In this document: positions 1 to 64,000 of the stretch, in pieces
Position numbering within the stretch: position 1 is the first letter of the stretch
Layout: every line of letters begins with the position of its first letter
Assembly (NCBI RefSeq): GCF_902459465.1
Contig: NC_047076.1
Span: 13,020,001 to 13,084,000 of the forward strand
Direction of reading: 5' to 3'
Source of the DNA: Asterias rubens
Taxonomy: Eukaryota
Length of the DNA: 64,000 nt
Position numbers and translations under genes: made by a program
Notes under the pieces: model-generated
What the model saw: only the letters and a program-made list of their open reading frames with translations
Told to the model about the DNA's origin: nothing
Database searches by the model: none

Positions 1-99
1 GGGTATATAATTCAGATTCATGACATTGACATTGTTTCTTTTGTTTTGTTGTTGTTGTAGGTGGCCAGATGCTGTGGTAAACTGGAATAATACAGAGCC

Positions 100-240
100 A
101 ATCTTATAGACGATGTGACCTCTATTTACATTCAAACCGCCCTCTGTTGACAAAACACTGTCCAAGTCATGTTTCTCCGGGCAAAAAGACGCGTAGTCAT
201 GGTAAGATTGTGTGTACTTCCTAACTGGCTGCCAAAACCT
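100..240. repeat. Interspersed repeat copy
   Basis: Clearly similar to 36190-36330 (shared tatagacgatgtgacctct...tttacattcaaacc...ccaagtcatgttt...gggcaaaaaga...gtcatggtaa). Confidence 0.7.
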
Positions 241-859
241 TAGGGCTATTACAGGAAAGTACTCTGGAAATGAGGACGGTTTGTTCTGTAAACAAGTTCT
301 TGTCCGAACTGCAAGTACATACAAGTTCTTTTATCTTAAAGTGAAATACACACTACCTAAGCTGCTCGTATTTTGTTTGTAATTCACATCCTTCTATTTA
401 TAACCTTTGGTACTGTCATAGAGGCTAATTTTGTATACATCTTTTGTTACCCGCTACTTGGCTTTTTCGTCATCTTTGGAAGTTAAACTCCCTCATCTTT
501 GGAAGTTAAACTCCACCTTTGACGTCATGCTATTGTTCCCATGAATGGCGAGATGGCTACTTAGACCAATAGACCGTAGCCGCCAATTGGGACACGGGCT
601 TAAACTGGTCCTTGCTCTATATGCTTAAACCATCTTAAACGATACCACGCTAAGTTGCATAAGTTGCATAATGTACTCGTACGCGTCGTTCGTGGTGAAC
701 AAAATATCTCTCAAGCTTAGCCACGAATTGCGGAGTCATCCTGTTACTGAAAAACTTGTGAGTTTAAACATGCCATTGGTTTTAACTATCAAGACGTGAT
801 TACCCAGCTTGACACTATTTGAGTTGATAGCATCGACGTGACTGTTGAGGGAGGATTTT

Positions 860-896
860 CGATTGATTGGTGTTGTCATCTGAAAAAAGGGTAAGT
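860..896 (+). other. Putative 3' end and splice donor of non-coding exon 1 of GPCR-A
   Basis: AAGG|GTAAGT at 890/891. A matching acceptor (ttttttccttttcaag|) ends at 1746, 32 nt before the ATG. A similar tgttgtc..tgaaaa.ggg|gt motif lies upstream of GPCR-B (~4400-4420). Confidence 0.5.
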
Positions 897-1149
897 CTAT
901 TGCCATGGTATAATCATGGAGGTAGAAATATGCAGTCGCATTTTTCAGGACTATTTGGAGAGACGACGACTATCAGCTCAGTTATGATGTTTACATGGCT
1001 TGCTTTGCTGACCATATTCAGAATCAAATAATTGTTCCGCCATTTGTGGTTCAATCTACCTCCATTGTTCAATTGAGCATTACAGGAGTTTGCGTGAGAC
1101 TTTGGTGATCTCTCTGCTCCTGGTTTAGGAGGTGTCAGGACAATTCGTA

Positions 1150-1260
1150 CCCTGGACACTTCGAACCTTTGACCTTTGCAAGGTACGAAATTACTTTGGA
1201 CACTTCGTACCTTTTTACAAGATACTTCGTATCTTCTTATAGACACTTCGTATATCTTTC
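1150..1260. repeat. Degenerate short direct-repeat array (ga(c/t)acttcg(a/t)a), possibly a transposon subterminal region
   Basis: At least four gacacttcgaa/gacacttcgta/gatacttcgta units at irregular spacing. Confidence 0.5.
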
Positions 1261-1778
1261 TCCATGCTCGTACATACTCAATCGGAATCTCTGCATCGTT
1301 TTTTTTTTTTTTTGTGCTGATGTTTATGAAATAAAAGCAAATCAATCTAACTATTTTATTGGGACCAAGGAGCCATTTTGACGATTGCGTTATTGTTTGA
1401 CTTTAAAATAATTTGGGTTTAAATATGAGCGGAAGATGTTGTCCTTGGTGGACATTTACGTATTACAAAATAATAATTTCACATTAACATTCACAACAAA
1501 AATGACTCTAGAAATTACCAACTGTAGCAACTTTGATAACTAAATCCAACATTTGCAAACCTTATTGAAAAAACATGGAGATACCTCCGCTTTAATATTT
1601 AAAGTGATGAGATGTCCGTCGAAATAATGAAGTGAGTGTATTAAATTACTGAATTGAGAATTCATCAATTGGTGCAAAGACCAGCTTAAGTAGACCCACC
1701 ACATAATACTTTCACTTATTTTATTTTATTTTTTTTCCTTTTCAAGGAGTATTTCTCAACTGAGAACGTGAAAACAAA

Positions 1779-2894
1779 ATGGATACCAACGAGACAATGT
1801 ACAACCCTACGACTATTTCGTGGCTGCCAAATACAACTATGACAACAATGAGTATCGGTATACCGTTTATCCACAGCTATCATGTAAGAGTCGTTGTGGG
1901 TGTTTTGTTCCTACTGATCGCGGTCATCAACATTACCGGTAACAGCATGGTCATTCTTGCTGTCATCTTCAGCAAGAAACTCAGAACATCAACAAATGTC
2001 TTTGTGGTAAGCCTCAGCTCTGCAGACCTTTTGGCAGGACTTGCGTTGCCAATGAGTGCAGTTGCTTTACTCACCCCTGGCAACAGCTGGCCGGGGTCGA
2101 CGGAAACCCCTTGTTACATCGCAGGCGTGCTTCTGTTCACCAGTTCCACTGCCAGTCTTTTCAACCTCGCTTCCATCGCTCTAAACCGGTTGACTCTTAT
2201 CAAGAGCCCAATGAAATGGTACCGTATTCTGTACACCAAATGCAACCTCGTTATCAATGTCGTATTCAATTGGATTGCCGCCATTGTCATCATGACAGTC
2301 CCTCCACTTTTCGGCATTGGTGACTATGGCTACGACAAGCAGCAGCACACGTGTACTGACCTGGACAACCACCCGAAGGCCAAGACGTTTAAACAGATTC
2401 AAACTTTCGGCTCCTACCCCATCCCATTTATCATCATCATCACCAGCTATATCATCATCTTCGTTCACGTCCGTCGCCACTTCAAGAAGCAGATGTATAA
2501 CGATGGCAACATCACGATCCCAGTCTCCTCCAGTTCCGGGAGCATCGACAACTTTCAGACATCAGACAACGCTGCCGTATTGCGTGCCTCCCGCCGGGAT
2601 CGGATCAGCCGACAACAACTCGAAATCACCAAAAATCTCTTTATGACAGTGTGTGCTTTCTTCATCTGCATAACTCCATACTGCATGGCTCTCTTTATTC
2701 CGAACAACGACCATTTCCTGTTGTTTGGAGGTGCGGTCTTCCTCATTAATAGCTGCGTCAACCCAATTATTTACGCAGCAAAGCACCCTCAGTTTAAAAA
2801 GGTTCTGCGTCTGATGCTACGATGCAAATACTCAGAGATAGAAGAGCCGTCGGATACCATAAAACACTTGAAAGCTTGCTGTTGCAAGTCATAA
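1779..2894 (+). CDS. Class A (rhodopsin-family) GPCR, paralogue A, 371 aa, intronless CDS; Moody/Tre1/melatonin-receptor-like NRx type
   Basis: Seven hydrophobic segments; TM1 GNxxV, TM2 SLSSADL, TM3 IALNRL, ECL2 Cys, TM6 CITPY, TM7 NSCVNPIIY; N-terminal N-glycosylation sequons; C-terminal Cys cluster. Confidence 0.95.
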   Translation: MDTNETMYNPTTISWLPNTTMTTMSIGIPFIHSYHVRVVVGVLFLLIAVINITGNSMVILAVIFSKKLRTSTNVFVVSLSSADLLAGLALPMSAVALLTPGNSWPGSTETPCYIAGVLLFTSSTASLFNLASIALNRLTLIKSPMKWYRILYTKCNLVINVVFNWIAAIVIMTVPPLFGIGDYGYDKQQHTCTDLDNHPKAKTFKQIQTFGSYPIPFIIIITSYIIIFVHVRRHFKKQMYNDGNITIPVSSSSGSIDNFQTSDNAAVLRASRRDRISRQQLEITKNLFMTVCAFFICITPYCMALFIPNNDHFLLFGGAVFLINSCVNPIIYAAKHPQFKKVLRLMLRCKYSEIEEPSDTIKHLKACCCKS

Positions 2895-4288
2895 GTCGGA
2901 GAACAATGCTCAGAAGCTGGAACTTTTTGTTGCTTATTTATTATTTAAAGTAATCACAATGAGGTCGGGTGAAAAAATAGTCTGGTACCGCTTCAATGAT
3001 GAAACATAGTTGTATCCATAGCTGGTTTGGGGGATCAGTCCAAAATATAGTTAGGCTTGAATATATTTTTGATAATTATATATTTTTTTCGTTGTAATGT
3101 ATTGTACGTTTATGTTAGTTGTCATACTTTAAATCCATAGCTTGGGTTCAAATCCGTTATGTGTACATACGAAACAGCGCATAACGATAACACTACAAAC
3201 AAGGAAATACCTTAGGCCTAATATCAAACTTATTTGTACAATTTCCCCCGAATTTCAACGTTTTCATAAAATGGTGACAGTGCGTTCATTTTTGACTGTC
3301 CTAACAAACCCTATACTGTCACCTCATTCTGGGTATAACTTTGCTATTCATACTTCTTATCTGTCTGCCTTTTGTAAAATCTAGATGTACCCATGGTGCT
3401 CTTTATTATACCTTTCCTCTTGATGGTTTCAGTTAAATGTTTATAAAGGTTTTTAGGGCTTTATCATGTTTGTATTTTTGTGTGAATTGTCAAATAAAAA
3501 AACCACAATAAACTATTTTAAACAAAAATTTGTGAGTCACTGCTCATAGTCTCTCCAATTTATATTGGTATCACCATTTCATATAATGCGCTATATAAAT
3601 GGAAATTATTATTATTATTATTATTTGATTTCACAATGGATGAAACGTACTGCATATCGTATGCTCAGTATACTCCCTTTTGGTTCATAGCCACCAAGTG
3701 TTTCTAGAAAAGAAACTTTGAAAAGATATAAATGTCCCACTTCTTCTAGATCCCTTCCCTATAATCCTTTGCCCCTCTTTTTACTGGATATGTTGTTTGA
3801 ACCTGGTTATGCCTCTGAAGAAGGTCCGGTTTTAATCGAAAGCGGAGGCCGTCCATAAAGGAATAAGTATATATTCCTCCATGGGCCATCTACCCTGCTC
3901 ATTTTATTCACAATGTCGTACACCGAGTTGGGTTTTTAATGTTAACTTTAAAACCGTTTATTTCCTTATACGTCTATAAAAAGTACTTGGCAAACAACTC
4001 TTCAAACATTCCAACTTAACAAAACTTCAAGGTTTTTTACCAAAGTACCCTGGAAAACAAGGTTTGTCCAAATAAACAAGTTCAAACTGGGTTTCGATTC
4101 TTTTATTAGAGTACATGTATACATTATACGCCTATATGATTCTTTAGTGACTCGCATTCCTTCTATACAGTATTATTATTCTCACCTTTCGAAATGTTCT
4201 CCAGGCTTATTTGCATAAATTTTGTTACCACCGAGCCTTTTGGTAGTTTTTCAAAGCAAAACCGTGGGACATGCTAAATGATTTTGAA

Positions 4289-4935
4289 CCTGCTAGTGAC
4301 GTTGACTGTATAATACGCGAACGATCGGCAACGGTAAATCTGAGGAAATGTTGTTGTGATTTGGTGCGGGCCACAAACGTGGTATAAAATAATTAGCTGT
4401 GGTGTTGTCTGAAAAGGGGTTAGCTGTTTTTATGTTATGCGGTCATAACTTCTGTTTTTAGAAAGAGAAAGTCAGCTTAATTAGTTCTGGGCATGGAGGA
4501 CCTAGGGCTTCCGATCCATACGTTCTTCTTCTAAATTTGAATCTGAACTATGCAGTCGGCAAAGCGTCTAAATGGAATCATGGCTGCCAAACCTTGGGAA
4601 ATACTGAATGTCACCTGCCAGTGACGTTGATTGTATCAATACGCGAACAATCGACAGCCAGAAGACTGATTTCATGTATTTGAGTAAAACTTACTATTGC
4701 ACTCAACGTTAATGCCGAGGCAATGTTGCTTCGATGTTGTTGACTTCAAACGTTGTGTAAAAGTTGAGCTGTGGTGTGGTTTGACAAAGGCAAGGTGTTT
4801 TTGTAGGCAATGCAGTCCTGGACTGTTTCGAAAGATCGAAAGAGAACAACCAGCTTAGGATGTTGGGCATGGGTGACCTAGAGCTTACATTCCAAAATTT
4901 TCTTCTGAACTTGAATTGGAATTATGTAGTAGGCA
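4289..4935 (+). repeat. Old degenerate tandem duplication (~325-370 bp units) upstream of GPCR-B, containing a TATA-like box and donor-like sites
   Basis: cctgctagtgacgttgactgtataatacgcgaac (4289) vs cctgccagtgacgttgattgtatcaatacgcgaac (~4613); both units end in atg(c/t)agt(c/a)ggcaaagc. Confidence 0.7.
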
Positions 4936-5149
4936 AAGCATTTCATTTCATTTCAAAATGTTATATTAAATAGAACATGAATCGCAGCCAAAAGCTGAAT
5001 TACTCATGGTTTACAATTAAAACAGCGACAAAGAAAAAAGAGAAGAAAAAAAATTAATTTGCATTAGCACCGTATTGAATCTTCACACAAACTTTTTGTA
5101 AAGAAGACAAGGAAGAAGTTTCCGTTTTAGACGTGGGAGAACACAAATC

Positions 5150-5245
5150 CTATTCATAAGGAAAACCCAAGGAGCCAGGTAGGGACCGAAAACCCCAAAT
5201 CAAGATCCAAGACTCCGGTTCGGGAATCGAACCGGGGTTCAGTGG
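5150..5245 (-). mobile_element. tRNA-derived SINE fragment (also in the duplicated copies at ~14140-14235 and ~16600-16700)
   Basis: Minus-strand Pol III B box GGTTCGATTCC; no tRNA cloverleaf. Confidence 0.5.
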
Positions 5246-5631
5246 GCATGCATAAACTATGGGGAAACTGAGTTTTGCTTAATGGTAAAACGACCTCAGC
5301 TCAAATACACCAGCTGTGGTAGGGATACCAACTTTGGTAAGAAAGCCCACACATACCATTCCCTTTTCGAATAAAACCCATATTGTTTCCATTTTTATAA
5401 CTATAATAAAAACTAAAAAGTTGTTAATTTCAGACATGACCGTTTTTAGCGTGACATAAAGTCTTGTGTTTCACTTTGTGCCTCTCGGATTAAACTATAC
5501 TTGACACATCTCGTAGTTGAAATACAAGAAACAACAAGTATTTGTACTACAAAATTCTCCACATAACTTCCTTACAATTTTTTATTTTTCAAGGAGTTTT
5601 CTCAACTGAGAACAATGACTGTGAACACAAA

Positions 5632-6768
5632 ATGGATATCAACGAGACAACTTCAAACTCTACGACTGTTTCATGGCTGCCGAACACAACAATGACTACA
5701 ACGAGTATCTCGGCTGTCCATAGCTATCCTGTAAGAGTCGTCTTGGGTGTTTGCTTCATCCTGATATCGGTCACTAGCATTACTGGTAATAGCATGGTCA
5801 TTCTTGCTGTCATATTCAGCAAGAAACTCCGAACATCAACTAATGTCTTCGTGGTAAGCCTCAGCTCTGCAGACCTTATGACAGGCCTGGCAATGCCAAT
5901 GAGTGCAGTTGCGCTGATCTCCCCTGGTAATAGCTGGCCGTGGTCGACGGAAGCTCCTTGTTACAACGCAGGCTTGCTTCTATACACAAGTGCCTGTGCC
6001 AGTCTCTACAACCTCGCTTCCATCGCTCTCAATAGGTTGATTCTTATCAAGAGTCCTATGAAATGGTACCGTATTCTGTACACCAAATGCAACCTCGTTA
6101 TTAATGTCGTGATCATATGGATTGTAGCATTTGCTATTCTGATAGTCCCTCCTCTTTGCGGCATTGGTGACTATGGCTACGGTAAGAAGCAGCACACGTG
6201 CTCAAACCTGGAGACCCACCCGAAGGCCAAAATGTTTGAAAGGATTCAACTCTTCGCCGGTTACCCCCTCCCATTAATCATCATCATAACCAGCTATGTC
6301 ATGATATTCTATCACGTCCGTCGCCACTTCAAGAAGCAGATGGATGCGGCAACTGACACTAAGCACGAGTCTCTCGGCTCCGGGGACAACCCGACCTTCC
6401 AGAGGTCCGGGGACAACCCGACCTTCCAGAGGTCAGACAGCACTGTCGTCATATGTGCCGAACGCCGGGATCGGCTCAATCGACAACAACTCGAGATCAC
6501 CAAAAATCTCTTCATTACAGTCTGTGCTTTCTTCATCTGTATAACCCCTTACGCAGTGGCCCTTTACTTCCCGAACAACGAGAGTTTCCTGGTGATCGGT
6601 GGTGTGGTATTCCTCAGCAACAGCTTCCTCAACCCAATAATATACGCAGCAAAACACCCGCAGTTTAAGAGGGTTCTGCGTCTGATCCTGCGATGTAAAT
6701 ACTCAGAGATAGAAGAGCCGTCGGATACCATCAAATACTTGACAGCCAAATGCTGTTGCAAATCATAA
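5632..6768 (+). CDS. Class A GPCR, paralogue B copy 1, 378 aa
   Basis: Same 7TM motifs as A. The likely start is ATG 5632, homologous to the A and C starts. The ORF-track TTG start at 5542 lies upstream of a splice acceptor ending at 5593. Confidence 0.95.
   Translation: MDINETTSNSTTVSWLPNTTMTTTSISAVHSYPVRVVLGVCFILISVTSITGNSMVILAVIFSKKLRTSTNVFVVSLSSADLMTGLAMPMSAVALISPGNSWPWSTEAPCYNAGLLLYTSACASLYNLASIALNRLILIKSPMKWYRILYTKCNLVINVVIIWIVAFAILIVPPLCGIGDYGYGKKQHTCSNLETHPKAKMFERIQLFAGYPLPLIIIITSYVMIFYHVRRHFKKQMDAATDTKHESLGSGDNPTFQRSGDNPTFQRSDSTVVICAERRDRLNRQQLEITKNLFITVCAFFICITPYAVALYFPNNESFLVIGGVVFLSNSFLNPIIYAAKHPQFKRVLRLILRCKYSEIEEPSDTIKYLTAKCCCKS
6379..6434 (+). repeat. In-frame 27-bp tandem duplication (SGDNPTFQR x2) in ICL3 of GPCR-B
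   Basis: tccggggacaacccgaccttccagagg twice; also at 17835-17890. Confidence 0.95.
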
Positions 6769-7329
6769 ATAATTGAGAGGTCAGGATAAACAGAAGCTGG
6801 AATTTTTTGTTTGCTTTGTTATTATTGAAAATAATCACAATGAGGTTACTAGATGAAACATTGGTCTGTACCGCTTAAAAAGCTGGTACCCTGGTTTGGG
6901 GAATCAGTCCAAAAACGAGCAAGGCCAGTTTTGTACGTTTGTGTATAAGTTTTCATACTTTATATCCATAGCTCAGTTCGAGTTCAAAGCATTTGTTTAT
7001 AAAATAGTGCCTAACAATATTACTATATAGGAGAAATACTGATCAAAGTTATTGGTACAATTTTGCCCGGTTTTAAACGTATTCATGAACAGCATGCTTA
7101 ACCAAGATGGCAGTACATGTTATATTAATGTTTCGTTTAAAGGTGTGAGGTTTGTTATTATGTAATAACTATTTTATATTAAATACAATTTATCGGAAAC
7201 AACCGAATGCTTCTGTGCTTAATCAAGGGTACCGCATTCAACTATTTCTGTGACGTCACTCTATTGATGAAAGTGTAGATTATTTTTAAGAATCTACACT
7301 TAACTGTAAATTTGTAATGAATGCATACA

Positions 7330-8106
7330 CTCAATGGGAGACTTTTTGAAAGCTCTGCCACTAGAGGGCAGCAGACCTACCAGGTAAGGGTGCACAACTC
7401 GTACAGTAAACAATGGTAAATGCTAAAAATTCAAAAATACTCAAAAAATATTTAGAAGTCTCTCAGCCTCTTGAAAATTAAATCAGATACATTGTCATAC
7501 AACTAAACTTAAGATTTCTTCTCAATTTTTGGTAGGTCAGCATTTTGGAATTTTTGCTAATTACCCGAGAAGAAACACTCCCAAAAACTCATGCACACCG
7601 CTTGTTATCGTTGGGGAACTCGTGTCCAGTACGTCCTGTTCCAGAACAGTTTGGTTTATGCTGGCAATGTGTTATGAACAACAAAATACAGTTTGGCTAA
7701 ATCTAAAATACAAAATCAAAGACACGCAAAACACAAAGTATTTGCTGTCAGTGACCGTCACTCATGCTTCTCCTATTCCTAAAGTTGTTGACATTACCTG
7801 GTGAAGAGCGCCCTCTCTTGGTGATTGGCAGATAGTCAAAAGTTACGAAATAAGGCATGAAAATAATCTCACTTTTCGAGTGAGAAATTTGTTTGCATGT
7901 AAAAACGTAAGTTATGGTATGTTGTTTACATGCTAAAACTTAGAATAAAATTATTTCTGTAACATTGTTTTACTCATTTCTCAAAAATTACAGCACCTCA
8001 GCAGGTAATATTTTAGGGGAAGCTTTCTACTGTAATTATCTTCAATCTGTTTAAGTTTAATGTAAATCCGTGGACATTGTGTGAAAAATGTACCCAGACC
8101 CTTTAA
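7330..8106 (-). mobile_element. Non-autonomous DNA-transposon-like element with TTAA-AGG terminus (Kolobok/T2-like); duplicated at ~18786-19562
   Basis: Right end gtacccagaccctTTAA; no coding capacity; left end not clearly defined. Confidence 0.45.
7356..7373 (+). promoter_or_regulatory. CTCF-like motif (duplicated at 18812-18829)
   Basis: tgccactagagggcagca matches the CCASYAGRKGGCRS core. Confidence 0.45.
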
Positions 8107-8270
8107 TGGGTTGTTCTATTTTGTTATAATTCTTTAACATTGGTAACAACTGACACACCCCTTCTTGTGTACAAGCACTTTTGTCAGACAAACCAGTGTT
8201 GTCCTTTCTACTGTACTTAGTCCAGTTTGTTTTTCAACTTCTTCTGCCTGCCCTTCTATAACAATTTAGC

Positions 8271-8612
8271 TCATACCAATTAGTAAACACAACGGAAACT
8301 GTATTTATTCATAATTAATGATGATATTGTCGAAAACTAACGCCTTCGCATTTAATTAGATGAGCATTGAGCCAGATAAAAGCCTTGAAAAGCTATTGTG
8401 TCCATTTTATCCTTACAAAAAATATTCGAGAGCCGATTATTGTTCCCAATGGGAGCTTGTACTTTTATACAAACATTACCGAAAGGGTAAAAAATTGTGC
8501 ATAAATATTAAACTATCTTTTAAAAATTGAACTACGATTCCAGTTGTTTACTGCAAGAATCTTGAAAAATTGGTTTTCAGAAACTCGGGCGGTGCAGTGA
8601 CTAGAGGGTTAA
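8271..8612 (-). mobile_element. piggyBac-like terminal fragment, present only in duplication copy 1
   Basis: Minus strand begins TTAA-CCCTCTAGTCACTG. The matching empty site in copy 2 is a TTAA at 19858-19861. Confidence 0.6.
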
Positions 8613-8696
8613 ACTATAATGATATCATAATATTATAAGCAATTATCTTTCTCAAAAATAGTTAGTAATGGGATTGTATTGTATTGTATTGTATAT

Positions 8697-8856
8697 TGGG
8701 TGCGTTCGTTTAGCTCCCCTGGGTCTACCCCGGTGTGTGGCGGGGTTTTTTTTTCTTTCTAGGACGAACGTGGGTAATTATCTGCACACGTTCGTCCTGG
8801 GAAAAAAAAACTCCACACACCGGGGTCGACCCAGGGAAGCTAAACGAACGCACCCA
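8697..8856. mobile_element. 160-bp near-perfect palindromic MITE, present only in duplication copy 1
   Basis: tgggtgcgttcgtttagctcccctgggtctacccc...ggggtcgacccagggaagctaaacgaacgcaccca; absent at ~19960; related element at 29791-30020. Confidence 0.85.
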
Positions 8857-10097
8857 TTTTTGTGTCATGTTTTATTCCAAACTGGAACATACCCCCATAA
8901 CCCTGGGGAGGGTAACAATATTATAACAATAATGTAGCATCATGTAGCCTAGCCTTGCGATATTTCAAATAGACAAAAAAAAAGGAATCGTACAGTTTTG
9001 AAAGTGTATTTTCTTTTGGATCGAATTCCACTTCAAAATAGTGTAATTCTTGTGATGACAATTTGCTCACATGGTCATCCGTTCATTTTGTATAATTTGA
9101 AAGACTTGCTATAATTATGTTCTTACTGTTGTATTCAGTCATAGACTCTTACATCCTAGCTCACATGACATTGGTCGCACCCTTTTTCTATTGTACACAT
9201 ACAAATACCCGGGAAAACAAGTTTCGATAATAGTGCAATTGTAATAATTGCAATTTCGATAATAGCGGCACGATCTTTGATATTGCTCGTCTTTATTATA
9301 AAAGTTTATACTAATTGAACAATTATTGTTTTGAAATAAGGAAATAAGGACCCTTTATTTTTCTGTGGTTTCATTGGCTATATATCCTTTACCTATACGT
9401 CATACTTTCGTTCTACATGTAATTGTACTTATTGGTACTTATTGGTAATAAACCAGACAAACTTCCGGGAAACTTGCCCGTGATCTTGGCCGTCTGTATT
9501 TAAGCAGCCGCGATTAAGCGACTGACTTCATACCATAGATTGACCAACAACTTCAAGCAATCCAGATACATGTATCCTGATATTGCTGTTCGTTTGTTGA
9601 AACATTCAGTTCTAGAAAGTTGGTTTAAAGTTAAGCGGTTCTGTCTGGACAATAAAGGTTAGTTGTTTAATTAATTAATTCAGAATTTTATGTTTGTTTT
9701 TTATTTCAAAAGAGCCTATTTGAATCAATGTGTTGTCCCTTTTCGTTAACTGTTTCCGAACTGTCTGATGGGTAATTCAAGTCAGAAGTCCAGCTATTAA
9801 ATACCGAGTTTGGCACGGTCCAACTTTGGTTATCAAAGCTCACACTGTTCCTTAATATAACACCCAGGGTAGCCTTTGTTTATATAATTATATGGATAAA
9901 ATATGGACGTACCGGGATACAGTTTTTAGTTTTTTGTTTTTCGAATAACAGACTGAGTTCAAACATATCGAGGTTGAAAGAAACCTAATTACAGAGAACA
10001 TTAAATTTTTAGTTTTAACATTTAGTTTTTTTACTTTGTCACTTTGCAGATTTATAAGTGGTTTTTCTCATAAGCACAAGGATACCAAACTAAACTC

Positions 10098-11213
10098 ATG
10101 GATATCAACGACTCGGAGACAATATTAAACTCTACGGCAGTTTCATGGACGGTCAACACAACAATGACCACAATGGCCAGCCTGTCTCTTCACAGCTATC
10201 CTGAAAGAGTCGTTGCAGGCTTTCTCTTCCTACTGATCGCGGTCATCAACATTACCGGTAACAGCATGGTCATTCTTGCTGTCATCTTCAGCAAGAAACT
10301 CCGAACATCAACAAATGTCTTCGTGGTAAGTCTCAGCTCTGCAGACCTGTTAGCAGGACTGGCAATGCCAATAAGTGCAGTTGCTTTACTCACCCCTGGC
10401 AACAGCTGGCCGGGGTCGACGGAAGCTCCTTGTTACATCGCAGGTTTGCTCTTGTACACAAGTTCTAGTGCCAGTCTTTTCAACCTCGCTTCCATCGCTC
10501 TCAATAGGTTGATTCTTATCAAGAGCCCAATGAAATGGTACCGTATTCTGTACACCAAATGCAACCTCGTTATCAATGTCGTTGTCATATGGATTGTCGC
10601 CATTGCCATCATGACGGTCCCTCCACTTTTAGAAATTGGCAGCTTTGGCTACGACAAGCAGCACCATACATGTAGCGACCTCGACACCCACCTGAAGGCC
10701 AAGACGTTTGAAAGGATTCAAACTTTTGCCTCCTACCCCATCCCATTTATCATCATCATCACCAGTTACATCATCATCTTCGTTCACGTCCGTCGTCACT
10801 TTAAGAAGCAAATAAGTAACGAAACCAACGTCACTAACCCAGGCACAGGCTCTTCCAGTTCTGGGGTCAATCCGACCTTCCAGACGTCAGACAGCACTGC
10901 CGTCTTGCGTGCCGGTCGCCTGGATCGCCTCATTCGACAACAACTCGAGATCACCAAAAATCTCTTTATGGCAGTTTGTGCTTTCTTCATCTGCATAACC
11001 CCTTACAGCGTGGCCCTCTTCATTCCGAACAACGACCGTTTCCTGTTGTTTGGAGGTGTGGTCTTCTTGTGCAACAGCTGCGTCAACCCAATTATATACG
11101 CAGCAAAGCACCCACAGTTTAAGAAGGTTCTGCGTCTAATGCTGCGATGCAAACATTCAGAGATAGAAGAGCCGTCGGATGCCTTGAAAAAACTGACGGC
11201 TTGTTGCAAATAA
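10098..11213 (+). CDS. Class A GPCR, paralogue C copy 1, 371 aa
   Basis: Same 7TM motifs. 5'UTR acceptor tttgcag| at 10049; candidate exon 1 with TCAGTT initiator (9606) and AAAG|GTTAGT donor (9657). Confidence 0.95.
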   Translation: MDINDSETILNSTAVSWTVNTTMTTMASLSLHSYPERVVAGFLFLLIAVINITGNSMVILAVIFSKKLRTSTNVFVVSLSSADLLAGLAMPISAVALLTPGNSWPGSTEAPCYIAGLLLYTSSSASLFNLASIALNRLILIKSPMKWYRILYTKCNLVINVVVIWIVAIAIMTVPPLLEIGSFGYDKQHHTCSDLDTHLKAKTFERIQTFASYPIPFIIIITSYIIIFVHVRRHFKKQISNETNVTNPGTGSSSSGVNPTFQTSDSTAVLRAGRLDRLIRQQLEITKNLFMAVCAFFICITPYSVALFIPNNDRFLLFGGVVFLCNSCVNPIIYAAKHPQFKKVLRLMLRCKHSEIEEPSDALKKLTACCK

Positions 11214-12521
11214 ATCAAGAGACCAAACTTTTATCTGAAAATGTTTTTGTTACATTATTCAAGATAACCACATGAGGTTGGACGAAACATTCATAGTTTG
11301 GTGCCGCTTCAACATGATGAGACTTTGTTTGAAGCATATACGGATTTATTTTAACATATAAGTATACATATTTTATAATCTGTTTTCCCGATACTTTCTC
11401 GGGTTCGTTGACCCCAAAAAAAACAGAAGAGGCAAATCACTCGGGTGGATTCGAGTTATCATAATGCCCTTTACATAATGGCTAAAAGCACGCAATTATA
11501 CACAGACAGGAAGAAAAATGGTGAACAGAAAACTAGCCAAGCTTCTTGTTTCAGGCCAGTGCCAATACGTGTTCTGTATGGAGTACTTTTAGTAAACAAT
11601 GTATTATGGATGCGGTTGTTTGGTTACGCGTTATTAACAGAATTATCATAACTAAACTTCAGATCTCCTAGTTGTTTCATGCCAATGCACGTACCAAAAT
11701 GGGCATACATCCGTTCTGTATTACGGAGTTCTAGTAAACAATGCACAGATTATAAATACTTTGTTGTTTGATTATGAGTGGTTAGTTACAGATCATGTTA
11801 TGTTATTATTCAGAATTATCATATGAACACATTTAATCAGATATTCTTAATGTCTTTTTACTGCAGGCTAACGGTTTTGTTTATTTTGTTACATAGCCTA
11901 CTATTGACTTTAAATATGAATGCATTCTCTTTTATTTTAAGCTCTGTGATTTTTGTTTTGGCAGCTATTTACTGTCTCCATGAATTAGGGGGCCTACAGG
12001 TGTAATTCAAATTATGGAACTATCATGAGGAAGTAACTTCATCTGTTGCATTACTGTTTTGATTTTTTGATTTTTTTCTATTGTTTAGTTATTAAAAAAC
12101 ATCTGAAGTTTATGTTATGTTTATGTTAGTTGTCATACTTTAAATCCATAGCTTGGGTTCAAATCCGTTATGTGTACATACGAAACACTACAAACAAGGA
12201 AATACCTTAGGCCTAATATCAAACTTATTTGTACAATTTCCCCCGAATTTCAACGTTTTCATAAAATGGTGACAGTGCGTTCATTTTTGACTGTCCTAAC
12301 AAACCCTATACTGTCACCTCATTCTGGGTATAACTTTGCTATTCATACTTCTTATCTGTCTGCCTTTTGTAAAATCTAGATGTACCCATGGTGCTCTTTA
12401 TTATACCTTTCCTCTTGATGGTTTCAGTTAAATGTTTATAAAGGTTTTTAGGGCTTTATCATGTTTGTATTTTTGTGTGAATTGTCAAATAAAAAAACCA
12501 CAATAAACTATTTTAAACAAA

Positions 12522-15500
12522 AATTTGTGAGTCACTGCTCATAGTCTCTCCAATTTATATTGGTATCACCATTTCATATAATGCGCTATATAAATGGAAA
12601 TTATTATTATTATTATTATTTGATTCATAATGGATGAAACGTACTGCATATCGTTTGCTCAGTATACTCCCCTTGGTTCATAGCCACCAAGTGTTTCTAG
12701 AAAAGAAACTTTGAAAAGATATAAATGTCCCACTTCTTCTAGATCCCTTCCCTATAATCCTTTGCCCCTCTTTTTACTGGATATGTTGTTTGAACCTGGT
12801 TATGCCTCTGAAGAATGTCCGGTTTTAATCGAAAGCGGAGGCCGTCCATAAAGGAATAAGTACATATATTCCTCCATGGGCCATCTACCCTACTCATTTT
12901 ATTCACAATGTCGTACACCGAGTTGGGTTTTTAATGTTAACTTTAAAACCGTCTATTTCCTTATACGTCTATAAAAAGTACTTGGCAAACAACTCTTCAA
13001 ACATTCCAACTTAACAAAACTTCAAGGTTTTTTACCAAAGTACCCTGGAAAACAAGGTTTGTCCAAATAAACAAGTTCAAACTGGGTTTCGATTCTTTTA
13101 TTAGAGTACATGTATACATAATACGCCTATATGATTCTTTAGTGACTCGCATTCCTTCTATACAGTATTATTATTCTCACCTTTCGAAATGTTCTCCAGG
13201 CTTATTTGCATATATTTTGTTACCACCAAGCCTTTTGGTAGTTTTTCAAAGCAAAACCATGGGACATGCTAAATGATTCTGAACCTGCTAGTGACGTTGA
13301 CTGTATAATACGCGAACGATCGGCAACGGTAAATCTGAGGAAATGTTGTTGTGATTTGGTGCGGGCCACAAACGTGGTATAAAATAATTAGCTGTGGTGT
13401 TGTCTGAAAAGGGGTTAGCTGTTTTTATGTTATGCGGTCATAACTTCTGTTTTTAGAAAGAGAAAGTCAGCTTAATTAGTTCTGGGCATGGAGGACCTAG
13501 GGCTTCCGATCCATACGTTCTTCTTCTAAATTTGAATCTGAACTATGCAGTCGGCAAAGCGTCTAAATGGAATCATGGCTGCCAAACCTTGGGAAATACT
13601 GAATGTCACCTGCCAGTGACGTTGATTGTATCAATACGCGAACAATCGACAGCCAGAAGACTGATTTCATGTATTTGAGTAAAACTTACTATTGCACTCA
13701 AAGTTAATGCCGAGGCAATGTTGCTTCGATGTTGTTGACTTCAAACGTTGTGTAAAAGTTGAGCTGTGGTGTGGTTTGACAAAGGCAAGGTGTTTTTGTA
13801 GGCAATGCAGTCCTGGACTGTTTCGAAAGATCGAAAGAGAACAACCAGCTTAGGATGTTGGGCATGGGTGACCTAGAGCTTACATTCCAAAATTTTCTTC
13901 TGAACTTGAATTGGAATTATGTAGTAGGCAAAGCATTTCATTTCATTTCAAAATGTTATATTAAATAGAACATGAATCGCAGCCAAAAGCTGAATTACTC
14001 ATGGTTTACAATTAAAACAGCGACAAAGAAAAAAGAGAAGAAAAAAAATTAATTTGCATTAGCACCGTATTGAATCTTCACACAAACTTGTTGTAAAGAA
14101 GACAAGGAAGAAGTTTCCGTTTTAGACGTGGGAGAACACAAATCCTATTCATAAGGAAAACCCAAGGAGCCAGGTAGGGACCGAAAACCCCAAATCAAGA
14201 TCCAAGACTCCGGTTCGGGAATCGAACCGGGGTTCAGTGGGCATGCATAAACTATGGGGAAACTGAGTTTTGCTTAATGGTAAAACGACCTCAGCTCAAA
14301 TACACCAGCTGTGGTAGGGATACCAACTTTGGTAAGAAAGCCCACACATACCATTCCCTTTTCGAATAAAACCCATATTGTTTCCATTTTTATAACTATA
14401 ATAAAAACTAAAAAGTTGTTAATTTCAGACATGACCGTTTTTAGCGTGACATAAAGTCTTGTGTTTCACTTTGTGCCTCTCGGATTAAACTATACTTGAC
14501 ACATCTCGTAGTTGAAATACAAGAAACAACAAGTATTTGTACTACAAAATTCTCCACATAACTTCCTTACAATTTTTTATTTTTCAAGGAGTTTTCTCAA
14601 CTGAGAACAATGACTGTGAACACAAAATGGATATCAACGAGACAACTTCAAACTCTACGACTGTTTCATGGCTGCCGAACACAACAATGACTACAACGAG
14701 TATCTCGGCTGTCCATAGCTATCCTGTAAGAGTCGTCTTGGGTGTTTGCTTCATCCTGATATCGGTCACTAGCATTACTGGTAATAGCATGGTCATTCTT
14801 GCTGTCATATTCAGCAAGAAACTCCGAACATCAACTAATGTCTTCGTGGTAAGCCTCAGCTCTGCAGACCTTATGACAGGCCTGGCAATGCCAATGAGTG
14901 CAGTTGCGCTGATCTCCCCTGGTAATAGCTGGCCGTGGTCGACGGAAGCTCCTTGTTACAACGCAGGCTTGCTTCTATACACAATTTGTGAGTCACTGCT
15001 CATAGTCTCTCCAATTTATATTGGTATCACCATTTCATATAATGCGCTATATAAATGGAAATTATTATTATTATTATTATTTGATTCATAATGGATGAAA
15101 CGTACTGCATATCGTTTGCTCAGTATACTCCCCTTGGTTCATAGCCACCAAGTGTTTCTAGAAAAGAAACTTTGAAAAGATATAAATGTCCCACTTCTTC
15201 TAGATCCCTTCCCTATAATCCTTTGCCCCTCTTTTTACTGGATATGTTGTTTGAACCTGGTTATGCCTCTGAAGAATGTCCGGTTTTAATCGAAAGCGGA
15301 GGCCGTCCATAAAGGAATAAGTACATATATTCCTCCATGGGCCATCTACCCTACTCATTTTATTCACAATGTCGTACACCGAGTTGGGTTTTTAATGTTA
15401 ACTTTAAAACCGTCTATTTCCTTATACGTCTATAAAAAGTACTTGGCAAACAACTCTTCAAACATTCCAACTTAACAAAACTTCAAGGTTTTTTACCAAA

Positions 15501-17445
15501 GTACCCTGGAAAACAAGGTTTGTCCAAATAAACAAGTTCAAACTGGGTTTCGATTCTTTTATTAGAGTACATGTATACATAATACGCCTATATGATTCTT
15601 TAGTGACTCGCATTCCTTCTATACAGTATTATTATTCTCACCTTTCGAAATGTTCTCCAGGCTTATTTGCATATATTTTGTTACCACCAAGCCTTTTGGT
15701 AGTTTTTCAAAGCAAAACCATGGGACATGCTAAATGATTCTGAACCTGCTAGTGACGTTGACTGTATAATACGCGAACGATCGGCAACGGTAAATCTGAG
15801 GAAATGTTGTTGTGATTTGGTGCGGGCCACAAACGTGGTATAAAATAATTAGCTGTGGTGTTGTCTGAAAAGGGGTTAGCTGTTTTTATGTTATGCGGTC
15901 ATAACTTCTGTTTTTAGAAAGAGAAAGTCAGCTTAATTAGTTCTGGGCATGGAGGACCTAGGGCTTCCGATCCATACGTTCTTCTTCTAAATTTGAATCT
16001 GAACTATGCAGTCGGCAAAGCGTCTAAATGGAATCATGGCTGCCAAACCTTGGGAAATACTGAATGTCACCTGCCAGTGACGTTGATTGTATCAATACGC
16101 GAACAATCGACAGCCAGAAGACTGATTTCATGTATTTGAGTAAAACTTACTATTGCACTCAACGTTAATGCCGAGGCAATGTTGCTTCGATGTTGTTGAC
16201 TTCAAACGTTGTGTAAAAGTTGAGCTGTGGTGTGGTTTGACAAAGGCAAGGTGTTTTTGTAGGCAATGCAGTCCTGGACTGTTTCGAAAGATCGAAAGAG
16301 AACAACCAGCTTAGGATGTTGGGCATGGGTGACCTAGAGCTTACATTCCAAAATTTTCTTCTGAACTTGAATTGGAATTATGTAGTAGGCAAAGCATTTC
16401 ATTTCATTTCAAAATGTTATATTAAATAGAACATGAATCGCAGCCAAAAGCTGAATTACTCATGGTTTACAATTAAAACAGCGACAAAGAAAAAAGAGAA
16501 GAAAAAAAATTAATTTGCATTAGCACCGTATTGAATCTTCACACAAACTTTTTGTAAAGAAGACAAGGAAGAAGTTTCCGTTTTAGACGTGGGAGAACAC
16601 AAATCCTATTCATAAGGAAAACCCAAGGAGCCAGGTAGGGACCGAAAACCCCAAATCAAGATCCAAGACTCCGGTTCGGGAATCGAACCGGGGTTCAGTG
16701 GGCATGCATAAACTATGGGGAAACTGAGTTTTGCTTAATGGTAAAACGACCTCAGCTCAAATACACCAGCTGTGGTAGGGATACCAACTTTGGTAAGAAA
16801 GCCCACACATACCATTCCCTTTTCGAATAAAACCCATATTGTTTCCATTTTTATAACTATAATAAAAACTAAAAAGTTGTTAATTTCAGACATGACCGTT
16901 TTTAGCGTGACATAAAGTCTTGTGTTTCACTTTGTGCCTCTCGGATTAAACTATACTTGACACATCTCGTAGTTGAAATACAAGAAACAACAAGTATTTG
17001 TACTACAAAATTCTCCACATAACTTCCTTACAATTTTTTATTTTTCAAGGAGTTTTCTCAACTGAGAACAATGACTGTGAACACAAAATGGATATCAACG
17101 AGACAACTTCAAACTCTACGACTGTTTCATGGCTGCCGAACACAACAATGACTACAACGAGTATCTCGGCTGTCCATAGCTATCCTGTAAGAGTCGTCTT
17201 GGGTGTTTGCTTCATCCTGATATCGGTCACTAGCATTACTGGTAATAGCATGGTCATTCTTGCTGTCATATTCAGCAAGAAACTCCGAACATCAACTAAT
17301 GTCTTCGTGGTAAGCCTCAGCTCTGCAGACCTTATGACAGGCCTGGCAATGCCAATGAGTGCAGTTGCGCTGATCTCCCCTGGTAATAGCTGGCCGTGGT
17401 CGACGGAAGCTCCTTGTTACAACGCAGGCTTGCTTCTATACACAA
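12522..17445 (+). repeat. Nested direct tandem duplication, period 2461 bp (12522-14984 / 14983-17445)
   Basis: Constant offset of 2461 (ATG 14627 vs 17088); junction tatacac-aa-tttgtgagtcac with a 2-nt microhomology. Confidence 0.93.
14627..15091 (+). pseudogene. Truncated chimeric GPCR-B (N-terminus to mid-TM3 fused in frame to intergenic DNA), 154 aa
   Basis: Identical to B through ...AGLLLYT, then ICESLLIVSPIYIGITISYNALYKWKLLLLLLFDS* read from duplicated non-coding sequence. Confidence 0.85.
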
Positions 17446-18224
17446 GTGCCTGTGCCAGTCTCTACAACCTCGCTTCCATCGCTCTCAATAGGTTGATTCT
17501 TATCAAGAGTCCTATGAAATGGTACCGTATTCTGTACACCAAATGCAACCTCGTTATTAATGTCGTGATCATATGGATTGTAGCATTTGCTATTCTGATA
17601 GTCCCTCCTCTTTGCGGCATTGGTGACTATGGCTACGGTAAGAAGCAGCACACGTGCTCAAACCTGGAGACCCACCCGAAGGCCAAAATGTTTGAAAGGA
17701 TTCAACTCTTCGCCGGTTACCCCCTCCCATTAATCATCATCATAACCAGCTATGTCATGATATTCTATCACGTCCGTCGCCACTTCAAGAAGCAGATGGA
17801 TGCGGCAACTGACACTAAGCACGAGTCTCTCGGCTCCGGGGACAACCCGACCTTCCAGAGGTCCGGGGACAACCCGACCTTCCAGAGGTCAGACAGCACT
17901 GTCGTCATATGTGCCGAACGCCGGGATCGGCTCAATCGACAACAACTCGAGATCACCAAAAATCTCTTCATTACAGTCTGTGCTTTCTTCATCTGTATAA
18001 CCCCTTACGCAGTGGCCCTTTACTTCCCGAACAACGAGAGTTTCCTGGTGATCGGTGGTGTGGTATTCCTCAGCAACAGCTTCCTCAACCCAATAATATA
18101 CGCAGCAAAACACCCGCAGTTTAAGAGGGTTCTGCGTCTGATCCTGCGATGTAAATACTCAGAGATAGAAGAGCCGTCGGATACCATCAAATACTTGACA
18201 GCCAAATGCTGTTGCAAATCATAA
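17088..18224 (+). CDS. Class A GPCR, paralogue B copy 2, 378 aa (protein identical to B1)
   Basis: ORF-track translations of B1 and B2 are identical; offset 11456. Confidence 0.95.
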   Translation: MDINETTSNSTTVSWLPNTTMTTTSISAVHSYPVRVVLGVCFILISVTSITGNSMVILAVIFSKKLRTSTNVFVVSLSSADLMTGLAMPMSAVALISPGNSWPWSTEAPCYNAGLLLYTSACASLYNLASIALNRLILIKSPMKWYRILYTKCNLVINVVIIWIVAFAILIVPPLCGIGDYGYGKKQHTCSNLETHPKAKMFERIQLFAGYPLPLIIIITSYVMIFYHVRRHFKKQMDAATDTKHESLGSGDNPTFQRSGDNPTFQRSDSTVVICAERRDRLNRQQLEITKNLFITVCAFFICITPYAVALYFPNNESFLVIGGVVFLSNSFLNPIIYAAKHPQFKRVLRLILRCKYSEIEEPSDTIKYLTAKCCCKS

Positions 18225-21200
18225 ATAATTGAGAGGTCAGGATAAACAGAAGCTGGAATTTTTTGTTTGCTTTGTTATTATTGAAAATAATCACAATGAG
18301 GTTACTAGATGAAACATTGGTCTGTACCGCTTAAAAAGCTGGTACCCTGGTTTGGGGAATCAGTCCAAAAACGAGCAAGGCCAGTTTTGTACGTTTGTGT
18401 ATAAGTTTTCATACTTTATATCCATAGCTCAGTTCGAGTTCAAAGCATTTGTTTATAAAATAGTGCCTAACAATATTACTATATAGGAGAAATACTGATC
18501 AAAGTTATTGGTACAATTTTGCCCGGTTTTAAACGTATTCATGAACAGCATGCTTAACCAAGATGGCAGTACATGTTATATTAATGTTTCGTTTAAAGGT
18601 GTGAGGTTTGTTATTATGTAATAACTATTTTATATTAAATACAATTTATCGGAAACAACCGAATGCTTCTGTGCTTAATCAAGGGTACCGCATTCAACTA
18701 TTTCTGTGACGTCACTCTATTGATGAAAGTGTAGATTATTTTTAAGAATCTACACTTAACTGTAAATTTGTAATGAATGCATACACTCAATGGGAGACTT
18801 TTTGAAAGCTCTGCCACTAGAGGGCAGCAGACCTACCAGGTAAGGGTGCACAACTCGTACAGTAAACAATGGTAAATGCTAAAAATTCAAAAATACTCAA
18901 AAAATATTTAGAAGTCTCTCAGCCTCTTGAAAATTAAATCAGATACATTGTCATACAACTAAACTTAAGATTTCTTCTCAATTTTTGGTAGGTCAGCATT
19001 TTGGAATTTTTGCTAATTACCCGAGAAGAAACACTCCCAAAAACTCATGCACACCGCTTGTTATCGTTGGGGAACTCGTGTCCAGTACGTCCTGTTCCAG
19101 AACAGTTTGGTTTATGCTGGCAATGTGTTATGAACAACAAAATACAGTTTGGCTAAATCTAAAATACAAAATCAAAGACACGCAAAACACAAAGTATTTG
19201 CTGTCAGTGACCGTCACTCATGCTTCTCCTATTCCTAAAGTTGTTGACATTACCTGGTGAAGAGCGCCCTCTCTTGGTGATTGGCAGATAGTCAAAAGTT
19301 ACGAAATAAGGCATGAAAATAATCTCACTTTTCGAGTGAGAAATTTGTTTGCATGTAAAAACGTAAGTTATGGTATGTTGTTTACATGCTAAAACTTAGA
19401 ATAAAATTATTTCTGTAACATTGTTTTACTCATTTCTCAAAAATTACAGCACCTCAGCAGGTAATATTTTAGGGGAAGCTTTCTACTGTAATTATCTTCA
19501 ATCTGTTTAAGTTTAATGTAAATCCGTGGACATTGTGTGAAAAATGTACCCAGACCCTTTAATGGGTTGTTCTATTTTGTTATAATTCTTTAACATTGGT
19601 AACAACTGACACACCCCTCGTGACAGTGCCTTATGTACAAGCACTTTTGTCAGACAAACCAGGATTGTCATTTCTACTGTACTTAGTCCAGTTTGTTTTC
19701 CAACTTCTTCTGCCTGCCCCTGTACCATCTTGATGGTTTCCGTTCAATGTTTTTAGAGCTTTATTATACTAATGGTATACTGTATTTTGTGTAAATTGTC
19801 AGATAAATAATAATACAAAACTATTTTATAAACACTTTGTGAGTAACTGATGGTGTTTTAAACTATAATGATATAATTATTTTTATAAGCAATTATCTTT
19901 CTCAAAAATAGTTAGTAATGGGATTGTATTGTATTGTATTATATTGTATTGTATTGTATCATGTTTTATTCCAAACTGGAACATACCCCCACAACCTTGG
20001 GGAGGGTAACAATGTTATAACAATAATGTAGCATGTATAGCCTAGCCTTGAGATATTTCTCAATAGAAAAAAAAAATCATAGTTTTGGAAGTGAATTTTC
20101 TTTTGGATCGATTTCCACTTCAAAATAGTGTTATTCTTGTGATGACAATGTGCTCACATGGTCATCCGTTCATTGTATAATTTGAAAGACTTGCTATAAT
20201 TATGTTCTTACTGTTGTATTCAGTCATAGACTCTTGCTCACATTATAGGCAACTGGTAATTCTAGACAGAAAATATCGAGCAAACAATAACTGCAGTGAC
20301 ACTTTTTGAGGACGTCTTGTTTGATGATGTTACATCCTAGCTCACATGACATTGGTCGCACCTTTTTTCTATTGTACACACACACAAATACCCGGGAAAA
20401 CAAGTTTCGATATAGTGCAATTGTAAACTATAGCGGCACGATCTTTGATATTGCTCGTCTTTATTATAAAAATGTATACTTGAACAATATTATTGTTTTG
20501 AAATAAGGAAGTAAGGACCCTTTATTTTTCTGTGGTTTCATTGGCTATATCCTTTACCTATACGTCATACTTTCGTTTTACATGTAATTGTACTTATTGG
20601 TTCTTATTGGTAATAAACCAGACAAACTTCCGGGAAACTTGCCCGTGATCTTGGCGGTCTGTATTTAAGCAGCCGCGATTAAGCGACTGACTCCATACCA
20701 TAGATTGACCAACAACTTCAAGCAATCCAGATACATGTATCCTGATATTGCTGTTCGTTTGTTGAAACATTCAGTTCTAGAAAGTTGGTTTAAAGTTAAG
20801 CGGTTCTGTCTGGACAATAAAGGTTAGTTGTTTAATTAATTAATTCAGAATTTTATGTTTGTTTTTTATTTCAAAAGAGCCTATTTGAATCAATGTGTTG
20901 TCCCTTTTCGTTAACTGTTTCCGAACTGTCTGTGATGGGTAATTCAAGTCAGAAGTCCAGCTATTAAATACCGAGTTTGGCACGGTCCAACTTTGGTTAT
21001 CAAAGCTCACACTGCTCCCTTAATATAACACCCAGGGTAGCCTTTGTTTATATAATTATATGGATAAAGTATGGACGTACCGGGATACAGTTTTTAGTTT
21101 TTTGTTTTTCGAATAACAGACTGAGTTCAAACATCTCGAGGTTGAAAGAAACCTAATTACAGAGAACATTAAATTTTTAGTTTTAACATTTAGTTTTTTT

Positions 21201-21265
21201 ACTTTGTCACTTTGCAGATTTATAAGTGATTTTTCTCATAAGCACAAGGATACCAAACTAAACTC

Positions 21266-22381
21266 ATGGATATCAACGACTCGGAGAAAATATCAAACTC
21301 TACGGCAGTTTCATGGACGGTCAACACAACAATGACCACAATGGCCAGCCTGTCTCTTCACAGCTATCCTGAAAGAGTCGTTGCAGGCTTTCTCTTCCTA
21401 CTGATCGCGGTCATCAACATTACCGGTAACAGCATGGTCATTCTTGCTGTCATCTTCAGCAAGAAACTCCGAACATCAACAAATGTCTTCGTGGTAAGCC
21501 TCAGCTCTGCAGACCTGTTAGCAGGACTGGCAATGCCAATAAGTGCAGTTGCTTTACTCACCCCTGGCAACAGCTGGCCGGGGTCGACGGAAGCTCCTTG
21601 TTACATCGCAGGTTTGCTCTTGTACACAAGTTCTAGTGCCAGTCTTTTCAACCTCGCTTCAATCGCTCTCAATAGGTTGATTCTTATCAAGAGCCCAATG
21701 AAATGGTACCGTATTCTTTACACCAAATGCAACCTCGTTATCAATGTCGTTGTCATATGGATTGTCGCCATTGCCATCATGACGGTCCCTCCACTTTTAG
21801 AAATTGGCAGCTTTGGCTACGACAAGCAGCACCATACATGTAGCGACCTCGACACCCACCTGAAGGCCAAGACGTTTGAAAGGATTCAAACTTTTGCCTC
21901 CTACCCCATCCCATTTATCATCATCATCACCAGTTACATCATCATCTTCGTTCACGTCCGTCGTCACTTCAAGAAGCAGATAAGTAACGAAACCAACGTC
22001 ACTAACCCAGGCACAGGCTCTTCCAGTTCTGGGGTCAATCCGACCTTCCAGACGTCAGACAGCACTGCCGTCTTGCGTGCCGGTCGCCTGGATCGCCTCA
22101 ATCGACAACAACTCGAGATCACCAAAAATCTCTTTATGGCAGTTTGTGCTTTCTTCATCTGCATAACCCCTTACAGCGTGGCCCTCTTCATTCCGAACAA
22201 CGACCGTTTCCTGTTGTTTGGAGGTGTGGTCTTCTTGTGCAACAGCTGCGTCAACCCAATTATATACGCAGCAAAGCACCCACAGTTTAAGAAGGTTCTG
22301 CGTCTAATGCTGCGATGCAAACATTCAGAGATAGAAGAGCCGTCGGATGCCTTGAAAAAACTGACGGCTTGTTGCAAATAA
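21266..22381 (+). CDS. Class A GPCR, paralogue C copy 2, 371 aa
   Basis: Differs from C1 by T8K, L10S and I>N in RL(I/N)RQQ, plus about five synonymous changes seen by eye. Confidence 0.95.
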   Translation: MDINDSEKISNSTAVSWTVNTTMTTMASLSLHSYPERVVAGFLFLLIAVINITGNSMVILAVIFSKKLRTSTNVFVVSLSSADLLAGLAMPISAVALLTPGNSWPGSTEAPCYIAGLLLYTSSSASLFNLASIALNRLILIKSPMKWYRILYTKCNLVINVVVIWIVAIAIMTVPPLLEIGSFGYDKQHHTCSDLDTHLKAKTFERIQTFASYPIPFIIIITSYIIIFVHVRRHFKKQISNETNVTNPGTGSSSSGVNPTFQTSDSTAVLRAGRLDRLNRQQLEITKNLFMAVCAFFICITPYSVALFIPNNDRFLLFGGVVFLCNSCVNPIIYAAKHPQFKKVLRLMLRCKHSEIEEPSDALKKLTACCK

Positions 22382-25300
22382 ATCAAGAGACCAAACTTTT
22401 ATCTGAAAATGTTTTTGTTACATTATTCAAGATAACCACATGAGGTTGGACGAAACATTCATAGTTTGGTGCCGCTTCAACATGATGAGACTTTGTTTGA
22501 AGCATATACGGATTTATTTTAACATATAAGTATACATATTTTATAATCTGTTTTCCCAATACGTTCGAGATCGTTGACAACAAAAAAAGAGAAGAGGCAA
22601 TTCACTCGGGTGGATTCGAGTTGTCATAATGCCCTTTACATAATGGCTAAAAGCGCGCAATTATACACAGAATGGAAGAAAAATGGTGAACAGAAAACTA
22701 GCCAAGCTTCTTGTTTCAGGCCAGTGCCAAGACGTGTTCTGTATGGAGTACTTTTAGTAAACAATGTATTATGGATGCGGTTGTTTGATTACCATGTTAT
22801 TAACAGAATTATCATAACTAAACTTCAGATCTCCTAGTTGTTTCATGCCAATGGACATACCAACATGGGCATACATCCGTTCTGTATTACGGAGTTCTAG
22901 TAAACAATGTACAGATTATAAATACTTTGTTGTTTGATTATGAGTGGTTAGTTACAGATCATGTTATGTTATTATTCAGAATTATCATATGAATACATTT
23001 AATCAGATATTCTTGTGTCTTTTTAATGCAGGGTAACGGTTTTGTTTATTTTGTTACATAGCCTACTATTGCCTTTAAATATGAATGCATTCTCTTTTGT
23101 TTTAAGCTCTGTGAATTTTTTTGGCAGCTATTTACTGTCTCCATGAATTAGGGGGCCTACAGGTGTAATTCAATTATGGAACTCTCATAAGGAAGTAACT
23201 TCATCTGCTGCATTACTGTTTTGATTTTTGATTTATTTATTGTTAAGTTATTAAAAAAACATCTGAAGTTGGCAAGCTATAGCTCTATGATTATACGCAC
23301 GATCCTTTATTTTTTCAACCCCATCCGGGTTCGGGAAACAGTTTCATAATGTTCGCGTTCCGACATCCATTGACTATGAGGCTCCCATTTCAAACAAGAG
23401 TGAAACTTAAGGGGTGCAGTAGGGCAAATTTCAAAAAGACTTATAATTCTTTGTTTCCATATCTATGTTCTTGTCCTTTATTTTCCGACATAAGTACATT
23501 TTAAATTGTTCGGGTCAAAACTGTCACCATAGATATGTCAGCTCCCAAAAAGCTCTTCTAGCAAGATGTAAATAAAAGTGTGCATTTTAAATTGCCCCCC
23601 CCCCCCCCCAAAAAAAAAAAAAAAAATTAAGCCAAAAACCGTAATACTTCATATCTACCAAACACAAACTATCAAAATCAGACGACACATTTTAGGGGTC
23701 ATTTGAAACAATTAAAACTTAATTTACATCAAATTGGGCTTCATGGACGGTGATGAAAGCCTACGTATTTTAAATAAAAAATTAGTAAATCGTTCCGTGT
23801 ATTAGTTACCCCTTCTGGATGATTCACTGGATCGTTGGGTTACCACCACACTTACGGGTGTAAGCCTTGTCGTTACCGCAGTATACTCAATCTGAACTTC
23901 TTTCCGGTGTTTTTCCCTTAATTTTGAACTTGATAACCATGTGAATTAGTTCTTTCACTTTGTGCTCATCTCTCATGACACGGTTAAAGTATTATCTGTT
24001 TACTTGTTTGTTTATTTATGTATTTATTCATTTATTTCAATTATTTTTTCTCAAGTTGGTTTTTATGTCAATTTGTTGCTGATTTTATGCATGCGTTTAA
24101 CGAACAACCAGAATTAACGAATAAGAAATAATTTCCCCAACTAATGGTTTGTGATTGTTATTGCAAACTCGTTATGGATTTATGGTCAACTTAATACACA
24201 ATTCAAGTATTATTTTGGAAACTATAGGTCTTCATAAAACCCAATGCGAATATAAACTAGATCTTTGTTTTTACAGTATACTTATTTAATGATTTGAGAA
24301 TTTCCACTTGTATAATATAGTGTTATTGTATAGTTACCGATCGTTTGTATTGTATTTGCACACATTTTTTTGACAAGCCCATTTTAATTTCCCAAGTGAG
24401 GAATAATGTATATTTCTATCTATCTATCTATCTATCTATCTAATTGTAATAATACAACTTGGAGATGACGTAGGGTGTGCCCCCCCCCCCCCAGCACAAC
24501 TCAGCCTACCCCCACCCGAAAATACTTGTTTTGTGAAACATGTTGGCTATAAAATTACCAGTCATCATTTCAAAAGGTGGTCGCGTTTTTTAGGCATCAC
24601 CGAAAATCCGTCGCGGTTTTCGTAGGAAGATTAATCCACAAATGGAATACATAGTATATGAAACGTTTCTTGGGTGAAACGTTCTCGTGGCGAAATTGTT
24701 TTTCTCTAACTAGAAAGGACTTGTTTCTCAGTCAACAACTGCTTCTTTAATACATTTTAAGTTTTTATTAAGGGGGTTTAGGAGACGTGGTGCACCTCTA
24801 CCAATAACCAAATTCAGCTTCCCTTTAACGGACCAATCTCAAGTTCACAAAGATCCGGTTGATAAAAGAAAACCTGTTTATAAAGCAAATTTTCTTATAA
24901 ATCAGAAAGGAAATGTAGTGGGTTAGAAAATGGGGAATGTTGTGGCTTAATCTCCGGAAACATGTTGTGACTCTGATGGGAAAAGCAGCTGTTGAAAATG
25001 TTCGAGAATAATATCATAAAACGATCATGGCCCATGGCTATAATACCCTACAGCTATAACTAACAAAGTTTGTGTTGAAATTTTGACACTATCCGAGCTG
25101 GACATTAGTTATTTACAGCGCCCTCTTTTGACACACTGACAATCCGTTGTCAACCCAGGCCAGACAAGTGACAACATCCACACAATAGAAAAGTGATACT
25201 ATCTAGAAGCTATTACAGGCATATACCAGAGGCACTCGTAGTGCTAATTGTTGTTCTTTGTACAATCGGCTAGTGATGCACTCCTCAGCAAACTTTTGAT

Positions 25301-26321
25301 TTAGGCGCTCTACAAATTATTTGTGATTGATTGGTTGATTTACACGAGCATAATTGAAAGTTAAAATCAATCAGTTGAGTTAGGAGTTGTACAAAAACAT
25401 ACATTCAACACTATCGAACTAGTGTCACTTTGGTCCCATGATTCTTCCTTCTGGGAGAAATTATTTCACAGGAAAGTTTCATAACCTGAAAAAAAAACTT
25501 AGAGAGGTAAAGGCCAGACTTTCATCGGAAAATCTTAAATTCTATGGACAAACTTTGAAAGGACACCAAGGCTAAAGACCAGGGGCAACAGAGGCCAGGA
25601 AAAATGTTCACTCATTTTGGCGAGGTCACTAATTATGGGGAGGGGAGTGGAGGGGAAAATCAACCACTTTACAAAGGGAGATATATGTCATCATAACAAT
25701 TATTTTAAGACTCGAGGTGTCAAGAATTTTTCACTCTACAATGAACAATTTATTACATATTGCTAATAAGTCGGATAACATACATGTATTAATCAATGGC
25801 AACAGTACAAAATATTTTACAAATTAACATAAAGCAAGAATGAAACTTAAATTTGTGTCTTGTCTCCTGACTGTCATATGTTTTCACACGTTTTGTGCAC
25901 AAGAAGTTGTAAATACTCTATAGGCACCATACTACTGTAATACCATTACTGGTTTACTCGTTATCTTTTGCATATTTTATGCAAGCCAAAGGTCAAATCA
26001 AGCAACAAGCAAATTCAGAAGTTACTTCAGAACTGAATTATCAAAATCTCAGCCCAATTTGATGGCTCTGCTTACAATGTAGGCCTACTTTTACTAAGCG
26101 TAGGCTTTTTTTCTTCTTTTTTTTTAAACAAGTATGCACAAATCTGTTGCTTTCGCATACAACGTTCACACTTCACATTTCTAAGCAATATTCTCTTACG
26201 CAGCAAGAGCACAGAAATGTTGTGTTTAGACTGGTCCCCTGTTTGTATACACAATGAAGACAGGCACTGGTTTTACAAACCTAATAGTTTCATCGGATAG
26301 TCCGAACTATACATGCATAAA

Positions 26322-26470
26322 GCCCGGTTCATGCTTCCTGTGAATGTGAATGCGATACAAATTTTTACTTTGCAATGAATAATTCGCAACAGTTTGAACT
26401 GTGTTCAACTCCTGCAAACAGCCATGCGACGTAAACAAATGCTTCATATTTGCAGGAAGTATGAACCGGG
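26322..26470. mobile_element. MITE with TIR cccggttcat(g/a)cttcctg (PIF/Harbinger-like)
   Basis: Inverted termini; a partial relative lies at ~50830-50930 in RPL27 intron 4. Confidence 0.65.
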
Positions 26471-28166
26471 AGTAACTTTCAGAGCAACCAAGCTGATAGT
26501 ATTTATATCATAAGAATGGTGTGTGCGCATACACACACACATTTTGTGCGCATGCGTACACACAGTATAACTGGTCAGCATTGCAAGTTCAAAGGTAAAT
26601 CTGGCAGGATTCTTCCAGGTTCTAAGGTCAGTAACTGACAATAGTATCAGTGAACCTCAAATATTGGCCTCAAGCTTCTAATTACGTACGTAGCAATGCT
26701 TAACAGAAAGCAAATTTTCACGGTAACTATAGCAGAAAGCGTATTTTACAAGTTCGCGAAAAAAGTCCAGCTTACGCGTTTGCCATGAATTTGCACTATG
26801 AAACAAAAACTTGTGCAGTAAGCACAATATCAACCATTTAAAGTAAAGCCATAAAAGTGGGCCCAGTTCTGTATCTTCAATTGCAGCTGCATAAATCTGA
26901 ACTCACATGTCAAACACATTTTTAAAAATGACCATTTAAAAATAAACATTCATCAAGATCAAATTAATTGTTTTAGCACAAAACATTGAAAATATCAAGG
27001 CAGGGTAAAGAACAAAAACAGAAATTTCAGGAAACTTTGATTAAAACTAACACAACACTTACATTTTATACAACATCGAGGTAAACATTGGAAATTGACA
27101 ATTTCATAAACCCTTAAATGCAGCAGCGGTGCCAGTTCTGTTAATCAGGGATGGGGTGGGGCGGTAAAAGGGGGGGGAAGGCTTTATTTAAAGAGGGCAA
27201 ACATTGATTTCTTACGTAGTTTCGTACTACTGAAGAAAACAGACTTACAACAATGACAGGCTTTATATATCACCGTCATTCTTGAGGAGGGGTAAAGCAA
27301 AATAATTGCATAATTTTGTTAATGAGCCATCGCCTATTATCACAATCCCATGGACGGGCACTTTCAAGGGCTACACTTAAATAACTCTGGGTGCAAATGA
27401 TTTTGGGTTTGATTTAAATTTGGTCATCAGCAAATTGAGGTGTGAATTAGAGGGGGGGCAGGTGGGGGGGGGCCAAAGAAATTAGCTGGGTGTGGGGGAT
27501 AAACTCATACAGATTCAGTATGCTATGTCTCCACAATAGCGAAATGAACCTCAAAGTTTTAGAAGTAGGGGGATATGCATCTAATCCACCGTAGCACCGC
27601 CGCTACTGGTGAAACGTCCCGCTCTGTTGCACTGCACTGCAACAGAGCAGTCCAACCTGAGCTATTTACTTTAGTCTGAAATATTGTAGGCCCTATCAAG
27701 ATATTATGTGGTAATTCTCCACAACCAAAACAAGTCTTTCCTTTGTAAACACAATAGTGTTTACACTAAACGGTTTCAAATTGTGTTTATCAATAATTGT
27801 GTAAACACTTATATGAAATTTATATGGCCAACCACACAATGGCCGAAGGAAAAAAAAGATGCTAACCAATATAAAGTTCTTTGGGTAGGGGCCAACCAAC
27901 AATCTTTATAAAAAATACCTTAAACAAATTGTCGGCCTTTCCTTTCAAATTTTTAATGTGGATGGTCATTTTAACAAGTTTCATAAACACTCACTGTTTA
28001 TAGTGTTTATTGAACAAATATCGCAATTAGATACGGTACAGATTTTGAGTCATTCAAAATCCGCGCCGCAGGTAGCGAGTTAAAAAAAACTCCAAGAGTT
28101 AATTAATTGGTTGCCTTCAGCCAAAACATCACAAAATTCTCTTTAAAAATCAACAAGAATTATGGT

Positions 28167-28460
28167 ACATACCTGTTCCTTCCGAGAACTTTGAAGCAAC
28201 TTTGTTAACAATTCTTTTACACTTTGCTATGTACAAAAAGTAAAGGCTATTTTGACAATAGCCGACAGCGATAGGGTTGTGTACTGTATGAAACTGTGAA
28301 TGTGAGTGAGCAGACGATAAAGTTCGTCCTAAAAGTTACCAATTCTTGTTGTCCAATCAAAGCCGTTGTGACATAGTGCATACGTCAACGAACAAGCACT
28401 AGTGCAATCTAACACACTATTTGATTGGACTGTGCATGGCACAGGCACAATAATAGTCCA
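28167..28460 (-). promoter_or_regulatory. Candidate promoter and non-coding first exon of an unidentified minus-strand transcript
   Basis: CAG|GTATGT donor at 28173/28172; ATG-free ~125 nt upstream; Inr-like TCAC/TCAG motifs; inverted gtccaatcaaa CCAAT boxes at 28351 and 28420. Confidence 0.35.
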
Positions 28461-29790
28461 ATGATTTTCAACCATTTAACCACCAAAACAAGGCAAAATA
28501 TTTCTTAAAATAATTAAGTATACTAAACCATAACTATTGTTCAAACGGCAGCAGGTGTTTTTACGTAAAATTATAACAATTCCCAACATAGTTATCAATG
28601 AACAAGTCACGTTCGCTCGAACAAGTCACGTACATTAATTTGTTTTTACCTACAACAACAGAGGGCGCTATATAAGAAACACGGTGGTCAAAAAATAAGT
28701 GTTTATCATTTCTCCGAAGTGCTTCAGCGGCCATATCAAGAGGCAATATTATGAGGCATTTGGTCTGAAACAAAGATGTGAAATTTTGAAATAATACTAA
28801 AGTATTAAATAAGTTGTCTGGGATAATAAACTACGATATAGCGCCCTCTTTTGTTTAATTCTCAAAACAAAAATAAACTCCCCTAACCGGAATAGAAATA
28901 TTTAAAAGAACTCTGCTTTTCAAATTCATAATAATTTTAAAGGTAAAGTTATTATACATTTCAATATAATGGCATTAGTAAAGTAACTAATAGTAATAGC
29001 AGATGAAAGAACAAACTTGAGATAAATCTTTACATGAAAACCTTTGATAATAACGAAAGTTCAGAAGACCAATGCAATATGAACTTGACAGCTAAGTAAG
29101 CGCTTCAACATATTTAAATGCTTACTGGCAAATCTTTGTTTACACCCATGATTGATGTCAAACTTTGGTAAAATATCGTTTAGCCTTAATTGATTGTTGA
29201 TTAAAACAATGGAAGATTGAACATTTTCCTTAGTGTTTTGTTTCAGGAAGAAATTGTTAAGTTTGCCATAACAATAATAATATAAAGTTCTTATATAGCC
29301 CATTTCCAAACCCTGTTTGAGTCTTAAAGCGCTTGTTATTTTTTATTCAGGTTCTTAGAGCTATTACAAGACCCACACTTGTGACAGATTCCAATAGTTT
29401 ACAACGTACCATGGCGCATACTTCTCCGAGCTTTACCTACATTTTAATTACCAAAGGTTCACATAGTTGAATTAAAAGTACTGATGGCAATAAATAAAAA
29501 GGCATTTTTTAATTCATGGAAGCTGTCTCACAAAGAGATATAATTACTAGATGAGTATACCAAACGTGATACACATATTTTATCCAGTACCTGTTTGACC
29601 TACTTTACACATGGTCTTCTTTTGTAGGCTCTAAATATACTTTTCAGTTTATTTAATCACATTTTGGGGAGGTTTTCCCCAAAGGGCAGAAAGGAAAGCA
29701 AATTAAACCAGACTATTTTAGGGAGAATATCAGTTCTGATATAATACCTAATCTTCCAACAGACTAAACTATTCCAGCAATTTTGTTTAA

Positions 29791-30020
29791 TGTGTGCGTT
29801 CCTTTAGCTTCCCTGGGTCGACCCTGCAGTTCTCACTCGGGTGAGCCCCTGACAAGAGCTAATCGAACGATCACACGTGCCCTCTCGTGGTGACCCACTC
29901 CCAAGTGACCCACTCCACAAGCAGGGCACTGGGGGCTGACCCGGGTGAGCCCTGTAGAATCTATTTGATCGTTCCGGGACAGACCGGGGTCGACCCAGGT
30001 AGGCTAAACGACCGCAACCT
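29791..30020. mobile_element. MITE of the same TIR family as 8697-8856
   Basis: tgtgtgcgttcctttagcttccctgggtcgacc...ggggtcgacccaggtaggctaaacgaccgca. Confidence 0.75.
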
Positions 30021-31573
30021 ATATTATGTTTAAGTATTTCACCATGAAACGGGCAACAAAATTGTGGTAATTTTTGTTATGAAATACTTAACAAAATATT
30101 TCGATGATGTGCCTATCTAGAATTTAAACTGTGATTAATAGGGGGGGGGGGGCATTGGAATAATATTTGTTATTCATCAATTTAGTTTTTTGCCATGTCT
30201 TTATAAAATCATGAATTTCAGATTGATGTGTAATAGTACATAAAATCCTTCGCACTATAGGATGTAAAACAAAACACAGTGAAACAAAACACTGAAAAAT
30301 AATTAAATAAATCGACACAAATTTAAATTAAGAATGAAAGAAATGTGTGGGCCGGAATTCTTCGGTGGTCAAGTTAATCGATGCCTGCTATTTTTAAAAA
30401 TTTAGGCAACATTACGATCTGATTTGAAGACATGTTTGCAAACACTCATAGCTTTTCAAAATTGTGAAAAATTGTTGTGATAAAGTACAGAAAGTATATT
30501 TTAGAGGCCTTTCATTCCGTCTAAATCAATGCTTCTCTTTCACAAACTTTTCAAATGCCTTGCTGCTCTAGCGAAAAAGTTCGTACAGCTGTGAAAACTT
30601 AACAAAAAGTTTAATCTGAATAAATGGAAGTGTGGAATCAAATAGAATCTTGCAATCAAAACCAAGTACGTTGTAGCAGCGGAAGGGCACTTGACTTTGA
30701 AGAGAAGTAAAACAACCAATAGAAAATAGTCTGGTACCTTGCCTTAATTGTAGATGGTAAGGCACCAAACTATTTGATCAGCCTCTTTGTGGAAACTGAA
30801 GCCATATCCATAATTGTGGACACAGCTATGGCTACGACTTTTACTCAGGGTGTTGCCAAGGAATTCTTACAGAACATGGTTTTAAAGTGATCAGCAGTTC
30901 AAAATAATGTACTTCAAAATTGCATAAAATAATTCAATTTTTTAATTTGCTTGACTGATTTGTGAAATTTTTCTTTTGTGCTGTGTAAAACATAACTTCA
31001 AACGTGTGCTGTAAAGGAAACTTAATGTTAATACGCAAAAACGTTTTTGGTGCCATCTTCATAAAAATGAAATCAACAGCAACATTAAAACTTCCTATAT
31101 ACTACGTGTTCTAAATAAAACTTGAAACATGATTTTTCCTTTTGCAGGAGCATCCCAATTGTCTTCCCAATATTTTTACAAAAGTTTTCTTCATACAATA
31201 TTTTCTTCGCTTACTTTTGCAGTTATGGTACAGTTAATCACAGTTACATCAAAACATTATGCAAATTTACCTCATGAACAGTTGGTTGATCCCATCAATT
31301 ATGTGAATAAAGTACTGACAGAAAGTTTAGCATATCTCTGTAATACTTACAAAGTTGGCCAAGCCCCTTATGCAATCGAAGCTTTCCTGAAAGCTTTTCT
31401 TTAAGATGACTGGATACCAAGTATAAAGTATCCATCCATGATGATCAAGCCACACCCACTATGTAAATGAGAACCTTCCTGACAGCTGTCCGTAATGCTG
31501 ATTGGCTACCGTTTATGATGTCTTTGTCCATGTACAGTTGGCCACACCCACTATGTAAATGAGTACCTTGTTC

Positions 31574-34500
31574 TTAATGGTGATTGGCTACCGAGTTAGA
31601 TGAATTGGTCTTGGAGTGATTGTTTGTGCCATTAGCTTCCTCTGAGCTTCCAATGTCTGTGTTTTCTGCCACGTCACTGCGTGCATCTTTATCAAGTTTC
31701 TTCAAGGAATATAAAAAAAGACAGGACAAAGTTTACTTCGAATTTATAACAATATCACTTTTCTAAATTAATTTGTGCCTTCTTTAAGAAAAGCACCCGA
31801 TGATAACTGTTTAAGAAATCCTGGAGTGGATTTGACAAATCTCGAGTTAGGACGAGTAACTCATCCTAACTAAGACCTTAAGTTTTAATATCGCCTAGGA
31901 ATAGTCTTAAAATCACATAGATATCAGAATAGTCCGATTTTCTTTGTGAAATCAGCCGCTGGGCTCAGCCGCTGAACGGCCGATTTTGTGTTTACTGTCA
32001 TGACTGTGTGATTTCCATTTCAATTTGTGCTGCTAACTGTAAGCACATGAAAAAGCTGTGCTCACCCTATGGCGCTGACGTTATGGAAATTAATAACATA
32101 ACAATACAAATCCACGGTGAGCGCGCAAGCTAACTTTCTTGCTTACCTGTGAAATACACTTACACTTGGGCAAATTTCTGCTATAGTTAGCACAAAATAT
32201 GCTTACCGTTACGCAGCGCTATGAATCTGGTACCCAGACTCTTCTTTAAACTCAGTTTACTTCATCAACAGGTTACATTTCTATCACTCTAAATTTCACC
32301 AGTCGATTTCAGTAATAGACTTCTTGCATCAAGTGCAACGCTGCTTGAAAATTTGAAAATCACTGCTAGTTGAGGAACATTTACTTAACAGAACAACTAA
32401 ATACCTTTTATTATTTTTCCTGGGCAACCGTAGCGCTCCAAGGCTTTTTCATACACAATATCAACCTCTACCCTACAGGTAACCCATTTATACCCCTGTG
32501 CGAAGAGAAGCAACTGTCGTAAAGTATCTTGCTCAAGGACATAAGTGTCATAACTTGGATTCGAACTACACCCACCTTTCTTGCCTTGAGTCCACCATAC
32601 ACCATAATGACGATCAGGCTGAACCAGTAGATATGAAGCAGGTATAAGACACACAGCAATAAGGAGAAAAAATACTTGGAAGGGTACGCCCCAATGATCT
32701 CATCGCTCTCAATAAACACACTGTATATTATCCTGTAACAAAGTAGAAGAGCATGTTTTAGAGGTAAGATTTGAAACTGTGCAGGGTGGAAGTATACCTA
32801 AAAGAGGTTTACAGTTAAGCCAGTTAAAAACACTGTGTAGCTTGGAAGTCTAAGGAAACATGTTAACAAGGGTGCTTGCTGTGAGCAAGAAACACCAGGG
32901 TTAACCCCCACTCTTCCAGCAAAATTAACAATCACTGTGTAGCTTGGAAGTCTAAGGAAACATGTTAACAAGGGTGCTTGCTGTGAGCAAGAAACACCAG
33001 GGTTAACTCCCACTCTTCCAGCAAAATTAACAATCACTGTGTAGCTTGGAAGTCTAAGGAAACATGTTAACAAGGGTGCTTGCTGTGAGCAAGAAACACC
33101 AGGGTTAACCCCCCACTCTTCCAGCAAAATTAACAATCACTGTGTAGCTTGGAAGTCTAAGGAAACATGTTAACAAGGGTGCTTGCTATGAGCAAGAAAC
33201 ACCAGGGTTAACCCCCACTCTTCCAGCAAAATTAACAATCACTGTGTAGCTTGGAAGTCTAAGGAAACATGTTAACAAGGGTGCTTGCTATGAGCAAGAA
33301 ACACCAGGGTTAACCCCTACTCTTCCAGCAAAATTAACAATCACTGTGTAGCCTGTAACCTGTAAACAAATTTTATATTAAGAATGTCTGAATTGACCAA
33401 ATAATTTAAACTTACCAATATGGATACACTATAACTCGGGTGAAAAAGAATACAACAGCGAATGTGACGAAGAAGATATGGGCCAATATGCTGTAGCCCG
33501 AGTAGTTCGCAATCTTTGCACCCTGGAAATGGATGAGGGGGGAGGGAGTTTAGGTTGATGAAAGAGAGATAAAAAGATCAGGTATACGATTGTCAGAAAC
33601 TACAATCTTTGTATTAATTATGCCAATCGGTAGCTTCTGGATGTCAGGTGGCGCCAGACATACTACAGACATGTCCATTGTTTACGTAACTCTGAACATA
33701 CCTTAGAGTTATATATAAGAACTAGAGGGCACATTGATGATGTTGCTTGCACAAACGTGACGGGAGCGCCAGGAGAGTATGAACCAGGCTTTAGTCACAA
33801 AACTCACAGGTAACTGTGACACTGTCTTAATTCACATGGATTTGTGTACACATTTAGCTTACATATCGTTTCTGGTTAAGGGGATATGCATGTGGGTTTT
33901 TACTGCCTGGGTCACGCCCAATTTTCCATTCTAGGTCTGTTTATTATTGCTTTTTAGCTTCAGCATTCTTTAAGCCATTCGTTACATAGTTTTCCTATAT
34001 TCTTGTATTACAGTTTCACTCCTTGTTCATCACTGACGTCATACCTCTGGCTTGAATAAAACACTGCTGGAGCTTGGAGGCTATTTCCTGACTCTGATGT
34101 TTTTTTTCATAGAGTTTGGCTGGCTGTCTAATTTTGGTTAGAAACACCTCAAGGAGGACAGTACACTTCCCTTTAAGAAAATATGTACAGATGACGAAGA
34201 AGTAAAGACATGATTCCAAAGTTGATTCTTACCTCAAGAAAGATATCGGAGATGTCATGAATGACCATGACAAGGGATCCTATACGAGTGAAGTTACATG
34301 TGTAGGAAAACGTTATCAACACCACTGTGGCAATATGGTGCACAAAATTGGCAGCAAAGTCCTGGAAAATCAAGGAAATAAAGATATTATTATGGGTTTT
34401 TTCCAATCAGTTTTAGGGTAATCAAAGACAAATTTATCAGAACAGGATTTGAACCTGCAACCTGCAGCTGATTTCACAAAACGCTAGGATATATCCTTTC

Positions 34501-37500
34501 ACCAGTTAGGATGAGTGACTAGTCCTAACTTAGGTTTAATCTTAAGGTTTACATGTTACAGTGTGAGGCTGGGACTCGTTCCAAGTCCTAAAATTAATCC
34601 TAAGTTAGGTTTAGCAGGGAAGAGTTTGGTAACAAGCCGGTTTAGCAGGAGATTCTAGCAAATTCTTTTGCTTGTACAGCGCCATGAGCGTCGTACCTGA
34701 CGAACTAGAGCGCTCTATAACAGGCCACTCTTATTATTTATTATTATTATAATACAAACCTTGGGATGTCCGATCACATGTATTTGCCTAAACAAGTATC
34801 AATAAAGGTTTTTTCAAAATTTAATTGAATTGAAAATGAGAAAATGGAATTAGCTGTTGCAAACTGCTGACCAAACAAAAGGAGCAATAGTAATGTTTCT
34901 GCTCTCTCGAAAGGCTTTACGAGGAAACCTTTGAGAAAAACACTGCAAGCAGATTTTTTTCTCAAAGGATAAAAGAAGAAGCCTTTAAGAGAGATTTTAA
35001 AACGGTTGAAACGACAAGCCATTATCTATATTTTTAGCTTAAAATATTTAAGTTTTTCCCACCTTCCTTCGGACATCTGTGAAAATGGAGAGCAGCAGAG
35101 CTATATAGAAGGCCAGTTCTATCAGATAGTAGTTGAAGAGGGGTGTGGTGAGCGACTGAAAACAAAGAACAAAAAATATATAATAATTATAACTAATTCT
35201 TACCGTATATATAGCGCATTTTACAATAACAGTGCTTTATTTAAATACCCTGGTCATTCGGCGAATAACACTCCCTTAATCTTTCTCAGCTCTCTGGGGA
35301 GTAGTCCACTGGGCACTGCCGTGGCATTTCAACAGCTTTTTTAAACACAATATTAACCTCTACCCTCGCAGGTACCCAGTTATACCCCTGGGTTAAGAGA
35401 AGCGAGTATAGTAGAGCAAATTGTTAAAGGCATTGGACACTATTGGTAATTACTCAAACAAATTATTAGCATAAAACCTTACTTGGTGAAGAGTTGAGCT
35501 CAAATTTTTACAGGTTTGTTATTTTATGCAAATATGTTGAGATTCACCAAGAGAGAAGACTGGTCTTTGACAATTACCAGTAGTGTCCAGTGTCTTTAAG
35601 GACACAAGTGTCAAAAAACGTTTTCCCTACATTTTCCTCATTGATTTCACAATGACAAAAATAAGCATTGTCTTCTGGTTACTGAATCTAGTGGTTAGTG
35701 CAATTCATTACCATAGACGTTACAGTTACACCAATGTTTGCGCGAGAGAGATTGGCTGTTGCCAGCTTCGTGTTTATGTACATCCCCTTTTTGCTGAGTT
35801 CCCTTGATGGGAAGAACATCCAAACAAACAGACAAACAGACAAAGACTTACATGGTATGGGAAGTTGATCCAGCATAGACGGGAGCTCCAGAACCAATCC
35901 TCTTGGGGGAGGTGATAAATACCATACAGAAAGACCACCGTATAAAATGCAAGGCGCCACCTTAAGACAAAAGTAGGAAAAAAGATCATTAGGAAAATAT
36001 AGCCTCCATAAAATCTTGAAAAGAATCTTAATAAGTCTGTGAGGAACTGTTTACCTAAACAGTGTGTCGTATTGACTCCATCCAACTCCTGGGAGAAAAC
36101 TTGAAAAACACTTGTTGTTAGCCTTCTAGAAAGACTCTGCTCGGGTCAAACATCAGGTCATTAAAAATGTTTGCATTGGTAAACAGCTAATTCTATAGAC
36201 GATGTGACCTCTGTTTACATTCAAACCACCCTCTGTAGATAAAGCACTTTCCAAGTCATGTTTTGCCGGGCAAAAAGATGCGTCGTCATGGTAATATTGC
36301 GTGTAGTTTCTAGCTGGCTGTCAAAACACGTAGGTTTTGCCCGTAGGTATGCGCGTCAACGTGAATCAAACGGTTTTTCGAGTGACGTCAGAGGTCACAT
36401 TGTCTATTTCCTAAAACACTAATACATGTACTGCCATACAACAACAAAAAAATGAATCAAAAATACACAAATGTTGTGTGAATTTAAATAAAATTTGTGT
36501 GAACTTATAACAAGGTTTCAGTGAACTCCTTGAGTGGCAAAGTAAGATGTCATATTACAAAACACAAAAACAAGGAATTTATAATGAAATTTTGTGTGAA
36601 TCTTACGAGGTTTCAGTGAACTTCCTGAGTGGTGTCGGGCGATCTTGGTTCCGTCTCCTTCTGAACCATCTCTCCACTCGTCTCACTGACCAATCCAACT
36701 GCTTCCCAAGGCCCTCAAGACGTTTATGGTCGGGGGAACGCGTGACGGACAGAAACGCTTTCTCCAAGATGAGGTTAGGCTCTGGTTTGTAGCCGCTTGT
36801 TGAGCGGATTCCGATCGCCACGGCGATTGGAGAGAATATCAACCTGTTAAAATAGACATAAAAAATGAAAATTGATTACGATTGAAAATCCACCACAGTA
36901 CATGTAGCTGTTGCTGGTTTCGAAATTTTAACCCAAAGACACACATAAATAAGGTTTATCGCGAATGGCAAAAATATCAAGAGAGGGCGCTGTTGAACCC
37001 ACACCATAATAATATGGATTTACAACCACACTTCTCCAGAAAACCGATCAAGGCGCCTACACAAAATGAAACCATGACCATACAAAGAGATATAGGCCAT
37101 GCGTGCACACGTCGAGCATGACAACATACACGGCAGTCGTTGAATGCCCCTCGGCCTACCCATAACACATTGCCGTTCTGAATCCTAATAACCTTATAGG
37201 AGACTTTGGAGACGCTGGTGACAGAATGGTCCATTTGGGTGCTCTGACTCTGAACATGCACGCACATGCTCAGTATTGCGAGCAAGAGTCCGAGCATGTG
37301 CACTACTGGCAAGAACTGTGGCCAAGCGGTTAAGAGCACCGAATTCAAGCTCTGCTGATTCTGTTCAGCAGAGTGTGGGTTCGAATCCCGGTCGTGACAC
37401 TTGTGTCCCTGAGCAAGACTCTTAACTACTATTGCTTCTCCCCACCCAGGGGTAAGTGGGGACCTGTGAGGGCAGAGATGGTTCTTGTGATTGATTTAGC

Positions 37501-40500
37501 CGAGTAGCGCATTTGTTGCACGAGGCTGTATACTCCCCAGGGAGCTGAGATGGTTTAAGGAGTGAATTAAGGCCCAGTGACCAGGAGTAATAATTTGAAG
37601 CGCTTTGAGAAACCCGTTCGGGAGTGACACAGCGCTATATAAACTCAAATATTATTATTAAAAAGGATCACCCAAAGGTCTCCCATTGCCTTGGTGCCCT
37701 GTGCTTTTGCTGTTGTGCCCTGTGCTTTTGCTGTGGTGCCCTGCGCAAGATTCCTGTACAAATCTACATTCTCCTCAAAGAGATGCCCCTTACCAGAGGC
37801 CTGTGAAGTAGTAATGCTGACAATGTTGTATTCATATTCATCATTTACTATAATTGATTCTGTTCTTTTCATTTTCCAGCAGCATGTTTAGGTAGTGATT
37901 AACATTCTACGTGAAAATTGTTTCTGGTAACTGATATACCAACCTTCACTTCTCATCACCATGATATCAAGTACTGATCAAGTTGTGCAAATAAATTGTA
38001 TTGACATGATCGATGCACTTGTCATAATTTATTTCGAAATTTCATATTCTTCCCCCGCAATAATGACAAATTTCCATTATTGTGTCCCAAGGATTGTCAA
38101 GTGACAATGCATGCCCATTAACAAATACATCAACACATTTGTCCATAGACTAATACCGGTCATCATGGTCATAGAATACTCAACTGATGTAATTGTTACA
38201 ATGAAAAATGGAAACCAGATCTACTCCCAAAACATTTTTGTCTGGAATGATGTCAATATATTCATCTGGCTCATTCGGTTTTTAATTTCAATGGCAATTT
38301 TTCTGCTAACTTGAGATGATGAGTTTATTCAAATAGTAATCATTGTTTGCTCATTACATGTTGTGTAACCTTTTGTTAATTATCCTTTACATTATGCTCG
38401 TTATATTTTCAAAATTAGCTAAAAAATTCAATACTTTTTAATCCGCTTGCTACATGTTTAAATTCAATTGTTTATTGTTTTTGTCAGATTGTAATGTTTT
38501 AACAGACCAAATTGATTTCGCTTTCATTTTTTCACTATCTACTGGAAACAAGGCTATCGCCCAAGAGCTGTTGATAGTATAAATTATTTTGAGTAATTAC
38601 CAATAGTGTCCACTGCCTTTAAATTCGATAGTTAATTGTTTTACTTACATGTACATGTAGCTTGTTATGTTTTCATAGCTATGTTGATTTCACTTTCATT
38701 TGTTCACTATCTACTGGAAACAAGGCTACCCTTCAACAGTTTCAGTTACATACTGTGCCTTGCAGTTTGACTTATCCATGACCTATTTCTCTGAGTTCAA
38801 AATCAAAGCAATTGCATGACAGCCCCAGACTGTTGCCAAGGTAACCATTTCGGGCCTTTCTGTGCGACTAAAAAAAACACCCAGTATTTGATAAAATTTT
38901 GTCAGTATCAAATAAATGTCACTTTGAAAGCACTTACATGTAGCTGTGTCATATGGAGGTCGACAATGGCCGGGAAATGTTTTATGCAATAAAAAAAAAA
39001 TCAACTACAAGCGTGACTTTAATCATCTCAACAGTCATTGCTTTCAAGTACAAGAGCTTCTTCAAGGTTAGGGCCACATATAATTTTCTTACACTGCAAC
39101 GTTTCTTTGGAACAGTCTTCCTGTGCATATTTGCCAGGCTAGTTCTTTACAATGTTTTAAGTCTGTTTAAAAAGTTTGTTTGAAGCTGCTTATTTGTAAT
39201 CTGCTTATTTGTAATTGTATTTTTCTCTCATTGTATATTTTATTGTTCTCTTTGTGCGCTTACAGCTTTACAGGCTTTTTGCATTAGCGTTTTATAAATG
39301 TCTTTACTAATAACGTCTGACACAATAATGCATACAATCTTACAATATGCTTACTATCTAGGAGCATAGTGTCTTGACAACAAAATGCGTTGCAGAGGAA
39401 CATCACGTTTAATGCAAATCTTATTTCTCAACCACAAATGAAATTTAGAGGCAAAGTATGCTTTAATCCTATACAATGTACTGGTAGATGTATACATATG
39501 CCTGGAATTTCAACTTTGAAAGGGCAATGCCACTTTCATTTTGCAAAGGGCACTTCCGTTGAAAATTCTTTAAGTCAATGGAGAAACTTTTGAAGGGGCA
39601 CCAAGGCCAAGTAGGTGGAACATATTCAAGAAAACTCTATAAGAAAACCTGAAAGAAACAGCTGAAATTGGTTGTTACAACCACGGACAATTTGTTCACA
39701 CCCTGAAAATTGTGCTTGGATTTTCACTATTTTCGGCTGAATCTCACAACAGCAAAGCAAACATCTTCATTGGTTGATGATTGATGTTTATGGTTGACAA
39801 GAACACTGTCTGCAACTACAAGTAGTTTGTCAATTCTACCAACCCTGTATAAATACCTTTAAAATGGCGGCTCAGATACAACGTATGCCTTGTATTTGAA
39901 CAAATTAACATTTGTCACTATTTCCGTTACGAAAATTTGATCTCACCTGATCTTTCCTGGTGAAAAAAAAAATATCATAATCCCATATGGCAATTTGACC
40001 CTCATTCGGCAGTGGTTTTGAGTTACCATACACTATGAGTCAAATACTATGTAACAATGATGTAGTAAAAGCGGATTCCGTGAAAGCATACACAGCATAC
40101 AAAAAAAAATACCAGCAGATCGTCCCCTCCCTAATCCTTTTCAAAGGCTGCATCCTTTTATTTATTGCTTGTTACTTAACTTTTTTTTCTTTACAAAGAT
40201 AAAGTTTTGGTGCGTTTCGCATTTAACTTATTAATCTTTTAATATTTTTTTACTTGGCCTTTTATACACAACTATAGGTAGCTTGTGGACTGACATTATG
40301 CAGTCACAGTTCAATGTTTTTAGTACAAGTGCCTAAAATTTAGCATAATATTCAATTACCCGCCCCTACAAGTCCAGTAAAAGTACCAAGTGCCAAAGTG
40401 AAGGGTTCTTTTTTAAATAGCCCAGCCATTTGTCTGTACAAATATTCAGCGGCCATTTTGGAGAGATAAAAAAAGGCCCTCCTCCCTTTTTCCAAAAAGG

Positions 40501-43500
40501 CAGGATGCTAAACTAGTTTTTTTTTTATTTTTGGCCTTGGGCCCCTAACAACATCTCATCACAAGGTCAAGCATTTAAGTCTTACCCACACAATTTGGTG
40601 TGAAGTGACATGACACAGTAGAAGAAGAGGAAATAAGAGGACTTTGGTTACACAACTGCCTGGTCTGTCAGTGACAGGACCAGTACAGTCCCCAACCATA
40701 GAGCAAGGAGAATTCAACCAAACACGATGTTGGATTTTGAATGTGACTTTTCTAAGTTCCCTTTCAACATGAACAACCAACTGAATGTGACCATTACACA
40801 TTGGCTGAGTACAAGTCAGGCCTCACCCGATGTTTGTAATGTATTAATGGTAGAAATCACAACATACCAGTCTACTGGCAAAAAAAAGTAATGTTTACAA
40901 TAACTGTTTTAAAAGGTTACTAAAAAATTGGTTCCACAGTTTTTAGTAGAACACATGGCAAATCGAAAAGTGGTGTATCCCAGTCCATTGCAGTTTTTTC
41001 TATGATCATTCATTCCTCTGTGCTATGACAAAGTGTTAAGGGCAAGTACTGACAGTAATTGTAAGACCCCGTTCCCACTGGACCCCGCATTGATCTCCCA
41101 ATTCGAGAAAAGGGCGATCAAAGAGAAATAAGCTCCAGTGGGAACGCGAGGGCGATCAGGATCCGACCGTGCAATTTTGATCCTCCTTGGGAATAGGATT
41201 AAAGCGGGATCTGATCGCCCTTGTGGATTAATGGGCGATCAAAAGTCCAGTGGGAACGCAAAGGGTGATCAGACCCCGCAATTTGCTAGAAAAAAAAAGA
41301 ACATGTTCTTTTGAACCCACTTCCGTTCCCAAAAAGGGGGATCAATGCATGATCATACTCAAGTGGGAACGCGACCGTGATTTCACGCCTGCAACTAATC
41401 TTGTTGCGGGATCCCGATCTCGCAATTGTGGATCCACCTAAGCCCAGATGACAAACACAATGACAAGCTTACAACTTTTTACTTGACACTGACAGTGCAC
41501 CATGAGCTAAAATCAAAATAAAGCAAAGACAGTAAAGTCCTGCAATGACCAGCAGCACTACTGGTTCAGATGTATCAAATTACCCTAAGCCCTAACAACA
41601 AGCACTCTGATAAGCTTAGCAACTTTCATAACCTGTAATCGTCATTCAGTATTGACTTGATTGTATACATTTACATGTGTTGACCATTAATCAGGAAATA
41701 ACTGATCAAACACCTTGGTTTAATGATAGTCTCTTAGCTGCTAATCCCTTAGCCAAACATAGAGAGTCTAGCATTAGCAAGGTAAAGAAAAAGTACCAGA
41801 CTCCAATACAAATATTGATATAATTGGTTCAAATAAAAATTTACAAATGAACAGAAACAATAGGGCCTAGTTTTAAAGACACTGGACACTATTGGTTATT
41901 GTCAAAGACCAGTCTTCTCACTTGGTGTATCTCAACTTGTACATAAAAAAACAAACCATTGAAAATTTAAACTCAATTGGTCGTCGAAGTTGAGAGATAA
42001 TGGAAGAAAAAACACCCTTGTCACAAAGATGTGTGCTTTCAGATCCTTGATTTTCGGAATCAAATTTAAAAATTTTAGTGGAAAATTACTTCTTTCTCAA
42101 CAACAACGTTACTTCAGAGGGAGCCGTTTCTCACAACACCTCTCCATTGCTTGTTACCAAGTAAGTTTTTGTTTTGCCTTAACATTTATTTTGAGTACTT
42201 ACTAATAGTGTCTACTGCCATTAAAGGGAAGGTATAGTTTGGTAATTGTCAAAGACCAGTGTCCTCTCTTCGTGTATCCCATCATAAGCATAAAATAACA
42301 AGCCTGTGAAAATTTGGGCTCAAATGGTCATCGGAGTTGCGAGAAAATTATGAAAGAAAAAACACTCATGAAGCCAACACAACCCAATGTTGCCAATACA
42401 GCTCAAATGTGAAACTGTTATTCTAATTTGGATCATTTATCTTGTAACAAATTCTCTGGTCCAATAAAAGTTGAGCTACAAGCCCTGCAGTATAAATGGA
42501 TCTTTGCCCTAAACTCAATTCTACACATCAGGCGATACTTCACAGAGGCAGCGGAGGCATCAGAGGCAGTTGCCTCCATGCCCTGTCTGGTCATTGCCTT
42601 AGAGCCATTTTACACTTTCGGAACAGAAAAAAAAAAAAAAAAAAAAATCACAGATTTACAAATAGCTTACAGGGTCTACAGAAGGTAATGGTGAAAGCCT
42701 TCTCTTGAAAAATTATTCCTTGAAACGCTTTACTTTTTAAGGAAAAAATTAAAACAATAATCAATCCTCGATATCGGGAATTACAGATTTATTTTAAACA
42801 CAATCATGTCATGACACGACGAAACGTGCAGAAACAAGGACGGGTTTCCCGTTATTTTCTCCCGACTCCGATGACCAATTGAGCCTAAATTTTCACAGGT
42901 TTGTTATTTAATATATAAGTTGTGACACACGAATATTGTTTACCAAAAGTGTCCAATGGCTCTATAATGCCCTTGAAATGCTCTGCAGTAGAAATTTATG
43001 ATTTCCTTAAAGGGTGCCCTCGATCAAGGAGAAAATGCCTTGGTGCCCTTGCCCTTTCAAAAACAAAGTATACAGGCCTGAAATGTACATGATTACGTAG
43101 GTTTCACTCTTGATCGTTTATGAAATACACAAGTGCTTAAAATGCAAATTTTCAGCTGAAATTAGCTTAATAATTGCTTTTATGCTTAACCAGCAAAAAG
43201 CTCTAAATCCTTAGTATATGAATGTTTAGTGCTACATAAAAGAAGAGTGGGGACTTCTGAGCAACCCAGTTGTTTATTTATGCAAGCACACAGAAGTGAA
43301 CGTGATGCATTTCCTGAAATCATAAATCAAGCAGAGAGTCCACAAAATGTCCATTCATGATTTGATGCCCACAGCATTGTAGATGTTTCAGCTATAATGT
43401 CAAAATTTGTGGAAAGCAGTTTATTATATTGTGGTTGCTTCGTGGAGAGCAGTTAGAGAGCAGAGATCTCTTTGGGCCCGTTTTGGTATAGTTTTGTAAA

Positions 43501-46500
43501 TCTTAAAAACCAATCAAGGGGAGGGCTTGGATAAGCAGACTGCGAAACAGGAAGTATTTAAGAAGTTGGCATAATCAAGGTTTGTATACAACAAAGGAAT
43601 CAAGGTCATTGCCATGGCAACAAGTTCAACTGTCTCAAAAAGGCCCATGGATTCAGGGAAACCACAATTACGTATTTCACTGTGCAAATAAAAAACCAAT
43701 TCAAAACCATAAAGGTAAACAATGCTTAGTGCATTTTGTAAGCAGTGGTTTAGCACAGTGGGCGGAGCTGGGCAGGCATGCCCAGATCTCACAAATTTCG
43801 CAGCTAGTACTTTAAGAGCAAATGCTGCCAAGTTTCCCCCAGATGGCACTTCAGCAATGATGGCCCCATAAATCGTAACATGAAACATGTTGTTGAACCA
43901 CTCACCCCTTGATGGACTAAATTGGATTTAGGGCCCGACACTAAAAATATCAGTCTAGCTAAAGGGACTGGTTGCACACGACGGACATTGAAGCAAATTC
44001 AAGTTAGAAAATGGTCTTTTCGAGTTGTGGTGGACACAAATGTTTTAGAAGAGCACTGTTTTAGGTGACTAATACAAATTTACCCAAACCTACATAAAAT
44101 GCATAATAGTGTCCTAGCATTGTGATGCCATATCTCATAAGGTAAACATTTTCAGCACTGTACAAATAATGCTAAGATAAAACCAACGTTTTCCCTTTAT
44201 AGAGTTTACGTATTCACTGGCCAAGTGCCAGTTAAACTACTATGAACCAGAGAGTGAAATACTTGCGGACTCACTGGTGAACCCACAAATCGGTCTGTAT
44301 GCTTCCTTTTTGAAAGGGCAAGGGGTACCAAGGCATTTTCTCCTTGGTTAAGTGCACCCTAATTTCATGCCATCTACATTGCTTGTGACTGGTATTTAGC
44401 TGTTGTTTACTTAGCATAACAATTGAGTGGAGTCTTGGCCGGTAATCTGATTATACTAAGCAATGATTTTTGCTTTAAAGCAGCTCTATGAAATTGGGCC
44501 CAGGGCCAGGGGGCATTGAGGCAATCGCCTCCGTTGCCTCTGTGAAGTATCAGGCCTGCAAACATCGTGTACATGAAGGTCCTTGTCAACGTACATGTTG
44601 TACTCGTATCTGTAGTTGAATGGACTGTTTCTCTCTAATCAGTTGGGATTACGCATTTATTATACATGTATATAGGACCTACTTGATTGTACCATAAAGC
44701 AAGGACGATTGTACAAACTACAATATTGACACACATCAAGGACAAATGTAAGGACATGTAACCCTGCCACTTTACAATGACCTTTCAACCTTGACCTAGT
44801 TAACCTCCAAAGGATATCCTGACAAAGCAGATCAACAGGTTATCAATAAAAACTCAAACTAGATCTCATCCCGACTTAAAGGTATGGAAACAGAGCCAGT
44901 AAATGTCAAAGTTTGGGGTAAATCGTCAGGTTTCCCTCTCTGAATCAAACCACAAAACTTTCTCATTTGTATGTCAGAAAACATTCAGTTATATATAACA
45001 TTTATGTACTTTGTACACTGGTCATCCTACAAGAACTATGTGGTTTGTTAAGCTGTCGTCTCCATGGAAACGATAGCGGAAAACCTCATAACAAACTTTA
45101 GGAGCAGTACTTGAATTCTGAAACATTAGTTAAAAACGCCCAGTGATAGATCTGTTCCCCTCAGGCAGAACACTGGTATTGCTAGCGTGTTAAAGGCGCT
45201 GGACACATTTGGTACCTGTCAAAGACCAGGGGTGGATTTCAAAAAGAGTTAGGACTAGTCTTATCTCGAGTTAGGACGAGTTACTCGTCCTAACTTAGGA
45301 CTATTCACACGAGTTGTCTATCTCCTAGTCCTAACTCTTTGTGAAATCGACCCCTGGGCCCAATTTCATAGAGCTGCTTAAGCACAAAATTTTGCTTAAG
45401 CAAAAAAATCCTTGCTTTGTAAAATCATTACCGGCCAAGACTCCACTCAATTGTTATGCTAAGTGCTAACAGCTAAATACCAGTCACAATCAATGTACAG
45501 GCATGGCATGATTGGGTCAGTAACACAATGTTTTATTTGTCATGTACAGCAATTGAATAGAGAACTTGAATTTAACACCGGTCATAAGTTAAGAGGTATG
45601 AACTTCCGGTTGATGGAAATACAATAACCTTTACTCTATTGTTTAATTATTTCCACCTCAGTGATATACAATTGCTACACTTTTTTTTTAACCCGGCATG
45701 GGATGGTCTGAAGACTGCAAGGGTGTGAGAGCATGCAGAGGAACTATGTGTATCATGATCGTACATTTTGTGAATTAAATTGAGGAAACTCCATTCAAAA
45801 TATAATTATCAAAATTTTGATTTTTAAAACTCGTTCATCATGATTCTGATATTTCATTATTGTGAAAAGTTTCTGTATGGCGCCACCACTTTTTCATTCC
45901 ATATGAAATAAAATAGTATCTAATTTACCTCAATGAGATATCCCTTTTTGTAAAAATGAGTGAAATAGTGGTGGCGCTGTATGGAAAGTTATCCCATTGT
46001 TGTTGTTTTTAAACACAAATTAACAGGAAAATGTATGTTTCCTGCCACACACTGTACAGTTTTATTTGTTTTGTCATGAAATACAATTAGGGATAGAATC
46101 TTACTCAATCAATCAAAGTTCAAACCAAAAATGACTAATGTCAGATTCCTTTTATTAGTTTTGGGGTAAAAATTAGTGAAAAAGTGGTGGCAGGATTATG
46201 GAAATCTTTCTTCGGATAACTCTTCGTATGGCGCCACCACTTTTTCACTCATTTTTACAAAAAGGGATATCTCATTGAGGTAAATTAGATTCTTTATTAT
46301 TTCATATCGAATGAAAAAGTGGTGGCACCATACGGAAACATTTCCCTTTTTTCTTCTTCCTTCTTGTTCTTCTACCTTCCCCAAGGCCAAACCAACCAAG
46401 ACAATCGGTAATCACACAACAAGAAACAAAAATGCCTTTCATATTTTTTCTAGAAACATGGAAGATTGTTCGGATCCGATTGTTCTTCCTCCATGATGAA

Positions 46501-46844
46501 AATTGACAACCACAAAATATGTTTGACAGCAGGCATCGCCATACACAAACAGTGATCTTCCACAACACGACGTACGCTACTCAGCCCACTCTCCACTGCC
46601 CAACCAAGAAGATACAGTTCATCATCATCTCATATTGACACTCTGTTTCGCAACTCCCGATCACCACTTACCTCTCACAGAATAGTCTGATGAAGACCAA
46701 ACTAATGGCCATCATCAGAACAACTTTGAAATCATCGATCTGTGGATATCTTGCCTCATCAGTACTTCGAAGATCGGCCCAAGTAACATTAGCTGGGAAC
46801 CAAAATCGCTCGTTCAAAACATACGCAGCTAAACCGCCCGCCAT
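31574..46844 (-). CDS. CERS5/6: Ceramide synthase (TLC/Lag1 family with homeobox-like domain), CERS5/6-like, 376 aa, 8 coding exons
   Basis: Exons: 46844-46672, 36843-36607, 35960-35852, 35155-35063, 34361-34233, 33522-33416, 32732-32576, 31699-31574 (1131 nt, all GT-AG, phases consistent). Motifs: NERFWFPANVTWADL, homeodomain RRVERWFRRRR, Lag1 motif RKDF..FVHH..RIG...HDISDIFLE.AK, DKDARSD tail. Confidence 0.95.
31820..31960. mobile_element. Harbinger-like MITE family (gggt(c/g)gatttcacaaa TIR); other copies at 45229-45354, 53206-53315 and ~34470-34610
   Basis: Shared TIR and internal ttaggac.agt..ctcgtcctaact palindromes. Confidence 0.65.
32465..32570 (-). mobile_element. 5'-truncated tRNA-SINE fragment abutting the CerS exon 7 donor
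   Basis: gttcgaatcc...gacacttatgtccttgagcaagatact matches the full SINE at 37310-37660. Confidence 0.7.
32831..33351. repeat. 102-bp minisatellite, ~5.1 near-identical copies, in CerS intron 6
   Basis: aacaatcactgtgtag recurs at 32927, 33029, 33132, 33234 and 33336. Confidence 0.97.
35424..35599. mobile_element. Internally deleted TTAA-flanked MITE (TTAAAG(G/A)CA(C/T)TGGACAC TIR; Kolobok/T2-like)
   Basis: Inverted termini ttaaaggcattggacactattggtaatt / aattaccagtagtgtccagtgtctttaa. Confidence 0.8.
37310..37660 (+). mobile_element. Full-length tRNA-derived SINE
   Basis: A box tggccaagcgg 37319-37329, B box ggttcgaatcc 37378-37388, conserved body, gcgctatataaa...(tat)n tail. Confidence 0.85.
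41062..41375. mobile_element. MITE-like element with repeated gttcccact/agtgggaac motifs
   Basis: ccgttcccactgg at 41069 is inverted relative to agtgggaacgc at ~41138, ~41249 and ~41362. Confidence 0.6.
41873..42365. mobile_element. Two abutting TTAA-family MITEs sharing one TTAA (42221-42224)
   Basis: 41873 ttaaagacactggacac...ctactgccaTTAA, followed by TTAAagggaagg...gtaattgtcaaagaccag. Confidence 0.75.
45190..45530. mobile_element. Nested MITE cluster: TTAA-family head + Harbinger-like element + gggcccaatttcatagagc family
   Basis: Three recognisable termini abut at CAG/CTG junctions (45227-45229, 45354-45356). Confidence 0.7.
45870..46339. repeat. Inverted pair of ~125-bp MITEs (45870-45994 / 46214-46339) in CerS intron 1
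   Basis: Each has a tatggcgccaccactttt TIR, and the bodies are reverse complements of each other. Confidence 0.85.
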
Positions 46845-49490
46845 TGTTGCACATGTCTCGTACACGCAATGTGAATGGAATGACGTTTTTTCGTTGAGTG
46901 TATTGATTCTCGTACAATCACGCACTGAATCACGCGAGTTTCTCACTGGTGGGCTGTATCATCATACGCAAAGTACATTCAAACAGAGTACCAGGGATAT
47001 TTTACGTCTGACATCGTCTTTGACTCCGTAACGATTTCACCTAAAAAACGGGGTGGGGCCGCAGCGAAGACTTGTGGTTGGACTAGAGCATTAATTATTT
47101 TGAGATGAGTTTCTTTGTTACTCGCGGAGTATTACTCATTACTCAACCGTGACTTACGGGAGTGTAAGAAATAAATTAGGATTGTTTCATTGTCAGATGG
47201 GTTCATTAGATCAAGATCTTTACCAAGATCAAGGGTGAGGGCGCACGTAAGCCGGACGGGCGGTGGTCATCGCTTCTCTAAGGAGAAAAACAATGTTACT
47301 TTCACTTTGACTGATTGGCTCATTATTTTTTTTAACAGGAACAACTCACAATGTGAAATTTTGGAGTTTAGAGAACTTATTTATACTGTATTTAATATGT
47401 ATTTCTAATTCACGATTATTTCTTCCCGGCTGTTGCTTTCCCCACCCACCCTTTTTTTCCATTTGGGTGGCAACAAAATGATGAGTTTTATAATATTATT
47501 AATAAGGAGAAAGACAATTCAAAACAAAAAAACAAAGTAGACATAATGTTTGCTGGAGTAAATAATTATTGTCATAAATCAATGAATCTTGTTTATATTG
47601 TTGACAGTGTTACCTAATAAAGTAATCACATAGTTATTATTTTGTTACTTATAATATTTTTTTTGATATTATTATTATACATTAAATTATTGCTTATTGT
47701 AGAGAAACCCTGTTCTGCTTGTTGCTCTAGGGTATAACTGTACAATCATGCCCCCGTTATCACTAAAGTACCAGCATATTAAATCTGGCCCTTGTTTGAT
47801 TATGGCCCAATAAATAAATACAACTGTAAAAGAGGCAACATCATGAATTTCTTGTCTTACTAAATGAAAACGTCAAATCCACCAAAGTACAGTTGGTAAA
47901 GAATTTGTGCTTCACTCAATCAATGAGTAATTTGATGTTGCCCCGAATAATCAGGTTTGCTGGTAGGCCTACACTTGAAAGATTTTTCTAGTGTCAAAAA
48001 TTATACCTGCATATTGAATCTGTCCTCTGAAATTCACTGTTTAGCAAAGACATTGATCTAGTAAGTTAAATGTAGCATAAGACAATTTGTATCGTTATTA
48101 ATTGGTTTAGGGCTATTATTTGTATTAATTTTGTTTATGACTATTGTTGTTTTCCTATTAATTCATTTATTTACTTTTTGTTTTGTTTTGCTAAATCATG
48201 TCTGACTAGAGTGTGAACTAGTTTGTTTTCTAATCACTCAGTGTTGTACAAAAAAAGGAGGAAAACAGATTAGTAGAAGGGCACTTTATGAATAATTAGT
48301 TCATACAGTGTCTAGAACAAGAGACTTGTCAAAAGACACATCTAGAACATGAACAGCGCTTTAAAAAATTATCGGTACATCAACAGCTAGCTATAGAGGG
48401 CGCCCTTACAAAATAACGGTACTCAAGAATACACCAAACAGCCGTCGGTATAAAAAACACGTCTTGATCCCACAATGCACTTCTGTAACTGACCTTTTCT
48501 TCCGGTTCGCCAAATAGATGAGGTAAAGACAGTAATAATACGGCGAAAAGAATCGCCCAACATCCACATTTAGAGAAAGAAATACATTTTAAATTTGAAC
48601 TCAGTTTGTTACTTAATATTTCTTTAATTATTACAATAAATTTTATTGCAAATAATATTTGTATTTTACTTAAAACAAACCCTAGTGCAGGTTGGTGCTC
48701 AACGGTGAAAATCGCCGTTCCATTTACGTACAAATCGATGTTCGTCGTATCGAATAGACTCATGTTGGGGTTAAATTTGCTGTTGTTGTCACGACATATT
48801 TAACAAAGATTAATGATATTTTATAATGAATATTTCGGTGTTGATTGCGGGAATTTCTTTGTCGTATTATTACCAATGATATTTTTTAGAACTGAAAGGT
48901 TTTGGGGGAAGGCAGATGAGATTGATGGCCCGGAGAACGGAGGAGGAGTGGTTAGGACCTAATCCTTTTAAAAATAAATTCGTTCATTTATCTGTCCCCA
49001 AGCTTTCCCTTTTATTACCTCCTTTCCTTCCTTGAGTCTGAGTGTTGGCAGTTTGAAATGAAGGGTGTCTGTTCGTGTTTGTTTGTTGTGTAAATTTATT
49101 TTAAGCTGTTTTAAACTTTATTTTTAGATACGAAAAAACATCAAATGGTCAACATCAATAACTTTAGAATCAGGTTCAGAATAAAACAAAATGAAATGGA
49201 ATCAAAACCTGTCGACACACGTTTGACGTACTGGTTCGGTTGACTTGGTTTAGTTTGTTTTAGGTGACAGTGACACGGTCACCACCACAGCCCAGGTCAC
49301 TCTGATCTGACGTGACGGTAAACAAGAAGAAAGTAATTTGTGTAGCCATGCTAGGCCGTCGTAGTCGATGTTAATAAATAGTTATTTAACTATTTAGCTC
49401 TGGCTTTGGACTTTGTCATCATGTTGATGTAAAACATTTTAAAATGTAAAATTACTTTCATGCGTTTGCTTTCTTTGTGCAGGAACAGCC

Positions 49491-51300
49491 ATGGGCAAGT
49501 TTCTTAAGCCAGGCCGGGTCGTTCTCGTACTCTCTGGACGTTTCGCAGGACGCAAGGCTGTCATAGTCAAGGTAATTCCATCATTCGCACGAGCCTCTGA
49601 TAACCTAGAGTCCTAGACCGTATTGCGATTACCGCCTGGTTGATTTTGCTGAATAGTCAAAAGGCGCTGTGGGAAGGAACATGCTTACTGTACCCCCTTT
49701 TTCATTCCCACAATGCCTTTCGATCATTCAGCAAATTCATCCAGGTAGATTGGCGAATATGTCATTGAGCTTTTCAACACGAAGTTTTTGCAAAAAATGT
49801 GAACAGCTTTTACAAACATGTAATTTTTATCTATAGAACCACGATGATGGCAGTACTGACAGGACGTATGGTCATGCCCTCGTAGCTGGTGTAGCCACGT
49901 ACCCTCGCAAGGTCACCAAGCGCATGAGCAAGAAGCGCATCAAGCAGAGGTCAAAGTTGAAGTCCTTCGTCAAGGTTTTCAACTACAATCACCTCATGCC
50001 AACTCGGTAAGCTCTTCGTCCGAGGTCATAGTTCATAGGTCAATCTAAAGCATTTCAAAGACAATTTTTGTTTTATAATCTAAAAGAAAACGCCTAATTC
50101 CATTGCACAGTCTCCTGTGTTCCAGTCAACTATGTGATGGGGGACAGAAGAGAGAATGTTTATTGGCGGGGGAAGTGGACAGGGAATAATTTTTGAAACA
50201 TTGGGAATAGGTGGCCCAGGAGGCATTTCTGGTAATCTCCAAGTTGCAGGGCCAAGTTTCATTAAGCCTGTAAGCACAACAACTTCCCAAGCAAAGCATA
50301 GTTTTGCTTGGCAGCAAAGGTTACCAACCAAAATAACATTAAGACTGGTGCACCAATTTTTCAAGCAGTTTTCTGGTTAACTGTTTTATGAAATTGGGCC
50401 CTGGTCAAAGGCCAGAGTGTCATATTGACGTGCAATTACGACTTGTGTTTGAGAGAATTTAAACCAGTGGACGATAATTACATGACAACAGATTTATTTG
50501 TGTTTCTTGTTTGTTTTGAACGTCTAGCTACTCCGTTGATGTGAACATAGACAAGCAGGTCGTCAACAAAGATGCCTTCCGGGACCCCACATTGAGACGC
50601 AAAGCCAAGCGTGAGGTCAAGGGCAAGTTCATGGAAAGGTCAGTCAAATAGAAAAGCTGGATATTGTTCAGATGATGTTTCCGTTAAGGGAACTTGGTAA
50701 ACTCCCACATGGGGATATAAACTTCAACCTGGCAACAGCCAATCTCTTTCATTCAATTATAGGATCAATGTTTATGATTATGAATTGCACAAATCAGTTG
50801 TGATTCAGTAACTAGAGACTATACTATAGTCCAGTTCATACTTGCTGTGAAAGCGATACAACCGTTGCGTCACAAACTCAAAGTTGAACTGTGTTTAAAT
50901 GTTCAACAGTTGCAAAACATTTGCTGCATAAGCAGCCATGTGACTTCTTATCTTGTATAAATAATATGCAACATGTTAACATGAAGGGTTACTTTGAAAA
51001 GGTAAAGGCTAGGATGCTAGTTGTTTGGTACATAAATATTGGACATTTATTTTAATGGACATTTGGTAGAACTTCGCTCTTGGAGGGGCACAGAAATTTG
51101 CCTCTGACATGGGGCACTTCCATGAGGACTATGTTTATTTGTGTTAAAACTTTGCAAAGGGCACCACTGCAAATGGTGGGTGTCGCGAGTTCAAATCATT
51201 CCGTAAAACCGTTTTTCTCATCTCATGTTTTTACTTTTCCGCTCTCTTCAGATACAAGACTGGTAAGAACAAGTGGTTCTTCACCAAGCTGAGGTTCTAA
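49491..51300 (+). CDS. RPL27: 60S ribosomal protein L27 (eL27), 136 aa, 4 coding exons
   Basis: Exons 49491-49571, 49837-50006, 50528-50638, 51252-51300 (411 nt); [27 protein letters not shown]...[15 protein letters not shown]; AATAAA at 51376-51386. Confidence 0.97.
49635..49745. repeat. 111-bp palindromic (hairpin) MITE-like element in RPL27 coding intron 1
   Basis: cctggttgattttgctgaat...tgtggga / tcccaca...attcagcaaattcatccagg arms. Confidence 0.8.
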
Positions 51301-51454
51301 ATGCTGGGACGTCGAGAGCGAATCTAGGGCGGTCTGTAAATTATGTTTTTGCTGGCGTAAGATTATTGGTCAGTTAATAAAATAAAGGCACGTACATTTA
51401 TTGTAGTGTAAAACAAATCTTGAGTGTCCGTTGTGATTCTATGGTGTTATGTTC

Positions 51455-51852
51455 TTAAAGGCACTGGACAGGTTCGGTAATTGTCCAAGACCATTATTCT
51501 CACTTAAGGTGTCCCATCGTACATATGCATCAAGTAATATCTGTGAAGATTTGGGTTCAATCGATCATCGAAGTTCAAGACAATGATGGAGGAAAAAACA
51601 CCCTTGTGCACAAATTTGTCTCGTATGCCTGAGAAGTCTTTCTTTGATTCAAATATTTTTTTGAGGAAATTGCCTTTTTCAAAACTACATTACTTCAGAG
51701 GAAGTAATTTCTCACGTGTTTGTATACATGTATACTATAATCAACAGCCCTCTGTTGCTTGTTACCAAGTAAGAGGCCTATGTAATTACATGTACAGTAC
51801 ATTGTACATGGTTATATTGTTGAGTAATTACCAAACGTGTCCTGTACCTTTA
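51455..51852. mobile_element. TTAA-family MITE just downstream of the RPL27 poly(A) signal
   Basis: ttaaaggcactggac... body matches the 41873 and 58418 copies. Confidence 0.75.
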
Positions 51853-54056
51853 TACAATTAGCCAAAACCTTGACAAGAAATACATTTGTTCTCAAATATT
51901 CTCAAGTCTTCTCGCGTCTTTCTCCTCCACTCACACAAGAAGAAAAAATGAGTACATAAAACATCAATGACGAAGGAGAAACGGTGTTTAACTTTTTAGA
52001 GCATTTTAAACATACCAACCCCTTTATTCATGTTAACAACGCGACAAAGGCAAATTTTTACAATATTTCAAGCCATCAATCAGCAAAAATGTTGGGATGG
52101 ATTTGCAGGGGACATGATGTGTAGTTTTGAAGGGATGACAAATCTCAGAATTCAGACTAACCAAAATGTCCTGGAAAAAGACCAACCCAGAAGCCGCCAA
52201 AAGGTGGAAGTTCCATCACTCTAACTTCCCTCCTAAACTTCTCGTCTTAGTTTCAGACCTTGCCAGCAATGATTATCGCCCCTGGTTTTGGGACAACGTA
52301 AAATAATTAAAATTTAAAAGGCACTATTCCATCAACATCATAGCGCACTAGAAAGAAATTAAACTGGAAAAAGGTTAGTCTTTAGGCTTTAACAAAATGC
52401 AGATTGAGTACAATTATTCCCTAATGAAAGATTGTTCCAAATCATTGGCCCAGCTACACTGAAAGATTTTGACCTAGAAGTTAGTTTGCTCGGGGAACAT
52501 TCAAGAGGGTGATTTCAAGTCTGGACTGAACCGAAGAAATCAATAAGGAATTCAGACATTCATGGTATGTTTGTGTTGCTTTTCTAGCAATATGATTCTG
52601 TAAATTGGAATCGAGGCTGAGAGGACAAACTAGTCTGATCCTTGGTCTGATCCTTGTCATAAGAAAATGAAATTAGAACTTGCATTATGTTATGTATACA
52701 CAGGGAACCAAACAGAATGTACAAGGAAGGGCTAAGCATATCATTTTATAACAGACACATTATAATGTACACCATGGTAATTAATTGACTAAAGTATGGG
52801 AATAGTCGGTGAATGAGCCATCTTGAATTTTAAGCCAATCAGATCCGTGCGTCCAGACTGAGGCAGGTTAGCATAATAAGTCTGGTGCCTGATTTGTATA
52901 ATGAGCATCTGTGTTTATGAACACAGGGTAGTTGACAGCTTTTCTTGAGATCACACTGACAAATTCTTAACTACACTAACCACCACATTTAAGACACTAC
53001 TAGTACTAACAGTGGATAATACATTATTTACAAATCGCCTTTGCAGTATTTTTTTCTTAATATATCTTAGATTTTTATGCACATAATTTCTTACAATTTT
53101 TCAACTAAAGGTTGTGCCTTGAATTTCACTTTGTCCATGTTTTAGTCCTGAAAAAACTTTCTCAGAAATTAAGATTTTATCTTGTCTTAACCAAAATGAA
53201 ATTCCAGGGGTCGATTTCACAAAGATGGTCCACACTTAGGGCTATTCTTAAAACTCTGTTGTAGTCCTGAGTTAACTCAAAATTAGACTGGTATTAACTC
53301 TTTGTGAAATCCACGGATAGCCTTAATTATAATAATTTATTCCCTTTGTTGCGGGGAATTATAAATAAAAATTCAAAATTCAAACCAACTTTGACATGAT
53401 TGTCAAAAAAAATCATAGAATGATTGAAACGAAAAAGTAACACAAAGTTACTTGAATAAATAAATGAAATTAACTGACCAAAATGCAAAATATTAATTAT
53501 TGCAATCGCTTCCAAATGGTAAATATGTCTTCATGACCCTTCACCTTTCCGCAAATTTGTTGTCGAGTTATCTATCATTTGATAAAAATTGACTGAAAAA
53601 AACTGATTGCATTCCAAAAGAATATAATAGCTAGCTATAAAATGGCAAACATGTGGCGCGTGTTCAACAAATAAAATAGATGAAAGTGTCAATTTTAGTT
53701 AAATTTGGTTTGATTAAAATTCAGAGGAAATCTGAAAGCAAATCATGTGAAAGCTGGAATGCCGGAATGATGGGGAGGGGGGGGGGAGGGAGGGCGTTCA
53801 TTATAATTGTGGTCATTACTTGATGGCTTTAACAAACACGCTTCACAAACCAAATAAATTTCAGCAAAATTGGTAAAATGGGAAGTACGCAACAGGAACA
53901 AACACTCGATGGTTACAAAGTGGTTCAATAACAGCAGCCCTAGAATGAACCCTTGTTTCTCATTTTGCAAATCTTCATCTCGCTCACTCCTGGTTCATGA
54001 ATATGCGCATATTCATTACAAGGAAATAAATATTCAAATAGTCTCTCCGTCTGGAG

Positions 54057-57000
54057 TTACTTCTGGAATTTGCTCATCCGTTCCTCCAATGATTGGCAGT
54101 TAGCTTGGATAGCAGCCATGTTTGCGCCGAACGAATCCCTCAGCTGGAAAAAAACAAAAAAACAAAGATAAGTTGGTAAAGTAACGATGGTTTTAGGAAT
54201 ACAGCTCAATGTTTTGTACACAAAAACAAAAGTAAATTTGCCCTCAGAGTAAGCATATTGCTATCGTGCTTAGCTACTTTTTTGTGTTAAAGCAGCTCTA
54301 TGAAATTAGGGCCAGTTGGGAATAGAACCCAGGTCCACAGAGATTAAAGGAGTGAATGAACCACCACACTAAGCAGACTGATGTTTGGTTTGTCAACGAG
54401 TGAGTTTTTCAAAATGAGAAGTCTCCCGAATTCCGAAAATTTACTCTGTGGTACAAGAGAATTTCTCGATATACACATGATGTTACCACAAACGACATGT
54501 ATATTGAAACCTCACCATTCAATGCCTCAAATCCTATAGGAGTGAAAGTTTACCTCTTTGAAAAGTACAGATTTAGCGACTAACCTCTTTGAGTAGTGTG
54601 TCCTGATTGTTGAGGTTTGATGTCAACTGCTGCTGCGATGTATCTAGATGACTAAGAGCCTGACTGAACTGCAAAGCTGTTGTAATAAAAAATGAATAGA
54701 GAAATGGGTGGAGTGTTGGTCTAGTTCCTTGACTACCAACCCAAGGCTGCAACCAAATTTCAAAACTTCTTTTGGTGCACCCCAGTGTTTAGAATACCCA
54801 TACGACAACCTTTGGTGTGCCTTTTCTGTTATGCTCTCGGTCTCCATAAGGTAGTGAATATGAAATCACAATGGCTTCAAATGTGTGAAAAAAACAGACT
54901 CGCACACTTCAACTGGTCCCACTATTTGAATCCTAGCCAGGCCTCGAAATAACCCTTGGCACCCACAGCAAATGCCCAGGGTACAGTTTTGCTGTAGTGT
55001 CCTCGGCAAAGTTCCAAAACAAATTTTTGTTAGAAGTGTACCTTAACCAGAGGAAAAGTGCAGTGCCCTTTAGAGAGTGAAGTTCAAGGCCAGTTACAAG
55101 ACTTGCACTTTCTATTGAATTGATTTCAAGTCAAAAGTTTCTTTGCACTAGACTCATGTATGAGCCAAGATGAAAAATCTTCAGACATACCTTGTTCATG
55201 GAGATCTTTAAGTGCATGAAGACGTTCTACAACGGAAGGTACAGTATCTGCAATACCATCCCATTTCTCCACCACGTCATACAGCTCAGAAATCTAACAA
55301 AAGGAAAACCAAATAATTGTCAGTTAGACTTCAAAGAAAATCACATTTTTGTTTTCTATATTGAGAAGACTCTGAGACATAAAAATTTGCCAATGACATG
55401 AGGAAAAAAAAGGATTAAAGAAATTCCAGTGATTGAAACAAACCTGGGTTGTTAGATATGAAAACCCAATTTATGTATACACAAATACTGGACTCAGCTT
55501 ATTTTGCAAGTGATCCAATGTTTCAAGTGACTGTTGCTTATAATAAAAAATGTCTTTGCACAAAAACATGTTCAGAAGTTTTCAACTGTACAGTTCTAAG
55601 AATTTTCATGTCAACTGTGAAACAAACTCAACAAACTTAGATTCTTTAGAAAATAAATTTTTCAGACTTGTTTTTCACTACACAGCTTAAGGAATCTTGA
55701 GACAAAATTTTGAAGAGAATTTCTTTTTCCAGATTTGTCCCCCAATAAATAGCTTTGGGAATATTGAGACAACATTTCAATGAGAAGAATTTTCCAGCTT
55801 TTATATTCTTGACGTCAAAATTGGATCACAAGCAGATTCTCCAGACAATTGTGAGGTCCGTGTTTTGGGACTTGTCAAGCATACTAATCTGATTCTGAAC
55901 TCATTGTGTAAACACACTGCGCTACGATCCTCGCTCAACCACGATGGGGTAAGGTGTTTGGGGAAATGAATGCAAGACTCGACTTGGGCTAATTTCCCTG
56001 GGGATTCTAATCAATTTCCATGGTAACCAATCTTTGAGGGAGCGAGTGAGCACCAGGTTTTTTAGCCCCGTGAAAGTGCAATGAGCCACTGACATTTTAT
56101 AAACATTTGGTAATGAATGAAACTTGAAATCAAAGCATAATGATTCAATCAACTAGTATGACCTATCACCAAAAGCATGGAATACCAAGAAATGAAAATA
56201 ATACAGTAATAATAATACATTTTAAAACAATTTTGTGTTATTTTTTTTACAAAGAAATAGACAGGAACATGCTTGGGATCAAGGATGCATTTGATGCAAA
56301 AATGAACACCACCTCACAAAATTATAAAAATGTCCCAATAAATCCATAAACCAAGCATTTCACAGCAAAATCCAGGACATTAAATTAAATCAAAGCGAAA
56401 TATAAACCTTCAAAAGCAGGATTTATTTTTAAGAACACAGAATTATTCGTAAACAAAGATGAATTAATGGGAGTTGCAGGTCACACCTTGTAAATAAATG
56501 ACCTCTTTTGGGATGAAATATTATTTGATATGGTTTCCATATTTTAAATAATAGTTTTCTTAAAAGTGATCACCATGACTCATGCACAACTCAGTTTATT
56601 CTTAGTGATAGGACTGAATATACCTTTATTTCCATACTATCAGAAAGCTCCTGAACATAGGAGGTAAGCAAATAAATGATTCAGCAAAAATATGATCATA
56701 CATTTATGTAGGTATTGAGGTTGGGTGGTCTGGGGAAACAAACTCAAAGTCCGCCTAAAAAGCGTTGGGTTCAAATCCCAGACGTGACTTTGGTTCGAAT
56801 CCCAGTGGTGACACTTCCCGGTCATGTCCCTCTGACCACACAAAACAATGAAAGTTTTTATATTATTAAGACACTAGAAATCTGTTATAACTTGCAGTTC
56901 ACAGGTCCAAACCCAACAACATTGTTTAAAGTTGAAACAAACTAGATCGATTGAATTCACAAGAAAAACTGTTCTACTGAAATCCGACAGCTTGCTTGGA

Positions 57001-60000
57001 TAACACTGGTTAGACAGTATCCAAATTGGCGTCAACAGCTACGGCTATGAAAAGTGGCTAAGGCTGTTGCTAAGGACATCCTATACTTCAATGCATGATG
57101 ACACAGCGATCCAGCCAGAAACATAGCCAAAGCCGCCAATTCAGACACGGCCATATTTTAGTTTGACCCCTGACATAGCTGACACAGTATTCAGCGTGCA
57201 TTCAACTGTTTTCATTTGAATAAATGTTTTAGGCTTTGTGGAATCAACAAAAACCTGTTCTACCAACATCAGAAAGCTCGCTCGATTAAACACTCGTTAC
57301 TTAGTAATTTACTTAGAATTTGACCCCTGACCTTGCTTTCCTTGCCAGCTTCCTCAGCAGTCTTCTTCTTCTCTTTGACCTGATTGAGATGTTGAAGGAG
57401 ACTCTGGATGCGAGCGTCAACGTGGTCCACCTGGACGGGGTCCAGAAGATTCATCTGTGTCTGAAGCTGACTCACTGCTCCCTGTTAAAAAGAATCGTCA
57501 TATCGTGATATTGTTAGATGTTAAAACACTAAATTGCTTATAGCATAGAAATTATTTATTAAGCGCTTGAATATCAATGGAAAAAAAGAAGTGCAATGAA
57601 GGTAGCATTTTTAGAATAGTTTTCAAATTGTTAAATTCATTAAATTAAAAGTTGTAATTTTTCATACTTACCATAAGAGTCTTGGAGGTTGTGTCAGCAG
57701 TTATAAAAGACTGTCAACAAAAATCATAACAAAGTTTTAACGAAAGGGTGCAGAAGTAAACATGGGTGAATCATTTAGTTACTTAAATTGTGAAGTTTTA
57801 AAAACCCTGTCTTGATACACGAGTACACTTCAATTCGATTCCCACCTAAATGAAACATCTATTTCCGCACTCACAATACAAAGAGTCAGAATCATGAGGA
57901 CAAACTTCTAGTTGTACAATACAAGTAAAGAGTAAACATGAACAATGAAAATGATGGTGGGAGAAATGTAACCACAAAAGAAGAGATATTTCTTACCAGT
58001 TTCTTGGGATCTTCTCCAATAACTGCCTCTAAGCCAGCTAGCCTCTGTTCCAGCTCCGCTACCTGAGAAACACATTCATGGAGACCATCAATTCAATTCA
58101 ATTTAATATCTATTGTCCATCAAATTTGCTTTGTCGAACTCGCTCATAACTGTAAAAAATATTTGTGTGAGAAATTACAGAATTACAAATTATGCTGAAG
58201 AATAACAATATGCAGAAAACAAGGCTTTAAATGTTCACCTTGGAGAGCTGGGAAAACTTGGCTTGTTCTGGAGTGTAGTGAAGCTCATATGTGATACAGC
58301 CATCCTTGGTTGCCTGGCCGGACTTGGATGGAGTTGCTCCTGATGATTGCACACTGAGATTCTTATAGGCCTCAAGCTGGTTGATGAGCTTCCTGCAATG
58401 AGGGTAGAGATAGGATCTTAAAGACACTGGACACTATAGGTTATTGTCAAAGACCAGTCTTCTCACTTGGTGTATCACATCTCAACATATGCATAAAATA
58501 ACAAACCAGTGAAAATTTGAGCTCAATTGGTCGTCGAAGTTTTGAGATAATAATGAAAGAAAAAACACCCTTGTCACATGAAATTGAGTGCTTTCAGATG
58601 TTTGATTCTGAGGTCTCGAAATCAAATTCGTGGAAAATTACTTCTTTCTTGAAAACTACGTCACTTCAGAGGGAGCCGTTTCTCACAATGTTTTATACTG
58701 AAAGCCCAATCCACATAATGTCCCCGGCGTGATTCAAACCGGGGTCCCAGAGGTAGAAGGAGAGAAAACCCGTCCGCCATATTACTTTGGTAGAGTTCCT
58801 TGCGGGTCGGCAGCTTCCACCATAGCATCGGATCCAAGGATCTTCTCTAAGTGAAGGCCGTACAGCTGCTCCTGTAGAGATCCAACCTGCTCCACCATTA
58901 CTGATGGAGTCACACTGGAAGACTTGGAATCATCTGCCGTTTGCTGTCAAATATCAAAACACCAAACAGTTGAGGGTTCTATTAACCGACTGCTATTTAA
59001 ACATTAGACCTTCCCTGACAATTTATAGCTGCTTTAAAGTAGGCAATTGTGCTTCTTAACAAGTTTCTGCTTAACAAAATTAAACTGGATACCAGTCACA
59101 AATATTACATGTTACATGATATTTTGGATGGTAACCTTAATCTAGTAGACGTAATAATGTTGTGCTTGCTCTTCTTTTTTTTTTTTTTTTTAAGCAGCTC
59201 TAAGAAGTTGGACCCAGGAACTGCAATAACTACGTACAAATGAAATAGAGTTTGCAGAGTAGAACGGCTCACTCAACAAAAGAATTTGCTTAGTAAAAAT
59301 TGAAAGGTAACCAGTGAAAATCAACAGACTTTTGTACAATAGCTTTAGTCCATAGCTGGTAACGGCATACTGCTAAGCTAGATTATCACTGCTAAGCAGT
59401 ATTGTACTGCTTACCTTGAGTTGTTCAACCTCATCAGACAGCTCTCGAATCTCATGCTGTAATCTCTGGAATTTCTGCACAGGTGTCTCTTTAACCTCTG
59501 TGCCATCCTCAAGCTGCGGAAACAAAAACAGTTCTTGTTTTAATTTCCACTTGATGGGTGTGTTTTAGAAGATAAATTCAGGTTTTGGAATCTTTCTTGA
59601 AGGGGCACATCAATTTTCTCTGGTAATGGGCACTTCTATAAGGACAAATGTATTTGAACTTTGCTAAGGGCACCACACAAGGCCTGGAGTTTCAATTTTG
59701 AGAGGGCAAGGCCATTTCCATTTTGTAAAAGGCACAGCCAAAGGAAATTGTTAAAGTCTATGGGAAACTTCTGAAGGGGCACCGAGGCAAAGAGCAAGGG
59801 CAACAGAGGCCATGACCTGCATGTAATTCCAGGCCTTTCACAACAAAAGCAAAGGGCACCAAGTCAATTACTGTGGTTCGACAAGGCCTGTAAAAGTATC
59901 TGACAATACAATCCCATGTAGGTTGTTTTAACTGTAAGTCATTATTCCTTGATGTACTTACAATTTCATACTCTGTTCTTGGCACATAGTATCCTGTCCT

Positions 60001-61467
60001 CCTTGAGTGGCTGACACGATCAGAGAAATCTGAAACAAATTAAAGTAAGACAATGGGCAACTTTACATTGGTTATGCAGTTGACTCAATTCATTTAAATC
60101 CAGGTTTGGCGAAATGGCTCTTTCAAATACAAACAATTAATAAAAACAATGGTCAAGTCTTGCTGTGAACAAGTAAAATAAAGGACTGTGGACTCTGCTG
60201 TGTTCATAAAAATGCAATAAGTGGAAGAAGTCACTGTGTCTCACCTATTTTACCGCTCAATAACTTCTTGTCTTTGAACTTGCCAAAGGCAACATTTGGG
60301 TCCACATTGAGTTGTTCAACACTCTCACTCATCAACTCTTCCTGTTGAAGAAGAAACAATAATCAACATTTTGTTTTAACAACTTCTTTGATACATTCAC
60401 AGTGTACTGGCAGCAAAAGAAAATGCATATTTCTATGCTACTAACTTTCTAAATAATGTGATGAGCATGCTCTTTTTTTCATTTGGAAGAAAACTAGAAT
60501 TCTCTCACTCTTAACTTATTCTTGTAGTATTACTACAAAGTTTTAAATAAGTCTTATATTAAATATTAATCGTAATCATCCAACCCAATGATTTGTATGT
60601 TTGACTTGAATGCCTTACCCCGCCATGCTGCTGGTCATCCTCTGGTAGATCAGTCGTCTCGTACAGGTCCGGTTGGGTATCCTTTAAAAAAAACAAGACC
60701 ATGGACATTTTTAAAACTTGTTTGTTATTCAATAATTCTTTTAATTTATAAAAATATTAATGTCAATAGTCATCTTTTTCTGTAAAAAGACTAAAATTAA
60801 ATTAATGAGGTTAACTATGGGGATGTTCTCACATTCATGTTAAGCACAAACTTGCTTATAGGAATGGGCTATAACTTGAGCTTTGCATTCAACATCATCC
60901 AAAGACACAATTTTTGTTTAAATAGTTTAATCTTATTTAATTTCTTAAATTATCATTTATAAATTTTTCTCTTTATTACCTAATTTATTTGAAATTAATC
61001 ACTGAATAGTCTCAATAGAAGACCTCTGAGTCTGAGCTAGCAAGCTGAACACATTTAAAATTTAAAATAAACAAAATTATGAAATCCGTTTTGATCCAGA
61101 AAAAGTACGGTTGGTCATGAGGTCGAGTTGGTATAAACTACGAGAACAGTGTGGCTATTGACATGATGGGGCCGAAAGACACCGGTCTCACGTGCCGTAC
61201 ACTCGGTACACAACTGCCGAACCGCCCTGCTTCCCCCGAGGCTGTGCGCCGGAGTCCTAACGTTGCCGCGCCCACACGTACAAATCTAAAACCTGTCATA
61301 AAAAGTCGAAAAATTTAACACTAAACACAAAAATGGAGCAGCTTATTCCTCTTGTTCTTATAAACGATACACATTCATAAAACAGACTAAAAATATGTTC
61401 TCAATCAGCATTTTCACGTCGATTTACTTACGATTCCCGGCAAATTTGCGTATTTTGGGTCCGCCAT
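54057..61467 (-). CDS. DCTN2: Dynactin subunit 2 (p50 dynamitin), 403 aa, 13 coding exons
   Basis: Exons 61467-61432, 60681-60619, 60341-60245, 60029-59962, 59513-59415, 58943-58786, 58392-58239, 58062-57997, 57710-57672, 57481-57332, 55293-55191, 54676-54585, 54143-54057 (1212 nt, GT-AG, in phase). Diagnostic segments: MADPKYANLPGI, DLYETTDLPEDDQ, DFSDRV, KETPVQKFQRLQHE, ITYELHYTPEQAKFSQ, LKDLHEQ. Confidence 0.96.
58418..58705. mobile_element. Truncated TTAA-family MITE ~25 nt from the DCTN2 exon 7 acceptor
   Basis: ttaaagacactggacactataggttattgtcaaagaccagtcttctcacttgg... Confidence 0.75.
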
Positions 61468-62085
61468 CTTTAATTTATTTGCCACGTGACAGGCAAACGA
61501 GAATCTCAGACAATTAACAATTTGTTTTCAGTAAAAGATTGTGTTTTCGTCTGAAAATATAAAAACATATTGCAGGTAGAATTTGGGTAAAGAATTTGAG
61601 ATTTTTTTTCAGTTTAAACGGATTTTTTAGTGAATAACTGAAATAAATTAAATGAGCTTTCGTAAACCTCGCGAGAATTGTTAAACAGCACATGATGTCA
61701 TTCATTTAGCTCAGTGGCAAAAAGTAGGTGGATACTCTGTGAAGTCTCGCCGACTTTGCAGTGTAAATAGCAAATTTATTAACAAAAGTGTCGTAAACTG
61801 CCGCTGTAATCCTGCCATGTCGGTGCTGAGGAATCCACGGCGTCCGTAGACACTTCTGACGTCTCAATATCGGCGATTCAAGGGTGAAACTTACGTTTTT
61901 ATACCCGATGATGATGTGCAGAAAATCGCCGGCTGTGTGCATAAAATCCCATTGAATTACATTAGCACTGACTCAGTGACATTGACATTGCAACAATATT
62001 GAGTGTGTAGTTTGTGTCAAATATCAACAAAGATTGAAACTGGGCTACATTCCTTTACTGCAGAACTGAGAACTAAAGAACAAAC
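61468..62085. promoter_or_regulatory. Putative bidirectional promoter and 5'UTRs of DCTN2 and KIF5
   Basis: 618 bp between divergent ATGs; CpG-richer than the flanks; YY1-like CCGCCATCTT 61461-61470, E-box GCCACGTGAC 61481-61490, AP-1 TGACTCA 61969-61975. Confidence 0.7.
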
Positions 62086-63417
62086 ATGGCTGATGCGGAT
62101 GAGTGCAATATTAAAGTGGTATGTCGGGTGCGGCCGATGAACAGCAGCGAGTTGGCGTCAAAGTCGACTGTTGCCACCAAATTCCAAGGAGATGATACTG
62201 TTTCTATGGGAGTAAGTTGCGAGTTGTTGTACTTCATTTGTTATGTGTTTCCATCAAGATGTTATAACGGTTAAGTTTAACAAATGAAAGTATTGTGTTG
62301 TAAATGTTATTTTATTTATCTTTGTTTATTAAAAGTGTTGTGTTGAACAGCTGTCAAATAATCTAAATTATGATTATGATAATGTCAATGATGTGTATTT
62401 AATTAAAAGATATTTTTTAACTAGCAATCATCGTATAAATAATCCAACTTTACATGCCATCATGTTTAAGGCCCAGGGTAAGAGGCTGAGTTTTAATTTT
62501 GAACAATCTTTTTCCGTCTGCAACTCGGTGCTTGAACCTCAATAAATGGTTGAGTCATTGAACCAGTATTGCATGCAGAATGACATTGATACCAGCATAC
62601 GATTTGCTGCATGTTGGATTGAAGAGATCAATCTGGTAGTATGGTATGCTACATGCAACGCTGGTTCATGATGATAACCAACAGTTCATACACATCTACA
62701 TCTTCTCGATACTCGGCAAAGTCCACTTATTCTGTAAAAGCTGAGGTGAAGACTACAATGTTATGTAGGTGTGCGTGAAACAGGTGTAAAGTTGTGCTTT
62801 AGTAGTAAATAAGTGCAAGTACATGTAAGTGCACCTTTCATCCAATCATCCATGCGCCAACAGGATGAATGGGAAGTCATGAAGAAATGTTCGGTTTTAG
62901 GAAGGAAAGAAAACCTCCAAAGCTCAGTGGGGAAAACCTGCACAACACATCAGGTACAGACTAAAAACCAAATCCACATGTGAGCTCCGGTCTGAGGTGG
63001 GATTCAACACATCAGATACAGACTAAAAACCAAGTCCACATGTGAGCTCTGGTCTGAGGTGGGATTCGAACGAGGTCAACAGCAATGTGAAAGGCAGGGA
63101 AAGTAACCACTAATCCAACTTGATGTCATGATGACATCTCTGTCCTAACTCTATGGTGAAATGAAATCATCTTTGCTTTCTCAAAGATGAAATTCCAGGT
63201 GTGATTGTTCTGTCAAATCTGCAGGTTTTTCTTGCCCCTTTTCAATAATTGTACACAAAGTTTAGGTGCATACATGTTTCTACATGTAACTTGATTAATG
63301 TTGTTTGTTGTTGTTTGTTTATTCCTCAGGGAAAAGTTTTTGTCTTTGACAGAGTTTTCCGACCGATATCAACACAGGAAGAAGTGTACAACAAATGTGC
63401 CAAAGCCATCGTCAAAG
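62086..63417 (+). CDS. KIF5: Kinesin-1 heavy chain (KIF5/Khc), first two coding exons; gene continues beyond the window
   Basis: Exons 62086-62211 ([19 protein letters not shown]...) and 63330-63417 ([29 protein letters not shown]); GT-AG junctions, phases 0 then 1. Confidence 0.93.
62925..63115 (-). mobile_element. tRNA-SINE-like fragment with an internal ~59-bp tandem duplication (relative at 56730-56850)
   Basis: Minus-strand gttcgaatcccacc B box; duplicated cacatcag(g/a)tacagactaaaaaccaa(a/g)tccacatgtgagctc unit. Confidence 0.6.
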
Positions 63418-64000
63418 GTATAAATCTTTCTTTCTTACCCGTGATAGGTCACTAACCTTCAGACATGATACATATAAAATGGCAAACAAATCATAGAAAT
63501 AAATTACAAGGAGGTCAGTGAGGTCATTGCCTCTCTTGCCCCTGGTCTTGACCTTGGTGCCCCTTCAAAAGTTCCCATAGACTTTAATATTCAATGGAAG
63601 AGCCTCTTGCAAAATGAACATGGCCTTGCCATTTCAAAGTTGAAGTTCCGGGCCTTCACCTATGTAAACAATGTACATGACAGCATCTCATGAAGTCTTA
63701 TGTCCACTTGTTACATAATACTTGTTATAAACAATGAATAATTTTGATAATAAAACAAAATTGGCTAGAGACACTTTTGCCCTTTTGCTTTGTTCTAGAA
63801 TGGACAGTGGGATAATATTTTCTACTATGTTTCATACTTTGTCAAGATGGTCTGGGGGTCGTCCGAGAGTGTCAGGGTTATCCTGTTTCTTTATTTACGT
63901 GTTTATGTCAGTTATACTGTTTATTTGATGTAATTTCTATAAACCTTTTTATCTTCTCCATTTTTTTAAGGTTTTTAGGAAATAAATAAAAAATAAACTA

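What the first reader, a model, noticed from the sequence alone, without database searches (positions are those of the whole stretch)
1779..23270. Actively amplifying GPCR array built by nested tandem duplications (A-B-C-truncated B-B-C)
Seen: three older paralogues, a ~9 kb duplication carrying B and C, and within it a 2461-bp duplication, with both breakpoints resolvable to the base. Known: echinoderm genomes have lineage-expanded intronless class A GPCR families that are candidate chemoreceptors. Inference: this is birth-and-death evolution of an orphan receptor family caught in progress, and it is probably copy-number polymorphic.
Basis: partly seen in the sequence, partly recalled or inferred. 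Interest (0 to 1): 0.7.

Follow-up and report, generated by a model that had tools for sequence, protein, structure and literature searches.

The report
Starfish receptor gene array, old and new duplications
This is a real head-to-tail cluster of five orphan receptor genes plus one truncated copy in the starfish Asterias, but the 9-kb duplication is millions of years old and kept similar by gene conversion; only the small 2.5-kb inner duplication is new, so this is a clear but ordinary case of receptor-family evolution.

Summary
The window holds A, B1, C1, truncated Bt, B2 and C2, all on the + strand. All are intronless class-A GPCR reading frames. Unit 1 (3105-12110, 9,006 bp) is followed by unit 2 (12116-23270). 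Unit 2 contains a 2,461-bp tandem copy (12522-14984 = 14983-17445, 2 mismatches).

- **Outer junction J1 (12110/12116) is old.** It is shared with the sister species A. amurensis, with a 53-bp exact match across it. It therefore predates the species split and is not "in progress".
- **The two A. rubens units are a mosaic.** One 3.88-kb tract holding B has no difference, while other tracts differ by 2-5%. Their flanks group by species (10 informative sites to 0). This points to concerted evolution by gene conversion or unequal crossing-over.
- **Each species keeps five intact genes, but only three are orthologous pairs.** That is genuine birth-and-death.
- **Inner junction J2 (14984) is young.** It has 2-bp microhomology and is absent from the A. 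amurensis locus. Its junction words occur in contigs of five runs from four samples in two studies, so it is not an assembler artefact.

Copy-number polymorphism could not be decided. The chemoreceptor role is inference only. The scan has already reported two similar GPCR arrays elsewhere in this genome.

The parts
1779..2894 (+). Gene A, intact 371-aa class-A GPCR, orthologue of A. amurensis P0003
   Evidence: 94.3% nt over 278-3031; 96% aa, sister with 100/100 support
3105..12110 (+). Unit 1 of the outer tandem duplication (9,006 bp; upstream flank uU, B1, C1, C downstream flank dC)
5632..6768 (+). Gene B1, intact 378 aa from the ATG, orthologue of P0006. It carries an A. rubens-specific in-frame 27-bp tandem duplication at 6379-6434.
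4285..8162 (+). 3.88-kb tract with no difference from 15741-19618 of unit 2 (B, 1.35 kb upstream, 1.4 kb downstream)
7333..7844 (.). ~512-bp high-copy dispersed repeat inside the identical tract (second copy about 18789-19300)
10098..11213 (+). Gene C1, intact 371 aa; 8 nt (3 aa) differences from C2; orthologue of P0001
12100..12152 (+). Junction J1 of the outer duplication (dC ends 12110, filler, unit 2 starts 12116). This 53-mer is identical in A. amurensis.
   Evidence: X3 contig 12039-12277 spans it
12116..23270 (+). Unit 2 of the outer duplication, enlarged by the inner duplication
12522..14984 (+). Inner duplication, copy 1 (private differences at 13702 and 14090)
14627..15091 (+). Bt, truncated B: N-terminus to mid-TM3 (119 aa), read on into intergenic DNA for 35 codons to a stop (154 aa from the ATG)
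14955..15014 (+). Junction J2 of the inner duplication (B TM3 at 14984 joined to the equivalent of 12522; AA microhomology)
14983..17445 (+). Inner duplication, copy 2
17088..18224 (+). Gene B2, identical to B1
21266..22381 (+). Gene C2, followed by the ancestral downstream flank, which is colinear with A. amurensis

Best explanation
This is a small subfamily cluster of intronless, orphan class-A GPCR genes, probably in Asterias rubens. It lies between a MINDY4-like gene and conserved right-hand DNA, and it evolves by repeated tandem duplication, deletion and homogenisation.

**Shown.**
1. A non-homologous tandem duplication of a segment running from the upstream flank uU to the flank downstream of C created junction J1 before A. 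rubens and A. amurensis separated.
2. After the split, the two units in A. rubens exchanged sequence. One 3.88-kb tract holding B is now identical and carries a derived 27-bp duplication. Other tracts stay 2-5% apart.
3. A. amurensis kept J1 only as a relic without the adjoining C1/B2-type genes, and it retains two D-type paralogues that A. rubens lacks.
4. Very recently, a second non-homologous tandem duplication of 2,461 bp (2-bp microhomology) inside unit 2 copied the B promoter region and the first 119 codons. This left a truncated Bt. Its junction exists in real DNA of several samples.
5. The intact genes are under purifying selection (dN/dS 0.17-0.40).

**Inferred.**
- Homogenisation works by gene conversion or unequal crossing-over between the units.
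- The receptors are chemosensory, like their Acanthaster relatives.
- Bt is a by-product without a receptor function.
For: - **Architecture and identities:**
- **J1 is shared.** The multiple alignment of J1 +/-250 bp shows the same dC-filler-uU junction downstream of A. amurensis P0004. A 53-bp exact match spans it. 11202-12574 aligns contiguously to amurensis 23213-24579 at 94.7%. A. amurensis has two dC copies at 94.7%. An X3 contig spans J1.
- **Concerted evolution.** In the four dC copies, 10 informative sites group by species and 0 group by position. In uU the counts are 6 to 1 and 2 to 0.
- **Mosaic identity**: 0 differences in 3,878 bp; 14 events in 656 bp; 23 in 949 bp; 8 in the 1,116-bp CDS; 43 in 897 bp.
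- **The B1 = B2 identity arose after the split.** Both carry the 9-aa SGDNPTFQR duplication, which P0006 and all paralogues lack.
- **Birth-and-death.** A/P0003, B/P0006 and C/P0001 are orthologous pairs. P0002 and P0004 have no A. rubens orthologue.
- **J2 is real and absent from the A. amurensis locus.** That locus has no counterpart. The 60-mer centred on J2 is held at share 1.00 (5 of 5 sampled words) by X2 and by four runs from three samples of a second study. It is unique in the genome.
- **Constraint:** interspecies dS 0.03-0.07, dN/dS 0.17-0.40.
- **Family:** (asteroid relatives 54-69%; at least 52 relatives in the genome, the next best 48%). The Acanthaster relatives lie on the 4,163,896-bp scaffold that houses the ApOR2/3/4 cluster (PMC5442662).
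Against: - The exact ancestral content of the duplicated unit cannot be reconstructed. Beyond about 460 bp after J1, the amurensis copy is only 88% like either A. rubens copy, so later rearrangements blur the history.
- The perfect 3.88-kb identity could be inflated by consensus polishing of near-identical repeats. I could not test this with raw reads.
- Some assembly-specific letters are unsupported. The 16-bp deletion at 12183 appears in none of the four runs laid, and at several other places the only letter in the contigs of the likely source sample (X1) differs from the assembly.
- No expression or ligand data were obtained.
Confidence: 0.78

Rival explanations
1. One reading: a single recent ~9-kb tandem duplication in A. 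rubens, followed by a nested 2.5-kb duplication, as an amplification in progress.
For: - High overall identity of the units, 96.9-99.4%.
- C1 and C2 are sisters on the protein tree, with P0001 outside.
- B1 and B2 are identical.
Against: - The same junction, filler bases included, is present in A. amurensis.
- Divergence between the units is strongly heterogeneous: 0 in 3.9 kb against about 4.8% downstream of C. The latter equals the interspecies level of 3.5-6.4%.
Confidence: 0.08
2. Assembly artefact: two haplotypes laid in tandem (false duplication), or an assembler-made inner repeat.
For: - Unit identity of 97-99% is in the range of allelic divergence in a heterozygous marine invertebrate (inference).
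- Several assembly-specific letters are unsupported in the runs laid.
Against: - There is no N or gap at either junction.
- J1 occurs in an independent assembly of another species and in an X3 contig.
- In X1, a contig starts at the branch point 12119. The X4 and X5 contigs stop matching there, and X5's runs on into the A-downstream context. Two left contexts therefore exist.
- J2 words occur in contigs of five runs from two studies.
- Contig word depths in X1 are roughly 3:2 for the part present three times against the part present twice: 250+131 against 243.5. This is weak, because the tool warns against reading depth.
Confidence: 0.04
3. The outer junction is old, but the present unit 2 interior (uU part 2 through B2) is not a converted old copy. 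It is a fresh re-insertion or re-duplication of unit 1 sequence by unequal crossing-over on the old junction, so gene number did rise recently in A. rubens.
For: - A. amurensis has no B-type gene after J1, and its post-J1 flank switches to an 88% lineage after about 460 bp.
- The B tract is 100% identical and carries post-split derived characters.
Against: - A 2.1%-divergent tract (3629-4284) lies between two near-identical tracts, which a single event does not explain.
- Deletion in A. amurensis explains the same data.
Confidence: 0.1

Closest known systems
Acanthaster planci candidate olfactory receptors (ApORs), scaffold-10 cluster (Roberts et al. 2017, PMC5442662)
   Same: - Rhodopsin-type GPCRs of starfish in tandem arrays.
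- The nearest Acanthaster relatives of A/B/C (54-69% aa) lie on the same 4,163,896-bp scaffold as that cluster.
   Different: - I did not show that the relatives are ApOR2/3/4 themselves.
- ApOR expression in tube feet and sensory tentacles is shown for Acanthaster only. Nothing is known here.
- The Asterias genes form their own post-divergence clade.
Sea urchin surreal-GPCRs (rapidly expanded lineages of rhodopsin-type GPCRs; named in PMC5442662 and PMC7042368)
   Same: - A lineage-specific expansion of clustered class-A GPCRs in an echinoderm.
- Candidate chemoreceptors.
   Different: - This is a different echinoderm class.
- No orthology was tested.
- This subfamily is small (3-7 genes per starfish species) and fairly conserved (dN/dS 0.2-0.4).
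Birth-and-death plus gene conversion in vertebrate olfactory and other receptor gene clusters (general knowledge)
   Same: - Tandem duplication and lineage-specific loss.
- Truncated pseudogene by-products.
- Patchy homogenisation between neighbouring duplicates.
   Different: - Independent origin of the family.
- Here both junctions are non-homologous (microhomology or filler) rather than products of recombination between repeats.
Melatonin, aminergic and 'moody' receptors (automatic names of the database relatives)
   Same: Class-A alpha-group-like sequence. N at 3.49 (NRL) recalls the NRY of melatonin receptors (recalled from memory). The best solved matches are the beta-3 adrenergic receptor and melatonin or melatonin-related receptors at E 1e-25 to 1e-20.
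   Different: - There is no aminergic Asp at 3.32; by my counting from R3.50 the residue is Leu.
- TM7 has NPIIY, not the NAxxY of melatonin receptors (recalled from memory).
- Similarity is generic, spread over many receptor types.
- The names are automatic, not evidence of ligand.

Membership tests
Class A (rhodopsin-type) GPCR, Pfam 7tm_1 | Full-length match to PF00001 above the gathering score | tested here: met
   135-142 bits against a cutoff of 30.5, profile positions 1-260 of 260, for A, B1, C1, B2 and C2. Bt matches positions 1-69 only.
Class A (rhodopsin-type) GPCR, Pfam 7tm_1 | Signature residues: N1.50, D2.50, C3.25 with an ECL2 Cys, [DE]RY, W4.50, P5.50, CWxP, NPxxY | tested here: met
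   GNSMV, SSAD, PCY, TC[ST], YP[IL]P and NPIIY are present in all. The IWI (W4.50) pattern is found in B and C only; A has NWI at that place. Two variants are invariant in all nine sequences: NRL instead of DRY (R3.50 kept) and CITP instead of CWxP (P6.50 kept, W6.48 replaced by Ile).
Aminergic receptors (adrenergic, serotonin, histamine names given by sources) | Asp at 3.32 in TM3 as counter-ion for the amine (established knowledge) | tested here: not met
   Counting back from R3.50 in ...PCYIAGLLLYTSSSASLFNLASIALNRL..., position 3.32 is Leu. The numbering is my own and not structure-based.
Melatonin receptors | Orthology to MT1/MT2, and NRY plus NAxxY motifs (motifs recalled from memory) | tested here: inconclusive
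   melatonin receptors score E 2e-21 to 2e-22, no better than the beta-3 adrenergic receptor (3.6e-25). The motifs here are NRL and NPIIY. No phylogeny with true melatonin receptors was made.
Echinoderm lineage-expanded candidate chemoreceptor GPCRs (surreal-GPCR / ApOR kind) | Single-exon coding region, tandem clustering, species- or clade-specific expansion | tested here: met
   Uninterrupted ORFs. Head-to-tail array. An Asterias-specific clade of A/B/C/D types, with separate Acanthaster and Patiria expansions. At least 52 relatives in clusters across the genome.
Echinoderm lineage-expanded candidate chemoreceptor GPCRs (surreal-GPCR / ApOR kind) | Expression in sensory organs (tube feet, terminal tentacles) | not testable with these tools
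   No run on record as RNA held the stretch.
Duplication in progress (species-specific, recent) | Junction absent from the sister species and near-zero divergence between copies | tested here: not met
   Outer duplication: J1 is present in A. amurensis, and divergence reaches about 4.8%.
Duplication in progress (species-specific, recent) | The same test applied to the inner 2,461-bp duplication | tested here: met
   No J2 or truncated B in the amurensis locus. Two differences in 2,461 bp. Junction words in five runs.
Concerted evolution by gene conversion or unequal crossing-over | Duplicates older than a speciation group by species, and identity is mosaic | tested here: met
   Site patterns of 10 to 0, and 6 to 1 and 2 to 0. 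A zero-difference tract of 3,878 bp lies next to tracts of 2-5%. The derived 27-bp duplication is shared by B1 and B2.

The most novel reading that the evidence does not exclude
The inner duplication made a new, transcribed three-helix mini-receptor (Bt). It keeps the full B promoter region and is common or fixed in wild A. rubens. It could modulate trafficking or signalling of the full-length B receptor. The perfectly identical 3.9-kb B tract would then be maintained by selection for dosage rather than by chance conversion.
Probability: 0.06. Interest if true: 0.5.

Novelty: new member of a known kind. Interest (0 to 1): 0.3.

Why it matters
The locus is a compact, base-resolved example of how an invertebrate receptor cluster turns over. 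An old duplication junction survives in two species while the genes around it are swapped, lost or homogenised, and a fresh non-homologous duplication creates a truncated gene.

It also carries a methodological warning: high identity between tandem copies does not date a duplication. It gives Asterias a candidate counterpart of the crown-of-thorns olfactory receptor cluster. It does not change what is known about GPCR family evolution.

Tried and rejected
- **Read depth as a test of false duplication.** All four runs were Logan contigs. The tool states that depth cannot be read as copy number, so I report the rough 3:2 ratio only as weak support.
- **Direct view of J2 in laid contigs.** No listed piece spans 14984, and 155 pieces were not shown. 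I replaced this by a 60-mer word search.
- **Copy-number polymorphism.** The J2 words were missing from X3, X4, X5 and others that hold 30-59% of the region. They were also missing from X1, a second run of the J2-positive sample S1. Absence is therefore uninformative.
- **Expression.** No RNA holder was found, and both read tools are exhausted.
- **Extra receptor fragments in the A. rubens window.** None were found by tblastn.
- **Full reconstruction of the ancestral array.** I abandoned this, because the uU flanks exist in three to four copies per species with conflicting affinities.
- **Divergence time.** PMC11090083 gives about 28 My for the two Asterias species. My memory of a trans-Arctic split near 3.5 My differs, so I give only relative ages.
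Full report
**1. What is there**

The window is G000:C16:13020001-13084000 of a 417.6-Mb, 150-contig genome. The nearest named proteins are from Asterias amurensis at 97%. Earlier notes of this scan call the genome Asterias rubens. I did not verify the species name independently.

Six + strand ORFs match Pfam 7tm_1:
- A: 1779-2894, 371 aa
- B1: ATG at 5632 to 6768, 378 aa
- C1: 10098-11213, 371 aa
- Bt: 14627-15091, which matches only the first 69 of 260 profile positions
- B2: 17088-18224
- C2: 21266-22381

The full-length proteins keep the class-A landmarks (GN in TM1, SSAD in TM2, C3.25 with an ECL2 Cys, P5.50, NPIIY; the W4.50 pattern IWI in B and C, NWI in A). Two departures are invariant in all nine Asterias sequences: NRL for DRY and CITP for CWxP. 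Position 3.32 is Leu by my counting, so these are not amine receptors, whatever the automatic names say. Solved-structure matches are generic, at E 1e-25 to 1e-17 across adrenergic, melatonin, serotonin and adenosine receptors.

**2.

Self-BLAST gives:
- unit 1, 3105-12110 (9,006 bp);
- unit 2, 12116-23270;
- inside unit 2, a head-to-tail copy with period 2,461 bp (12522-14984 = 14983-17445, 99.92%).

A, B and C are 80-87% alike at the nucleotide level, with pairwise dS of 0.36-0.48. The window has no N. The J2 120-mer occurs once in the genome, and its two halves occur at the expected places.

**3. The outer junction is old**

I assembled the orthologous A. amurensis interval from five overlapping loci. 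Its order is: a MINDY4-like gene, P0003, P0002, P0006, P0004, P0001, then 10 kb without a receptor gene.

Left and right flanks are colinear with the window (3-238 at 98.7%; 23270 onward at 93-96%). By nucleotide identity and by tree, A = P0003, B = P0006 and C = P0001. P0002 and P0004, a D type, have no A. rubens orthologue.

The stretch 11202-12574 runs straight across J1, and it aligns contiguously to the DNA downstream of P0004 at 94.7%. The multiple alignment shows the same junction in both species: the C-type downstream flank ending ...CATCTGAAGTT, the same filler, then the uU flank. A 53-bp exact match spans it. A. amurensis also has two copies of the C downstream flank, 94.7% alike. 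A contig of run X3 covers 12039-12277 across J1.

A junction with identical filler cannot arise twice, so the outer duplication predates the species split. One genome paper puts that split at about 28 My (PMC11090083); I recall younger estimates.

**4. Why the copies nevertheless look young**

Differences between the units are not spread evenly:

| Stretch of unit 1 | Differences from unit 2 |
|---|---|
| 3105-3628 | 2 events |
| 3629-4284 | 14 events (2.1%) |
| 4285-8162 | none in 3,878 bp |
| 8162-9148 | scrambled by indels |
| 9149-10097 | 23 events (2.4%) |
| C coding region | 8 (0.7%; dS 0.020) |
| 11214-12110 | 43 events (4.8%) |

The last value equals the interspecies level for the same flank (3.5-6.4%). 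At 2% divergence, a 3.9-kb run without a difference has a probability near e^-78, so one age does not fit.

Among the four copies of the C downstream flank, 10 informative sites group the copies by species and none group them by position. The uU flank gives 6 to 1 and 2 to 0.

B1 and B2 share a derived in-frame 27-bp duplication (SGDNPTFQR twice, third intracellular loop). The amurensis orthologue and all paralogues lack it. The identical tract also holds a young, high-copy 512-bp dispersed repeat.

Together this is the signature of concerted evolution after the split, by gene conversion or unequal crossing-over. The mechanism is inferred. I cannot exclude that consensus polishing exaggerated the perfect identity.

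**5. Birth-and-death is real, but older and two-sided**

Both species hold five intact genes in about 23 kb between the same anchors, and only three are orthologous pairs.
- A. rubens lacks the D type. That type's dS to A is 0.27-0.33, so it predates the split and was lost.
- A. amurensis lacks genes next to J1. About 190 bp stand there where A. rubens has 6.5 kb with Bt and B2.
- A. amurensis carries its own relic: a 22-codon A-type 3' fragment directly behind P0006. This is another duplication breakpoint inside a receptor gene.

Orthologue and paralogue dN/dS values are 0.17-0.40, so the intact genes are constrained.

**6. The inner duplication is young and real**

Copies 1 and 2 share all 15 unit-2-specific variants and differ at two sites, both private to copy 1. 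The junction joins ...TATACACAA of B TM3 to TTTGTGAG... of the intergenic flank with a 2-bp overlap. This is a non-homologous, replication- or end-joining-type event, not recombination between repeats.

The amurensis locus has no counterpart.

I searched a 60-mer in which 28 of 30 words are junction-specific. All 5 sampled words were held by X2 (sample S1, the likely source) and by four runs from three samples of a marine-metagenome study. J2 is therefore not an assembler artefact, and it occurs in more than one sample.

X1, a second run of S1, held none of the words, so absence elsewhere says nothing about polymorphism.

Contig word depths in X1 are about 250+131 for the part present three times and 243.5 for the part present twice. 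This is compatible with the assembly, but the tool warns against such use.

**7. Bt**

Bt keeps 2.1 kb of B upstream DNA and 119 B codons, then reads 35 codons of intergenic DNA to a stop. It lacks TM4-7 and is most simply a by-product. Another note of this scan treats it separately.

**8. Family context**

Relatives at 54-69% exist in Acanthaster and Patiria, each with its own small expansion. The Asterias A/B/C/D clade is younger than the split from an unnamed asteroid sequence, P0005. The genome holds at least 52 more distant relatives in clusters.

The Acanthaster relatives lie on the 4,163,896-bp scaffold on which Roberts et al. described a tandem cluster of candidate olfactory receptors, including ApOR2-4.

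**9. Verdict**

- This is a new member of a known kind. The scan already reported two similar GPCR arrays elsewhere in this genome.
- Interest is modest.

Noticed in passing
window 7333-7844 and about 18789-19300: A ~512-bp dispersed repeat. Copies 94-97% identical lie on nearly every chromosome (6,338 first-look candidates). It is a young SINE- or MITE-like element, and the A. amurensis locus has no counterpart.
   Followed up: partly
window 6379-6434 and 17835-17890: An in-frame 27-bp perfect tandem duplication (SGDNPTFQR x2) in the third intracellular loop of B1 and B2. It is absent from the amurensis orthologue and from all paralogues.
   Followed up: yes
L017:18417-18482 (A. amurensis, directly behind P0006): A 22-codon fragment identical to the C-terminus of A. 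rubens gene A, followed by an A-type downstream flank. It is a relic of another tandem duplication whose breakpoint lay inside a receptor gene.
   Followed up: partly
window 12183: Unit 2 of the assembly lacks 16 bp (AACAGCGCATAACGAT) that all contigs of four runs carry, including the contig that spans J1. This is either a private allele or a consensus error.
   Followed up: partly
window 3-238: 98.7% identical to the end of the A. amurensis MINDY4-like gene (Pfam MINDY-3_4_CD). It is the conserved left anchor of the array.
   Followed up: partly
window 32824-33352: A tandem repeat with a period of about 101 bp and copies 97.6-98.1% alike.
   Followed up: no
window 8162-9148 versus 19618-20329: The stretch between B and C is the only part of the two units that is scrambled by many indels (up to 121 bp). 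It includes an ATTGT microsatellite at 19923-19970. It may mark the edge of the conversion tract.
   Followed up: no
window 61432-62211: Another first-stage note places a dynactin p50 / kinesin heavy chain head-to-head promoter here. I did not examine it.
   Followed up: no
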